DNA of 53,879 bases, filler included, from Stramenopiles sp. TOSAG23-3 (lineage: Eukaryota): assembly GCA_900128585.1 (NCBI GenBank). It is 4 parts of 4 records of this genome, joined end to end, with 100 filler letters (N's around TTAATTAATTAA, not from the genome) between each part and the next. Parts side by side here need not be neighbours in the genome. Positions count along the whole stretch, not along the records: positions 24,855 to 49,608 come from LT642299.1; 3 more parts are not named here. One strand, 5' to 3'. The translations under genes were made by a program, and so were the position numbers. Shown here piece by piece: positions 1 to 53,879 of the stretch; the first letter of the stretch is position 1; each line of letters opens with the position of its first letter. Under the pieces are notes generated by a model. It saw nothing but the letters and a program-made list of their open reading frames with translations, was not told where the DNA came from and made no database searches.

Positions 1-517
1 GTTTCGTCGTTGATGATTGTCAATCATCACAGAGGAATTATTTTTATTCCAATGAGAAGAATTATTACCAGGTGATAATGTTTCTTTTCTTGTGAAAGGC
101 GATTTGAACTCAACAAAGTGACCCGAATCCCAGTCAAAATCCGTGATAATACTTGTTTTTAAATTTTGTTTCGTTGGTTGTCAATCACTGAGGAGTTATA
201 TTCCAAGATGCACATTTACTGCAAGAAAATTGGCTGTTATTTAAGTAATTAAATAGTAATGTTTTTTTTCTTGGTAAAGGTGATCTGTAATCAACAAATC
301 GATCCTTGTCCCAATCAAAGTCCCCGAAAGTTTCATCTTTCTTTGGAGACTCTTGTGAGTAGAACACTTCTTCGCCAAACCCATCAGAGTCACTTGGAGA
401 ATTAATCCCCCCTTTATTGTCGGATCTCAAACAGCTGCTAGATTTGTTTTTATCAAAAAACAAATCATATAGTATGTTTTAATACGCTCAAAAAAGAAAA
501 AAAAGGTAAAACCGTTC

Positions 518-945
518 ATTATTTCATTGAGCAGTACCACAGACAACGAGCCCCTTTAAAACATTTATGCCGCTGTGTACTTTTAAGACCAATCGGAGGA
601 TCTGCAATAGGAGGATATATTGTTCTTGAACTGACACTTTTTTTTTCTTTTTATATATTTTAATTACTCTAAAATAACAGCCAATTTTTTGTTTTAAAAG
701 AACCTTTAACTTTACGAAAGAAAGTCAGGAGGGGTGATGATTATTTCATTGAGCAGTACCACAGACAACGAGCCCCTTTAAAACATTTATGCCGCTGTGT
801 ACTTTTAAAAGACCAATCAATTGGAATCTTGACCAGAACTTGGGGAGGATCTGCTGGAGGAAATATTGTTCTGGACTGACAACTTCTTTTTTCTTTTTAT
901 ATATTTTAATTACTATATAAAATAACAGTCAATTTTCTTGTTTTT
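518..945. repeat. Dispersed AT-rich repeat family: two direct copies (from 518 and from 740); inverted copies at ~14145-14280 and ~19950-20066
   Basis: Shared blocks AAAACATTTATGCCGCTGTGTACTT and GGAGGATCTGC..ATATTGTTCT.GA.CTGAC..TTTTTTCTTTTT. Confidence 0.85.
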
Positions 946-1365
946 ATAATATAGTATGCTTTAGACTAAGCTATAAGACTCTCAATTTTCTATATATCAA
1001 TTTACCAAAAACATAATAATAATATACTGAATCAGTTTAATAAAAAAAAACTTTAATTGGAAACCAGGAGCAGAAATCAATTCGCAACACATGAAGAAGA
1101 TAAATTTTAAATACCTAAATAAATGACAGCCATTATTTTGTTACGCATTTTTTTTGTGTGTTTGATTTTTTAAAAATCTGTAACTTTCGTTCATGGCCAA
1201 TCATCGACGCGATTTCTCTTCAGGGATGGAAAGCTACGAACAAACCTGATAGATTAGGAATTTTGCCCCATTCTGGGTGCAAATAGTGCACTTGATACTA
1301 GGCACGACTCCGAACAAAACCGTTAAAGGCTTCAACTTGCACGTAGTGGCCAGTAGCCAATCCTT

Positions 1366-1855
1366 CTAGTCTATTTTCTCCATGAGAATTATCGGTTTTA
1401 GTACATTGTTTTTATTCGTTTCAATGACACGCCCGTTAATGACCATTTCGTCCAACAGAAAATGAGCTTTTTCCATATTAAACATAATATCTAACTCGCA
1501 GACATTTTCAAAATATTTGTCAAAGGTCTCTACAAGCGAGTGTATAAACTCTAATACAGCGAGCTCATTCTAAAAATGAAGAAGGCGTTAGGCTATGTTG
1601 TTGTAATGGATTCTTTGGATAACTTACGTCGCCGCTATTACTAGTCCCTACTATAAAATAGAGAGAAGCATATCTCCGATATATAATTTTATACTCCCTA
1701 TGCTCCATAAATGAGCATTGCATTTCATTTCTTGACAAACACTTCCTAATAACTTCAGCTTCAATTGCAGTGCGCTCTTGCATCTCTAGCCATGAATAGT
1801 ATGACGACAATCTAGTTTGCCCTTGTTTATTTACCATCAGCACAAACTCAATCAT
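1366..1855 (-). CDS. AP4S1: AP-4 adaptor complex sigma subunit; 2 exons (1855-1628, 1569-1366), ~143 aa
   Basis: Exon 1 [20 protein letters not shown]...[33 protein letters not shown] intron 1627-1570 (58 nt); exon 2 [31 protein letters not shown]...; typical clathrin adaptor small chain; VNKQGQTRL fits sigma-4. Confidence 0.9.
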
Positions 1856-1900
1856 AATAGAGTTGGCAAAATCAAATCCTGTTGGCAACTTCGAAACGGG

Positions 1901-1978
1901 CAGTCGAAATGTACAGTCGAAGCGTGCAGTCGAAGCGTGCAGTCGAAGCGTGCAGTCGAAGCGTGCAGTCGAAGTGTG
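1901..1978. repeat. Tandem repeat, 6 x 13 bp (CAGTCGAAGCGTG), just upstream of AP4S1
   Basis: Read directly; four perfect central copies and two with mismatches. Confidence 0.9.
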
Positions 1979-3727
1979 TTTGTTTAAGCCCTTGCCACGT
2001 CAAGTCAACACGTTTTGTGGTATGGATGCTAATGTAAGCTAATTCCACGGGTTTTACTTGTTTCCATTATTTTACTTTTTACAACAACAATTTTTTGTTG
2101 TTGTTGTTTTTTTACTTTTTACTTGGGTGATTTAAAAATAAAGCTACTTTTTTAACATCAATTTAGCAAGGGTTATTATCGATAGCGGACGCACCACGGG
2201 ATTTGAACGACTCCTGACAGACAGATGAGAGGATGATGATTGATAACTTTTTTTCAGTTTTGGTTTAATTTTATCTACAACAAAATTGAAATACAAAATC
2301 TAAATGATTATCTTTCTAAATTTAACTACAGCAATTATTACACTAGTCCTATCAAAATTTAAATTAAATAAAGAGGAAAAGTACTTAACTACGATAAAAC
2401 AACATGAATTTTGCCTTATGCAAACTAGAACCGTAAACAACGTAGATGTTGGTAAAACAAGGAATATATACTATAGGCTAATACTTGGGTGTTTTTCGTT
2501 GAGAAAGGAGTTGTAACTTCTCCAAAAACAACAATAAACTTGCTTCTTTTGTGCCACGTCTGGCAAAGTACCGAACTGTGGACTTCCGTGTGTGTGACTT
2601 CCAGTGGTAGCGTTTGCCGCTTCTTCACCACAAAGTCAAGTAGCACCGCTGATTCAGTTTCTTCTTCATCATTTCTCTCCATGCTGTGTCGATGCTGTTA
2701 TTTCTTTGATTCATCTTAGCTTGCTGTTATTTGCCTGTAAAGCGTATTTCGCAAGAAACTATGCGTTGGAAAGAATTCAAGACGCGTGTTTCTTTCAACA
2801 TTTCCACAAAAGACGTTGCTGGTCAATTTTGATCTTTTCGAATATCTTCAAGATATACTACAACAACATATTTTTACAAACTGTGTTTGTAGGTTTAAGC
2901 GTAATATTGCTGAAATAGGCAAAAATGAACGTTCCAATCAAAATGATACTCTTATTTTGGGTACTACAAACAAAATCACAACAAAAATTCAATTTAATAG
3001 TGTCTAGTCCTATCGAATTTATGAATAGTTTGTTATTTCGGCTTTTAAGTACAGAGACTAGCAAGTCAATTGAAATTTCCTTAACACCGTCATTATCATC
3101 ATTTCGTCTTTTTTCTGCTTCTTCTTCTCAGCAATGCAACGTTGTTTCTATTTTTATCGAAGAACCTTCTTTTCTATTGAAATGTTTGTTGTGTGTTGTC
3201 TCCTTAAATACTGAATTTTATGTTCCAGGAGGTTATTACTAATACAGTTAGCTACTCTCCTTCTCACTTCAACATTTACAAATAGTTTAATTGATAACCA
3301 TAATACAATTTTATCTAGGGTAAAAACTATTTTCAGTACAAACATACAGTACATTATTCCTTATTTTGTGAAAATTTGTTACTTCATTACCGGTGGCTCT
3401 AAGTGCCGGAAGTGTCAACGGACGAGGGCCATGCTAGATCAGATAGAGAGTGAGGATGCAGGCTGTGCGGAAGATAATACGACGGCCTTTTTTGTCAGCT
3501 TTCTTCTATGGGTGAATAGAGACTAAAAACCTTTCTTTGCGAGATAACTCGAAACTCGATTATCATAATAGAGTTGCAACTTTTTAATCAGCACTTGTAT
3601 ATACTAACTGTGCGACGATCGTGGACGAAAACGGACAGGGTAGGGTAATTAAAGGATACAGACTTGTATGAGTTGCTAGTCGGTCCCGGTATTACAAACA
3701 AGTAGAGGGTGCTGTGTAAACTGTGTT

Positions 3728-6007
3728 ATGGAAGGTATTCGCACTACGTTGGGGTCTTCAGTTGGTGGCTACAGCCAGGAGATTAATTTAGACGACACTG
3801 GTAGCTCTGGCGAGGAGCATTCATTAAAATCTGAGAAAACCGAACGCGTGGCGATCGCTGGCAAAAGTAACAGACGGCAGCGCTATGCCCAGCCTGAGAT
3901 AATTAAAAAAAACAGACCTAAAGAAAAATCTTCTGAAAGGGCGTTAAGCGAATTTTTTGCCGAGGATATTCCTAACTATAGTAACCCGGCGGAAGAACTG
4001 GAGTATCAGCGGGTAGTTTTGAAGGGCAAATATCAATACCCTGAAGAAATGAAAGACGCGTGTCAAAATGTTTTACATTGTCTTCGGTTAAGAAAGAAGT
4101 ATAAAAGTTTTAATATTGACATGGAAAAAAATTGGGGTGGGCTAGAGCCTGGCGAATACATACACCAGGAAAAAACATCCACGCCACTTGTGTGCAATGT
4201 TGGGTTGGGTGCTGCTAACACTAAAAAGAAAGACCAGACTAAAAAAAACAAAAATCTTAATAGCACAAGACGCAGACCGGATGTTTTGTACGAGCCTTTC
4301 AAGCTTAGACCTGTTCCGTCTGCTTCGGAGTGCGACATAGTTTGCAATCGAGGTGTTTTTGGTGTTCTTCAACCAAACGATTTGAATCTGCCCTCCCCAC
4401 TTTCCGGGCTCCCGAATTGTAAAGACACTTCTCCATCAGGCACACGGTCTGCAAAAGTTGAAGTTTTGTCTTATGCTGAATTCGAAAATGATATAAAATA
4501 TTTGTTTTCACAGGCCAACCATGGCCCTATGAAATCTTTGTGTTACAGCCGCTGTTCGTTTTTAAAAGCGAAATTTGATACCCACGTAATGTTGAATCGG
4601 GATCGTGAACTTATGGCGCAAAAACAGGTACCCCATCGTGATTTTTATAATGTGAGAAAAGTTGACACGCATATTCACCATTCCGCGTGTATGAATGCAA
4701 AACATTTACTGCGTTTCATAAAGAAAAAATTGCGAACGTGCTCAGATGAAGTCGTGATCAATCGAGACGGTAAATTTTTGACACTCGGAGATGTATTCAG
4801 ATCACTAGGTTTTACTGCGTATGACTTAAGTGTTGATACATTAGACACCCACGCCCACCATGAAACTTTCCACAGATTTGACCGATTTAATTTAAAATAT
4901 AACCCTTGTGGCCAGAGTCGCTTACGGGAAATATTTATTAAGAACAACAATTTGATCCAAGGTAGATACCTCGGAGATATAACCAGAGAAGTCTTCACAG
5001 ATCTTTCGTCAAGTAAATACCAATTAATGGAACCGCGAATATCCATTTATGGCCGAAACCCTATGGAGTGGCATGATCTTGGCAAATGGATTTGTTCCAA
5101 CCGGTTGCTTGTTAAAGAAATAAGGTGGATGGTGCAATTGCCTCGTTTATATAGAATGTTTAAAAAATTAGGGATGATCTATAGCTTCCAAGACATACTG
5201 AACAACTTCTTTAAACCTCTGTTCAAAGTGTCTCAGTGCCCATCATCAGATCCAGACTTATACTTATTTTTGCAGCATATGACAGGGTTTGATTGTGTAG
5301 ATGACGAGAGTCAACCAGAAACACGCGACTCGCAGCTTCCGCCTCCAGCACAGTGGACCAGAAAGGACAACCCACCGTACCATTACTGGCTATATTATTT
5401 GTGGGCAAATATAAAGACTTTAAATAAATTTCGGCATAGCCTTGGCATGTCAACATTTTCTTTGCGACCTCACTGCGGAGAAGCAGGCAACAAATTCCAT
5501 TTGTCCTCTGGATTTCTTCTGGCTGAACATATTAATCACGGTATTCGTTTGAAACAAACTCCAGTGCTGCTCTACCTATATTACTTGGAGCAAATTGGTC
5601 TTGCAATGTCACCACTGAGCAATAACAGATTATTTCTGACTTATGCGAAGAATCCGTTTATAGATTTTTTCAAAATGGGTCTTAATGTTTCCCTCTCTAC
5701 AGACGACCCTCTGCAACTGCATTTCACAAAAGATGCTCTTCTAGAAGAATACAGCGTAGCAAGACAAGTGTACGATTTGTCAAACGCCGATGTGTGCGAA
5801 TTGGCTAGAAACAGTGTCTTACAGAGTGGGTTTGAGCACCCATTTAAAGATTTTTTTTTAGGGGAGATGTATTACAAAATGTCAACTGCTAATAATGACA
5901 TAACGATGACTAATGTTCCTGATATTCGTTTGGTCTACAGGAATGAAACACTACAGGAAGAATTTAAAGTTTTATACAAGGGCGCTAGTTCCATTTTAAA
6001 AAATTAA
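3728..6007 (+). CDS. AMPD: AMP deaminase (759 aa, intronless)
   Basis: HRDFYNVRKVDTHIHHSACMN, FHRFDRFNLKYNP, RPHCGEAG, SPLSNN, SLSTDDPLQ signature motifs. Confidence 0.97.
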   Translation: MEGIRTTLGSSVGGYSQEINLDDTGSSGEEHSLKSEKTERVAIAGKSNRRQRYAQPEIIKKNRPKEKSSERALSEFFAEDIPNYSNPAEELEYQRVVLKGKYQYPEEMKDACQNVLHCLRLRKKYKSFNIDMEKNWGGLEPGEYIHQEKTSTPLVCNVGLGAANTKKKDQTKKNKNLNSTRRRPDVLYEPFKLRPVPSASECDIVCNRGVFGVLQPNDLNLPSPLSGLPNCKDTSPSGTRSAKVEVLSYAEFENDIKYLFSQANHGPMKSLCYSRCSFLKAKFDTHVMLNRDRELMAQKQVPHRDFYNVRKVDTHIHHSACMNAKHLLRFIKKKLRTCSDEVVINRDGKFLTLGDVFRSLGFTAYDLSVDTLDTHAHHETFHRFDRFNLKYNPCGQSRLREIFIKNNNLIQGRYLGDITREVFTDLSSSKYQLMEPRISIYGRNPMEWHDLGKWICSNRLLVKEIRWMVQLPRLYRMFKKLGMIYSFQDILNNFFKPLFKVSQCPSSDPDLYLFLQHMTGFDCVDDESQPETRDSQLPPPAQWTRKDNPPYHYWLYYLWANIKTLNKFRHSLGMSTFSLRPHCGEAGNKFHLSSGFLLAEHINHGIRLKQTPVLLYLYYLEQIGLAMSPLSNNRLFLTYAKNPFIDFFKMGLNVSLSTDDPLQLHFTKDALLEEYSVARQVYDLSNADVCELARNSVLQSGFEHPFKDFFLGEMYYKMSTANNDITMTNVPDIRLVYRNETLQEEFKVLYKGASSILKN

Positions 6008-7069
6008 ATGATGCTAAATGGAGGCAACTTGAGTAGTTGTATCATTCTTGTGATATTGTGGATACAAAGGCGGTCGTGGGTTTGTATAGCTTGCATAACA
6101 TCTTAGGAGAGTGGAGATGATGGCATGGCACCGGGGCCTACCAGTGATACGGGATGTGGTGATTCTTCGTCAGATGGTGCTGATTCAGCACAACCAGAGA
6201 TGATGGCCGGAAGGAACGGAGCTTGTTTTCATGGGTAGAGACTTGAGGTTGTCACAAAATGGTTACAGTATAGTTTCAAGGGGTAGAGAAAAAGTGAATA
6301 CTCATATAATAGGTAAAATCCATTTCATACCTTAACCGAAAAGAAACTACAGTGAGATGACGAGAATGATTTTCATTATGAAAAAGCAGAATTTTAGTTT
6401 AGTATAGCTGTTTTGTAACAATTAACGGTGGTTACATGCATCATGATATATACTACTATCAGCAAATCCCCCAGGGGATCAATAGAGGGCCATTGGTTCA
6501 TATACTTGGGCAGAAAGAGAAGCCACTGGAACAGCTGCAGGTTGACCTGGACTACGAATTCTTCGCTATCGAAACGGCAGAGGCGTTTTCGATTGTGCTC
6601 TCTGTCTACATTTTTCCAAGCCCCTAAACATTTTTTTCAATAACAAGAGTATTTTGGGCACCAGCGGTGGCGAGTAATGATGCTTGTTATTTATCCAATT
6701 CGCTACACTACTGTTACGACTTCGTACCTGACTTTAAAATAGAATACTTTATTGTACTCAGAAATATCGTATGATAGATATCATATCATATAGTTTCTAT
6801 CATATGAAGAAAAAAATCCACTTATAAAAAAAACAAAATATGCTTTTTTAAAACTCTCTCATTTTTTATATTTTTTAAAAACCAAAATATATAATTTTTA
6901 TATTTTATATCAATTAAGATATAGTTTCTATGATATGAATTAATTAATAGATTCCTTCTCTTCAGAGTAGGAAATCCTTTTCTTTCTTAACAAGTTTTCG
7001 TACACGTACTCCATCCGTTCGATCGTATGCGTGCACGTAAATACATTCTGCACAGGCACTGCACTGTCG

Positions 7070-7526
7070 CAGACTGCTATTGTAGATTGCACGAATAGTG
7101 CCCAGGGGGGGGGGGGCGTCGATAAAATTTCATTTTTTTACCATTTTTTAACCGACTGGTTTATGCTGTATCGATATTATTAAGTGCACAGTATCATCAG
7201 AGCATACAGTATAATGTTAGGGAGGAGGATTCCTTATTTTCACGATATTCGTTCTTTCCTCTGCTAACAAAAAAGAAGAGAATAATAATTTAAACTTTAT
7301 AGAAGAACAGAACTTTTTTTCCATAATTATAGTCGTCTATGTTGTGTAATCTTAATTTTGATTAAAGTCTTAAGTTTTAATTTTTTATAGTAATTTTCGC
7401 ATTTCTTCTTTTTCACTTTTTATAATATTTAAATAATGCTGTGTATATTTTAAAATAAAATATAATATTTTACCCTTAACTCTCCACTCCAGTTCATCTA
7501 ATCGTGCAATCTACAATAGCAGTCTG
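7070..7526. mobile_element. MITE-like element bounded by perfect 25-bp terminal inverted repeats
   Basis: CAGACTGCTATTGTAGATTGCACGA at 7070-7094 and its reverse complement at 7502-7526; AT-rich non-coding interior; no clear TSD. Confidence 0.6.
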
Positions 7527-10500
7527 ACTCAACCTTAGGAAATGATATTGGAATATATAGTACTTGCCTAATAAAAGCCAATTTTCTTGTTCTATAAAAT
7601 ACGACTTTGCTCTATTAAAAAGAATTAATACAGCCTCCCCTTCGCTTCGGGCGAGAACCCCTGATCGAAGGTTTTAAGGGGTTTCAGCGAAGAAAAATAA
7701 CGACATCGGCGTTGGCAGGGGTGTTTTAAGGAGGAAGTTCGTTCGGTGTGTGGATACCCATTGTACGTGGCTGTAACGGTCTTTGTCTAGGGGTGTAGCA
7801 AGTCATTGAAGTCGTCGTCGTGTGAATTCTTTATTATTTCAGTGGGGTACCTGTTTGTTTGGGTGTCCGTAGCAGGGTATTAGGGTCAAGGTTATTACGG
7901 TTCGTGTCATATAATGCTGTGTTTTTGTTTTGTTCTTTTCGCTTGCGTGTTTGTTTGTTTTATTACATTTATTGTATTATAGAGAGTAGAAGTCATTTAA
8001 GGGGGACCGATGATACGAATGGTCTTTTCGTCTTTTTTACAAAAAAAACGATCATTTTTACTCAATTTTATGTGTTTTACGTAATTATGTTGTTGTAGTA
8101 ACAACCGAAAAAATAACTTTCGTACTAGAGGAGTAGAGGGGAAAAATTATTAAAAATAATGTGTCTATTGTTGTATTTAAGAAATAGTGTTAAGGAATAA
8201 TTGGGCATAAAGGTCCACCAATCGAACACCGACATATGAAAAAGGATGAACTCCTATTCGGTATTCAAACGAAAACAACGAGGCTATCAAAGCCATCAAA
8301 AACGATAGAGACGGAATGTAATCCGTATCGTATACAATTGGGATATCATACACCACGACAACTTTGGAATCGTATGACCCACGCCATCGCGTCAATCAAA
8401 CTTGACACTTACGAAAAAGATAAATACCGGTCGACTAAAAACAAGTTACCGGAAACGCACCACTTTTGAAACGAAATCAGCCGAAACTAAGAATAATATT
8501 CTTAGTTCAGCATAGGAATAGCAGTGCGAACCTGATCAGTTCGAACTAAGATTTAAGCAAAAAAGATCTTCTACTGCAGTCACCACATGATAGTAGTAGC
8601 AGTAGTAAATGACATGTAAATGAATGATTCATTACATCCGCTCGCGAGGATGCATGTCACAAATTAAAAAGAGAAAGATAAGAGTCAACGAGAAGAGAAA
8701 AAGAAGAAACTAACGTTAAAACGTATAAAAGAGAATAAAGTTATAAATTCGATTAAAATAACATCCTTAAGAAAGGGTTCAAATACTTCATCTATATATT
8801 CTGTTTTTGTTTTTGAAGGAGGAGGAAGAAGTATTGTCGTTGTGTTGTTGGTGTTCTAAATTTATTATTTTCAATTATACGTGCAAAAATGTGTAATTTT
8901 GGATTTTTGTAAATTGAACGATAGTGTACGTGTACTCTGATTCTTCAAAAAAGTATTCGTTTCCCTCGGGAATTAAGCCAATAAAATGACCCTTCAAATT
9001 CTTTGTAAGTGGCTTGCGATGGATAACTCCAGCCTCAATACTTTTTACGCAACTCGGAAATAATCAAGACGCTGAAAAAAGGCTTCGTCTGGGCGGAGAA
9101 GGGGTGCCTTTCTATTACGGCACGATGAAGTGGGTAGACTTTTGTTCGTGGACACAAATGAAAGGATAGAACCCTAAATTCAATTGTATCAAACGTATAT
9201 CTAAATGTAGAAGGTTTAATTTATTCTTGTAGTGCAAATTTCGTAAATGATCTAGTTCAGAAAGTGTGTCAACCTCAGCTGCGCATACACCGCCACTCTG
9301 ATATTGCTCAACAGTATCCCAACCGACGTCAGATCTCTGTAAACGGCAGTTTCAAAATTACGGAAAATTTCAAAAGTCTCAGAGACCACTGGAGATATTT
9401 CTTTGAGCTTGTGCATGCAACTTTATATGATATACGCCTCACTTCTGTTTTCTTTTTAAACAGCGTAGAACGCCCAACTCTGCCCCCCCCCCACCAAAAT
9501 GCTAATTTTGCCTATTTGCTAAGATTTGAAAACACTATCTTCAAAACTAAACGCAAATGAAAAAAAAGGGAAGTGAGGCGTGTTCCCCATACAAGTAACA
9601 AATGAAACCCTGCCGATCTGGGGGTCATAACTCTCTTGGTTAAGAAACGGTTTACGTATTAGTATCAATATTATAATTGAAATCTTCACTTGCAGTTTTA
9701 CTTATTTCGGAACTTGGGCTAATACAGACAACTACCACAGAGTTTTTTTTATGCGGTGATGATTGAAGACACGTCGTCGTGGAAGTTTTAAAATAATGAC
9801 TTATGATTCTCCACACGATTCACTTGTTGTTATTTAGAATTATTTAATTTCATCTCGTCTTCGCGAATTTAAATACAGGTAGTAGCATTATATCAATGTT
9901 GTGCAATGTAAGTGAGAGCAATGTTGTCTCCTTATCCAGAGGACAAATTGATGTTGTTGTATTAAAAATACGTATTTACATATTTCGGTACGTTTGGATC
10001 ATCCCTTAAACCGGAAAGTCGGAGGGAAAAAAAAACTCCTTACAACTTCTTCTCCTCTAATGATTAAAAAAAATAATTAATTATTATTTTATTTCTTCTG
10101 CTTCAGTATAAAATATAAAAGAAAATAAATGAATCAAAAGAAGAAAGACTGCGTAAATTCGAAATGTCATTTTTTTATTTGAAACATTGTGCAATGTAAA
10201 TGGTATTCTAACTAATTTTGATAGGAAAAGCGACCCGCGGTTTCGTAACAATAAGGATGGGCATATTGGCGGCGACCGAGTGTGTGATACCTACTGTACT
10301 CTAGGACAAAAAAATTGAATCTGAATCATCATTTTTGTTGTTGAAAAAACGCTTTTATTCATTCATTCAGGTAGGTCGTGTACGGTATACAATGGTGTAC
10401 AAATACGAAAATTATATGCTGCGACGCGACAATGCGCACACTTGCAGACTTCTCGAAAGATAGACGGCACGCTACACGAATTGAGCCACACATCCCCAAG

Positions 10501-10553
10501 TTTCCACGATTAGGAATTCTAGCCGCTACCCAACCGGATATAGCCATAGGTAC

Positions 10554-11984
10554 ATGGACACGAAGACACTAATTGCCCGCTTCAGAGATAGCAAGGTGAC
10601 CTCCCGTCATCAGCGCGGTGCTGTGGCGACATTCTGGTGGGATCGTGGTACCCGATCCTTGTCGTACAAACGTGCAAAACATGAAGATAAGAGACAAGAG
10701 ATACCTGTCCCTCAATCTGCGGTGGGAAATTATGACAAATGTGCTGGGTCACAAAAGCAGCTGTCCGTGGAAGACGCAATCGTTGCGGAAGTGTCTACGG
10801 CATCGCTTTCACAGATACCACAGAGACTTTCAACTGGTAGCTTAAATGATTTTCTCCATTTGCGTCAGAACAGCAAAGGGCAGCGAAGAAAAGGAGACTT
10901 GTCAATTTCCCAAGACAGGGAGTCTGTAATGACGAACAGACAATACGCTGTGCCCCTAGCAAAAAATCATTCGGGTAATGTGCACAGTACTTTTCAAGGT
11001 ATTGCCGACGACCTTGAAGCCTCCCTCTTGCTATTTAAACTGAAATATCAGGGGGGAAATAGCGAAGACTGTGAATTAAAAGAATGCCCTGGGACAGTGC
11101 AATATAAACAACGTGGGCTAAAAGAAGATGAACAAAAACGATATGGGAAGAAAGGTGCACAGAACAGTTTATTGAGGAATATTTTAATATCAGATACAAA
11201 GCTTCGAAATTCTACGACCATGGAGGAAGTAAATGCAGCCTCGAATTCCAACGTTGACCGCCAGGAGTGCTTACATGTTAAATCAATTGAAATTCCCAAT
11301 AAGTATCCAATCAGACAGAATAAAGTAAAAGATATTCAAACATTTCAATTTAAAAGCAGTACTGGAGAGACAAATCCTTGTAAATCGCAAGATATTTTTC
11401 CGAATTGCACTGAACTAGATATGAAATCAAGTGCTTTGTCCGTTAGCGATAGTCCATTGAGGAAGAAAACTTCTCCCTTAAATGCCCAACAAAAAGCTCC
11501 ATTTCAAGGTAATTTAGCTGACGTTGCTGGTTTTATATCTGAGACCCTTGACACGACATTGTTTGGTTTGAACAGACGGCTGCGATCAAAACATTTGATT
11601 AACAACAGTGTGCAATATGATGAAAGTGTTACTACAAATAGGTATTCTAGTATTCCCAGAGTATCTGTTTTTCATAACACAAATCGGAGACACACAATAG
11701 GAAATGGCACTAACGCTAATGCTCGAGAGCTTCGCACGTTTGAATTGGATACTCACCCACCTGGATTCAACGAAAAGATTAAAAAAATAAATGAGTATTT
11801 GCCTGGTAAGTCAGACTCCAAATTTCCAATTTTACGCGCAAAGGAAGGATATACAGCAATAGACACACAAACAAGCGCCGACAAAAATATTATTATTGAT
11901 CAAATTAGTTCAGCCCATAATGCAATTGGAACATTTAAAGAACTGCGGATGAAAAAAAGTATCGCTTTTATGGACAACAGCTAG
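10554..11984 (+). CDS. Hypothetical protein (476 aa), mostly disordered; N-terminal IARFR..SRHQR..FWW resembles the PROSER3-type motif
   Basis: Long ORF with ATG; motif resemblance by eye only. Confidence 0.6.
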   Translation: MDTKTLIARFRDSKVTSRHQRGAVATFWWDRGTRSLSYKRAKHEDKRQEIPVPQSAVGNYDKCAGSQKQLSVEDAIVAEVSTASLSQIPQRLSTGSLNDFLHLRQNSKGQRRKGDLSISQDRESVMTNRQYAVPLAKNHSGNVHSTFQGIADDLEASLLLFKLKYQGGNSEDCELKECPGTVQYKQRGLKEDEQKRYGKKGAQNSLLRNILISDTKLRNSTTMEEVNAASNSNVDRQECLHVKSIEIPNKYPIRQNKVKDIQTFQFKSSTGETNPCKSQDIFPNCTELDMKSSALSVSDSPLRKKTSPLNAQQKAPFQGNLADVAGFISETLDTTLFGLNRRLRSKHLINNSVQYDESVTTNRYSSIPRVSVFHNTNRRHTIGNGTNANARELRTFELDTHPPGFNEKIKKINEYLPGKSDSKFPILRAKEGYTAIDTQTSADKNIIIDQISSAHNAIGTFKELRMKKSIAFMDNS

Positions 11985-12203
11985 AATTCACTACTCTAAC
12001 TTGCCAGCATGTTCCAATCAGATAAGACGTCCATAGGGTTATGATGACGCAACTTAGGCAAATACAGCAGCGCATTTAATCCATATATGGGTAAGAATTA
12101 CCGTAATTTTCTTCGTCCTGAATCGCCAAAGTGGGTGTAATATAAACAAATGGTTAGTAGAGAAACCCTAAGAAAAAAATGAAAAATACGCGAAGGCTTA
12201 TAT

Positions 12204-12334
12204 TCCAAGTGATTCATGTCGCATTTTAAAATTATTTTGGAAACCAACCCTTTTATTCGTCTTGTATTCTAATGTGTTTTGGTCATTGGGTTGGTTTCCA
12301 AAATAATTTTAAAATGCGACATGAATCACTTGGA
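12204..12334. repeat. Perfect 47-bp inverted repeat with 37-nt spacer (foldback/MITE-like)
   Basis: TCCAAGTGATTCATGTCGCATTTTAAAATTATTTTGGAAACCAACCC at 12204-12250 and its reverse complement at 12288-12334. Confidence 0.9.
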
Positions 12335-12699
12335 TTAAAAAAGAAAAACAATGAGTAAAATTTTGGAGGGTCATCCCCGATTTTCAGTGATTGTCTATAA
12401 TTCCCTTAAAACAAATATTAAACACAGTACACAATAGTAACTATTTTCGTATTGTCTTACGTACAAACAAGAATACTGTAATGTATTTTGAAGTGAAAAG
12501 AAACCAATCATTGGCCTGAGTGTAGATATATTATCAGCCGGATAAGGCACAGCGCAGTTTTGGGGCAGGTCCAGGCATCAACAACACAATAATAGCCGCT
12601 GTCTCAAACAATCTTATGATAGTTTGACATATCAGAATATCTTTTCGTATTCTGGAACAAGGAGGAGTTTCGATTCTTGAACGGTTTACCGTCTTTTTT

Positions 12700-14460
12700 C
12701 AGAGCATCTTAAAACATACTATATATTTCTGAAATAGTAATTGATTTAAAATGAGAGTCTTAAAACATACTATATAATTTGTTTTTTTAATTTTAGAGAT
12801 ATTTTATCTAAAATTATATCACTCTTCCTATGATACCAGCAATGTGGTTTGTTTTTGGGTACAAAGAAAACACCCTAAGAAACCTCAAAATTCAGTTTAA
12901 AACCTAAAATTCAGTTTATATAAATTATTGGCCTATACACATTCCATACCAAAATATATGCTATGATAAGGGTACAGAAGAGAAAAAGCAATTAACTTAA
13001 TTCTCAGTGGTTTATCAATATTGATCTACTCGCAAAAGTCTCCAAAGAATAACGAAATTTTCAGGGACTTTGATTGGGACTTGGATCGATTCGTTGATTA
13101 CAGATCACCTTTAACAAGAAAAGAGACATTATCAAAATGAGAGTCTTAAAGCATACTATATAATTTTGTTTTTCAGTATTGGGGTTAGACTTATTAAAAC
13201 ATACTATATATAATTTGTTTTTGCAGGTTTATGTATACGACTCTTGAAAGAAATTCATCATTATGATCATCATAATACGTTTTGGGATAGATCCAGGCAT
13301 CTACAAAACAATAATATCCGCNNNNNNNNNNNNNNNNNNNNNNNNNNNNNNNNNNNNNNNNNNNNNNNNNNNNNNNNNNNNNNNNNNNNNNNNNNNNNNN
13401 NNNNNNNNNNNNNNNNNNNNNNNNNNNNNNNNNNNNNNNNNNNNNNNNNNNNNNNNNNNNNNNNNNNNNNNNNNNNNNNNNNNNNNNNNNNNNNNNNNNN
13501 NTTTGAATGATGAATGCCAGAAGTTTTATTCTGGAACAAGGAGGAGTTTGGGTTCTTGAACGGTTTTACCTTCTTTTTTCCTTTCTTTTTTGAGAGTCTT
13601 AAAACATACTATATAATTTGTTTTTTTATAATTTGTTTTTTATAAGCTGGCTTGTTTTTTTTAATAAGCTGGCTGATATGAACAAAACAAATTATAAAAA
13701 CAAATTAATATAGAGTATGTTTTAAGAAGTACACATGATATTCCGGTTTTAAAAACGTTTACGAGGGTCGTAAATAACAATAGAGATCAGTTCGCAGTAC
13801 ATTAATTTGAATTTTAGCAGTACTTAAATAACAGCCAATTTTTCGTTTTTAATGTGAACTCGTCATACTAAAACCGCAATCAATCATAATTGATATAAAA
13901 TGAGAGTCTTAAAGCATACTATTATAATCAAAAGCAAGAAAAATTGACTATTATAAAACAAGATAAAAACATGAAAATTGGCTGTTTTTAAGTAATTAAA
14001 TTTAGCTTCCTCATAATCCTAACTTGATTCTGTAATTTTGTTTCGTTGTTGGTTGTCAATCACCGATATATTTTGTTTTTTTATAAAAACAAGAAAATTG
14101 GCTGTTATTTACTTGCCAGTTGGAATCTTGACCATAAAATTTTTTATAGTAATTAAAATTAAAGAAAAAAAGAAGGTGTCAGTTCAAGAACAATGTCTCC
14201 TTCTATTACGGATCCTCCCCAAGTTCTGGTCGAGATTCCAATTGATTGGTCTTAAAAGTACACAGCGGCATAAATGTTTTATTTTCTTGTTTTTAAAGTT
14301 TTTAGGGTACGACGAAGCTAAATTTAATTAAGATACTTAAATAACAGCCAATTTTCTTGTTTTTAATAACAGCCAATTTTCTTGTTTAAAGTTTTTATTT
14401 AAGTAAAACCGCAATGAAATGAGAGTCTTAAAGCACATACTATATAAAATTTGTTTTAAA
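12700..14460. repeat. Patchwork of short dispersed AT-rich modules (TGAGAGTCTTAAA(A/G)CATACTAT; ATAACAGCCAATTTTCTTGTTT; TATTCTGGAACAAGGAGGAGTTT)
   Basis: Each module occurs several times here; some also occur near 670-985, 7570 and 20110. Confidence 0.75.
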
Positions 14461-14561
14461 AAACACAATGGACCCCTTAAAAGTACATTTTGTAAGCGTA
14501 TATCTGTACCGGCACATGTACTACTCTTATAATTTTCTTACGGTATTGTCCGAATTGCAAC

Positions 14562-16362
14562 TCAAGTCATCCTGTAAGCCAGTGGAGCAAATCCCATACG
14601 GCGCGCATACTTTAGTTTTTCTTCGTCTGTCACTCTATCTTTTAGCCAGACGCCAGAACTTCCTCGGCGCTGATAACGTTTTTTCTTCATATCAAAAATT
14701 TTCTCCAAATCGCAAGAAGTCCTTTCAGCAAATATTTGGTCGGGGTTAATTGGAGCAGGACCCTTCATCCCAAACTGTATTTTCAGTGCACGTTTTAGGG
14801 GTGAACTTCGCGCCCATGGTGCAGGAGGCTTCCGCTTTTTCTTTTTGGAGCTGCTTTCTTCGTCATCACTGGACTCCTCCTCGCTACTTTCACTATTAGA
14901 ATTGTGTTCGGACATCCGGTAACTCTTTGGTTCAGAATTTTGCTTCTCGGCAAAAGCAGGCGCAGGAGCCGGAACCTTTGCAGTTTGAACGTCTGCCTTA
15001 TCTTTTTGTTTGGAGGCATCTTTCAGCTTTTCTCTCAAACGCCGTGCCTCATCTTCCTGTTTCTTTTTTGCTCGCATCTCTAACGTTTCAGTTCGTTTCT
15101 TTTGATCACTAGTGTCTTCCACTTTCACGTCACCACCTGAATTGCCTGTCAGTCCCGGGGATTGGGCTTTTTTAGAATCATTTGGTTTTTTTAGCAGACG
15201 CGGCCACTGAAATGATTGGTGCTTTGGTTTTTATCGCTCCTTCTGAAGTGTCCTCAACTTTTGCTGGAGGAGTCGTCAGTTGCGCCTTCTTCGGATCTTT
15301 GTGGTCCACGGCAGAAGTTTTACTAGCAGGTTCAATTACCTTTTCGTTTTCAGACACGAGGGTACTTTGTGCCGACGTTTCTTTGGCTAGAACAGGCACA
15401 GGGCATTGTTTTGCTTCTACTTTTTTCGCCGCAGCGTCTTTCGTTTTTGTATCATCTGAACTCCCCATCTTTGAAGCGTTGTCAGCTACAGTATTGTTCG
15501 CCTCAACAATCACGCTTTTCACACCTGGCGATGTTGGTACCAGGTTACTAGAATTTTCAACATCCGGTGGCTGATGCGTTTCCGCCTCCTCTTTCACTTG
15601 CGGAAGGGAGTGGTTATTATTGCAATGGGTGATTTGAGGCGACAATTTTGGAGCCGTAATAACACTTTTCTTAAAGGGGGCTTTTTCGGTCAATGCCAAT
15701 GAATTTGCTTCCTTGGCACTACCACTAGCTTCGTCGATGTTTTTACTAGAGGTCGTAGCCACCATTTCTTGCTTCTCTTCGACATTTTTTGCGGAACCCT
15801 CGGTGGTCTCTGCAACCGCAATTTCATGCGCCTCGCCTGGAAAGGCTAAAAATTCAGCCTCTTCATCATGCTCCTGCTTCAAGATTTTTATCAATCTCGC
15901 CACCAGCAAATTTTTTCTTCCCCGAAGGTCTTTCCCTGAACAACCATACGTCTTCAGTTGATCTCGTAATTCTGTAACCTTCAATTTGCTTGCCCGCTCC
16001 TTTGCACTTTTTGCATCAAAATCATTGCCAGAATTGCTTTTTTCATCCAACTGCTTTGCACTGACAACTGATACCGGTGCTATTTTCTCTTTGGAAGGGA
16101 CAACATTGTTCGGTCCCGCTGCAGGCTTATTATTTAAGCCACCAACCACGGAATTAGATACACTTCGAAGTGGATGGCGACATTTTTGCCTTTTTTGAAA
16201 CGGTTTCATTGCATGTGCTAGCCTACGTTTGCCTTCAGTAACCCAGGAGCTTACCCACAGTAAATTTTCTTTTTCCATGGATTGCAATTTACTTTTCTGC
16301 GTTTCTGTCAAAGTTCGCGTCGTGGCGACCCATGTGTCAAGAGTTTGACCTACTCGTTGCAT
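14562..16362 (-). CDS. INCENP: INCENP-like protein (SAP domain plus C-terminal IN-box/Aurora-binding domain); two ORFs joined by a +1 frameshift at an A7 run (15186-15192)
   Basis: C-terminal PAPWARSSPLKRAL..NPDQIF..SCDLEKIF..RYQRRGSSGVW is an IN-box; LKVTELRDQLKTYG..RGRKNLLVARL is a SAP domain; deleting one A gives continuous AKKPNDSKKAQSPG..DVKVEDT. Confidence 0.8.
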
Positions 16363-17534
16363 GGTAAAGTAGTTCCAACTCCTTCGTAAATCTGTATCGC
16401 GCTTTCGAAGACCAGGCGTTTGAACCACAGCAGCAAATCAAATAGATAGTTTACAAAAATGTAAGATATCAACAAAAAAGATATGTGCAGTGTTAAACAT
16501 CTAAATCAGAGAATGTTTAATTGTTGCAAACGATTCGGAACACTGGGGAGAAATAAGGTGTTTCAAAATAGTTGCTCGAGACGACAAACCCTCTTCCGTG
16601 GTGAATTTGTATGTTAAAAAGAGTTGTTCTCAATAATTATTATTTNNNNNNNNNNNNNNNNNNNNNNNNNNNNNNNNNNNNNNAATAATGCTGTGGCTAT
16701 ATTAATAAAATCCATCATCCTACCTCACCACACATCATAGTTGTCCTGGTTTTTCTTCCTTGTTGTACGAAATCACGTACTTTATGTAGATATATAGGGT
16801 ATTGTTGTATTTGTATTAATTTAAGTACATAATATCCGTATAGTAAGAAATGCACGAAACTATTCGGGGAAAATCAAGTTGAAAGAAAGATAAAGGAGAT
16901 TTTATAATATCATCACAGCATAGACAAAAATAGAAACGTTAGAGATTTTACCCTTTTTAGTTATTAACATAAAGATAGCATTTGGTCAATAATCTCTCAC
17001 CCAACCCACCACACTCACTGTTCCTTCCTCTTTTTTGTTGTTCCTTTTGTGTGCTTTTGATGCAAGCATTCATTCTTCTTGTTTTTTAAAAACACAGCAT
17101 TGCATTGTGCGATCGCGATGGGGCTAAAAAACAAGAAACCTCCCCCCAAATTGAAAATACAAATATAATATATATAGGCTTTTTTTTAATATAAGTATAT
17201 GCAATATGTCAAATGAGGAGTGTGTGTCGTGATGATCTCTACAAAACTACGAATCGATGTGTGACTTTCAGAACACGATATAGGCATTACTTGATAAAAA
17301 TAGTCTCTGTCTGTAGAATGTTTGCAAAAGCTAAACCCTGCGTATTTATTTCACAAAACAAGAATTTATTAAATTATGTAGAGCATGCGCCGAGAGACGA
17401 CGCCTTTAGCATATCCATTAATTCGCAAGGGCCGAGAAAATGCTGTACATTTCGTTGTATCAGCAATATCCCGACGAATATGCTACATCGAAATATTTCT
17501 AAAATGACAGGTGGTTTCAGAAATTATACTATTT

Positions 17535-17942
17535 CTATTGCAAAACCATATTGTGGCTCTTCTTCCACATGTCTGAAAGCTTCCGTTGCATTCGCCTTTC
17601 GGATATGGTAAATTTTGCCCGCTGGGACGACAGCTTCGTATCAAACCATTTGCTGTGGCATAATTCGATTTCATCTATAAATGTTTTGTCTAGAAAAACG
17701 TTCGGCAGCGACAACACGCTCACGTCGCTCAATTCACTTTCATCCAATTTCTTTAACGGACAACTCTCTCTAGTGAACATCTTCAAAACATGTTCGTCAT
17801 TTACATCTACACCGTTTTCAAATTCACACGAAAAAGGCTTAACTTCGAAAATAACATTTGAGCTGTTGGTAGGAGCTATTCTATGTACAATCGGGGACTC
17901 GTAGGTTTCTCCCACTGCCGATTCGCTACCGACCAAGCTCAT
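17535..17942 (-). CDS. Hypothetical protein (probable start MSLVGSES); 3' structure uncertain
   Basis: ORF with protein-like composition; no recognisable motif. Confidence 0.4.
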   Translation of the reverse strand: MSLVGSESAVGETYESPIVHRIAPTNSSNVIFEVKPFSCEFENGVDVNDEHVLKMFTRESCPLKKLDESELSDVSVLSLPNVFLDKTFIDEIELCHSKWFDTKLSSQRAKFTISERRMQRKLSDMWKKSHNMVLQ

Positions 17943-18739
17943 CGTTATACTCTCGCAAACGTTTTCCAATATAATCAACGAAGCATAAACATAGGCCACA
18001 AGGTAATACAGACCAAACAATTTAATTAAAATATGAAACGGTATTACGTTATTGAAATGTTTCAAAATAACTTGTACAGAACACTTGTTTATGAAAACTC
18101 GAGTATTATACCCGAAATAGTTTTGGCATTGCCTGTAATATTAAATTCGGCGCGGGCGGGGCGCGGGTGGGGGGGTGTGATGATTAGATTAGAGAAGAGG
18201 AGAGTTTATAATCATCATAAGCATGAGATTTATTATACTATAAATAATAGAATACTAATCATTTGTATTTATATATATGTAATATTACTATATAAATTAT
18301 ATCGACTTCAAAATAAAAACGGTCATCGTGTCATAAATTATAGCCGCTTCATTTTGTATTTGATTTTGAATTGCGGCAATTGTATTGCCATGTAATTAGC
18401 AGTATATACTATCTGTAGTATTATAAATTAACGCACGAAGAAGAAGCAGCAACAAAAATGAACAACTGAGGCGTGCGAAGTGAAATTAGGTGCAACAGGA
18501 AGTATTATACCGCCGCACCGCGTGCACAAATACAATATCATCGCCAGCAGAGGAATTCGCTCGTCGCTTAATAACAATATTAAAAGAAAAACGGACTACA
18601 TCAAAGTTTGTCCCGGACCGGTAAAAAGTAGACAATCCGATCGAGGTTCGTCACCAAGAAAATTTGTTAGGGCACAGTAATCCTGATACCCACAATACTT
18701 TGCAAATAAACTGTGCGCCGTATATATACTCCTCGTACT

Positions 18740-19774
18740 ATGGCGACCGAACACCTTGGCGAAAGAGTCGCTGTTTTGGGTAGCGGCAATACAGGTACAA
18801 TGTTTGCGTGGTTAGCTGCCCGGAAGATAAGAGACCTGCCCCATTACCAGCATAAAATTAAATGGTGGGTTTTTGAAGAAGTCATAGACGGTGAAAAACT
18901 CTCCGATTTAATTAATTCCAACCATGAAAATGTAAAGTATTTGCCAGGAAAAATCTTGCCCAAGTTAGTCGAAGCGGTCACCAACTTAGAGGTTGCTATT
19001 GCCGGCGCAACGGTTGTAATATTTGCGATCCCGCCACAGTTCATTCGACGCTTGCTACCCACGATAAAAAATAAACTGCACCCCCAGGTCAAGATCTTGA
19101 ACGTCATGGAAGGTGTAAGTTTCGACCAAGGGGCTTTCACTCCTTACTCCAGCATTTTTCGATCCGAGGGGCAAATCCAAGCAAGCGTGCTAGGGGGAGC
19201 GTTCCAAGTGCAAAATTTGGAAGCAGGCGAGCACTGCGAAGGCACTATTGGTTGCGAAAAGTTAGAGACCGGGTTGGTGTTTAAAGAGCTACTGGAATCA
19301 CCAGAATTCCGGATTAATGTCGTGGAAGATGTCGTCGGAGTCGAGATGTGTGGCATTCTTAACACGGCAGTCGCGATCGGTGCAGGTGTTGTTGACTCCT
19401 TGGACACTTCGCAGGTGTCAAAATCTCTATATCTTAGAAAAGCATTCAAAGAAATTGAACAATTGTGCCAACGCTTCTTTCCCTCTATCAAGGCCTCGAC
19501 ATTGCTCGAAAGCTGTGGTATTGGGGACTTAATTTCTAAAGCTTACGGGGGCAGAAACCGTCGGTGCGGGGAGGTATTTGCTAGGACGGGAAAGAAATGG
19601 CAAGAAATTGAAAAAGAACTGTTATCGGGTCAAGTTCTACAAGGATCAAAGATTGTGAAGCAACTTCGTGATTTTTTGGATAAAAATGAGGCTACTAAAG
19701 ATTTTCCGTGCCTTTCCAAAATATCGAAAGTGTCTTTTGAGGGGGAGAACCCGATGGTTTTGATATCCAGCTAA
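18740..19774 (+). CDS. GPD1: NAD-dependent glycerol-3-phosphate dehydrogenase homologue (divergent active site)
   Basis: VAVLGSGN Rossmann motif, WVFEE..INSNHENVKYLPG, ESCGIGDL..YGGRNRR, LSGQVLQG. Confidence 0.9.
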   Translation: MATEHLGERVAVLGSGNTGTMFAWLAARKIRDLPHYQHKIKWWVFEEVIDGEKLSDLINSNHENVKYLPGKILPKLVEAVTNLEVAIAGATVVIFAIPPQFIRRLLPTIKNKLHPQVKILNVMEGVSFDQGAFTPYSSIFRSEGQIQASVLGGAFQVQNLEAGEHCEGTIGCEKLETGLVFKELLESPEFRINVVEDVVGVEMCGILNTAVAIGAGVVDSLDTSQVSKSLYLRKAFKEIEQLCQRFFPSIKASTLLESCGIGDLISKAYGGRNRRCGEVFARTGKKWQEIEKELLSGQVLQGSKIVKQLRDFLDKNEATKDFPCLSKISKVSFEGENPMVLISS

Positions 19775-20310
19775 AATTGAAACTAAAAGCTTCAAATAGA
19801 GGAAGAACTTTAACATGCGTTTAGACCAATAATTTTCGTTTTTACAAGTTATGGTAAATAAGAGTTCGTACTTTTTAGAACAAAAAATTGGCTGTATTAT
19901 ATAATTTAAAGAAACAAAATACTGGTGGTTATTTTTGCATGTATGGTATTAAAAAAGAAAAAGAAGGTGTCAGTTCAAGAACAATATCTCCTCCTATTTG
20001 CAGATCCTCCCCAAATTTTGGTCAATTGGCAAGTAAACAGCGGCATAAATGTTTTTGAGGGGCTCAGTTTGATCGTTTCCTGTTCGTATTACACATACAG
20101 ATGTAAGAGTTTAAGTAACAGCCAATTTTCTTGTTTTAGAGTTTAAGTACTTCAAATTTATTTATCTTCCTCAGAGTTCGTATCATACTAATAGTTCGGT
20201 ACTGATAACTTTAAAATTTAAAAAACGAAAAATATTAAAAATGCGACATGTGATAATTTTCCAGAACCAATTTTGGTCCCGCCAGTGGCAGCACCGGCAG
20301 GTCGTTAATG

Positions 20311-23300
20311 TTACCACAACCTGGTACTACGCGTAGTACTTCCTCTGCTTGAAATTACCGTATCATCTTTTGATTGGTCAGTCTCGTATACCACCTTCCC
20401 ACTGTGTCCTCCATGATTCCCATACTTTTCAAACCTCCGCTGTTCTGCGGTTCTCATGGGCTTTGACAGACCGTCAATGACAAGAGGCCTCCCCCATGGG
20501 TCAACTCTAGGGGGGGGGCTATCGCTGGTGCGAGTAACCGTTGGCGATTGCGTCAGCCCGTTTGGCTTCGGAGGTTTTACACCGGACGATTCGTGCAACT
20601 TTGTCATCAGGGTCCTATCACCAACGCCTTGCCAAGAGTCGAAAGTCTCGGCATTTCTTTCGTTGTCAAAGGAAGACTTGTACGAGTCCAGGGCATCAAA
20701 GAACGCACCGTACCTCACACCTTCGCTTTTCATTTCAGTGATTTTCCTTAAAACCCAGCTGCTCTCTACACTCCGAAACATATGGGCGCACGAGTGCTTA
20801 ATGGCGTGGGCAAATTGGTCGACAGTGACAGTACCACTTTGGTTCCTATCTAAAGCTTCCATGCGCTTCTGCAAGTCTCCCCGACAGGAAGACACTACAT
20901 CTCCCATTTTCCTCATCATTTTTACATCAAATTGTGTTTTTGGAACCCACGACGAATCTAGCGTGTCGCCAATGCCTGTTGACCTGCCATCGTTCGTCCT
21001 CCCACAATGATCGTAGTGATCCAACATCCCAGACCTATTGTGATCTTTCATTGCTTCGAAGTCATGAAAAATGCGCCGCCCTGTCTCATTTATTGAATTA
21101 TGTTGATCGGAATAACCAATATTGAGCGAACCGTTGTACACCCCAATTTGACTCGAGAGATGAGGTCGCTGCTTCACCTCGTTGGACTCATGTCTACACA
21201 AATTATAGAAATCATAAAGGTTTACTTTTCCAGAGCTTTTGGCGCCTAACTTTACCAACAGAAAATCTATGTATTCGTCGTCGCAACGTACCGTGCGTTT
21301 GATCGTCTCGTCAAAGTCTCCGAGAAGGATGGAGCCGTCGCCGTCGATATCTTTGGTCAGCAGCCGGTTGTACAGCATTTTTAGCGAGCGATGAAAATCG
21401 TTTTCCAATGATGCAATTTTGTGTACAAACTTCTGCATGATTGTTTTCCCTCTGCGCTGATCTTTTGTTAAAAACCCACTATTCAAATAATCGTAAGAAG
21501 CTTGGTTCCCACTTTTTTGGTACACGGTCTGTTTGTTCCTGCGTAGAAACTCGGCATCTTCGGCATCTGTCTGCGGCAACATACCAAGGCCGAGGCTGGA
21601 GTCATGGGCCCTGGTTGGCATGTCGAACTGTTGCACAAAACTTTGGTAGAATACTTTATTGTTGACTCTGTTCTCCCCCAACAAGGTCTGGATGATTTTT
21701 GTTTCTTCCCCATTCAGCTGAACACCGATTTGAAATAGACCGTCAATAAGAGATTCGATCGAAATCTGACCGCTGTTTTCGGAATCAAACCTGCGGTATA
21801 TCGCAATAATTCTATGCATCTTCCCCCTGATTGCATCCCGCAGCTTACAAATCATGTCTTCCCGTAACCTTTGATATTCCATGTCGGCGTATGAATCCTT
21901 TATTTCAGGGTCCGTCTTTGACAGCACGTCTGTGAGCATGTAATAGTCTATTTGACCTTTTCCACTGGCATCGAAGTGACGACTTAACTCCTTCATTTCG
22001 TCCTTCGTCAGGACGATTCCTAGGGACGTCTTCAGGGTGCGCACAAAATCTTCGTAACTCAACGACCCATCTCGGTCAAGGTCCGCCTGGCGAAGAGCTG
22101 CTTTCAACCTCGTGGAAGAACCCCGTTTTCCGTCGCGCAGTTTTTCTTGCAGCATTTCCAACGAACCAAGCGAGTCCCTGTCTTCGTACGAAACGTTCCC
22201 AGACAACGCTTTTGACATTTGACTTTTCAGCAAGGGGGACATACTGGATTGTTGCTGTCGTAAACCTGCGGACGCCCACGGAAGGGACGAATAAGCGGTC
22301 TTCCCGAGCTCACCGTCCATGTCTCCTGCGTTCGAAGGAACGGGCTTAGTCCCCACATGCACAGCTTCTGCGTGTATGCGACCAGACTTAAAATCCGCCG
22401 AGTTTGGTTTCTTCACTTCCAATGCACTGAGCGCATCCGCGTAGGCAATTAACCCAGTGCCATCTGGGTCCAACCTTGCGATTAGGTGGTCTATGTCAGT
22501 CGTCCCTAAATACCGAAGGGCTGCCCGAAACTCGTTTATCTGCAATTGGCCGTCGTAGTTCACATCAAACGATCGAAACACCCGTGTTAAGTTTCGCTCA
22601 TCGGCGGCTCGCCCAGTAATGTTCCATTCGTTCAGTTTTGGGACGAAGGAGCTTCCTGCTTTGTTCTTGAGCCTATACGCCATGACAGGGTCGGCAGTGC
22701 CACTGTCCAGAGGAAGCAGGCCGCTCATAGGTCTTATCGGAACCGCCTTACCTTCACGATCTCGGAACTCATTCGCTCCCGAGTCGTCCCACGCGCCTTC
22801 ACGCACTCGCTTCCATACCGCATTTTGCGTTTTCTCTTGCATCCGCTCCTTGTATATGTTGTCATTTAATTCTCGCTGGGACAAGTCTGCATCACGGTTC
22901 CAGTCGCCGCCTCTCATTTTTTGGGCTGCAACGTATGCTGGGCTTCCTTCCCGTCGTCGCAGCTCTTTGCTGCCATCTCGTGCCTGGCCGAGGCTCTGCA
23001 AGCTTGACATAGATTGATTTCCCCCTGGAAAGTTCTGCGCCGATTGGCTCCTGTAGGCATTCCTCCCTGGTGCGTGAGCAGGACTAGTGCGTTGTTGCGG
23101 CGGCGGCGGCGCCCTCCCCTGGCCGAAGCTTGCAGCAGTTGGCGCGTTGTGTTGGGGAGGACGAAGCGGCAACGGAGTGCTATAGGGGGAGGCTGGCACT
23201 GGGGCGGCCGGAGATGTGCCACCGCGCATAGAATTTCGATCTCCATACGCTCCGCTTGTACCCGAGGCAGAAGAACGTTGCCGTCCTCTGTGACCCGTTT

Positions 23301-23406
23301 CTTGGGCGCCCGCAGCGGTCGGCATTTTCCAGGAACCCAGGGACTGCCCATAGTGACTTACAGGTGCGTCGTTCATTTTCACAATATTTCCTTCTTTAAC
23401 AAACAA
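20311..23406 (-). CDS. Multi-EF-hand calcium-binding protein (~1030 aa) with Pro/Ser-rich N-terminus
   Basis: EF loops DVNYDGQLQINE, DPDGTGLI, DLDRDGSLSYED, DASGKGQID, DSENSGQIS, DIDGDGSI, DRNQSGTVT. Confidence 0.85.
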   Translation of the reverse strand: MFVKEGNIVKMNDAPVSHYGQSLGSWKMPTAAGAQETGHRGRQRSSASGTSGAYGDRNSMRGGTSPAAPVPASPYSTPLPLRPPQHNAPTAASFGQGRAPPPPQQRTSPAHAPGRNAYRSQSAQNFPGGNQSMSSLQSLGQARDGSKELRRREGSPAYVAAQKMRGGDWNRDADLSQRELNDNIYKERMQEKTQNAVWKRVREGAWDDSGANEFRDREGKAVPIRPMSGLLPLDSGTADPVMAYRLKNKAGSSFVPKLNEWNITGRAADERNLTRVFRSFDVNYDGQLQINEFRAALRYLGTTDIDHLIARLDPDGTGLIAYADALSALEVKKPNSADFKSGRIHAEAVHVGTKPVPSNAGDMDGELGKTAYSSLPWASAGLRQQQSSMSPLLKSQMSKALSGNVSYEDRDSLGSLEMLQEKLRDGKRGSSTRLKAALRQADLDRDGSLSYEDFVRTLKTSLGIVLTKDEMKELSRHFDASGKGQIDYYMLTDVLSKTDPEIKDSYADMEYQRLREDMICKLRDAIRGKMHRIIAIYRRFDSENSGQISIESLIDGLFQIGVQLNGEETKIIQTLLGENRVNNKVFYQSFVQQFDMPTRAHDSSLGLGMLPQTDAEDAEFLRRNKQTVYQKSGNQASYDYLNSGFLTKDQRRGKTIMQKFVHKIASLENDFHRSLKMLYNRLLTKDIDGDGSILLGDFDETIKRTVRCDDEYIDFLLVKLGAKSSGKVNLYDFYNLCRHESNEVKQRPHLSSQIGVYNGSLNIGYSDQHNSINETGRRIFHDFEAMKDHNRSGMLDHYDHCGRTNDGRSTGIGDTLDSSWVPKTQFDVKMMRKMGDVVSSCRGDLQKRMEALDRNQSGTVTVDQFAHAIKHSCAHMFRSVESSWVLRKITEMKSEGVRYGAFFDALDSYKSSFDNERNAETFDSWQGVGDRTLMTKLHESSGVKPPKPNGLTQSPTVTRTSDSPPPRVDPWGRPLVIDGLSKPMRTAEQRRFEKYGNHGGHSGKVVYETDQSKDDTVISSRGSTTRSTRLW

Positions 23407-24622
23407 ACGGGCACAGCTTAACTTCTAAATATTATGTGTAGTCCAATAAATTTCACGGGTGCACTCTTTTTCGTATCTGACGGTGGTTTCTCGCTCGTCT
23501 CCTAAACAAACGAACTATACGAATAGATATTTGCATGCGCATGATGAATGCAAATCATTATTATATATTATACCCCCGCCCCCGCCCCCGCCCCGCGTAG
23601 TAAGTAGTACCGGTAGTAGTAAAATAATTATTATTCTAGTGACATTATCATCCTTCTAATTATTTCAGTGCCTTTTACTATATATTATAGCTATAATACT
23701 AAAAAAAAATATATAAGTTGTGTTGTATAGGTATGCATTTCATATTATAAGTCAATATATAAGTACTATATAAAATCCCAAAATATTTTTTTATCCGTTT
23801 TTTGTTTAGGAACGATGTTGTATGGCTATGTAACCTATAATTTTAAATACGAGGGAGTATAGTATTTGTAGTGGATATAAATATAACCATCACCTATATA
23901 TAAATAATATAGAATAAGAAATAAGAAAGCAAGCATTTGGAAAAAGATGGAAAAAAATGAGTTAGAGAAGAGATTTAGTTTTTCATAATCATTCATCAGA
24001 GTTGATGTGATGATGATGGTACACAATTTAAATAGTTATAATACATTATATTAATTATTTTTATTATTCACCCTTCTGTCGTCGTAAGTCCTCGTAATCT
24101 AATAATGAAGAAGAAGAAAGAAGAAGATCAAATAGAAAAAGAAGAAGATCAAATAGAAAAAAAGGAAAAGGAAAGGAAAGAGGAAGGAGGACAGGACAGA
24201 CAATAGTCGTCGTCTATTAGCCAAGTATAAGTGGCCAAAAATGGTCGGTCGGTTCGTATATTTAAATCGACCGACGAATGTACATTGTTTCTACCTATTG
24301 ATTGGATTCTTCCTATTTGAGTGGACCTAATTCTCGCAGTTGGTATATTATATACTGTAGGTATATTGTGTATTACGTAATTTAAATTATACCATAATGT
24401 GAATACGAGTGCTCGTAATAATCATTGATAGTTAAAAAGTGTGTAGTATTAGTTAATACCATATAGTAGTAAATATAGAGTATACGTTATTATCATAGTT
24501 AAATTAACTATATTTTTTAAATCTTCTTTTTCTCCTTCTTCTTCTTCGGACAGGTTAGATTTTAATGTACACCAGACGAAAGACAACTACGGTATATCAT
24601 CTCCATCCATATTATTAAATAG

Positions 24623-24754
24623 AAAGAAGAAGAAGAAGAAGAAGAAAAGAGAGAAGAAGAAAAGAGAGAAGAAGAAAAGAGAGAAGAAGAAGAAGAAGAA
24701 GAAGAAGAAGAAGAAGAAGAAGAAGAAGAAGAAGAAGAAGAAGAAGAAGAAGAA
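24623..24754. repeat. (GAA)n microsatellite at the contig end
   Basis: Read directly. Confidence 0.95.
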
Positions 24755-24854
24755 NNNNNNNNNNNNNNNNNNNNNNNNNNNNNNNNNNNNNNNNNNNNTT
24801 AATTAATTAANNNNNNNNNNNNNNNNNNNNNNNNNNNNNNNNNNNNNNNNNNNN
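24755..24854. other. Artificial contig spacer N44-TTAATTAATTAA-N44 (also 49609-49708 and 51745-51844)
   Basis: Identical 100-nt structure three times; the linker puts stops in all six frames. Confidence 0.95.
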
Positions 24855-25081
24855 TACAATGGACTTTTTTTCAAAAAAAAATCGGTACTTTAGCGACCTT
24901 TACAAGTACAAAATGTTTTTTGATAGGTATTTTTCACAATGGGACACAGGGAAAGAAACAAAAAATGACCTACACACCATCTATAATAGACGCCTGCTAA
25001 AAATTAGTGGGTCCGTATCAGTAAAACCACCTTAGTGTACAATAGCATTAAATGACCATTAGGGTTTGGGTTATGGTAAAA

Positions 25082-25399
25082 TTAGCAGGGGATTTTTGTG
25101 AACATTTCTGCATTTAATTTATCGGCATGACCATCTGGAAGAGAAAATCGTTCCGAATATTTATTCTGAAAACACACTTCACAGCATTTGTAAGGATTCG
25201 ACCAAGGTGTACTGTAGAATATATCACCATACACGTAGTTCTCACAGTCTGGACAGTAGAACACATTATGTTTGGCCGCACAATCGCACGAACAGTAATT
25301 GCCATGTCCGTCGTAGTCGTCGATGTGTGTATTGTCACAATCTGGGATATCGCACGATTGTATGCTAAGAGCTTGAAAATTGTATATTACTCTAGTCAT
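25082..25399 (-). CDS. Small Cys-rich, probably Zn-binding viral protein (105 aa)
   Basis: CxxxxC, CxCxC, CPDC and CCEVC motifs; shares a TATA spacer with the divergent HNH gene. Confidence 0.6.
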   Translation of the reverse strand: MTRVIYNFQALSIQSCDIPDCDNTHIDDYDGHGNYCSCDCAAKHNVFYCPDCENYVYGDIFYSTPWSNPYKCCEVCFQNKYSERFSLPDGHADKLNAEMFTKIPC

Positions 25400-25428
25400 A
25401 GTATATATAAAGTGATTTTCTTATAAAA

Positions 25429-26187
25429 ATGAAGTATTGTACCAAATGCAACCAGAGCAAAGCGCTCACGGAGTTTCAGAAGCGATCCAGATCACGCGAT
25501 GGACTCCAATTTCGATGCAAAGTGTGTGTGAAGGCATATGACAAGAAGTACCGTGAAAACAACCGTAAGTATTGTACCAAATGCAACCAGACCAAAGCGC
25601 TCACGGAGTTTAGCAAGCGATCCGATGCACCCGATGGACTTGACTACCGATGCAAAGTGTGTAAGAAGGCAGCTAACAAGAAGTATCGCAAAAACAACCC
25701 GGAAAAAAAACGTGCAGTGCGAGTGTGCTGGCAAAATAACCGGGAGAAATACAATGCATCAGCATTAAAGAGAAGCAAACGCCCGGAAGTCAAGAAACGA
25801 GTCAATGCACGTTGTAGGGAACGTTACCATACCGATCCACAGTACAAACTTAAGCGTATTTTAAGAGGGCGCTTACACTCAGCACTCAAAGGCAAGAACA
25901 AGAGTGCGGCTACCATGACATTGGTTGGTTGTTCCATTACACACCTGAAGGACCATCTCGAAAAACAGTTCCTACCCGGTATGACATGGGAGAACCATGG
26001 ACCAGTATGGCACGTCGATCATATGATGCCATTCGACTCCTTCGACCTGAGCTATCCCGAACAACAGAGACAATGTTGTCATTACACGAACCTCCAGCCA
26101 TTATGGGGACCGGAAAACATAAGCAAAGGCAATAAAATAATATACAACCGTGTGTGGAATGGGTGTAGATGGATAAATAACGTATAA
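25429..26187 (+). CDS. Free-standing HNH-type endonuclease copy 1 (duplicated N-terminal Zn ribbon)
   Basis: 2x KYCTKCNQ.KALTEF..DGL..RCKVC; C-terminal GMTWENHG..WHVDHMMP..HYTNLQPLW..EN.SK as in giant-virus/phage HNH proteins. Confidence 0.8.
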   Translation: MKYCTKCNQSKALTEFQKRSRSRDGLQFRCKVCVKAYDKKYRENNRKYCTKCNQTKALTEFSKRSDAPDGLDYRCKVCKKAANKKYRKNNPEKKRAVRVCWQNNREKYNASALKRSKRPEVKKRVNARCRERYHTDPQYKLKRILRGRLHSALKGKNKSAATMTLVGCSITHLKDHLEKQFLPGMTWENHGPVWHVDHMMPFDSFDLSYPEQQRQCCHYTNLQPLWGPENISKGNKIIYNRVWNGCRWINNV

Positions 26188-26208
26188 AAGTGATTTTTAA
26201 CTGTTAAA

Positions 26209-29200
26209 ATGATTAAACAAATACATTTCGGAATACTGACCGCGGAAGAAATACGCGAACAGTCGGTTGTACATGTTACTGAAAAGAAGACTTTCCAAGA
26301 TGGTGCGTTTCTGACAAACGGGCTACGAGATAGTCGTCTTAAACTGGCCTTTGGTCACATCGATTTACATACTCCGGTGTATCATATATCGTTCGTGAAC
26401 AACATCGTACAATGGCTTCGTTGTATATGCTACAAATGTGGAAGTACGTTGGTAAAGAACGAACCAACGAACATTCAAAAGAACAAATGGTTGCAATACA
26501 TGGCGAAACACGCACAAAACAAATGTCCGGAATGTCACGAAAAACAGCCAAAGTACAGCTGGAACAAGGACAAGGCACAAATCGAAAAGAGCAAGGTCTT
26601 GTACGATATTGACGATGTTCAAACGCACCTGTGTCAGTTGGACGAATCGTTTCTTTCAAAGGTAGACATGTCCCATCCGAAACATATGATTTTGCGATGT
26701 TTGCCTATTCCGCCAACTAGTGTTCGTCCCGCAATTATGCAGGGCGGAGTAATTCGTGGGGAAGATGATTTAACCTACCGATTGATTCAAATTATGCGCT
26801 CAAACGATAAAGTACAGAAGACCATAATTGACAAACGTCCGGAACACATTATTCACAGTGCAAAAGAAAGCTTACAGAATGCTGTGACGGGCTACATTAA
26901 TCATGCGAAAGTCGGTGGAAAACGTAAAGTTTCAAAACGCGAATACACCAGTCTTACCGCACGTTTAAAAACCAAAGAGGGGCGTATTCGTGGAAATCTG
27001 ATGGGAAAACGGGTGGACTTTACTTCGCGTTCGGTCATTACCGGAGACGATACGTTGGGGATGCATGAGATTGGTATTCCAATTAGTGTGGCAAAGAAGC
27101 TCACTGTACCATTAAAAGTTACTGCATACAACAAAAGTATTATTCAGGATTGGTTGACAAAGAAAGACTCTACGATAAAGTTTGTGATACGACCAAATGG
27201 ATCAAGAGTGGATCTTTCGTTTGTGAATCGTACTAATATTGATGTAGACGTGGGGTGGTCAGTGGAAAGGGAATTAATGGATGGTGATATTGTACTGTTC
27301 AACCGTCAGCCGTCGCTTCATAAAATGTCTATTATGGCCCATGAAGTTAAGATTCTTCCATACAGTACGTTTCGCATGAATTTGAGCTGTACTACACCGT
27401 ACAATGCTGACTGTAAGTATTCTTATTTTTTCCTCTCTTACTCAAACCGAAATTAACATTTTTCATACAGTCGATGGTGATGAGATGAACGTTCACGTTC
27501 CACAGACGTTGGAGGCTCAAGCGGAAGCTCGTAATATTATGGCAGTGCAGTATCAATTGGTATCCCCACAGGCCAATAAGCCGGTAATGGGTGTCATTCA
27601 GGATACGATGGTCGGTGCATATTTATTAAGTGCCAACGACGTATCGTTTACAAAGGAAGAAATGATGCAATGTGTCTTTGCGATAAAGAATTGGGATGGT
27701 ATATTCAACCATCAGAAAAAGTATACTGGGAAAGATTTGATAACCTACGTTCTACCGTACATTCATTACAATAACAAAGGCGTCGTAATTGAGAAAGGTA
27801 AATTTTTAAAAGGTCGATTTACAAAGAAGATACTCGGCCGCGGTGATGGATCTCTGATTCATGTGATGTACAATGAGTTGGGACCGAAGACTACCATTGA
27901 GTTTATCAATCGTTTGCAGTGTATCGTTCATAAATTCTTATCGATACAAGGATTTAGTGTTGGAATAAGCGATATGTTATCCGATGTCAATGTAGAGTCC
28001 GAGATGGAAAAAGCCTTTGATGAAATAAGTCTGGATTCGAACGCTACCGAAGCAAAAATTAACCAGCGATTGAATATATGTAGGGATACTATGGCAACCA
28101 TGGTTCAGACGCCGTTAAACGATAGCAATCGGCTGTACACGATGGTTCATAGTGGTAGTAAGGGTTCCAGCATTAATGTATCTCAAATTATGGCCGTTGT
28201 TGGTCAACAGAATTTATGTGGGAAACGCATTCCAAAAACATGGACCGACCGTACGTTACCGCATTTTGAAAAACATAGCAATGGGCCAAAAGAACGAGGT
28301 TTTATTACGCATTCTTACGTTCAAGGGTTGGAGCCCCACGAGGTCTGGATGCATGCTATATCTGGAAGGGAAGGTTTGATTGATACTGCAATTAAAACGA
28401 GTCAAACCGGTTACATTCAGCGTCGTTTTATGAAGGCATTGGAGAACATAAAGATTCAATGGGACGGTAGTGCAAGAAACGCGGACGGCTCCATCATTCA
28501 ATTTCAATACGGCGACGATGGTTTTGATTCCATGCGAGTATGCAATCAGTACATCGACACATGGGACATGTCCATTGCAACAAAGTATGACCTGATGGAT
28601 GATTATGCCTTTCTCCACGATCTAAACAAATGGAGAGACGATGGTAGCAAAGATACGGGTATGTTTATGTTGCCTGTACCAGTGAAACGTTACATTGACA
28701 ATGCGCTCTTGAACTGTCCAAAACGTAAAAAAATCGGTGTGCGTAAAGTGAAGGAATTGATAGACACTCTGTTAAAAGAAATCGATAACCAGATGTTACA
28801 AATACTTATTCGTGCAAAATTGAACCCGTATCGTGTTGTGAAAGAATTAAAGTTATCGCATGTCGCAATGGACGATGTGTTGGCGCACATACGTTCCGAG
28901 TATGCAATTATAAATGCTATTGCCGGGGAATCGGTAGGTGCGTTGGCCGCTCAAAGTATAGGCGAGCCTGCAACACAAATGACCCTGAACACCTTCCATT
29001 TTGCAGGTGTATCGAGTATGAATGTAACGCTAGGTGTACCACGACTGGAAGAGTTGATCAATTGTACGAAAAGCGATCGTATGAAGACCCCATCGACAAT
29101 TTTACAAACGGACGATGCAGACAAGCTTGTGAAACGATTAAGACATATTCGTTTTGAAGATTTGGTGGAGAAAATGTACATCACACGGTCGCCAAACAAA

Positions 29201-30727
29201 GAAGAAGTAAAATGGTACCATTTATTCCCAGATGAAAATTACCACCCGTATGATCCTAGTAAGGAAACTATTGTGGTTCATTTAAAGGAATGGTATGACA
29301 TGGTGTCGGTAAAAGAATGCTTGAACCAAGTCTATATCGAGTATACGGATGGTCCGCACGCGATTATCCATATACAGCTACCGACTGACGAAGATGTGGG
29401 GATTTACTACGAAAATTATATTCGTAAGCAAACTGTACGTGGAATCGAGCATGCGGAAGAGACAATGAAGGTTAAATTGCCCGGTAAAAGCAAATACCAT
29501 GTTGAAACTTCGCTGTCCAATTTAAAAAAGCTCATCGAATTGGAAGGTGTTGATTTCTCCACCATCAACACGAACGATATCCATATGGTCAAGAATATGT
29601 ATGGTATTGAAGCTGCAAGAGCTTCTCTAATACGTGAAATACGAAAGATATTATCTTACTATGGAATATACGTTAATGTTCGACATATCACACTGGCTGT
29701 CGATTGGATAACTTGGATTGGTGCATTGACCCCACTGACCCGTCATGGTATACGACTGGTAGACACATCGCCTTTAAAACGATCTACCTTTGAAGAAGTG
29801 GTAGAGGTCTTCAATCAGGCTGCATGTGCAAAGGAAATAGACTTACTACAGGGCATTTCCGAATGTATTATAACTGGAACACCGCCTAATTTGGGAACGA
29901 ATGTCGTGGGGACTGTAGTGGACAAGGGTATGATAGAACAGTACAAAGTACCATTCCCAGTAGAGGAATTCAAGGAAATGGTAGCGGAGGACGATTTTGA
30001 CGAAATATATGGGAGTTTGAATGAAGTAGATCCATGGGCAGATGAACGTTCAGCTTGGGAAAAGCCACCAATGCTGCAACCCACACAACCATTGACGTTT
30101 AGTATGCAACCATTACAGTTTTCTCAGCCGACGTTTCAACAATTCCCTTCACAAAATGTTATGTTTCCTCAGGCAACACAAAATGTTATGTTTCCTCAGG
30201 CAACACAAAATGTTATGTTTCCTCAGGCTCAGGCAACACAAAATGTTATGTTTCCTCAGGCACAAACACAAAATGTTATGTTTCCTCAGGCACAAACACA
30301 AAATGTTATGTTTCCTCAGGCACAATTAACGATTAAGCGACCAGTCAGTCCATGTAGTCCGGCGTATTCGCCACATTCACCGACAAGTCCAGCGTATTCA
30401 CCGACAAGTCCAGCGTATTCACCTACGAGTCCAGCATACTCACCACAAACGCCTACAAGTCCGGCATACTCGCCTACAAGTCCGGTGTATTCGCCTACAA
30501 GCCCGGTGTATTCACCTACGAGTCCAGCATACTCCCCACATACACCGACAAGTCCGGCATATTCGCCTACGAGTCCAGCATATTCGCCTACGAGCCCGGC
30601 GTACGACCCTATGGACAATGTATCTGACCCATTTGAACCTCAGAGTCCGGGTTACGATCCTTTTGATCCCGTTTCGGATCCCGTTTTGGCTTCTCCTCAA
30701 AAAAAGCGGCGAAAGACTTACTGTTAA
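26209..30727 (+). CDS. RPB1: Viral DNA-directed RNA polymerase largest subunit (RPB1-like); exons 26209-27412 and 27471-30727, ~1486 aa; with CTD heptads and NLS
   Basis: KEGRIRGNLMGKRVDF, FNRQPSLHKMS, YNAD^FDGDEMN, GREGLIDTAIKTSQTGYIQRR, AQSIGEPATQMTLNTFH, GVPRLEELIN; splicing restores the frame exactly. Confidence 0.95.
27413..27470 (+). other. Spliceosomal GT-AG intron (58 nt, phase 1) inside the Phe codon of NADFDGD
   Basis: GAC T|GTAAGT...TTAAC...TTTTCATACAG|TC GAT GGT GAT; contains an in-frame stop at 27454-27456. Confidence 0.93.
30149..30325 (+). repeat. Coding tandem repeat, 6 x (T/S)QNVMFPQA(Q), in the RPB1 linker
   Basis: Near-identical 27-33 nt units CACAAAATGTTATGTTTCCTCAGGC. 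Confidence 0.95.
30347..30610 (+). repeat. Pol II CTD-like repeats: 10 Tyr-units, YSPTSP(A/V) heptads and three YSPx(S/T)PTSPA decamers
   Basis: Translated sequence; synonymous codons vary between units. Confidence 0.95.
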
Positions 30728-31883
30728 CAATGAATAATGGTATAACAAGATCGGCTACCGCTCCAACGACAATGACACACGCCATGTTGTCAAAATTGTC
30801 TCGTGTGACACCAAACATATTTGCCACCAAACCTCCCAATTCATCCGCAATTACGGCAGATAAATTGGAAACGGACATTAAGAGAGCATAGAAAGTTCCT
30901 TCAAGACCCTCTTCGGCATTGTGTGCAACGATTACAATCAATGGCATCATAATCCACATACCGAACAAGGATTGGCCTATGGTATCGAATACGATTAATA
31001 CCAAGCTAGTGGATAGTTTTGTAACGACTAACAGTTGCACCAACGAGCATGCAACCGCACAGTATATGGATACACGCATTAATTTTAAAGGTGAAACGTT
31101 TAGCAGACAGGTTTTGTATATAAAGGTGGATGCAAGAAACGAGTAGCTTCCAGCTATGGTAATCCATTGAAAATCTTCTGGTGTGTAATTTAATTCTTTC
31201 CGTAAAAAGTATGTGTACAATGGACCATAGTTTGGACCTATACTTATTCCAAATATGGCAAATGCAAGAACCCGTTTTTTATAGACTGCTTTAACTAATT
31301 TTTTACACATGTTGTTTGGTGCTCCGGTCTCATTTTTTGCCAATGTCCAAATGCAGCATCCCATGATTAGACATGGCAAAGCAATGAGTTGAAACGTTGG
31401 TTTGTATCCATACATTTCATAAAAGCTCCCACCCAAAGAGGACCCAATGACACTGCCTAGTGCGCGTGATGACCAACATGTGGATTGCGTTTTTCCCTTT
31501 ACAGATTCTTTTTTGGCAAAGTCTACTGTAATGCAGTCTGCACATACGTCTGCAAAACACATAAAGAAGGATACCATGGTCATCGTAGCTATCATGCTAG
31601 TTTTCGTTCCAATTAGATTCGGTAATGTAACATACATGTAAGCAAGTAGTATACCAGAACAGAAAATATACGGTCTTCGTTTCCCCCAATCTGCAACGTG
31701 GTACTTGTCGGAAATTATTCCAAACAATGGTTTAATGCACCATGGTATTGCGATGACACCGTAACTCATGGTCATCTCAACAGGGGTAAATTTCAAGCTG
31801 TCCATCATTTCAAAGTTCATGGCAATACTTCCAAAGGTCATTGCGAACCCAAAGGTAAAATAACACATATACAATGCTAACAT
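30609..31883 (-). CDS. Folate/biopterin transporter (BT1, MFS)
   Basis: IPWCIKPLFGIISD..KRRPY, ADVCAD, EGLEGTFYALLMSVSN; about 12 hydrophobic segments. Confidence 0.85.
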   Translation of the reverse strand: MLALYMCYFTFGFAMTFGSIAMNFEMMDSLKFTPVEMTMSYGVIAIPWCIKPLFGIISDKYHVADWGKRRPYIFCSGILLAYMYVTLPNLIGTKTSMIATMTMVSFFMCFADVCADCITVDFAKKESVKGKTQSTCWSSRALGSVIGSSLGGSFYEMYGYKPTFQLIALPCLIMGCCIWTLAKNETGAPNNMCKKLVKAVYKKRVLAFAIFGISIGPNYGPLYTYFLRKELNYTPEDFQWITIAGSYSFLASTFIYKTCLLNVSPLKLMRVSIYCAVACSLVQLLVVTKLSTSLVLIVFDTIGQSLFGMWIMMPLIVIVAHNAEEGLEGTFYALLMSVSNLSAVIADELGGLVANMFGVTRDNFDNMACVIVVGAVADLVIPLFIVNSKSFAAFFEEKPKRDPKRDQKDRNPDSEVQMGQIHCP

Positions 31884-31911
31884 TTACATATACTTTACTA
31901 GTATTTATAAC

Positions 31912-33735
31912 TTAAAAATCCATGGGTGGTTGGTTTCCAAATTGGCTTCCAACTTGGTTTCCAAACGCCATACTTCTTCTTCTAAATTTATCCTTCTTTT
32001 TTTTGAATAATTCTTTAAGAACAATGTCGTCTAGGTAATCTTTTTGGTCGTAGACAACTGCCTGTTCAATTAAATTCAATACTTGAAGTTGTGTAGCGGA
32101 AGCTATTGGTTTAACACCGCGCATGCACACGACATCTTGAAATGGATTCCTGACGGTGTATGCGGTGTACCACAAGAAGGCAAATACAAAAACTTCTAAA
32201 AACACAAATGCAAGGTATCGTTCTACCGAATCCTTCAATTCATCCAAGTACATGTATGGCATGAGCAATGCGTACGCCATGAGCAGAGAGAACCGAAAAA
32301 GATGTACAATGGTAGGTTCACTGTACGATTTAATAGAAGACATGGATCCCCACGATGCATAGATGGAGTCCCATTTTGCATATATTTCACTTCTTACAGC
32401 TGCTCCTTCATCTTCTCCAAACCCAAGTTTACTCTCTGCTATTTTAGACAATTCATCGACCAGCACAGTCATTACCGTTTCAAACAAATCAAATTGCGAA
32501 TTGTTTTGAACGAGAGAAATCTTATTGTACAACGATATGTCCGTCTCATTTGGAATATGTTCCCTTAGTTTATTCGCCCATTTTTGATAATCTCCCATGA
32601 GCTCACTCTGTTTTGTTTTAGGTTTATCGCACCAACCTTTTTCCCATGCTTGTCGCTCGTCCCATTTCATAAGGCATCTCATTTTTTCTTGGTTCCCGGG
32701 TTCTGGGGCATCATGTAGGTTTGTTATTTCTTCCCATTTTTTCCATTCGGACCAATATATTTTTACCCGTTTGTGTCGTTCACCAAACACAGGATTAAAC
32801 AACCCCCGGAACCACCAATTGCAGTTGCACCCATAACGTTCCGAATATAAATCACCCCAGTAACCACACAACCACCGTTTGTTGCATGGGCACATTTTAA
32901 AGGGAAAAAAGTTCTTTTCCCACTTTTTGTATACTTGGTAGTTTTTGTAAGTTTCCAATTCGTCCCGTGTTGCAACGGTTTCTTTCTTACAAAAAATATG
33001 ATTGATACACCCCTTTTTTAATCGTTGGCCTCGTAATACTACTCTAGCTACCGGTGCAATGACCCCTAATAATTTCCGTACTCTTTCAAACATGAAGCGT
33101 ACATCGTTTTTAAAGACCAACTTCTCGTCCTTTGCTAATTCGTATTTTTCTTTGTCTACGGACATGTGTACTAAAAACATTGCCAAGGCTTTTACGTCGC
33201 CTGACAATGCTTCAAACAAACGAATTTCCTCTTTGTATTTCGCTATACCGCTTCCTAACGTCATCGTTAGCATAAACACCATAACGGCTTGAATGGTAGA
33301 GTATACTTTCTTCATGTACTCCAAGTCTGGGTCGGATGTGTAACAGGACTGTTGTAATCCGTCTACGGATGCGTTTGAGATTAATTTGACGCCTTGTTTC
33401 ACGTACCCTATTTTTCCTTTGACGGGTTCATAAATGTAAAAACTAGAACCACAATTGTCTACCCTAGCGATGAAAGTAGCGGTACCCATAGCGGTCAGAA
33501 GAATGATCCAACATGCCACTTTTGGGTGCAAGAGATATGCAAACCATCGAATAACACAGTCTCCCGTCGCGTTACGTGTCGGTTCCGGGAATCGCAAAAT
33601 CTCTACGGTACATTCCCTATCGCATTCTTTAAGCAAACGTGCTGTCTCCGTCCCTCTACTTTTGCCTCGGTTATCGTTACGCTGTATTGGTGCATACCTA
33701 CCACTGTTGATGGATCCTCTTCTTCTTTTGTTCAT
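31912..33735 (-). CDS. Bestrophin-like (YneE/VCCN-type) membrane channel candidate with a large Trp/Cys-rich insertion
   Basis: TM-VFMLTMTLGSGIAKYKEEIRLFEAL (cf. LxFRTNxAYxRWxEAR), EP..HLFR..LLMAYALLMP, TM followed by RNPF. Confidence 0.5.
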   Translation of the reverse strand: MNKRRRGSINSGRYAPIQRNDNRGKSRGTETARLLKECDRECTVEILRFPEPTRNATGDCVIRWFAYLLHPKVACWIILLTAMGTATFIARVDNCGSSFYIYEPVKGKIGYVKQGVKLISNASVDGLQQSCYTSDPDLEYMKKVYSTIQAVMVFMLTMTLGSGIAKYKEEIRLFEALSGDVKALAMFLVHMSVDKEKYELAKDEKLVFKNDVRFMFERVRKLLGVIAPVARVVLRGQRLKKGCINHIFCKKETVATRDELETYKNYQVYKKWEKNFFPFKMCPCNKRWLCGYWGDLYSERYGCNCNWWFRGLFNPVFGERHKRVKIYWSEWKKWEEITNLHDAPEPGNQEKMRCLMKWDERQAWEKGWCDKPKTKQSELMGDYQKWANKLREHIPNETDISLYNKISLVQNNSQFDLFETVMTVLVDELSKIAESKLGFGEDEGAAVRSEIYAKWDSIYASWGSMSSIKSYSEPTIVHLFRFSLLMAYALLMPYMYLDELKDSVERYLAFVFLEVFVFAFLWYTAYTVRNPFQDVVCMRGVKPIASATQLQVLNLIEQAVVYDQKDYLDDIVLKELFKKKKDKFRRRSMAFGNQVGSQFGNQPPMDF

Positions 33736-33762
33736 TTGTATGATATGATGTAGACCTATATA

Positions 33763-34032
33763 CTAAGAATAGCCAATTTTGTCAATAATTTGTTGACCAA
33801 GTTCCATTGCCCTGCATGTATCGGTTTGTGTGGCTTTGTCTTTTGACAATCGGTCTACTGCCATGTACAGTACACTATGGTTGATGAAGCCTAGATACGG
33901 ATTGAGCGGTGGAAGTATAACTTTGTTTGCCTGTTCCATGGCAATTGTCTTTTGTGTCGTTTTTGTTTTATAATGTAAATATCCTAAGAATGGGAAATGA
34001 TTCCACGCGGTTACGTTAATTCTGTCGTCCAT
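33763..34032 (-). CDS. Hypothetical viral protein (89 aa)
   Basis: Fills the space between co-oriented genes; upstream TATATAAATA. Confidence 0.6.
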   Translation of the reverse strand: MDDRINVTAWNHFPFLGYLHYKTKTTQKTIAMEQANKVILPPLNPYLGFINHSVLYMAVDRLSKDKATQTDTCRAMELGQQIIDKIGYS

Positions 34033-34073
34033 GTATAACTTTGTTATTTGAATAGATATATTTATATATGTAT

Positions 34074-37000
34074 TTACTCGATCGCCATGGCAATTCCTAC
34101 AATTCGTTGTCTTTTCCGTGCTTGTACGAGTTCTTGTATATTTAAATTCATTCGATCGGAGGCCTTTACTCTTTTTTTTGTGGCTTGAGCTTGTTGCGTT
34201 TCCATAAGATCTTGAGGGTAATGTTCTTGTTGTTGCGATTTTCCCAAGGTTTCATGAACGATTTCCGGATGATACTCAATGGCACTCGCTTGATCCATTT
34301 CCAAGAACTCTATGCATCTTCTGCACCAGCCCCATGAGTCCGTGTCGGTATCCATAACGGTTAAATCGTGTTCACCCAACATGGAATCGGTCAGACCAAG
34401 CATTCGTTTTACCCCGCTTGTCTCCTGAGACGAATTTTTGATGACTGGTCCGTCCTTCCTTAGGTTTCGTTTCATGTATAAGGTTTCCATAAACTGTGGC
34501 CATCGAATAACGCCTTTATCGCGATGTGGTAATCCTAAGACAATCTTCCGTTCTTTGGTATGGCAATGGGATAGACCTAGGATACATTCCTTCATAATGT
34601 TTTTCTCGTTGTTCGTTCGTATGTCTTCAAAGAGACCAATGTGAAAGTCATTAAAGCCTGTTCCCGGGATGAATACAACGACTGGTTTTTTCCCATCTTC
34701 GGTCACTGCCTTTGCAAAGTCGTCGTCGTACCTGTCTGTGTAATCGTTTTCAGGGTTTTTGTACCTGTACGAATTAAACGGTTCGCCCATCAGTTGTTGT
34801 AGTACACCGTGTATGTTGTGTATGGACGGTTTCCCGGTGGAAAATGGTATCGCGTTTTGTATTTTGACGCACAATTGGTGTATACCGTTTTTGAAGCGGA
34901 TATAATTGAAGTCAACGGTTTCGGATCCAGTGTGAGTTTTATCTTTCTTGTACCCGGGATTTAGTTTGAAGACTTTCCACATGGCACGAATGGTTTTTTC
35001 GCGGGATACAGTCAATTGTGGGATTTCAACGGTGACCATGTTCATCGCACATATGGCTATTTCTTGCGTGCAATAGAGCAATGGCTCAACATCCAACAGT
35101 TGTTCCAACTTGAACTCTTCCATGTGGTACTTTGAGTTGATGAAATGATACAAAATATCCAACGCGTTTGTAATGGTAAGAATGCGACAAAGGATGTAGA
35201 ATCGCTCTGTCGTTCGGGGTGGAATTCGTACATCAAACTTCTTGAAATTCTTTGAAATGTTGCTTAAGACAATGTTGGCAGCGTCCACGTCAACGTCTCG
35301 TATGATTCCACAAAAGATAAATTTCCAGACGTAGAAAACCTTCATTTGCTGGTCTTGGCAATAGTAGATAAACTGTTCGTACTTTTTCTTCAGTTCTGGT
35401 TTGTTTTGCATTTCGATATCTTTTGCTTTGTAGTCCGCTATGGTCTTGTCTACTCGATACACTTTGTCAAACTCACCCCAATGAAATCGTGACTTAACAG
35501 CTTCTTCTGCCAGAGCCGGGTTATCGTTGGTGGCACCCATGTAAACGCCAATTTGACTGGAAATGGCGATACGATTCTTACGTTCCCCTGTCTCCTCATC
35601 ACGAACAAATTCTTTCGTGCGCACTCGATTGGAGGTTAATTTTTCCTTCATTGACGACAACGCTTTTTGTGCGTCTTCGCTCTTGCTATTGGCTTGAAAC
35701 AATCCGGGCGGCGCTTCATTAAAGATGGTGATATGGTCGTTTTGATCCCCATCAATCGCATCGGCTCGTGTAGTCTGGTAGGTAATTTCCGATATGGTAC
35801 CGGGAACGCTCATATCCGCCGCCCGTTCAAATGCAAACGATTTCGAAGTAGCACTTTCGCCAGTGTATATTGAATTCCAATGCAGCTGGTTAATTCCGTG
35901 TTGACGGTACGCATCGTACTTTGCGTAATGCAATTTCACCAACTCCGGGTGAGCCGATGCTACACACATGAAGGAATCCAACGATTGTTGAAACCAAAAT
36001 TGCATGTTTCCAAACGGTGACAATTCGCGGTCTCTTATTTCAAAGGTGAAATATCCATGCTGTTCGTGTAATTCGGGACGCAAATGAAGCAACCAGCTCG
36101 CAATGGCTTTTCCGGGTGCCGATATATCCGCATCACCAGTAACGCACATCTGTTCAAACTTTTTAATCATAGTGTTTTTCGTACGTTGTTTATCGTCGCT
36201 AAAGGACATGCGATAGCTCGTTTCCATTTCAATGATATCAAATGCACTGATGCTATGTTGATTTTGAAACTTGCTTTTCAGGCGATCCGTATATTCCATG
36301 CTTTCACTTCCATGGCCCGGTACGAAAGTCGAATCGTACACCATGTTGGCAGTCAACCAACCATAAATTTCCAGTGGTTGTGGGTCTTCGCGTTTGCAGT
36401 AAATGGTAAAACGTCCCTTCGCAGCCGATACAACCGTGTTGTATATATTGTCATTAAGGTTGGTCCACATGTCGTTAATTTGGTGTACTTCCGTATCGGC
36501 GTTCAGGTACTCTTCCAATAAGCAACGTGCGGGACATGGTTTGATGTACATATCCTTACGTAACATGTCGTGTGGGTTTTGGGACACAATAATTTCCGGT
36601 AGATCGACCCACATGTACTGATGCGATGGAAGGTACTTTTTCCACAAGTATTGGGGTTGTAGCTGGTGCCAGAAGCGTTTCACAAGTAGCTTCTCGTTTG
36701 GGAATACGTACTTTCCATTTCGAAAATAATTGGCCCTGTCGTTTTGGCGAGCACACGCACCTTCAATTTCAAAATTTTCCAACGAAAAGATTTCAAAGGG
36801 CGAAGCCTCAAAGCCACGTATTTCCTCGTTGGACAATAGTTTGGTCGAAGAATATATTTGTTCGGAGGTGAGCGTGTTGTTCTTGTAGACGTCGCACACG
36901 TTCAAGATGTACTCTTCCTTTGTCTTTACATGGCGCATGTAATACTCCCACTCCTTGTACATGGGCTTCTTACTTTCGCCCCGTCGAGTCGCATTGGAAA

Positions 37001-37460
37001 GCATAAAGCTAAAGACACCAGCAACGTCTGGGTTCCCGCGGTTGATAAAGGCGTGAATGCGTTCGCCAACAATAGTATCGGTGTCGGATTTGACGACTTC
37101 AAAAAACAATACTACCCCATTACCATCTGGTATGGTCGGTTCTTGTTCTTCCTCGGAACCCCTTGGCTTTTTCGGTTGCTTCTTCCGTAGTCCAAGTCGG
37201 TAGACGAAATCGATAAACCAAGTAAAGGTGACGCGATACGCTTGTGACTCTTTCGTACCTTCGTCTACGTTCTGCCAATCCGCAAAGGTAGACGCATTCG
37301 ACTGCATGATACAGCGAGGAAGACGGTAGACCATGTGAATAAAGCCTTCCTCGTTGGAGGGGGGGATTTCCACACGGATATCGGACAAATGATTGGTGGC
37401 ATTAAAGGCCCAATCTTTTCCGGAATGAAGGTACGTACAAGCTTGTAAATAATCGCTCAT
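34074..37460 (-). CDS. Large AAA+ ATPase with MCM-like motifs; putative replicative helicase (1128 aa)
   Basis: Walker A GESATSKS (cf. MCM GDPxTxKS), Walker B-like ITIFNE, sensor GATN, arginine finger KSRF, PPRTTE sensor-2-like; C-terminal basic RKRQR. Confidence 0.6.
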   Translation of the reverse strand: MSDYLQACTYLHSGKDWAFNATNHLSDIRVEIPPSNEEGFIHMVYRLPRCIMQSNASTFADWQNVDEGTKESQAYRVTFTWFIDFVYRLGLRKKQPKKPRGSEEEQEPTIPDGNGVVLFFEVVKSDTDTIVGERIHAFINRGNPDVAGVFSFMLSNATRRGESKKPMYKEWEYYMRHVKTKEEYILNVCDVYKNNTLTSEQIYSSTKLLSNEEIRGFEASPFEIFSLENFEIEGACARQNDRANYFRNGKYVFPNEKLLVKRFWHQLQPQYLWKKYLPSHQYMWVDLPEIIVSQNPHDMLRKDMYIKPCPARCLLEEYLNADTEVHQINDMWTNLNDNIYNTVVSAAKGRFTIYCKREDPQPLEIYGWLTANMVYDSTFVPGHGSESMEYTDRLKSKFQNQHSISAFDIIEMETSYRMSFSDDKQRTKNTMIKKFEQMCVTGDADISAPGKAIASWLLHLRPELHEQHGYFTFEIRDRELSPFGNMQFWFQQSLDSFMCVASAHPELVKLHYAKYDAYRQHGINQLHWNSIYTGESATSKSFAFERAADMSVPGTISEITYQTTRADAIDGDQNDHITIFNEAPPGLFQANSKSEDAQKALSSMKEKLTSNRVRTKEFVRDEETGERKNRIAISSQIGVYMGATNDNPALAEEAVKSRFHWGEFDKVYRVDKTIADYKAKDIEMQNKPELKKKYEQFIYYCQDQQMKVFYVWKFIFCGIIRDVDVDAANIVLSNISKNFKKFDVRIPPRTTERFYILCRILTITNALDILYHFINSKYHMEEFKLEQLLDVEPLLYCTQEIAICAMNMVTVEIPQLTVSREKTIRAMWKVFKLNPGYKKDKTHTGSETVDFNYIRFKNGIHQLCVKIQNAIPFSTGKPSIHNIHGVLQQLMGEPFNSYRYKNPENDYTDRYDDDFAKAVTEDGKKPVVVFIPGTGFNDFHIGLFEDIRTNNEKNIMKECILGLSHCHTKERKIVLGLPHRDKGVIRWPQFMETLYMKRNLRKDGPVIKNSSQETSGVKRMLGLTDSMLGEHDLTVMDTDTDSWGWCRRCIEFLEMDQASAIEYHPEIVHETLGKSQQQEHYPQDLMETQQAQATKKRVKASDRMNLNIQELVQARKRQRIVGIAMAIE

Positions 37461-38042
37461 CTTTACAGTGAATTCTTTATTTTATATACTCTAAAAAATA
37501 TCGAGTTGATAAATCAAGATTTATCTTCTTTTTATTTTCGAAACTTTTTACTCTTCCACCATACCGAAATAACTTAGTTATAAGAAAATACAAAACAGTA
37601 AAACTTTTGTTTAACCGGAGAACAAAATAATTATAAAATACCAAATAGAATTAATATTTATATGGACCACAATATCTACCACAATTTTTATCAATGCTAC
37701 GTACCACCTAAATAAATTTATCTAATACTGTGTGCATACTAACTTAAAAAAGCCCAACATCCCATCTGGTACATCCCAAATCGATCCCAAATGGTCCAAT
37801 GCTATGTACCTGTTATTGGATTTGTAAATCCCATTTGGTACATGTGCTGTGTCTATGTATGTACATGCGTTAGTTTTTATAAAATTTTTATGGACCCCCA
37901 AACGCATACGCATATAGACATACACACTCATACACACACGGATACTCACACGGATACTCGCACGGATGTGTACAAATAAAATAAAAAAAGAAAAAGGAAA
38001 CAAACAAAAATAGAGGTATAAATATAACAAAAAGTTAACAAA
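37461..38042. promoter_or_regulatory. Divergent promoter region / candidate replication origin
   Basis: Largest non-coding gap in the viral contig; AT-rich flanks; ATCCCATYTGGTACAT and CACGGATACT repeats; TATA at both ends. Confidence 0.45.
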
Positions 38043-38966
38043 ATGTTTAGTAAAGTAAAAGAAATGTCACAAATCACTGCCAAGCGCACCGCCGAAGAGG
38101 CACAATTGACTGCGGAATCGGTAACGGAGAAGAAGTCCAAGGCCGCCAAGGGTCCGTGGATGCCAGTCGAATTCGACCACAATGGTGACTCAGCGTCGAT
38201 CGCTGTGAAGAAGAATAATTCCGGGGAGCTTATGCCGGAGGTGCGTGTAAAAGGGGACGAGGACAGTACAATGGCCGTTCAGTTCAATACTCCGTGCATG
38301 ACCGTCAAGTTCAGTGACCTAGGTCCCGGGGGAACTTACAAACCGGGAAATGACAAATCGTACGGTACTGCTGATAACTACCATTACACTGTTAAGACCG
38401 TCACTGGGCTTCCCGACAAGGTATCTGCTGCAATGCCCAAGGAAGAAGAACGCCAACAGACTTTCTTGACTTGGAGCGACAGTGTGTGCAACGCCCTTCT
38501 TGAAAAAGCGTTTGAAACTGCTGGCTGTATGGAAAAAGACAAGAAGAAGGCCGCTAAATTGGCGAAGAAGAACAAGACCGATGCAAAGACTGAATTCATG
38601 AACGGTGCCAATAAATCCATGTTCAAGGAACACACGGACAAGGAAACGGACCAAGACATCGACCTTTACGTTTGCAAGCGTAGAGGGCTAACTACGGACG
38701 GAAAGTCGGACAAAAAAGTTGACAATCGTCCTGTGTTCTGGAAGCGCACCCGCGCTGGATTCGAAAAGATGGAAGACGTCAAGTACATCTCACAAGGTTC
38801 TGTATTAAAGTACCAAGTGGGCTTTCGTATGTACAGCTCGTCTCTAGGGTACGGCGTTTCGTGCAGTCTTGGAAAGAACATTGTTGTTATCTACCAAAAA
38901 AACAACCCGTCTGGTGCAAGTTCTTCTTCTTCGAACGAACCAAATGTTCCATACATTGAATTCTAA
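38043..38966 (+). CDS. Putative ssDNA-binding protein (T7 gp2.5/giant-virus OB-fold type)
   Basis: QFNTPCM..F, ISQGSVLKYQVGFRMY..GYGVSCSL pattern; flexible tail ending in aromatic YIEF; next to the helicase-like gene. Confidence 0.5.
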   Translation: MFSKVKEMSQITAKRTAEEAQLTAESVTEKKSKAAKGPWMPVEFDHNGDSASIAVKKNNSGELMPEVRVKGDEDSTMAVQFNTPCMTVKFSDLGPGGTYKPGNDKSYGTADNYHYTVKTVTGLPDKVSAAMPKEEERQQTFLTWSDSVCNALLEKAFETAGCMEKDKKKAAKLAKKNKTDAKTEFMNGANKSMFKEHTDKETDQDIDLYVCKRRGLTTDGKSDKKVDNRPVFWKRTRAGFEKMEDVKYISQGSVLKYQVGFRMYSSSLGYGVSCSLGKNIVVIYQKNNPSGASSSSSNEPNVPYIEF

Positions 38967-39112
38967 ATTCTCGAATTGAGATAGGTCACAAAGGAGGTGA
39001 CTACGCCCGCCGCGCTATTCATCGAATTCATTCCTAATGCATTGAATTGGTGTAATGGTAAGGTGGACAAGAATTTGTACTATATTATACGATAACTATA
39101 TTATACTATGAA

Positions 39113-39550
39113 TTAAGCATTGCATACTGATCCAACACCATGACCCTGATCGTTCGTCCCACTTGCAAAAGTCCCCGAAGCATCGCACCCTTGTTTGTAC
39201 GCCCGCATTTGCTCAATACATACACTGTTGTCGTAGTTAAAGCAGCATTTCGGTCTATTCAATACGTCTACTGGAGAAGCTAGCCCGGAGACCACACTAG
39301 TATACCCAAACCCACCGGACGCCAGAGTGGCCTTACTACAGGGTTTGCAATTCAAAACGTACGTGGAACCATCGTGGTTTAAAATGCCTCCTGCTCCATC
39401 TTCTTCCAATTGATTGAATTCACCAGCGGGACATGGCGTTAAAGTTGATATAGTAGGATGTGCGAGAAATCGTCCATCGCCGTGTGGACCATCCAAAGAG
39501 AAACTGTTCGCTACAGCCAGCATGGATAAAGCGATTACAATATACTTCAT
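39113..39550 (-). CDS. Secreted Cys-rich protein
   Basis: Signal peptide MKYIVIALSMLAVANS; 8 Cys including TPCPAGEF..CKPC. Confidence 0.65.
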   Translation of the reverse strand: MKYIVIALSMLAVANSFSLDGPHGDGRFLAHPTISTLTPCPAGEFNQLEEDGAGGILNHDGSTYVLNCKPCSKATLASGGFGYTSVVSGLASPVDVLNRPKCCFNYDNSVCIEQMRAYKQGCDASGTFASGTNDQGHGVGSVCNA

Positions 39551-39636
39551 TTTATTGTATAACTTTACCATATATACTCTAAAAATCCAGATTGTTCTTT
39601 AATTTCATGTATATATAATCGTATCTTATAATACAA

Positions 39637-40080
39637 ATGAAATCGTGGATTATCTCTTCTATTTCTAGTATTATCCTCTTTACCACGATATCGTACATAG
39701 GTCATTTTTATTCGTATTGGACCACGCACTCAAAAGAATACACCCGTGCGTCTGTCTTTATTAAGACCGAAACTTGTACCAATCCTCGTGTTCGTTCCCA
39801 GCTCGGAGACTTTAACTTGTGCGATAAAAGTGAGACTATATTATCACAACCTCCTATTATCGCCGCATTGTTTGATGTGGCAAGAGACCTTAGTATATGT
39901 GGAAACAACCGGTGTAGTGTGTTCTACATCGATATTACAAAGAACCTATTCAAAGTTATAGTGGGCGCTGTAGTGTTGGCTATTCTAGGCGTGTGGGCAG
40001 GCTTATTGGACCTAAAACAACTGTGGGAAGAAAGGGTGAAAAATCATTACACTTTACCTACAAAACATAAAATTAAATAG
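39637..40080 (+). CDS. Two-TM membrane protein with a Cys-containing loop (147 aa)
   Basis: Hydrophobic N- and C-terminal segments; TATA upstream. Confidence 0.65.
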   Translation: MKSWIISSISSIILFTTISYIGHFYSYWTTHSKEYTRASVFIKTETCTNPRVRSQLGDFNLCDKSETILSQPPIIAALFDVARDLSICGNNRCSVFYIDITKNLFKVIVGAVVLAILGVWAGLLDLKQLWEERVKNHYTLPTKHKIK

Positions 40081-41566
40081 ATGCTACTTTAAGTTTCTCT
40101 GTCTTTTTACCGTATTTGTTGCATTCCTCTACAAACTGCTTTTTTCGCTTTCGAATGACTTGTTTTAATCGAAGACAGAAATCACGATTTGGTGACTTTC
40201 CATTGGAAAATAGGTACGATAGTATGTCGTTTGCCTTTGAGGGTGCACGATTGTTATACATCTCATCCACCGAAAGTACCTTTCCTTTCTCGTTGACTAA
40301 AATGTTTTTCAAATGCGTGTCGGACACGTTGTAAGCATGTCTGAAGATAAGATTCTTTACTATATCCCATAGTGTATCTTCTGAGTAGTCCTCTGCTGTA
40401 TCGACCATTTTGCCATCGAACAATGGACACACGTAATAAAATAAGTTACCTTCTTTTGCTACTTTAACCTTCATGGTCTGGAGACCGTATCGGATTTTTT
40501 CTACGTCTACCAACGCTTGAAAAAAGTTCTCCGAGTCATTTATTGGACCTTTTACAAAGTATTTTCCCGACTCGACCGTGACAATCCACGATTGCGGTTT
40601 ATTACCGTATGGCGCTCTCATGGGCTGGAGCTTCTGGACTTTCTCTCCACGTAGCGTTTCCAAGGTATTCATCGTATCTCTCGCACGTATTCGATCATTA
40701 ATATCACTGGCTCCAAATTTTGTTTCTTCGTTTTTGAAGATGTGACGTGCTTTGGTTTGAATTCGTGCACGCTTTTTCCTTCCAGTAGATGGATTTTCAA
40801 TTTTCACTGTTTCGGACAAGTAATGGTCCATTCCACGTTTTCTCTTTTTGCCGTCTACCTCGTCTTCATCAAGGACGTAATCTGGTAAGTCCAACTTTAC
40901 TCGTTTCACATCGTTCTCTTCCATTTTCACCTCAATTGGTTTCGAACAGTTATGGAATTTGTTAGCGACAAGAGTGTAAAGGAACAGTCTAGACGACACC
41001 GTTCCATTGGTCTTCCAGACGGTAATGAACATTTTCCAGAGGTATTTAGCGTGCGAGTTCATTTTTCCCAGCTTTTGTTCGATCGTGTCAAAGCCTTCTG
41101 AATCGGTGAGATCCTTCGGTGTTGGTCGCTCGTTCTTTCTAGCCATCCTCACAATAATCTTTTCAATCTGTGTAGCAAACTTTGTCTCCACACACTCGCC
41201 TTCTAGGTTGTGCGTGACATTGTACAATGCAACCTTCGCCAGCCACGAAACGTGCCTATCGGATGTTAACGAAGCCACCTGTTTGCTCAACAAAGCTACC
41301 GTCTCTTCCTGTTGCTTGAAATCCATCTTTTTGATTTTATTCTCCATTTGATCAATATGTTTTACCAGCATTTGGCCCGTTGGAAACTTATCTTCCAAAC
41401 AGATTGTTTTCAAATACCCAACTGCAAGATGGGGATAACCGGAGTCTGATATTTCAAGCGATGCTTGAATGCACGTTTGAAGGTCTCCGCGGCGTGCAGC
41501 ACACTGTTGCGTTTGTCGTAGATTGCCGAATAGATTTCCATGAATAGATTTCTTGAGTGTCCACAT
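40073..41566 (-). CDS. Fusion of an MgsA/RarA-C-like helical domain and an atypical kinase-like domain
   Basis: ARRGD..LKTICLED..LPDYVLD in the N-half; YFVKGP and DTHLKNILV..LSVDE in the C-half; NLS-like KKRKR. Confidence 0.5.
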   Translation of the reverse strand: MWTLKKSIHGNLFGNLRQTQQCAARRGDLQTCIQASLEISDSGYPHLAVGYLKTICLEDKFPTGQMLVKHIDQMENKIKKMDFKQQEETVALLSKQVASLTSDRHVSWLAKVALYNVTHNLEGECVETKFATQIEKIIVRMARKNERPTPKDLTDSEGFDTIEQKLGKMNSHAKYLWKMFITVWKTNGTVSSRLFLYTLVANKFHNCSKPIEVKMEENDVKRVKLDLPDYVLDEDEVDGKKRKRGMDHYLSETVKIENPSTGRKKRARIQTKARHIFKNEETKFGASDINDRIRARDTMNTLETLRGEKVQKLQPMRAPYGNKPQSWIVTVESGKYFVKGPINDSENFFQALVDVEKIRYGLQTMKVKVAKEGNLFYYVCPLFDGKMVDTAEDYSEDTLWDIVKNLIFRHAYNVSDTHLKNILVNEKGKVLSVDEMYNNRAPSKANDILSYLFSNGKSPNRDFCLRLKQVIRKRKKQFVEECNKYGKKTEKLKVASI

Positions 41567-41636
41567 TTTAATACAAACTTAATACTTATATAGTCCGATA
41601 ATAACTTAAATATATTTAAACAGTGATTTTTTGTTT

Positions 41637-42254
41637 CTAATTAATCCATTTAGTACCGGTCCATGTACGATTGTAGATAATTGTATCGCCTTTGCTTATG
41701 TTCTCTGGTCCCCACAATGGCTGGAGGTTGGTGTAATGACAACATTGTCTTTGCTGTTCGGGATAGCTCAGGTCGAATGAGGCCATGGGCATCATGTGAT
41801 CCATATGCCATGTTCCATGGTTCTCCCATGTCATTCCGGGAAGGAACTGCTTTTCCAGATGGTCTTGTAGGTGTGGCATGGAACAACCCAACAATGTCAT
41901 GGTTGGAGCACTCTTGATCTTGCCTTTGAATACCATCCCTACGCGGGAACGTAAATTCCTTGCAAGTCGGAACTGTGGATCGGTACGGTAACGTTCCCTA
42001 CTACGTGCGTTTCTTTGTTTCTTGACTTCCGGGCGTTTTCTGCTCAACCTTTTTTTCGCTTTTTCTTTCTCCCGGTTGTTTTTGTAGTACTTCCTGCTCC
42101 ATGCTTTTTGTTTCTCCGGGTTGTTTTTGCGATACTTCTTGTTAGCTGCCTTCTTACACACTTTGCATTGGGATTTAAGTCCATCGGGTGATGCGGATCG
42201 CTTGCCAAACTCCGTGAGCGCTTTGCTCTGGTTGCATTTGGTACAGGTCTTCAT
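41637..42254 (-). CDS. Free-standing HNH-type endonuclease copy 2
   Basis: CTKC..CKVC Zn ribbon; WHMDHMMP..HYTNLQPLW..EN.SK. Confidence 0.8.
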   Translation of the reverse strand: MKTCTKCNQSKALTEFGKRSASPDGLKSQCKVCKKAANKKYRKNNPEKQKAWSRKYYKNNREKEKAKKRLSRKRPEVKKQRNARSRERYRTDPQFRLARNLRSRVGMVFKGKIKSAPTMTLLGCSMPHLQDHLEKQFLPGMTWENHGTWHMDHMMPMASFDLSYPEQQRQCCHYTNLQPLWGPENISKGDTIIYNRTWTGTKWIN

Positions 42255-42289
42255 TTGAAAGGGTTTAAATCGCTTTTATACACCTCTTT

Positions 42290-42865
42290 CTAGTTCTTTA
42301 TCCACCGTGTACCGGTCCATGTACGATTGTAGATAATCTTATCATGTTTGCTTATGTTCTCCGGTCCCCACAATGGCTGGAGGTTGGTGTAATGACAACA
42401 TTGTCTTTGCTGTTCGGGATCGCTCAAGTAAAAAGAGGCACATGGCATCATGTGATCGACGTGCCATGTTCCATAGTTCTCCCATGTCATTCCGGGAAGG
42501 AACTGTTTAGTCAGATGCTCCTTTAGGTGTGGTATGGAACATCCCAGTAACTTCATGGTACTCGCACTCTTGTTCTTGCCTGTGAGTGCATGACGTAAGC
42601 GTCTACGTAAATTACTTGCAAGTTTGAACTGTGGATCGGTCTTATTGCGTTCCTTGTTACGTGCATTTCTTCGTTTCTTGTATTCCGGGCGTTTTTGCCT
42701 CTTCTTTGCTTGAGCATTGCATTTCTCCCGGTTGTTTTTGTAGTACTTCTTGCCTCTTGCATTATGACACACTTTGCATCGGGATGCGAGTCCATTGGGT
42801 CTATCGGACCGCTTGTAAAACTCCGTGAGCGCTTTGCTCTGGTTGCATCCTTTGCAAAACTTCAT
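42290..42865 (-). CDS. Free-standing HNH-type endonuclease copy 3 (start MKFCKGC)
   Basis: Same architecture; tandem with copy 2; same TATAAAA(A)GCGATT..TTCAAATG leader. Confidence 0.8.
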   Translation of the reverse strand: MKFCKGCNQSKALTEFYKRSDRPNGLASRCKVCHNARGKKYYKNNREKCNAQAKKRQKRPEYKKRRNARNKERNKTDPQFKLASNLRRRLRHALTGKNKSASTMKLLGCSIPHLKEHLTKQFLPGMTWENYGTWHVDHMMPCASFYLSDPEQQRQCCHYTNLQPLWGPENISKHDKIIYNRTWTGTRWIKN

Positions 42866-42922
42866 TTGAAAACTTTTCAATCGCTTTTTATAGTATAAAT
42901 ACACCTCGTTCGCTTTTAAAAT

Positions 42923-43432
42923 ATGTCAATTATAGTTGAGAAATATCAGCAACCTACAAAAGTCGCGTTTTGCGGTAGTATGGGTTCAGGCAAGTCATAT
43001 GCGGCAAACCTACTCTCCCAGAAAACGAATTTACAGGTTATGAGTATTGCCAAGCCGATTAAGGAAATTGTGGCTGAAATGGGAAAAAGTGATAGGGCTT
43101 CGCATATTTTAGTCGGTATGGTCGGCAGGTACGTAGCACCAGATACATGGATCGACAAGCTATTAGATCGTGTTCCAGACGAAGTAATCATCGACGATGT
43201 TCGATTTCCGAATGAGTGCAATAAACTCAAAGAAGCCGGGTTTACACTCATTCATCTCGACGTACCGTGGTACCAACGCTTCGCACGTATTGAAAAACGA
43301 TCCGAGGACCTCAATGACCACATAAGATGGTTCGCACATGAATCCGAGAAAGCTTTGGAAAATTACAATTCCTTCGATTACGTATGCGCAACTGAAGAAG
43401 AAGTGGACAAATTAATCGATAAACTAGTTTAA
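42923..43432 (+). CDS. Deoxynucleoside monophosphate kinase-like P-loop kinase
   Basis: GSMGSGKS; PDTWI; VIIDDVRFPNE; AHESE, typical of phage/giant-virus dNMP kinases. Confidence 0.8.
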   Translation: MSIIVEKYQQPTKVAFCGSMGSGKSYAANLLSQKTNLQVMSIAKPIKEIVAEMGKSDRASHILVGMVGRYVAPDTWIDKLLDRVPDEVIIDDVRFPNECNKLKEAGFTLIHLDVPWYQRFARIEKRSEDLNDHIRWFAHESEKALENYNSFDYVCATEEEVDKLIDKLV

Positions 43433-43463
43433 ATCACTATAATATTTTACATATTGTTTAAAA

Positions 43464-44213
43464 ATGAACCGCGATTTAAAAGAGATTCGCGATAAGAAAC
43501 TATTCCTCGAAACGTTCAAAAATGCACGCACTGAAAACGATAGTAAGTACTTGTACTATCTGCCTGTTCACGGCCCATATAATCCCAAAATAATAGTTGA
43601 AACACCGGGGTCTCGAACTCCAATTGAGTCCGAGTCTGACTGGGTAGACCTTGGTCCATATACCCCCGATATTCCCACGCCTAAAGAAGCAAGGGATGAA
43701 GAGAACCTTAGTGAAGACGACGGCAGTCCAAACCTTGTGTTTTTACCACAATATCGAAACCTGTACCAAGTGCGTAGATGGAATCCTAATGAGCCAACAC
43801 TCATACAGGTAAATGTACCATATGCAAGAAAACCGAAACCAAGCAAAGTAAACTATTCCCCAATTGAGAACGACACAGTACTTCGTTTGAACACTTGCAT
43901 CGTCAGACTTCGTTTGGAGTTAAGCAACTACACTAAAATAAGTGGGGGTACAATGGACTGGTGGGTCGGTGATGGACGGTTTAGTGGCTGGTGGGATCAT
44001 ATGTATTACTGGACGGTGAATAACAGAAATGTGTACACATTACGAACGTTTTACTTAGGCCAGTACTTTGCTATAGCAAAAGACTTACTCATGCTAAAGA
44101 ATGCTTTAAATGACAGCAATCCTAGGTTTAAACTTCAACAAACCAGACAACAACAGATCATGGCGCTGCTTAGGCGTGTAGAGAGTAATTTTGGAATGGT
44201 GTGGAGGCGTTAA
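43464..44213 (+). CDS. Hypothetical viral protein (249 aa)
   Basis: ORF with upstream TATA; 4-nt convergent overlap with the next gene. Confidence 0.7.
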   Translation: MNRDLKEIRDKKLFLETFKNARTENDSKYLYYLPVHGPYNPKIIVETPGSRTPIESESDWVDLGPYTPDIPTPKEARDEENLSEDDGSPNLVFLPQYRNLYQVRRWNPNEPTLIQVNVPYARKPKPSKVNYSPIENDTVLRLNTCIVRLRLELSNYTKISGGTMDWWVGDGRFSGWWDHMYYWTVNNRNVYTLRTFYLGQYFAIAKDLLMLKNALNDSNPRFKLQQTRQQQIMALLRRVESNFGMVWRR

Positions 44214-44743
44214 CGTAGTATGTAACTACCATTTTGTTTAATCAACCACTGAGTACCGTTCCATTTCATATCATGAACAATTTTCTTTCCTTTGCTTAAA
44301 TTTTGACGTTTAAACAATGGTTGCATGTTCGTATAATGATAGCATTTGTACTGCTCCTTGGTTTGTTCCAAGTTAAAATAACAGCATGGCATCATGTGAT
44401 CAATTTCCCACACTTTTCCATAATTGTCCCATGCCATTCCGGGTTGGAATTGCGCTTCTAGGTAGGTTCTCAGATGGTCGCTGCTGCAATTTACGAGTCC
44501 CATGGTAGTATCGCCTTTGTTTTTGCATATTTTTCTCAGCCGACGTCTCAGATTCTTTTGCAATCGAAAGAGTGGGTTTGTTTTCATTTTGTTCTTTTGG
44601 TATTGGTACATTTGCTTGTTCAAACGTTTGCTGTTCTTCTTGTAGTATTTCCGCTGTTTCGCGTTTTTGCACTGTTTGCAGTTGGTGGAACGCTTCGGAA
44701 ATTCACAGCGTAATTTAAAAGTGTTACAGTGTTTACAGTTCAT
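44210..44743 (-). CDS. HNH-type endonuclease copy 4 (more divergent)
   Basis: CKHC..CKQC; GMAWDNYGKVWEIDHMMP..HYTNMQPL..QNLSK. Confidence 0.75.
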   Translation of the reverse strand: MNCKHCNTFKLRCEFPKRSTNCKQCKNAKQRKYYKKNSKRLNKQMYQYQKNKMKTNPLFRLQKNLRRRLRKICKNKGDTTMGLVNCSSDHLRTYLEAQFQPGMAWDNYGKVWEIDHMMPCCYFNLEQTKEQYKCYHYTNMQPLFKRQNLSKGKKIVHDMKWNGTQWLIKQNGSYILR

Positions 44744-44970
44744 TTTTAGAATATTAATATATAAATAGTTTCATTACAAATAAAATGCCAGTTCGTGAGT
44801 ATTCGTGCAGTCCCAGTCAGGTCATAAGTGCTGTCTTTTTCACGTTCACCGATATGATACATGTAGTCTTTCATTATTTAAGAGATGTACCATATGGTAA
44901 TCGTGTTGTAGGGTAGGGTTTATGTACCAAATAATCCCATGTACCAATTGGTACACGTGTTAGAGTTAGG

Positions 44971-45594
44971 TTATAATTCAGTACGTTCGTCAGTACGTTC
45001 GTGGACATAGTTTAGAAATCCTATTTCGCGATTCAACGTTTCCACGCCCACTGTTTTCTCGTCGCTTAATTTCTTGTACTGATTTTGCAATTCTTGTACT
45101 TGTTCGGTAAACATCTGTTCGACTTGCTGAAGCTCTTTTTCGTACGCTTGTTTCCGAACAGTTCGTTCCGTCTCCGATAGCTTTTTTATCTCTTCGATTT
45201 TGGTCTTTTCGTCTTCACTACACAAAGCAATATCATCGAAACATGAATCCTCCAGTGTGTTTTTCACGAAAGTTTCCAGAGCGTTGTAGTCTCGACCACT
45301 CTGGTATGCTTTCCACCCGAAGCCGTCGTTGTACTTTATCGTTGGGTATCCTTTGACTCCTTGTTCTTGGCACAGTTCGACTTCCACGGTACAATCCACT
45401 TCGCCAATAAGAACATTAACGTTTTCTGCCAATTTATCCCATTCTGGTTTAAGTCGTTTGCAATGGCCGCACCATGGAGCACGGAAAGCTACGAGGGCTT
45501 TCTTTCCAGAGGTAGCATCTTTGAAGTCAGATTGTTTTAGGTATACGGTGGCGTGTGCGGTGCAAGCAAGAATAAGTAGAATAATAATTTTCAT
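44971..45594 (-). CDS. Protein disulfide isomerase-like thioredoxin with signal peptide and ER-retention-like RTEL
   Basis: MKIIILLILACTAHA; APWCGHCK; EVDCT..GVKGYPTIKY; coiled tail ending RTEL. Confidence 0.9.
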   Translation of the reverse strand: MKIIILLILACTAHATVYLKQSDFKDATSGKKALVAFRAPWCGHCKRLKPEWDKLAENVNVLIGEVDCTVEVELCQEQGVKGYPTIKYNDGFGWKAYQSGRDYNALETFVKNTLEDSCFDDIALCSEDEKTKIEEIKKLSETERTVRKQAYEKELQQVEQMFTEQVQELQNQYKKLSDEKTVGVETLNREIGFLNYVHERTDERTEL

Positions 45595-45627
45595 TTTATT
45601 ACAAAAGTGGAGTCTTATATAGTATGA

Positions 45628-45864
45628 TTAATATTCGTACAGTCGATTTGGTTGCAGTTCCCTTACGTATTCGATTTGGTTGGTGAATACGTTAAGTTTG
45701 CAAACGGTTCGTGGTACCATAGTGTACAGTAACGGGTTCAAATGATAGTAGGTTGGTTTTTCTTTCGTATGGTTTAGAGGACGGTAGTGTTTCATTTGAT
45801 TTAGGTTACTGTGATTTATATAGTACCACAACAAATGCAAAGCACATAAACATGCATCCGACAA
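45628..45864 (-). CDS. Hypothetical viral protein (78 aa)
   Basis: Fits the packing of co-oriented genes; TATA-like sequence upstream. Confidence 0.45.
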   Translation of the reverse strand: MSDACLCALHLLWYYINHSNLNQMKHYRPLNHTKEKPTYYHLNPLLYTMVPRTVCKLNVFTNQIEYVRELQPNRLYEY

Positions 45865-45898
45865 CGACGATTCCGGCCCACATTTATGCGATGTACCT

Positions 45899-46306
45899 TC
45901 ATATATATACTTCGACTAGAGAGTCTTCCGCCGCTGCCGTGAGCAACCAAACAAGTGGATTATTATCTTGTGTGTATCGTGATTGTTTTTTTTTTCGCTT
46001 TTGGTACTCCTTGGCTTTACAGTCTTTGCAATGACCCGCTCTGCCATCGCAGTTACTGTTCCTTCTCGGGAATTCCGACATGGGTTTCAGTCTGTCACAG
46101 TGTTTACATACTTTTTGGTCGTTTACATCAATCTTACGTTCCTTCCGTAACTGTACGAGTCTCATCACACGCTTCTTTTCTTGCTCTTTAGTGCATGGTT
46201 TACATAAGTATTTTAAACCATCGCACGTTCCTCGATGACTGTAAAAGTTTGTTTGTGGCAAGGTCTCTTTACAACCGGAACAACACTTGTACTTAATTCT
46301 TGGCAT
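45899..46306 (-). CDS. Double Zn-ribbon protein related to the HNH N-terminal domain, with no nuclease domain
   Basis: CSGC..F..DGLKYLCKPC and CKHC..EF..DGRAGHCKDC. Confidence 0.7.
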   Translation of the reverse strand: MPRIKYKCCSGCKETLPQTNFYSHRGTCDGLKYLCKPCTKEQEKKRVMRLVQLRKERKIDVNDQKVCKHCDRLKPMSEFPRRNSNCDGRAGHCKDCKAKEYQKRKKKQSRYTQDNNPLVWLLTAAAEDSLVEVYI

Positions 46307-46339
46307 AATCACGTATATAAATATAGATGTTATTTATAA

Positions 46340-46567
46340 ATGCCTTTACTATTTGTAAACGGAGAGAATGAAAAAATTAGTTTCAGTCTTAGTCGTCAAG
46401 AATGCTTGGAATTGGAATTGGCGTTTAATAAATCTGAAAAGGGTAAAGAATGGAGGGACTTAGGCGACGAGCTGTATAACTTTTATGTTAATAAAGGAAA
46501 TGAAAGTGTTGTGTTAAACAACACAAAGTACAACTACTTGTTGAAACTAAGCGAAAATTGTGGCTGA
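46340..46567 (+). CDS. Hypothetical viral protein (75 aa)
   Basis: ATG about 25 nt after GTATATAAATA. Confidence 0.55.
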   Translation: MPLLFVNGENEKISFSLSRQECLELELAFNKSEKGKEWRDLGDELYNFYVNKGNESVVLNNTKYNYLLKLSENCG

Positions 46568-46632
46568 GATCGGTTGGGATGTATGTACCAAATGGGATTT
46601 TTTGTATATAAATTAACTACCTTACTATTAAT

Positions 46633-47028
46633 ATGTCATACGGGACAAAGTATGGTCGCAATAGGATTGAGCGTGCTACACGCATGTACAAAGAGAGACC
46701 ACCTGATGGGATGGTAAAACCAGAGGCAGAAATTAAGAGGTTCAGAGCATTAAGAATAAACGCCCATTTTGGTTATGGTAGGTACGTAGAGGACCTTACA
46801 CGCCCTGAGATTGAGACAAGGGACTTTATTGTGGTTCGATCGCAAAAAACCTCCAACACACACAAGAAATATTACTTTATTGAGTTATTGTCCCCAGAAG
46901 CAATTAAAACCCGTGCAAGAAGTGGATATTTAGGTTACTGTACTTGTAAAGATAGAAATCCAAACTGCAAACACAAACTCGCAATCCGTTTCACAGTAAG
47001 ACAATACATTTACAATTTACGTTATTAA
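46633..47028 (+). CDS. SWIM zinc-finger protein
   Basis: YCTCKDRNPNCKHKLAI (CxC-xn-CxH). Confidence 0.7.
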   Translation: MSYGTKYGRNRIERATRMYKERPPDGMVKPEAEIKRFRALRINAHFGYGRYVEDLTRPEIETRDFIVVRSQKTSNTHKKYYFIELLSPEAIKTRARSGYLGYCTCKDRNPNCKHKLAIRFTVRQYIYNLRY

Positions 47029-47029
47029 T

Positions 47030-48148
47030 ATGTTGAAATTTCAATACACCGAACTCCCGCACAATGCATCCGAATTCCACGCAATGGTGCAAATCACCGC
47101 GAATACCGTCATCGACGCGGTAAAACCCCCGGTGTCCATGTTGTACGTCATTGATACCCCTGTGGATGTCTCTCTACTACGCAAGACAATGGAAGAATCG
47201 TTGAAATTCATACGTGCAGTAGACCAAATTTCAATCATAAGCGACAAGGTTATCGTACCATGGACCTACTGTACCGACGTGAACAAGGAGCATGTCTTGA
47301 ATTATATCACGCACACAAAAAGACATCCCGACTTTACAAACCTTATTCTGTACGCGGTAGAGCATTGTAGAGGTCACTCCAACGCGCACATGGCAGTGTT
47401 GACCGACACCCAAGAAGGGAACATCGACGATATTGACATTGTTTCATCGGTACCGGTAAGAATTCACACGATGGGGTACAACAAGCACAACAGTACCTTA
47501 CTGAAAGAGTTGGCAGACTATGGAAAAGGTACTTATAACTTTCTTCAAAGCATGCGAGAGGTCCCCATCGCGTTCGGTAGTGTACTTGGTGCAGCATTCA
47601 GCACAGTATTGCGGGGTGTCACGTTAAGAATAAAAAGTGACACATTGATCACCGACTCCATGAGATACGTTGGCGATGTCTATGCAGACGAGAAAAAACA
47701 AATTCTTATACCGTGTACAATCGACAAAACAATTACATCATCGATGGAACATCACACATTGAAAGTCACGGTAACTGGCATCAACGTCATTTCCAAGCAG
47801 AGAATTGAAATACCACTCGAGAAAACGATTGTTTCTGGATGGGACAACATGCAAGACGAGTCCGTGACAAAACGGTTAGAAGAAATGCGAGTGGTGAACG
47901 AGTTGAGAAAAGCAAGGGAATCGAACGAGACCGTGACGATGTTGCAACGGATAAGCACTTCTCTGGTCACCTTACAAGAAGATATTCGGATGATAATCGA
48001 ACACAACGGATTGACACCATTAATACAACGCACTGAACTGGAATACAAAGATCAACGCGACAATCGGTCGGACGAATTCGTATCCGACTATCGAACCCCC
48101 TTCAGGATGTGGGTGGCGCGCGAACATGAAAATTATGTGAATCAGTAA
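47030..48148 (+). CDS. von Willebrand factor A domain protein (degenerate MIDAS)
   Basis: MLYVID, VLTD, IHTMGY..H..LLKELADYGKGTYNF, FGSVLG..STV, VGDVYADEKK. Confidence 0.7.
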   Translation: MLKFQYTELPHNASEFHAMVQITANTVIDAVKPPVSMLYVIDTPVDVSLLRKTMEESLKFIRAVDQISIISDKVIVPWTYCTDVNKEHVLNYITHTKRHPDFTNLILYAVEHCRGHSNAHMAVLTDTQEGNIDDIDIVSSVPVRIHTMGYNKHNSTLLKELADYGKGTYNFLQSMREVPIAFGSVLGAAFSTVLRGVTLRIKSDTLITDSMRYVGDVYADEKKQILIPCTIDKTITSSMEHHTLKVTVTGINVISKQRIEIPLEKTIVSGWDNMQDESVTKRLEEMRVVNELRKARESNETVTMLQRISTSLVTLQEDIRMIIEHNGLTPLIQRTELEYKDQRDNRSDEFVSDYRTPFRMWVAREHENYVNQ

Positions 48149-48183
48149 TTTCAAAATATAAAGGTAGCGTACGATTATAATAT

Positions 48184-48849
48184 ATGAGTAAATCTTCTAA
48201 TCCGTTTTTAAGTCTATACAACAAGTATTTATGGCAGTATAAGTGCGACGGCGTTGGTGATAATTTTACCGAACAGTTAGCGTTTAAGCTTGTTGGAGAG
48301 TTAACTATGGGCGTTTTACTCTCAAAACCGGCCATGATGTTTTGGGAAGCCATGAACGCATCGATGCAGACTGGAAGTATGGGCGTAAAAGCTGCGGAAG
48401 AAGCCTTATTAGCAGTCACAAAAGCAAAAGAAACGGTATGTGGGTTGGTAACGGCAGAATCGGATGGCTGGTTCGATCTCTTAAAGGGGTACATCACTCC
48501 AGCACGAGTCGCTAGTGAATCTGCAAACGAGTTTTGTTATGTCCAAGAAAAATATGAAATTGAAATGAAAAGAGCGTTGAATATAGCGGTTCGTGAACAG
48601 GTTACAGGAATCTTAAGTTATATTACTACTTTGTATAAAACAGGTGGGCTTGTTCAAACCGTACTCAATTCATCGGTAGCTACTACCATTGGAGCTATTA
48701 GTGTATACCGACACGACCTTGTCTGTGCATTTGCAGCAATGTGGAAATCTTTATGGGATAAGGTTTGGAACGGCGTCCCGCTCGATAGAGTAAAATGTAG
48801 CGAAACCGAAGATTATCTCGTCGGAAACCCACAGTCATTGAAATTATAA
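48184..48849 (+). CDS. Hypothetical viral protein (221 aa)
   Basis: ORF with ATATAAAG upstream. Confidence 0.7.
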   Translation: MSKSSNPFLSLYNKYLWQYKCDGVGDNFTEQLAFKLVGELTMGVLLSKPAMMFWEAMNASMQTGSMGVKAAEEALLAVTKAKETVCGLVTAESDGWFDLLKGYITPARVASESANEFCYVQEKYEIEMKRALNIAVREQVTGILSYITTLYKTGGLVQTVLNSSVATTIGAISVYRHDLVCAFAAMWKSLWDKVWNGVPLDRVKCSETEDYLVGNPQSLKL

Positions 48850-49095
48850 CTCACCTTTCATCATTCCTTCTTTTGTTATGTTGATAAAGTGTTGAAAAAA
48901 CCCCTTGAGCATGCTAATGTCTACCTGTTCACCATAAACGCGAAAGACAACGTAGAATTTTGCTATCAGTATGATAATACACACCTCAACAAACTTAAGT
49001 GTCCAGAGTGTGATCGGGATACAGTAACGAAACTGGTAATGAACGATAACAAAGGTTAAGATAAACGCAATTAACCAACCTAATTCTTCCAACAT
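48844..49095 (-). CDS. Small two-TM membrane protein (83 aa)
   Basis: Two hydrophobic stretches; its TATAAAAG overlaps the HNH copy 5 stop. Confidence 0.6.
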   Translation of the reverse strand: MLEELGWLIAFILTFVIVHYQFRYCIPITLWTLKFVEVCIIILIAKFYVVFRVYGEQVDISMLKGFFQHFINITKEGMMKGEL

Positions 49096-49120
49096 GGTAT
49101 ATATTATATTTTAAATGCTT

Positions 49121-49608
49121 TTATACGTTATTTATCCATCTACACCCATTCCACACACGGTTGTAGATAATTGTATCTTTTTTGCTTATGTTCTCCGAAG
49201 CCCACATGGGCTGTAAGTTGGTGTAATGGAAACACTGTCTCTGTTGTTCCGGATCGGTTAAATCGAAGGACGCACATGGCATCATATGATCGACGTGCCA
49301 TTCGTTTTGGTTTTCCCATGTCATTCCGGGTTGAAATTGACTTTGTAGATGGTCTTTTAGATGTGGTATGGAACAGCCCAACAATGCCATTGTACTCGCA
49401 CTCTTAGTCTTGCCTTTGAGTGCATGCCGTAAGCGTCTACGTAAAATACAAGCAAGTCGGAACTGTGGATCGTTCTTTCTACGTTCCCTTTCCCGTGCAT
49501 TGGCTCGTTTCTTGTATTCTGGGCTTTGTCTGATCTTCCTCGCTGATGCACGTACTTTCTCCCGGTTGTTTTCTCGATACTTCCTTACGGATGCCTTGCA
49601 TTTCTCCC
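49121..49608 (-). CDS. HNH-type endonuclease copy 5, 5'-truncated by the contig end
   Basis: Open frame from the contig edge: EKCKASVRKYRENNREK..DPQFRLACILRRRLRHALKG..WHVDHMMP..HYTNLQPMW; C-terminus identical to copy 1. Confidence 0.8.
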
Positions 49609-50064
49609 NNNNNNNNNNNNNNNNNNNNNNNNNNNNNNNNNNNNNNNNNNNNTTAATTAATTAANNNNNNNNNNNNNNNNNNNNNNNNNNNNNNNNNNNN
49701 NNNNNNNNATTATTTTTTTATCCTTCTACTTCTTTCTCCTTTTTTAGCTTCCTTTCTCCTTTCTCCTCCTCCCCTCTGCCCTCTGCCACTTTCTTCTTCT
49801 CTCTTTTTTTTTTTGCTAAACCCCGCCCCTGATGCGGCGGCGGTGGGGTACGTTTTTTATCTGTCCTCCCGCCCCCTTGTTCTTCGGTTATTCACCGTTC
49901 TTTATTATTATTAAAATTGTTATTTTTATAATTTGTACTATTTTATAACAAAGAAGAATTCAGAGATAAATGAACAATGACCAATGAACGAATTGGTTGA
50001 CATTTAATCATTGTTTACTATTTACCACTTGTTTTCTTCTCCTGCACAATTGGCAATATTGACA

Positions 50065-51114
50065 ATGCTGTCATCATACCTGGTTGCCTCCTTTATGGTG
50101 GCGGCGGTAGTGGCAGACATTGACTCGACCCCGGTGTTCACGCCGAATTTGGCAAACGTGTCATGCTACCGTATCCCTTCGGTAGTACAAACAAACTCTG
50201 GTGTCCTGCTGGCATTTGCAGAGGCAAGGCATGGGTCGTGTGGGGACAACGAGGTGCACGAGATTGCGCTGCGAAGGAGCATGGACGGAGGTGAAACGTG
50301 GGGGAAGGTAAGCTTTCCCGTCGGAAACAAAACGTACTGGGTTGGCAACCCCGCAGCAGTGGCGCGTGAGGACGGCGCTGTGGTGGTGGTGTTTGCCAAG
50401 CACGACGCCGGGTGCACGGGTGACTGTGCCACGGGTAACGGGGTCGTTCACTCCGCCGATGGTGGTGTTACTTGGTCCGAGGTTGAAGACCTATCTTCTC
50501 AGCTAGGTGTGGCGAAAGGCGGGCTCCCCGGTCCGGGCACTGCGCTGGAACTCTCTCCAACCCACCCCACACACCCCCGACGGCTTCTTATTGTCTCGCA
50601 TATGAGAGCCTACGTTCACGATTTTGTTTCGTACTCGGACGATGGGGGCATCAGTTGGACCACGAATGTGCGGCCGTTTCCAAAGATGGACGAAGCAGCG
50701 CTCACTGAACTTCCCAATGGATCCGTAATGCTAAACATGCGTCACCAAAGAGAATCGACCCTGGGCAGGGGCGTGTCCATCAGCCGCGACGGCGGGGACA
50801 CGTTCGGCGAAGTGGCGTACGACAGGACCCTGATCGGTCCGGTGTGCCAGGCCAGCATTGTAAGCTTCAACGGTGCGACTTACTTTAGCAACCCAGCAGA
50901 CGCGCACGGGAGAGATAAAATTACCATTCGTCGCAGCCAGGACAATGCCGTGACGTGGGAAAGTAGTCTTCTCGTCCACGGGGGAAAGACATTTGGGTAC
51001 TCGTGCCTTGTCAAAGGGGCGCTCCTGAAGCGAGGGGGGGGGCAGTCTGGCGGGATCCTGTTTGAAAGCGCAAAAGAGACTGTGGCGTTTGCTGAGTTCT
51101 CGCTGGGGTTTTAG
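50065..51114 (+). CDS. Secreted sialidase/neuraminidase (GH33, BNR/Asp-box propeller)
   Basis: YRIP motif; five Asp boxes (SMDGGETW, SADGGVTW, SDDGGISW, SRDGGDTF, SQDNAVTW); DEAA, NMR, GYS; signal peptide. Confidence 0.9.
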   Translation: MLSSYLVASFMVAAVVADIDSTPVFTPNLANVSCYRIPSVVQTNSGVLLAFAEARHGSCGDNEVHEIALRRSMDGGETWGKVSFPVGNKTYWVGNPAAVAREDGAVVVVFAKHDAGCTGDCATGNGVVHSADGGVTWSEVEDLSSQLGVAKGGLPGPGTALELSPTHPTHPRRLLIVSHMRAYVHDFVSYSDDGGISWTTNVRPFPKMDEAALTELPNGSVMLNMRHQRESTLGRGVSISRDGGDTFGEVAYDRTLIGPVCQASIVSFNGATYFSNPADAHGRDKITIRRSQDNAVTWESSLLVHGGKTFGYSCLVKGALLKRGGGQSGGILFESAKETVAFAEFSLGF

Positions 51115-51419
51115 AGGGGCGAAGAATGGCCGGTATGTTTTAAATTTGCGTGTAGCGTAAGTTTTCTTTAATTAAAACCGTATTTCTTTAAATTAAAAAA
51201 CAAGTTCGTGAGATAATTTCCTGGGATAGGAAGCCCAATGTTTAATTTAATTGAAAGAAAGATCGATGGGAACTACGCTCTCACGCACATGAGATGCAGT
51301 TGAATATTTGTCTTGCACTACGCCTGACCTCCTGTCCCTGCCCATTTCGTTGACTTGTTTTTGTCGGTACAGGTACCCGCACGGTGCCGCCATATCAAGT
51401 GATACGTAAAAGTATATCT

Positions 51420-52045
51420 TTAGATTTCCGGGCCAGCGCTCCTTCTGCGAGTATACACGAGAGCTTTTTTGATCCAGTTTGTATCTTCTTCCGAGTCTGT
51501 TTCGGACTTGACGTCTCGCAACTTTGCACGTAATCTTTTGTCCCCGCGCAGTTCTTGGAGAAGGATTGCCTTGCTTGGATGCAACTTCAAAGTTTTTAAA
51601 TTGAGACCACTTTCGTTCAGCTGCTTCTTAACTTTGGTTTTGGAGATGTCCATCACTGGGTTTGCCAAATTGGCTTGATAAAATCCTTCGATATTCTGGT
51701 TTAATTCCCGTCGCAACTCCTTTAGAATCGCACGCTTACTATCGNNNNNNNNNNNNNNNNNNNNNNNNNNNNNNNNNNNNNNNNNNNNTTAATTAATTAA
51801 NNNNNNNNNNNNNNNNNNNNNNNNNNNNNNNNNNNNNNNNNNNNTATCGCTTCCCCCGCGTACTTTTTCTCGTAAGTCTCCGCAGTTTCGCTCTCCTCAG
51901 CTTCATGCTCTGACGCCACTTTCGCCCCTGGATTGTGCGCCTTGGCCGAAGATTCCGTGCCCCCATTATTTTGCCTTCTCATTTCCTGCATAATGTCAAA
52001 GAATTCATCCGCACCATCGTTGTAGTAGCTATCCATTTCCCGCAC
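51420..52045 (-). CDS. Partial hypothetical protein; coding fragments on both sides of a spacer
   Basis: Minus-strand open frames 52045-51845 and 51744-51420 both abut the gap. Confidence 0.4.
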
Positions 52046-53879
52046 TCACTGGTGTTTCAAAAGCACGCTTTCAACAGAGGCAAAGCAAAAATGTGTTCTT
52101 GCAGACAATATTATCCACACAATCGCGCGCGCACAGACAGACACAATCGCTACCCTTAAGCAATACTCTTATATACAGTTGAATTGGTTATCCATTCCTC
52201 TCTTTACATTAATTAAACTTATATTTTTTTTTCTGTTTGTGGTATGGGTAATATATATATCAAGAGAATTACTTTATTACAATTATTTATTATAAGATTT
52301 TCTCGAACATTTTTTTTTTAGCGAAGAAGAAGAAAGAAGAAGAACCAGAAAAAGAAGAAGATACCAGAAAAAGAAGCAGCACCGCACCACGCACGCCCGA
52401 CAGAGGTGGGGGTATTAATAACAGGTATACAGTATAGAATGAAAAATGCTATTCAGGATGGATGGTGGTGGAGTGAAGAAGTAGTTGAGTTTTTTTGTAT
52501 TTTTGTTGAAAAAAAATACCCTATTTTTAATTAAAATTTTTATATTTTTTTATTACTGTATTTTAAATTTATTATTATTCTTCTGAATGAATAATCATTT
52601 TTTTAATTTTTAATAATCTCTGCTCTTTTTCTGCTCTAGGTTTTTTCTGTTCTCCTTTTTTCTGTTCTCCTTTTTTTCTTCTCAAAAATGGTTAAAAAAT
52701 ATATTATTTATTAGACGTATATTATTATTGGAAATAGTCGTCTAATTAAAAAAAAAGGAAGAAGAAAAGAGGGAAAATAATAATACACGAAATGGGGGGA
52801 GTTTTGTTTTTTTCTCTTGTGCGTATACGTTACGTCACGTCACGTCACGCGTCATGCACAGCTCCTCGTTGAATTGCTGCATTATACGGTATTAATAATA
52901 TTATACAGGTACGAGACTCCTCGTACGGTAGGGCTGGTAAATAATTAAAAACCACTGCAGCAATTGTATTATTATATATTATACGTAGACGACTAGCAAC
53001 GGTAGAGAGAGTATTGAGTTTATTATCAAGGTAATCAATAGTCGTCTACGTAGTAGTTCTAGTAAGTCTTAATCCTAATAATTTTAAACTGTTGAATACG
53101 AGCGAGGTAAAGCGTTGTTGAAAAAGACCCTAACATACCTAGTCTAATAACCCTGTTGTAGTTAATATATTTTAATAATAAAGAAGGTCTCCTTCTTTTC
53201 TCTTCTCTCTATTATTAATAATAATAAGAAGAAGAAAAGAAGTATAAATTCCATCATCATCTCAAAAAAAGAAAAGTAGAATAAAAATTAAAACTCTTAC
53301 CACGATCTTATCCATTCGAAAGCCGACCCTGTAACGCATATATGTTGATTAATTTTCATTTGAAACCGAAAAATCTCGTGTTTAGGGAGAGGAATACAAC
53401 CTAGTTCCATTTACTTTGGCAAAATGTATGCTATCGGCAGAATACAGTTTTTTTTAGTACTTACCACGTACTTGACCACTTGGCAGTATGTTGCTGAAGC
53501 GGGGCTACCTTGTGTCAGTGACGCAGAGTGTGTGGCGATGTCCTATACTGACATATCCCCGTACGAAGGCGTGAGTAACGATGAAGGTGCAAAATGTGGA
53601 GACGGTTTGTGGAGATTTGAGACCCATAAGTCATGTCAACTTTCTTGTTCAACCGATCAATTCTGCAGAGACAAATTGGGGGCCTGCCCCGCCCCCCAAT
53701 GTACATGGGACTGTGTTCAGGGAAGGTGTGAAATGTCAAACCTAGCAACTGTGGCACCCTGCGCTTTAGGCGATTGTTCCTCCAATAGTGATTGTTGCGC
53801 TGGAACTGCGGGGTATTCCCGTTGCTTAACCGCTGGAGTGGCCGCGTCAAATAAGTGCGTTATGGGTGGGGCTGCCCTC

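What the first reader, a model, noticed from the sequence alone, without database searches (positions are those of the whole stretch)
24855..49608. 25-kb large DNA virus contig inside a protist assembly
Seen: an abrupt switch to wall-to-wall genes with convergent overlaps (4-119 nt), replication and transcription genes, and many ORFans, with no decayed reading frames. Inference: the intron, CTD, NLS-like motifs in several proteins and TATA promoters point to nuclear replication, best matching Mirusviricota. No capsid, terminase or packaging gene is present to settle this. Both ends are artificial spacers, so integration is not demonstrated; it could be an episome, an infection or an endogenous element.
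Basis: partly seen in the sequence, partly recalled or inferred. Interest (0 to 1): 0.8.

Follow-up and report, generated by a model that had tools for sequence, protein, structure and literature searches.

The report
Mirusvirus genome fragment in protist assembly
This 25-kb contig is a piece of a large marine DNA virus, most likely a mirusvirus, whose own RNA polymerase carries the tail and an intron typical of nuclear genes, and near-identical copies of it turn up in seawater samples worldwide.

Summary
Window 24855-49608 is a separate contig joined to cellular contigs by N44-TTAATTAATTAA-N44 linkers. It is 89.8% coding, with convergent overlaps of 4-119 nt.

It encodes:
- an Rpb1 split by a 58-nt GT-AG intron inside NADFDGD, ending in a Pol II-type CTD (PF05001, E 1e-13) and KKRRK;
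- a T7 gp2.5-like SSB;
- a possible primase-helicase, a BT1 transporter, a dNMP kinase and a thioredoxin;
- five HNH endonuclease genes.

TATAWA lies about 26 nt upstream of 19 of 23 ORFs.

Mirusviricota is supported indirectly. A syntenic 133.8-kb relative (G004) carries a phage/herpes-type terminase, TBP, two heliorhodopsins and an M16 peptidase, and no NCLDV capsid.

A 99.5%-identical strain in a seawater metagenome lacks the intron exactly. Twelve marine DNA runs and six RNA runs hold the virus.

No virion gene lies in the window. Integration, episome or co-sampled virus cannot be told apart: both contig ends are repeats.

This is a new member of a known kind. The CTD, the polymorphic intron and the promoter make it moderately interesting.

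The parts
24755..24854 (.). Artificial linker N44-TTAATTAATTAA-N44 (left)
24855..25096 (.). Left contig end. It is a multi-copy repeat.
   Evidence: Different continuations start at 25095-25099 in all 4 runs laid; X3 depth is 69.9 here against about 22 elsewhere.
25127..25426 (+). 99-aa ORF. No family, no TATA motif; doubtful gene.
25429..26187 (+). HNH/endonuclease VII-like gene, copy 1, with a duplicated N-terminal zinc ribbon. It ends 21 nt before the Rpb1 start.
   Evidence: phrog_1035 E 2.2e-30; 135-nt tandem repeat
26209..27412 (+). Rpb1 exon 1 (RNA polymerase largest subunit, domains 1-2)
   Evidence: PF04997 E 1e-49, PF00623 E 1.8e-45
27413..27470 (+). 58-nt GTAAGT...CAG intron, phase 1. 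It splits the Phe codon of NADFDGD.
   Evidence: Sequence. A DNA contig of marine metagenome run X3 joins 27412 to 27473 with TT between, which is an intron-less allele. P0032, 98% identical, is contiguous.
27471..30727 (+). Rpb1 exon 2: domains 2-5; ten-residue repeats at 30150-30325; CTD heptads at about 30359-30603; KKRRK at 30701-30715
   Evidence: PF04998 E 1.6e-74, PF05001 E 1.1e-13; repeats; tail sequence
30609..31883 (-). BT1 folate/biopterin-family MFS transporter. It overlaps the Rpb1 3' end by 119 nt.
   Evidence: PF03092 E 6.9e-47; TIGR00788 E 7e-35
31912..33735 (-). 607-aa protein of unknown family, conserved in relatives. I read hydrophobic stretches in its sequence by eye; no transmembrane prediction was run.
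   Evidence: 39.7% identity to G004; RNA contigs of X15 and X18 cover it
33763..34032 (-). 89-aa conserved small protein
   Evidence: 60% identity to G004; TATA motif
34074..37460 (-). 1128-aa conserved core protein; candidate D5-like primase-helicase, not confirmed
   Evidence: 31 homologues at 49-88% identity, all environmental. Atlas feature hits to DUF5906, Pox_D5 and Prim-Pol clusters at 0.90-0.93. No Pfam hit in 14 of 14 members. Model pLDDT 52.9, fold searches unclear.
37461..38042 (.). 582-nt divergent intergenic region with a 12-nt tandem repeat. It is an indel hot spot between strains.
38043..38966 (+). T7 gp2.5-like single-stranded DNA-binding protein, ending in ...PYIEF
   Evidence: AF2 pLDDT 87.9, pTM 0.81. 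Foldseek: 1je5 E 2.2e-8, Enc34 SSB, ASFV CP312R. BFVD phage and NCLDV SSB homologues. Highest RNA contig depth, 49.9 in X15.
39113..39571 (-). 152-aa Cys-containing protein with a hydrophobic N-terminus (read by eye; possibly secreted)
   Evidence: Sequence; 44.5% identity to G004
39637..40080 (+). 147-aa conserved protein with hydrophobic stretches (read by eye; possibly membrane)
   Evidence: 64.8% identity to G004
40073..41566 (-). 497-aa conserved protein; a possible atypical kinase is a lead only
   Evidence: 47% identity to L002-L004. Atlas clusters at 0.96-0.98 are viral, most often labelled Nucleocytoviricota; HipA_2 at 0.81.
41637..42254 (-). HNH endonuclease gene, copy 2
   Evidence: phrog_1035 E 1.5e-23
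42290..42865 (-). HNH endonuclease gene, copy 3
   Evidence: phrog_1035 E 8.8e-24
42923..43432 (+). Deoxynucleoside monophosphate kinase
   Evidence: phrog_139 E 5.1e-26; AAA_18 E 1.4e-7
43464..44213 (+). 249-aa protein with no family and no homologue in the fetched relatives
44210..44743 (-). HNH endonuclease gene, copy 4 (divergent)
   Evidence: phrog_1035 E 1.3e-15
44971..45594 (-). Thioredoxin/PDI-domain protein with a hydrophobic N-terminus (read by eye)
   Evidence: PF00085 E 1.1e-20; TIGR01130 E 7e-27; 59% identity to G004
45899..46306 (-). Zinc-ribbon-only relative of the HNH family, possibly a truncated copy
   Evidence: phrog_5558 E 1.3e-18; tblastn with HNH1, E 1e-6, N-terminal part only
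46633..47028 (+). 131-aa protein with no family
47030..48148 (+). 372-aa protein. Its homologue on G004 carries a VWA domain.
   Evidence: 38.8% identity to the G004 ORF that hits PF00092 at E 7.5e-10
48184..48849 (+). 221-aa protein with no family
48844..49095 (-). 83-aa conserved small protein
   Evidence: 69.9% identity to G004; TATA motif at -30
49124..49608 (-). HNH endonuclease gene, copy 5, cut off by the contig end
   Evidence: tblastn with HNH2: 67% identity over residues 47-205
49609..49708 (.). Artificial linker N44-TTAATTAATTAA-N44 (right)

Best explanation
The contig is a 24.75-kb fragment of a large double-stranded DNA virus of marine protists. The virus most likely belongs to Mirusviricota, and its gene content resembles the intron-poor, polymerase-bearing 'Demutovirales' type. 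The fragment was assembled with, and pasted next to, contigs of a eukaryote.

Shown:
- Each gene has its own TATAWA core promoter about 26-28 nt before the ATG.
- The virus encodes its own RNA polymerase largest subunit. It ends in ten Pol II-type YSPTSP[AV] heptads and a basic KKRRK-TYC end.
- That gene is interrupted by a 58-nt GT-AG intron inside the catalytic NADFDGD motif. A 99.5%-identical strain in seawater lacks exactly this intron.
- A replication block sits beside the polymerase gene: a gp2.5-like SSB, a candidate primase-helicase and a dNMP kinase.
- Five HNH endonuclease genes are strain-specific insertions.

Inferred:
- The viral TBP (seen on the relative G004) and the viral polymerase read the TATA promoters in the nucleus.
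- The CTD is phosphorylated by host kinases and recruits host capping, splicing and 3'-end factors.
- The polymerase mRNA must be spliced by the host spliceosome, so at least an early nuclear step is needed.

The contig's physical state in the source (infecting or episomal genome, integrated copy, or co-sampled virion DNA) is open. An exogenous, currently circulating virus is the most likely.
For: Virus, not cell:
- The contig is 89.8% coding with short overlaps.
- The gene set fits a virus.
- All 31 homologues of the 1128-aa protein are environmental. The only names sources give them are automatic gene-call labels, and one is 88% identical on a 104-kb contig.
- 13 of 25 ORFs/exons have homologues on IMG/VR contig G004 (12 genes). 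All but the thioredoxin lie within one stretch, G004 78132-97655, in the same order as in the window.

Mirusvirus:
- G004 has a terminase large subunit (PF03237 E 1.4e-4, 22.1 bits against a cut-off of 22; phrog_2 E 1.7e-14; phrog_7579 E 4e-11; PDB 4zni E 0.017). Its Walker A reads PRRFGKS.
- G004 has TBP, two heliorhodopsins, an M16 peptidase, a C1 peptidase, RING proteins, Ras/Arf GTPases, TopoII, PCNA, TFIIS, a resolvase and RNR. This matches the profile in PMC10132985 and PMC12768974 sections 8 and 10.
- 0 of 118 G004 ORFs hit an NCLDV capsid or A32 family at E<=1e-4.
- In an Rpb1 tree, the window falls in a 19-row clade (support 100) with G004, L001, L002 and L023. That clade is apart from the 32-row clade holding every GVMAG-named row.

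Nuclear signs:
- The intron.
- PF05001 E 1.1e-13.
- 49 of 58 relatives keep at least 3 heptad-like units, and 43 of 58 keep three or more K/R in the last 14 residues.
- TATAWA lies upstream of 19 of 23 ORFs against a 3.6% background, and of 82 of 118 in G004.
- One intron in 24.75 kb gives 0.040 per kb. The published figure for Demutovirales is 0.042 per kb.

Circulating virus:
- 12 marine or seawater DNA runs from 6 studies (2014-2025) hold 0.63-0.87 of the 31-mers, and 6 RNA runs hold 0.10-0.29.
- X3 contigs are about 99.5% identical.
- RNA contigs of X15 and of the oligo-dT run X18 cover several genes.
Against: - No virion gene (MCP, portal, triplex, protease, terminase) lies in the window. 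The phylum call therefore rests on a relative with only 39-69% identical proteins.
- No HK97-fold MCP was identified on G004 either.
- The PF04451 searches had no positive control; the control rang nowhere.
- No labelled mirusvirus reference sequence was available for any tree or comparison.
- The SSB fold and the p497 relatives are most often labelled Nucleocytoviricota.
- No RNA contig crosses the intron, so splicing is not shown.
- RNA libraries can hold DNA, so the RNA contigs do not prove transcription.
- PMC12768974 infers that polymerase-bearing demutoviruses replicate partly or wholly in the cytoplasm.
- Depth in the possible source run differs between the two halves of the contig, 58 against 24. 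This is unexplained.
Confidence: 0.75

Rival explanations
1. The contig belongs to a nucleocytovirus (giant virus, Nucleocytoviricota) with a nuclear phase, not to a mirusvirus.
For: - Rpb1, a gp2.5-like SSB and a possible D5-like primase-helicase are typical of NCLDV informational modules.
- BFVD fold hits of the SSB are largely NCLDV proteins.
- The nearest Atlas clusters of p497 are viral, with Nucleocytoviricota the commonest label.
- No virion gene in the window decides the matter.
Against: - The syntenic relative G004 carries a phage/herpes-type terminase, which nucleocytoviruses are not known to use (recalled).
- G004 also carries TBP, reported in 59% of mirusviruses against 0% of nucleocytoviruses, heliorhodopsins and an M16 peptidase.
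- No NCLDV capsid or A32 family appears among 118 G004 ORFs.
- The Rpb1 clade is separate from all GVMAG-named rows.
- Mirusviruses share this informational module with nucleocytoviruses (PMC10132985), and database labels may predate the phylum.
Confidence: 0.08
2. The contig is an endogenous (integrated) viral element of the host chromosome, and the assembler could not place it.
For: - Mirusvirus markers occur in 1,348 of 1,901 eukaryote assemblies, and integrated copies are known (PMC10827195 section 4; PMC12768974 section 8).
- The contig sits in an assembly of a eukaryote: the flanks carry AMP deaminase, G3PDH, EF-hand and clathrin adaptor genes.
- Both ends are unresolved.
Against: - The reading frames are intact and the promoters conserved.
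- Strains 99.5% identical, with indels in intergenic DNA, a different CTD repeat number and no intron, are present in marine metagenomes of six studies, and matching contigs occur in RNA runs. That fits a replicating virus population.
- The contig ends in viral repeats (an HNH copy and a multi-copy repeat), not in host sequence.
- None of this excludes a recently integrated, still active copy.
Confidence: 0.15
3. The virus does not infect the sequenced organism at all. Its DNA was co-sampled (virions, or another infected cell or prey) and assembled alongside.
For: - The same virus is widespread in seawater runs.
- The possible source runs are very small, 11 and 16 million letters, giving 10.2 Mb of contigs in 27,183 records.
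- No junction or host link exists in the window.
Against: - Word depth of the viral contigs in the possible source run is substantial, at 24-58.
- Nothing else bears on this question.
Confidence: 0.3

Closest known systems
Environmental Mirusviricota genomes with replication and transcription genes ('Demutovirales'; Gaia et al. 2023, PMC10132985; Medvedeva et al. 2025, PMC12768974)
   Same: - Marine origin.
- RNA polymerase subunit A in the window.
- On the syntenic relative: terminase, TBP, heliorhodopsins, M16 and C1 peptidases, RING proteins, Ras GTPases, TopoII, PCNA, TFIIS, a resolvase and RNR.
- Sparse GT-AG introns, at 0.040 per kb against the published 0.042 per kb.
- Intron positions that vary between close relatives.
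   Different: - No virion gene lies in this fragment.
- Clade assignment could not be tested: no reference sequences were at hand and the papers' supplements are closed.
- I found no mention of the Pol II-type CTD and basic end of the polymerase in the two papers' text or in three library searches.
- The authors infer cytoplasmic or partly cytoplasmic replication for this type. The intron in the catalytic motif and the CTD argue for a nuclear step.
Mirusvirus sequences in eukaryotic genome assemblies (Zhao et al. 2024, PMC10827195; thraustochytrid episome and integrant cited in PMC12768974)
   Same: A dense viral contig inside a protist assembly, with intact genes and undetermined or episomal status.
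   Different: - Those elements were found through MCP and other virion markers, and they form clades distinct from the marine metagenome clades.
- This contig has no virion marker, and it is nearly identical to free-circulating marine strains.
Nucleocytoviricota informational module (Rpb1, gp2.5-like SSB, D5-like primase-helicase)
   Same: Same kinds of genes; the SSB fold is shared with mimivirus, iridovirus, phaeovirus and ASFV proteins.
   Different: - The Rpb1 clade is separate from GVMAG-named rows.
- The relative has a terminase and no NCLDV capsid.
- It also has a spliceosomal-type intron and a CTD.
C-terminal domain of eukaryotic RNA polymerase II Rpb1 (Pfam PF05001, YSPTSPS heptads)
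   Same: Ten YSP-x-SP units with Tyr1, Ser2, Pro3, Ser5 and Pro6 kept; PF05001 at 51 bits.
   Different: - Position 7 is Ala or Val.
- There are only about 10 repeats.
- Six ten-residue Q/P-rich repeats precede them, and K-K-R-R-K-T-Y-C follows.
- The catalytic core is only about 34% identical to cellular Pol II.
- Domain 7 (PF04990) was not detected.

Membership tests
Mirusviricota | HK97-fold major capsid protein with a tower insertion | tested here: inconclusive
   No candidate exists in the window: no ORF has a capsid family, and the most expressed unknown, p307, turned out to be an SSB. No MCP was recognised among 118 ORFs of the relative G004 by Pfam. No mirusvirus MCP profile was available. 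G004 is estimated to be only 27% complete.
Mirusviricota | Duplodnaviria-type terminase large subunit (ATPase-nuclease) | tested here: met
   Met on the syntenic relative only. The ORF at G004 6037-7875 hits phrog_2 at E 1.7e-14, phrog_7579 at E 4e-11 and PF03237 at 22.1 bits against a cut-off of 22. It is absent from the 24.75-kb window contig.
Mirusviricota | Portal, capsid maturation protease, triplex proteins 1 and 2 | not tested
   No profiles for these were at hand. No Pfam herpes or phage family hit appeared among G004's unknown ORFs at E<=5.
Mirusviricota | NCLDV-like informational module (RNApolA/B, TFIIS, TopoII, PCNA) | tested here: met
   Rpb1 is in the window. TFIIS, TopoII, PCNA, a resolvase and RNR are on G004. 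RNApolB and DNApolB were not seen on either.
Mirusviricota | Signature accessory genes (TBP, heliorhodopsin, M16 peptidase, histone) | tested here: met
   G004 has TBP (E 8.8e-46), two heliorhodopsins (E 2.7e-32 and 9.5e-10) and an M16 peptidase (E 7e-33), but no histone. None of these is in the window itself. Published frequencies come from PMC10132985.
Nucleocytoviricota | Double jelly-roll MCP (PF04451) and A32 packaging ATPase | tested here: inconclusive
   PF04451 was not found in G001-G005, but the control genomes rang nowhere. 0 of 118 G004 ORFs and 0 of 24 window ORFs hit these families. All of these sequences are fragments.
Nucleocytoviricota | Rpb1 nested within nucleocytovirus clades | tested here: not met
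   FastTree of 61 rows, using 36 of the 73 other IMG/VR loci. The window clade (19 rows, support 100) is apart from the 32-row clade that holds all GVMAG-named rows. That GVMAG names denote giant-virus MAGs is recalled. L024 and L027, sister to the window clade, are unlabelled and sit on long branches.
RNA polymerase II CTD repeat (PF05001) | Tandem YSPTSPS-like heptads at the C-terminus of Rpb1 | tested here: met
   PF05001 E 1.1e-13, 51 bits against a cut-off of 20.3, in 3 stretches. 10 YSP units. Tandem 21-nt DNA repeats.
T7 gp2.5-like SSB | OB-fold core with helix insertion, matching gp2.5 structures | tested here: met
   Model pLDDT 87.9. Foldseek: 1je5_A E 2.2e-8, probability 1.0, TM 0.37/0.57; 5odj, 5odk, 5odl, 4klk; 8hw5. 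DNA binding was not tested.
D5-like primase-helicase (SF3) | AEP primase domain plus SF3 helicase motifs A, B and C | tested here: inconclusive
   No Pfam, NCBIfam, PHROG or PDB sequence hit. The model is poor in the middle of the protein. Only Atlas feature leads and motif-like strings read by eye in alignment A1 point this way.
Spliceosomal (GT-AG) intron | GT...AG borders, restores the reading frame, absent from mature mRNA | tested here: inconclusive
   The borders and frame restoration are met. A DNA allele of a 99.5%-identical strain lacks exactly these 58 nt. No RNA contig covers the site, so removal from mRNA is not shown.

The most novel reading that the evidence does not exclude
Polymerase-bearing mirusviruses of this clade transcribe in the host nucleus with a virus-made Pol II mimic.

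- The CTD heptads are kept in 49 of 58 relatives, and a terminal K/R-rich import-like motif in 43 of 58. Together these would plug the viral enzyme into host CTD kinases, capping, splicing and 3'-end machinery. This runs against the published inference of cytoplasmic replication for this type.
- The short intron that sits exactly in the catalytic NADFDGD motif is a mobile element. 20 of 66 relatives are split within the same 17 codons, and the intron is present or absent between 99.5%-identical strains.
- Its spread may be helped by the free-standing HNH endonuclease gene that lies 21 nt upstream of the polymerase gene. This would be a spliceosomal-intron analogue of collaborative homing in phages.
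Probability: 0.3. Interest if true: 0.8.

Novelty: new member of a known kind. Interest (0 to 1): 0.55.

Why it matters
Mirusviruses are known almost only from metagenomes. Their hosts and their site of replication are open questions.

A fragment that sits in the assembly of a named eukaryote and is 99.5% identical to strains circulating in seawater gives a candidate host to test.

Three features bear on the nucleus-or-cytoplasm question for the polymerase-bearing mirusviruses:
- the viral polymerase has a Pol II-type tail;
- an intron sits in its catalytic motif and is present in one strain but absent in a near-identical one;
- a uniform TATA promoter lies 26 nt before each gene.

These features make the question directly testable through splice-junction reads, phospho-CTD detection and localisation.

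Tried and rejected
- Whole-assembly search for capsid and packaging genes: not possible, because no genome is held.
- RNA contigs left the intron site uncovered.
- The 1128-aa protein stayed unresolved:
  - A PDB profile search found nothing at E<=1.
  - The AF2 model was poor, at pLDDT 52.9.
  - BFVD and VIA-wide searches gave no clear match; the best were E 0.017 and Z 5.2.
  - Pfam at E<=5 gave nothing consistent over 14 members.
  - I considered that it could be the MCP. I rejected this as unsupported: RNA contig depth is low, the motif pattern looks like an ATPase, and the Atlas leads point to primase-helicase families.
- p307 was tested as a possible capsid or triplex protein because of its high RNA depth. 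It is a gp2.5-like SSB.
- The 1522-aa ORF of G004 was considered as an MCP. It shows weak plastocyanin/TNFR-like and phage tail-fibre-connector hits, so it is more likely a surface protein.
- The records behind L002, L004, L023, L024, L027, L037 and L045 are not held, so they could not be searched and no positive control for PF04451 was obtained.
- A first tree with 98 rows timed out. The reported tree uses 61 rows and leaves out 37 of the 73 other IMG/VR loci (those after the first 36 in order).
- NCBIfam added nothing beyond Pfam.
- Earlier-findings look-ups by place and by sequence returned nothing.
- I did not try to name the host organism.

Full report
WHAT IS THERE

The window is a chain of contigs joined by artificial linkers. 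N runs at 24755-24798 and 24811-24854, and at 49609-49652 and 49665-49708, each flank the six-frame stop string TTAATTAATTAA. A third such linker lies at 51745-51844. The finding's coordinates, 24855-49608, are therefore exactly one contig. The 'abrupt switch' is a contig boundary.

The neighbouring contigs carry ordinary eukaryotic genes:
- AMP deaminase (E 7e-243);
- glycerol-3-phosphate dehydrogenase;
- a 1037-aa EF-hand protein;
- a clathrin-adaptor small-chain fragment;
- a BNR/sialidase-like ORF.

No whole genome is held for the window.

GENE CONTENT

23 ORFs cover 89.8% of the contig. Convergent overlaps are 119, 8, 4 and 6 nt. Family hits:
- Rpb1 domains 1-5 and the CTD repeat;
- a BT1 folate/biopterin transporter;
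- a dNMP kinase;
- a thioredoxin/PDI-domain protein;
- an HNH/endonuclease VII-like family.

The HNH family has five nuclease-bearing copies: 25429-26187, 41637-42254, 42290-42865, 44210-44743, and 49124-49608, which is cut by the contig end. A zinc-ribbon-only relative lies at 45899-46306.

18 of 24 ORFs have no Pfam family at E<=0.01.

The 307-aa protein (38043-38966) folded well with a 37-row alignment (pLDDT 87.9, pTM 0.81). It matches T7 gp2.5 (1je5, E 2.2e-8), the Enc34 SSB and ASFV CP312R, and many phage and giant-virus homologues. It is a gp2.5-type single-stranded DNA-binding protein, not a capsid protein.

The 1128-aa protein (34074-37460) is strongly conserved: 31 environmental homologues at 49-88% identity. 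It has no hit in Pfam, PHROGs, NCBIfam or PDB sequences, and its model is poor. Language-model features point to D5, DUF5906 and Prim-Pol clusters at 0.90-0.93. I read ATPase-like A, B and C motifs by eye in alignment A1. 'Primase-helicase' is a candidate, not a result.

THE POLYMERASE GENE

The two Rpb1 ORFs are joined by removing 27413-27470. These 58 nt (GTAAGT...TTAAC...CAG) split a TTC codon, and removal restores PYNAD-F-DGDEMN. The spliced product is 1486 aa.

Its tail has three parts:
- six ten-residue Q/P-rich repeats;
- ten YSP-x-SP units with consensus YSPTSPA;
- the end ...PQKKRRKTYC.

PF05001 scores 51 bits against a cut-off of 20.3.

The tail is a trait of the whole clade. Of 58 relatives with a C-terminus, 49 keep at least three heptad-like units and 43 keep three or more K/R in the last 14 residues. 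The usual ending is K-[KR]-R-[KR]-T-[FY].

The nearest cellular sequences are Pol II Rpb1 at about 34% identity.

THE INTRON IS POLYMORPHIC

A DNA contig of marine metagenome run X3 (3961 nt, depth 22.5, 14 differences) joins 27412 directly to 27473 with TT between. That gives GAC-TTT-GAT, an intron-less allele in a strain about 99.5% identical. The contig of the possible source run X1 has the intron and no differences. P0032, 98% identical, is likewise a contiguous 1468-aa protein.

Among the 66 best Rpb1 relatives:
- 39 have a contiguous NADFDGDEMN;
- 20 begin exactly at the Met of GDEMN, so their frame is broken within the 17 codons before it;
- 7 are other fragments.

So a break at this most conserved site is common in the clade and varies between close strains. 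This fits the dynamic intron gain and loss described for mirusviruses (PMC12768974 section 8).

No RNA contig covers the site, so splicing itself is not shown.

PROMOTERS

TATAWA lies between -50 and -11 of 19 of 23 ORFs, mostly at -26 to -28. The background is 3.6% of random 40-nt windows, giving a binomial P of about 3e-24. The relative G004 shows the same pattern: 82 of 118 ORFs, with a peak at -26/-27 against a 6% background. G004 also encodes a TBP.

WHICH VIRUS

IMG/VR contigs L001, L002 and G004 share the block VWA protein - dNMP kinase - p147 - p152 - SSB - 1128-aa protein - p89 - p607 - BT1 - Rpb1. Identities to G004 are 39-69%. 13 of 25 window ORFs/exons hit G004. None of the HNH genes does.

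G004 (133,808 bp, CheckV estimate 27% complete) was fetched whole and scanned.

- Terminase large subunit at 6037-7875: phrog_2 E 1.7e-14, phrog_7579 E 4e-11, PF03237 22.1 bits at a cut-off of 22, PDB 4zni E 0.017. Its Walker A reads PRRFGKS. The likeness of that motif to the herpesvirus terminase is recalled, not tested.
- Other families found: TBP, two heliorhodopsins, M16 and C1 peptidases, RING proteins, Ras/Arf GTPases, TopoII, PCNA, TFIIS, a Pox_A22-type resolvase, both RNR subunits and thymidylate synthase.
- No ORF hits an NCLDV capsid or A32 family.

Gaia et al. report TBP in 59% of mirusviruses against 0% of nucleocytoviruses. For heliorhodopsin the figures are 64% against 5%, and for M16 peptidase 60% against 2% (PMC10132985, passages).

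In a FastTree of 61 Rpb1 rows, the window sits in a 19-row clade (support 100) with G004, L001, L002 and L023. That clade is apart from the 32-row clade holding all GVMAG-named contigs. Only 36 of 73 other loci were used, and no labelled mirusvirus row was available.

Gene content and intron density (0.040 per kb against the published 0.042 per kb) match the 'Demutovirales' type of Medvedeva et al.. Membership of that order could not be tested.

Evidence on the other side:
- the SSB fold relatives and the p497 relatives are mostly labelled Nucleocytoviricota;
- no HK97 MCP was found on any fetched sequence;
- the PF04451 searches lacked a positive control.

WHERE THE VIRUS OCCURS

20 of 24 listed runs hold the 10-kb probe:
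- two small runs flagged as the possible source;
- 12 marine or seawater DNA runs from six studies (2014-2025), with 0.63-0.87 of the 31-mers;
- six RNA runs, with 0.10-0.29.

Laid on 24855-44854, X3 contigs are about 99.5% identical. Their differences include indels in intergenic DNA, a 21-nt (one heptad) deletion at 30375 and a 24-nt deletion at 31930.

Metatranscriptome contigs of X15 (17 of 29 at 99% identity or more) and of the oligo-dT library X18 cover the SSB and p152 genes (the deepest, at 49.9), p607, p497 and parts of the 1128-aa gene and of Rpb1. RNA libraries may contain DNA, so this is suggestive of expression, not proof.

PHYSICAL STATE

Both contig ends are repeats. At 25095-25099, all four runs continue into different sequences. 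The right end lies inside an HNH copy. That explains why the assembly stopped, and it gives no virus-host junction.

Depth in the possible source is 58 over 26161-41736 and 24 over 42819-44854. This is unexplained. Host depth could not be compared.

Near-identical, variable and apparently expressed strains in the sea favour a circulating virus. A recent integrated copy, or a co-sampled virus that does not infect this organism, is not excluded.

WHAT IS KNOWN AND WHAT IS NEW

Already published:
- mirusvirus sequences in eukaryote assemblies (PMC10827195, abstract and section 4);
- sparse, variable GT-AG introns and homing endonucleases in mirusviruses (PMC12768974, abstract and sections 8 and 10).

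I found no printed mention of a Pol II-type CTD on a mirusvirus polymerase:
- 0 papers for mirusvirus plus heptad;
- 3 papers for Mirusviricota plus CTD, none on this subject by title or abstract;
- 1 unrelated paper for YSPTSPS plus giant virus;
- 0 occurrences of CTD, heptad or C-terminal domain in PMC12768974.

Supplements were closed and may bear on this. Two earlier notes of this scan (e1-5407068 and e1-5768140) describe the same kind of tail on other windows. They are unchecked AI notes, not independent evidence.

VERDICT

This is a real viral contig, very probably from a mirusvirus. It is a new member of a known kind. The polymerase tail, the strain-polymorphic intron in the catalytic motif and the fixed-distance TATA promoter are worth following up.

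Noticed in passing
window 26140-26208 and 49096-49165: The last roughly 48 nt upstream of Rpb1 and of the 83-aa gene are identical. They comprise the 3' end of an HNH gene (coding ...YNRVWNGCRWINNV) followed at once by the TATAAAAG box of the downstream gene. The mobile HNH cassette may bring, or land beside, the neighbour's promoter. Read by eye in the output.
   Followed up: partly
window 24855-25096: The left contig end is a multi-copy element. All four runs laid continue into different sequences at 25095-25099, and X3 depth is 69.9 against about 22 elsewhere.
   Followed up: partly
window 37461-38042: The 582-nt divergent intergenic region between the 1128-aa gene and the SSB gene holds a 12-nt tandem repeat (37930-37967). 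It is an indel hot spot between strains, with six indels in X3. It may be a replication origin or a regulatory region.
   Followed up: no
window 26161-41736 versus 42819-44854: Contig word depth in the possible source run is 58 on one side of the HNH pair and 24 on the other. The metagenome run X3 is even, at about 22.5. Amplification bias, two strains or a mis-join are all possible. The gene order across the HNH pair agrees with relatives.
   Followed up: partly
window 30150-30325: Six tandem ten-residue repeats (TQNVMFPQAQ-like) lie between the polymerase core and the heptads. Relatives have other Q/P/M/G-rich repeats at the same place.
   Followed up: no
proteins P0095 and P0097 (relatives of Rpb1): Two relatives of 1841 and 1891 aa carry intein and LAGLIDADG families (PF14528, PF14890) in their precomputed Pfam lists. 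The polymerase gene of this clade is therefore invaded by several kinds of selfish element.
   Followed up: no
G004 6037-7875 (L009): The terminase gene of the relative has no TATAWA in the 60 nt before its start, unlike most genes of the contig. It may have a different (late?) promoter.
   Followed up: no
G004 44897-56866 and 28039-32607: The relative encodes a 3989-aa RCC1-repeat protein. It also encodes a 1522-aa Cys-rich protein with weak plastocyanin-like and phage tail-fibre-connector hits.
   Followed up: no
window 50008-51114: A BNR/sialidase-like ORF sits on a 2-kb contig with 56% GC, well above the other flanking contigs. It may come from another organism.
   Followed up: no
window 40073-41566: The 497-aa protein has a D-x-H-x-x-N string that looks like a kinase catalytic loop (by eye). 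A weak HipA_2 lead scores 0.81. Its nearest Atlas clusters are unnamed viral families.
   Followed up: partly

Follow-up and report, generated by a model that had tools for sequence, protein, structure and literature searches.

An intron with spliceosomal signals in the catalytic motif of a viral Pol II-like RPB1 gene is probably old, vertically inherited and dispensable

Our analyses suggest that the RPB1 (RNApolA) gene of a Demutovirales-type mirusvirus carries an old, vertically inherited and dispensable spliceosomal intron that has been lost repeatedly and does not act as a regulatory gate, a reading to which we assign a probability of roughly 0.6. The gene lies in a 53,879-nt stretch of DNA, filler included, from Stramenopiles sp. 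TOSAG23-3, referred to here as the window. In the preferred reading, the intron would be old in its RPB1 clade and passed on vertically, and repeated loss, presumably by exact deletion, would have left close strains differing in its presence. Genomes with the intron would depend on the nuclear spliceosome of the host for RPB1 pre-mRNA processing, and without splicing only a 415-aa product with one catalytic Asp would be made. The intron itself would be dispensable baggage in a conserved, intron-attracting sequence, in a polymerase whose Pol II-type heptads and basic tail may suit it to nuclear work.

Exon 1 (26209-27412, plus strand) consists of 401 codons and the first base of a Phe codon, ending in TPYNAD plus a T, and matches Pfam Rpb1 domains 1 (E = 7.6e-50) and 2 (E = 2.7e-45). 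The predicted 58-nt, phase-1 intron (27413-27470, plus strand) was delimited by its sequence signals, with a GTAAGT donor (27413-27418), a branch-like ATTAAC (27452-27457) lying about 14 nt ahead of the acceptor with a T-rich tract (TTTTTC) after it, and a CAG acceptor (27468-27470). Exon 2 (27471-30727, plus strand) opens with TC GAT GGT GAT GAG ATG, completing the Phe codon with two bases and reading (F)DGDEM, and continues for 1084 codons, starting with DGDEMNVHV, up to a stop codon at 30725-30727; it matches the last 25 positions of Rpb1 domain 2, domains 3, 4 and 5, and the CTD repeat. Removal of the intron restores NAD-F-DGDEM and a product of 401 + 1 + 1084 = 1486 aa, and in sequence comparison the predicted spliced product equals natural intronless alleles. 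The unspliced ORF (26209-27456) encodes 415 aa ending in NAD followed by CKYSYFFLSYSNRN, and has one of the three catalytic Asp, the other two being missing. The original prediction of a 58-nt intron splitting the Phe codon of NADFDGD, with a spliced frame of 1486 aa and an unspliced product devoid of two catalytic Asp, was thus exact in its coordinates and correct in both products.

Both strands of the window were screened for combinations of strong donor, YTRAY-like branch motif and YAG acceptor that would connect two frames, each with 50 or more open codons. Two of the nine resulting rows, the RPB1 intron and an intron in an AP-complex sigma gene, join otherwise separate frames, the other seven, representing six different donor sites, fall within uninterrupted ORFs, and a stricter scan returned the RPB1 and AP sigma introns only. 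An Rfam search of positions 26000-31000 found no family at E<=1. We rejected a group I or group II self-splicing intron on this lack of a match and on length, as 58 nt is too short, with control introns in two other viral contigs (L036 and L047) scoring 92 and 79 bits. The insert contains no ORF, so it bears no endonuclease gene of its own. A polymerase split into two polypeptides was also discarded, as the break falls within the metal-binding motif. Judged from its signals and the restored frame, the insert appears to be a genuine U2-type spliceosomal intron that would be removed in RNA, and we take it to be more than a chance coincidence of signals.

Phylogenetic analysis agreed with the proposal of a viral, Pol II-like gene. 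In an 86-row FastTree the RPB1 clade and 10 eukaryotic Pol II rows are separated (support 99), with the window protein falling outside those rows rather than nesting among them, and the clade is also separate from giant-virus MAG-type sequences (support 100). Identity to the window protein is 41-98% within the clade, 31-35% for eukaryotic Pol II (to which all the best cellular matches belong) and 28-33% for nucleocytovirus-like (GVMAG-type) contigs. A host Pol II gene was rejected on its position outside the eukaryotic rows, this low identity, the absence of PF04990 and a PF04992 match below the cut-off. Two related contigs encode proteins informative on lineage that were found in relatives only and not within the window: heliorhodopsin in G002 (E = 2.2e-29, 98.3 bits; weak in G001) and Snf7 in G001 (E = 2.4e-17, 58.8 bits). 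A 613-aa ORF of G002 matched Terminase_6N at 22.1 bits (cut-off 22) over profile positions 2-210 of 215, a T4-type N-domain, and matched a phage terminase in the PDB by phmmer (E = 0.017). The nucleocytovirus capsid profile PF04451 had no match in G001 or G002, with control genomes likewise silent, and the window holds no capsid candidate. The viral part of the window retains RPB1 and has one evident intron in ~24.7 kb; Demutovirales retain RNA polymerase, have 0.042 introns per kb and share a WCTAAC branch consensus, and heliorhodopsin and Snf7 are core accessory genes of mirusviruses (Medvedeva et al. 2025, PMC12768974). From the contigs of relatives and the marginal terminase matches, the gene probably belongs to a Demutovirales-like mirusvirus rather than to a nucleocytovirus or to host Pol II.

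A survey of the NADFDGD codon in related viral RPB1 genes, as had been proposed, found the same site occupied in the same phase in four viral contigs, L103, L005, L106 and L001, with introns of 60, 61, 71 and 81 nt, respectively, compared to 58 nt in the window. Their exon 2 is 50-86% identical to that of the window, and their introns have a GTAAGTA donor, an (A/T)CTAAC or ATTAAC branch motif and a YAG acceptor. The branch motif is ACTAAC in the introns of L001, L005, L106 and another relative, L015; GT...AG ends and the extended donor consensus are likewise found in five related introns. Introns of 58, 61 and 71 nt are not multiples of three and so must be removed, and those of 60 and 81 nt are. 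Clear homology links the intron of the window to that of L103, and the L005 intron to the L106 intron; this pairwise homology indicates vertical descent. Divergence among the introns tracks that among the exons, and beyond the splice signals neither intron length nor sequence is conserved. Among 64 metagenome proteins of the clade, 37 are uninterrupted and 20 begin at the Met right after DGDE, a start that corresponded to this intron in both cases testable in DNA (L001 with P0019, L005 with P0033). The shared site in four contigs and these starts both speak against a chance arrangement.

Other introns cluster at this motif. L015 has a second spliceosomal site, NADFD^G, 5 nt from the first, and group I introns (Rfam RF00028) interrupt NAD^F in L036 and L047, two nucleocytovirus-like contigs, the insert in L047 being ~1.28 kb long with an ORF. 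Three insertion points fall within ~8 nt: the group I site, the phase-1 spliceosomal site (five loci) and NADFD^G. That the NADFDGD-coding stretch is an intron hotspot would fit these sequences better than a designed gate.

Close relatives without the intron are found as well. In a marine run, X3, a 3,961-nt contig (depth 22.5) with 13 differences over ~3,900 aligned bases is exactly without these 58 nt, joining 27412 to 27473 via TT and reading GAC TTT GAT. X3 was taken as DNA by guess, and a cDNA origin of its intronless alleles is conceivable; we read them as DNA because neighbouring contigs on both strands have equal depth, as seen for the next contig in X3, on the opposite strand, and because ENA contigs of 14-24 kb exist. 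Within the 90% protein cluster of the window allele, two full-length proteins lack the intron and four ORFs are of the 415-aa "unspliced" form. Exact copies of the window's 415-aa ORF are present in other assemblies (P0154), and over 958 kept columns an intronless protein (P0155) is 100% identical to the window. At the DNA level, 9/15 clade loci are intronless. The intron state changed at least 13 times on the 86-row FastTree and at least five times on a 19-row IQ-TREE limited to DNA-verified states (five in all 200 bootstrap trees). Such counts cannot separate gain from loss, and the patchiness could reflect gains or homing. We consider the intron dispensable because near-identical strains and 9/15 loci do without it and its state has changed repeatedly.

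These alleles bear directly on the original prediction that retention versus splicing could time the active viral polymerase, as an early/late or latency switch. An unspliced product without two catalytic Asp, an intron site kept across a diverse clade and the standing of this intron as practically the sole canonical one in the viral block, and in G001 under the strict scan, would all suit such a gate, but near-identical strains lack the intron, the majority of clade loci and proteins (37/64) are uninterrupted, and neither length nor sequence is kept beyond the splice signals. A gate is thus improbable. The switch is not supported in view of the X3 allele exactly without the intron, the two intronless proteins in the 90% cluster and the minimum of 13 changes, whereas the accompanying idea of nuclear passage held up as regards dependence on the spliceosome, with established knowledge, the CTD and the basic tail in its favor.

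Repeated state changes could also arise from a mobile intron at a homing hotspot, where an endonuclease cuts the intronless NADFDGD site and repair copies the intron between co-infecting genomes. In one variant, a free-standing HNH gene beside RPB1 could act in trans, a collaborative homing known from the cyanophage psbA intron. An HNH/endonuclease VII-like ORF of 252 aa (25429-26187, plus strand; PHROGs phrog_1035, E = 2.2e-30) does lie ahead of RPB1, with 21 nt between its end and the start codon, L103 has a homologue immediately upstream of RPB1 too, and at least five copies or fragments are present in the viral block (repeats D2-D4 and I1-I10). The patchy distribution, the three closely spaced insertion points with two intron kinds and the location in the gene's most conserved stretch, typical of homing elements, are in keeping with homing, and spliceosomal homing introns have been described in mirusviruses (Medvedeva et al. 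2025, PMC12768974). However, the 58-nt intron has no ORF, introns and exons diverge in parallel, and the differences between the window and X3 are not clustered at the junction, apart from an adjacent C>T. Nor was HNH presence associated with the intron, as upstream-flank homologues occurred at 3/5 intron-bearing and 2/6 intronless loci (11 loci whose upstream flank covers 3 kb or more). Homing at this site therefore seems unlikely, and we favor descent of an old intron with repeated loss.

The RPB1 gene is part of a virus-derived block of ~24.7 kb (24860-49608, no strand assigned) that is colinear with a related viral contig and has HNH copies in inverted orientation at its borders. By tblastn synteny, window positions 26.2-49.1 kb correspond to 97.6 to 78.1 kb of G002, a viral contig of 133.8 kb; the left limit of the block was set by blastn to L103, and window positions 1-24.8 kb and beyond 49.6 kb had no match to G001, G002 or L103. 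The ~22 ORFs of the block are intact, single and colinear with G002, with no further intron evident, in line with the view that this is the sole intron in the viral genes; in the strict scan of G001, too, the RPB1 intron was practically the only canonical one. Convergent with RPB1 is a BT1-family (folate-biopterin type) transporter gene (30609-31883, minus strand; Pfam PF03092, E = 6.9e-47), a neighbor kept by synteny in L001-L006 and G002. A 1128-aa ORF (34074-37460) has 31 metagenome homologues, none functionally named, and had no match in Pfam or PHROGs, nor did its AlphaFold model (pLDDT 64) match the PDB in Foldseek at E<=0.001.

Cellular genes flank the block, namely an AP-complex sigma subunit, AMP deaminase, an INCENP-like protein, GPD and an EF-hand protein, and the best named matches of the AMP deaminase are stramenopiles at ~50% identity. 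The AP sigma gene (1369-1852, minus strand; Pfam Clat_adaptor_s) has its own 58-nt intron (1570-1627, minus strand; GTAAGT..CCTAAC..TAG), and its exons match profile positions 2-73 and 76-140 (E = 5.7e-18 and 1.8e-21), which upholds the likeness that had been drawn to a host AP4S1 intron. The position of the viral block between stramenopile-like cellular genes may reflect integration or a chimeric assembly. Intron gain has been reported for decaying endogenous viral elements, and an intron gained after the block became endogenous in a host chromosome would be uninformative on free viruses. Yet the flanking genes, with their stramenopile-like AMP deaminase, and the resemblance of the RPB1 intron to that of a host gene are outweighed by introns at the same site in viral contigs 24-80 kb long and dense in genes (L103, L001, and L005 in G001), by the exact recurrence of the 415-aa ORF in other assemblies and by the intact, colinear ORFs of the block. 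We regard gain after integration as very improbable.

Metatranscriptomes X17, X19 and X20 contain small exact pieces of both exons, X19 with one piece in the bin 27417-27567. Contigs exactly matching the window stop before the junction, the nearest ending at 27349, and among the contigs listed for these three libraries none bridges 27412/27471. This lack of a bridging contig, together with the small source assembly and the N gap in its scaffold, is what could be expected of an assembly error or a never-spliced pseudogene. But independent assemblies have the interruption in common, both exons are strongly conserved (up to the full identity with intronless P0155) and exact pieces of both are found in RNA libraries, making an artefact or dead gene the least credible of the explanations considered here.

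The C terminus of the polymerase offers further features. A CTD-like tail (30348-30647, plus strand) is made up of 21-nt units coding for SPAYSPT/YSPTSPA heptads, with QNVMFPQA repeats ahead of them; the repeat family D1 has nine direct copies at 21-nt spacing, and the tail matches Pfam PF05001 (E = 9e-14). Heptad-like motifs were present in 61/64 clade proteins versus 0/74 nucleocytovirus-like RPB1 tails. Further downstream, the C-terminal sequence SPQKKRRKTYC contains a basic cluster, KKRRK (30701-30715, plus strand), that is a putative nuclear localization signal; by a pattern of our own, a basic cluster occurs in the last 16 aa of 46/64 clade proteins versus 0/54 eukaryotic Pol II rows. 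The heptads could recruit host mRNA-processing factors and the basic tail could serve as a nuclear import signal. Spliceosomal introns require the nuclear spliceosome, and dependence on the nucleus is plausible for this virus, with the CTD and basic tail pointing the same way. For most Demutovirales, Medvedeva et al. (2025, PMC12768974) favored cytoplasmic replication. A more elaborate scenario, in which the NADFDGD stretch is a shared landing site for several intron kinds, the spliceosomal intron is mobile with the aid of HNH and a Pol II-mimicking polymerase works in the nucleus, can be offered only tentatively; if true, it would contradict the cytoplasmic view of Demutovirales. In a limited literature collection we found no prior report of CTD heptads or RNApolA introns in mirusviruses, nor of a heptad CTD in a virus-encoded RNA polymerase (Nucleocytoviricota).

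A virus-encoded RNA polymerase is usually read as a sign of independence from the nucleus. A polymerase gene that needs the spliceosome in many strains, a Pol II-type CTD and a possible import tail would point the other way, and if confirmed, the most abundant marine mirusviruses would be at least partly nuclear. Pairs of intron-bearing and intronless strains at ~99.7% identity would provide a clean system for studying viral intron loss or spread. To our knowledge, hosts are almost unknown for the mirusvirus group, and the proximity of the block to stramenopile-like genes offers a possible lead to one.

A 2025 publication described spliceosomal introns in mirusviruses (Medvedeva et al., Nat Microbiol, PMC12768974), so the window intron is a further case of a known phenomenon. 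Like those, it is a GT-AG intron of protist length at low density in a large marine DNA virus, and its clade likewise shows variable presence among close relatives. The published WCTAAC consensus is matched by the ACTAAC of L001, L005, L106 and L015; the window differs in having ATTAAC. The main text of that paper stresses virion-module genes (MCP, terminase), whereas the window intron is in RNApolA; a term search of that main text found no mention of an intron in the catalytic motif of an RNA polymerase, although Supplementary Table 4 may list one. The mirusvirus "shintron" described there has an endonuclease gene inside, whereas the window intron is gene-free with an HNH ORF upstream of RPB1.

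With eukaryotic Pol II RPB1, the window protein shares the order Rpb1_1 to Rpb1_5, the NADFDGD motif and YSPTSPA-type heptads (PF05001). It is, however, about 300-400 aa shorter, has no Rpb1_7 and a sub-threshold Rpb1_6, and has about a dozen heptads, which a Q-rich repeat precedes, as well as a basic tail absent from the 54 eukaryotic rows. In Marseilleviridae, a group I intron splits RPB1 into two adjacent ORFs (Fabre et al. 2017, Nat Commun, PMC5413956). There, as in the window, an RPB1 intron must be removed to yield the polymerase. The introns of Marseilleviridae, L036 and L047 are self-splicing (RF00028) and need no nucleus, whereas that of the window has spliceosomal signals and no Rfam match. 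In pandoraviruses, Mollivirus and some chloroviruses, spliceosomal introns are regarded as an indication that the virus passes through a nuclear phase (PMC12768974, PMC5413956). Compared with such nucleus-dependent nucleocytoviruses, the window represents another lineage, with a single intron in the active-site motif of its own polymerase.

The viral RPB1 gene (26209-30727, + strand) begins with an open reading frame from 26209 that encodes 401 residues ending in TPYNAD, where it is interrupted by a 58-nt phase 1 intron (27413-27470) with the junction T/GTAAGT...ATTAAC...CAG/TC GAT GGT GAT GAG ATG. Excision of these 58 nt rebuilds NADFDGDEM and a frame of 1486 codons reaching 30727, so that the intron, frame and coordinates of the original prediction were reproduced exactly. 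The unspliced frame stops after 415 residues and retains the first catalytic Asp alone. Pfam assigned Rpb1 domains 1 and 2 to exon 1, whereas exon 2 supplies the final 25 positions of domain 2 together with domains 3-5 and the C-terminal repeat of Pol II; an Rfam search of the insert returned no match. A scan of both strands of the window then sought combinations of a strong donor, branch site and acceptor that would link two frames, each open over 50 codons or more. It yielded nine candidates, of which only the RPB1 intron and an intron in a cellular AP sigma gene (1570-1627, - strand) linked separate frames, the remainder lying within uninterrupted open reading frames. A stricter scan recovered these two and no others, both scans being limited to GTAAGT-type donors such that weak introns would escape. 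The AP sigma intron, put forward earlier as a host intron of the same 58-nt length, is real, with the first exon matching one half of Clat_adaptor_s and the second exon the half that follows.

Searching exon 2 against 5.8 billion proteins revealed a distinct group of 64 metagenome proteins with 41-98% identity, followed by eukaryotic Pol II at 31-35%. The NADFDGD motif is uninterrupted in 37 of these 64 clade proteins, 20 start at a Met directly after DGDE and 7 have other starts. At the DNA level, we surveyed the window and 14 clade contigs and found that 5 of the 15 loci share an intron of the same base position and phase, with the pattern GTAAGTA...(A/T)(C/T)TAAC...YAG and lengths of 58 nt (window), 60 nt (L103, the window's closest relative), 61 nt (L005), 71 nt (L106) and 81 nt (L001). 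Another contig, L015, carries a 57-nt spliceosomal-type intron (L015:2350-2406; GTAAGT..TACTAAC..TAG) in phase 0 at NADFD/G, between the D and G codons; this position lies 5 nt further downstream than that of the window. The other 9 of the 15 loci are intronless. Clear homology between introns was found for the window with L103 and for L005 with L106; across subclades the signals alone are held in common.

The intron is also present or absent between close strains. A 3,961-nt contig from a marine sequencing run (X3), differing from the window at 13 positions, joins 27412 to 27473 via TT to give GAC TTT GAT, the intron being exactly absent. The next contig from this run extends into opposite-strand neighbor genes at an equal depth of 22.5, which fits an intronless allele in DNA rather than mRNA, the library kind of X3 being a guess. 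Furthermore, the closest protein belongs to a 90% cluster in which two full-length forms are intronless and four frames are “unspliced” at 415 residues, one of them identical to the window's, and the intronless metagenome protein P0155 shows no difference from the window across 958 columns. In a FastTree phylogeny of 86 rows, the viral clade (71 rows, support 100) requires at least 13 changes in intron state, with protein start position serving as a proxy that held true in both cases with DNA. Using DNA-verified states alone (IQ-TREE, 19 rows), at least 5 changes were found in 200 of 200 bootstrap trees. Such counts do not by themselves distinguish gain from loss. Nonetheless, because the introns of L103 and the window are homologous, the simplest reading of these sequences is a recent exact loss within (L103,(P0003,(window,P0155))), P0003 being another metagenome protein.

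Among 75 nucleocytovirus-like IMG/VR contigs (~30% identity), the motif is continuous in 72, cut by the contig end in one, and interrupted between the NAD and F codons by group I introns (Rfam RF00028) in two (L036:686-1064, 92 bits; L047:1717-3000, 79 bits); the insert in L047 is ~1.28 kb long and begins with an open reading frame. The NADFDGD-coding motif is an intron hotspot that attracts several intron kinds. Two eukaryote-like RPB1 contigs have ordinary introns inside this stretch at other positions and phases (L114:6960-7018; L144:7930-8000). The intron can plainly be dispensed with, and several intron kinds are drawn to its site; we therefore rank an old intron that was repeatedly and exactly lost first, and a mobile, homing-assisted intron second. 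The viral block is framed by an HNH/endonuclease VII-like gene whose copies at the two ends are inverted and diverged, the copies in the window being at 25429-26187, 41637-42254, 42290-42865, 44210-44743 and 49118-49608 (74-92% nucleotide similarity), several in stretches missing from the syntenic region of the related viral contig G002. An HNH homologue occurs upstream of RPB1 in 3 of 5 intron-bearing and 2 of 6 intronless loci, a distribution that does not support homing. The originally predicted role of the intron as a regulatory switch was not borne out and ranks low, given this dispensability.

GT-AG introns such as that of RPB1 need the host spliceosome. In intron-bearing genomes, the RPB1 message is therefore predicted to be spliced by the host and, because it must be spliced, would be transcribed at the site of spliceosome activity, presumably by either host Pol II or a packaged enzyme. 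No spliced RNA was seen among the metatranscriptome contigs listed. The clade-wide polymerase tail points the same way. In the window (30180-30727), QNVMFPQA repeats are followed by heptads of the YSPTSPA type, about a dozen in number, and by a KKRRKTYC terminus, and we examined the tail also in relatives (P0003-P0068, L001-L007, L103-L108 and L150). At least three SPxYSP-type heptads are present in 61 of 64 clade proteins versus 0 of 74 nucleocytovirus-like tails, and a basic C-terminal cluster such as KKRRKTYC (strict pattern) in 46 of 64 versus 0 of 54 eukaryotic rows. The Pol II-like C-terminal domain (CTD) may serve to bring in host factors for capping and splicing, and the basic tail could be a nuclear import signal. 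In our literature search, no paper was found that related a polymerase CTD or heptads to mirusviruses. A BT1-family transporter gene (30609-31883, - strand) is kept next to RPB1 across the clade; as called, it overlaps the CTD-coding repeats by 119 nt, which may be a spurious extension since its last ~27 residues are not conserved.

Gene by gene, the viral block (24.86-49.6 kb) runs colinear with the 78.1-97.6 kb segment of G002 (133.8 kb, IMG/VR), the two sharing RPB1, the BT1-family transporter and open reading frames of 607, 89, 1128, 307, 152, 147, 169, 372 and 83 residues. G002 encodes two heliorhodopsins and a 613-residue protein whose T4-type terminase N-domain match lies right at the Pfam cut-off, and G001, a second related viral contig with an intron-bearing RPB1, encodes Snf7. 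Heliorhodopsin and Snf7 are among the mirusvirus core functions, and Demutovirales is the order in which RNA polymerase is retained, its intron density being 0.042 per kb and its branch consensus WCTAAC (Medvedeva et al. 2025, PMC12768974). Based on these traits and on the relatives' accessory genes, we read the clade as probable Demutovirales-like mirusviruses. A host Pol II gene was ruled out, RPB1 falling outside the 10 eukaryotic rows (support 99) and being without Rpb1_7. Further products of the block are a small kinase-like protein of the P-loop type with a weak dNMP kinase match (42923-43432, + strand), a thioredoxin (44971-45594, - strand) and the 1128-residue protein (34074-37460, - strand), which has a P-loop-like stretch (YTGESATSKSF) and 31 metagenome homologues, always with RPB1 nearby; it matched no Pfam or PHROGs family, and its pLDDT-64 model no PDB fold.

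Outside ~24.86 to ~49.6 kb, no window sequence matched G001, G002 or L103, and in L103 viral genes carry on upstream of RPB1. The left flank encodes, besides the intron-bearing AP sigma, AMP deaminase (3728-6007; best named matches in stramenopiles, ~50% identity), an INCENP-type protein (14562-15077), glycerol-3-phosphate dehydrogenase (18740-19774) and an EF-hand protein (20311-23376), and the right flank a BNR-repeat protein (50065-51114), with an N gap near 51.74-51.85 kb. The stramenopile-like flanks (1-24860 and 49600-53879) may reflect a virus-host link or a chimeric scaffold: the viral block beside cellular genes may either have integrated or come from an infected cell whose sequences were assembled into a chimera.

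We found no intron within the catalytic motif of the polymerase described in the main text of PMC12768974, whose supplementary tables may list this one. The general phenomenon is already known, since mirusvirus spliceosomal introns were published there in November 2025, and a group I intron is known in the RPB1 gene of Marseilleviridae (PMC5413956).
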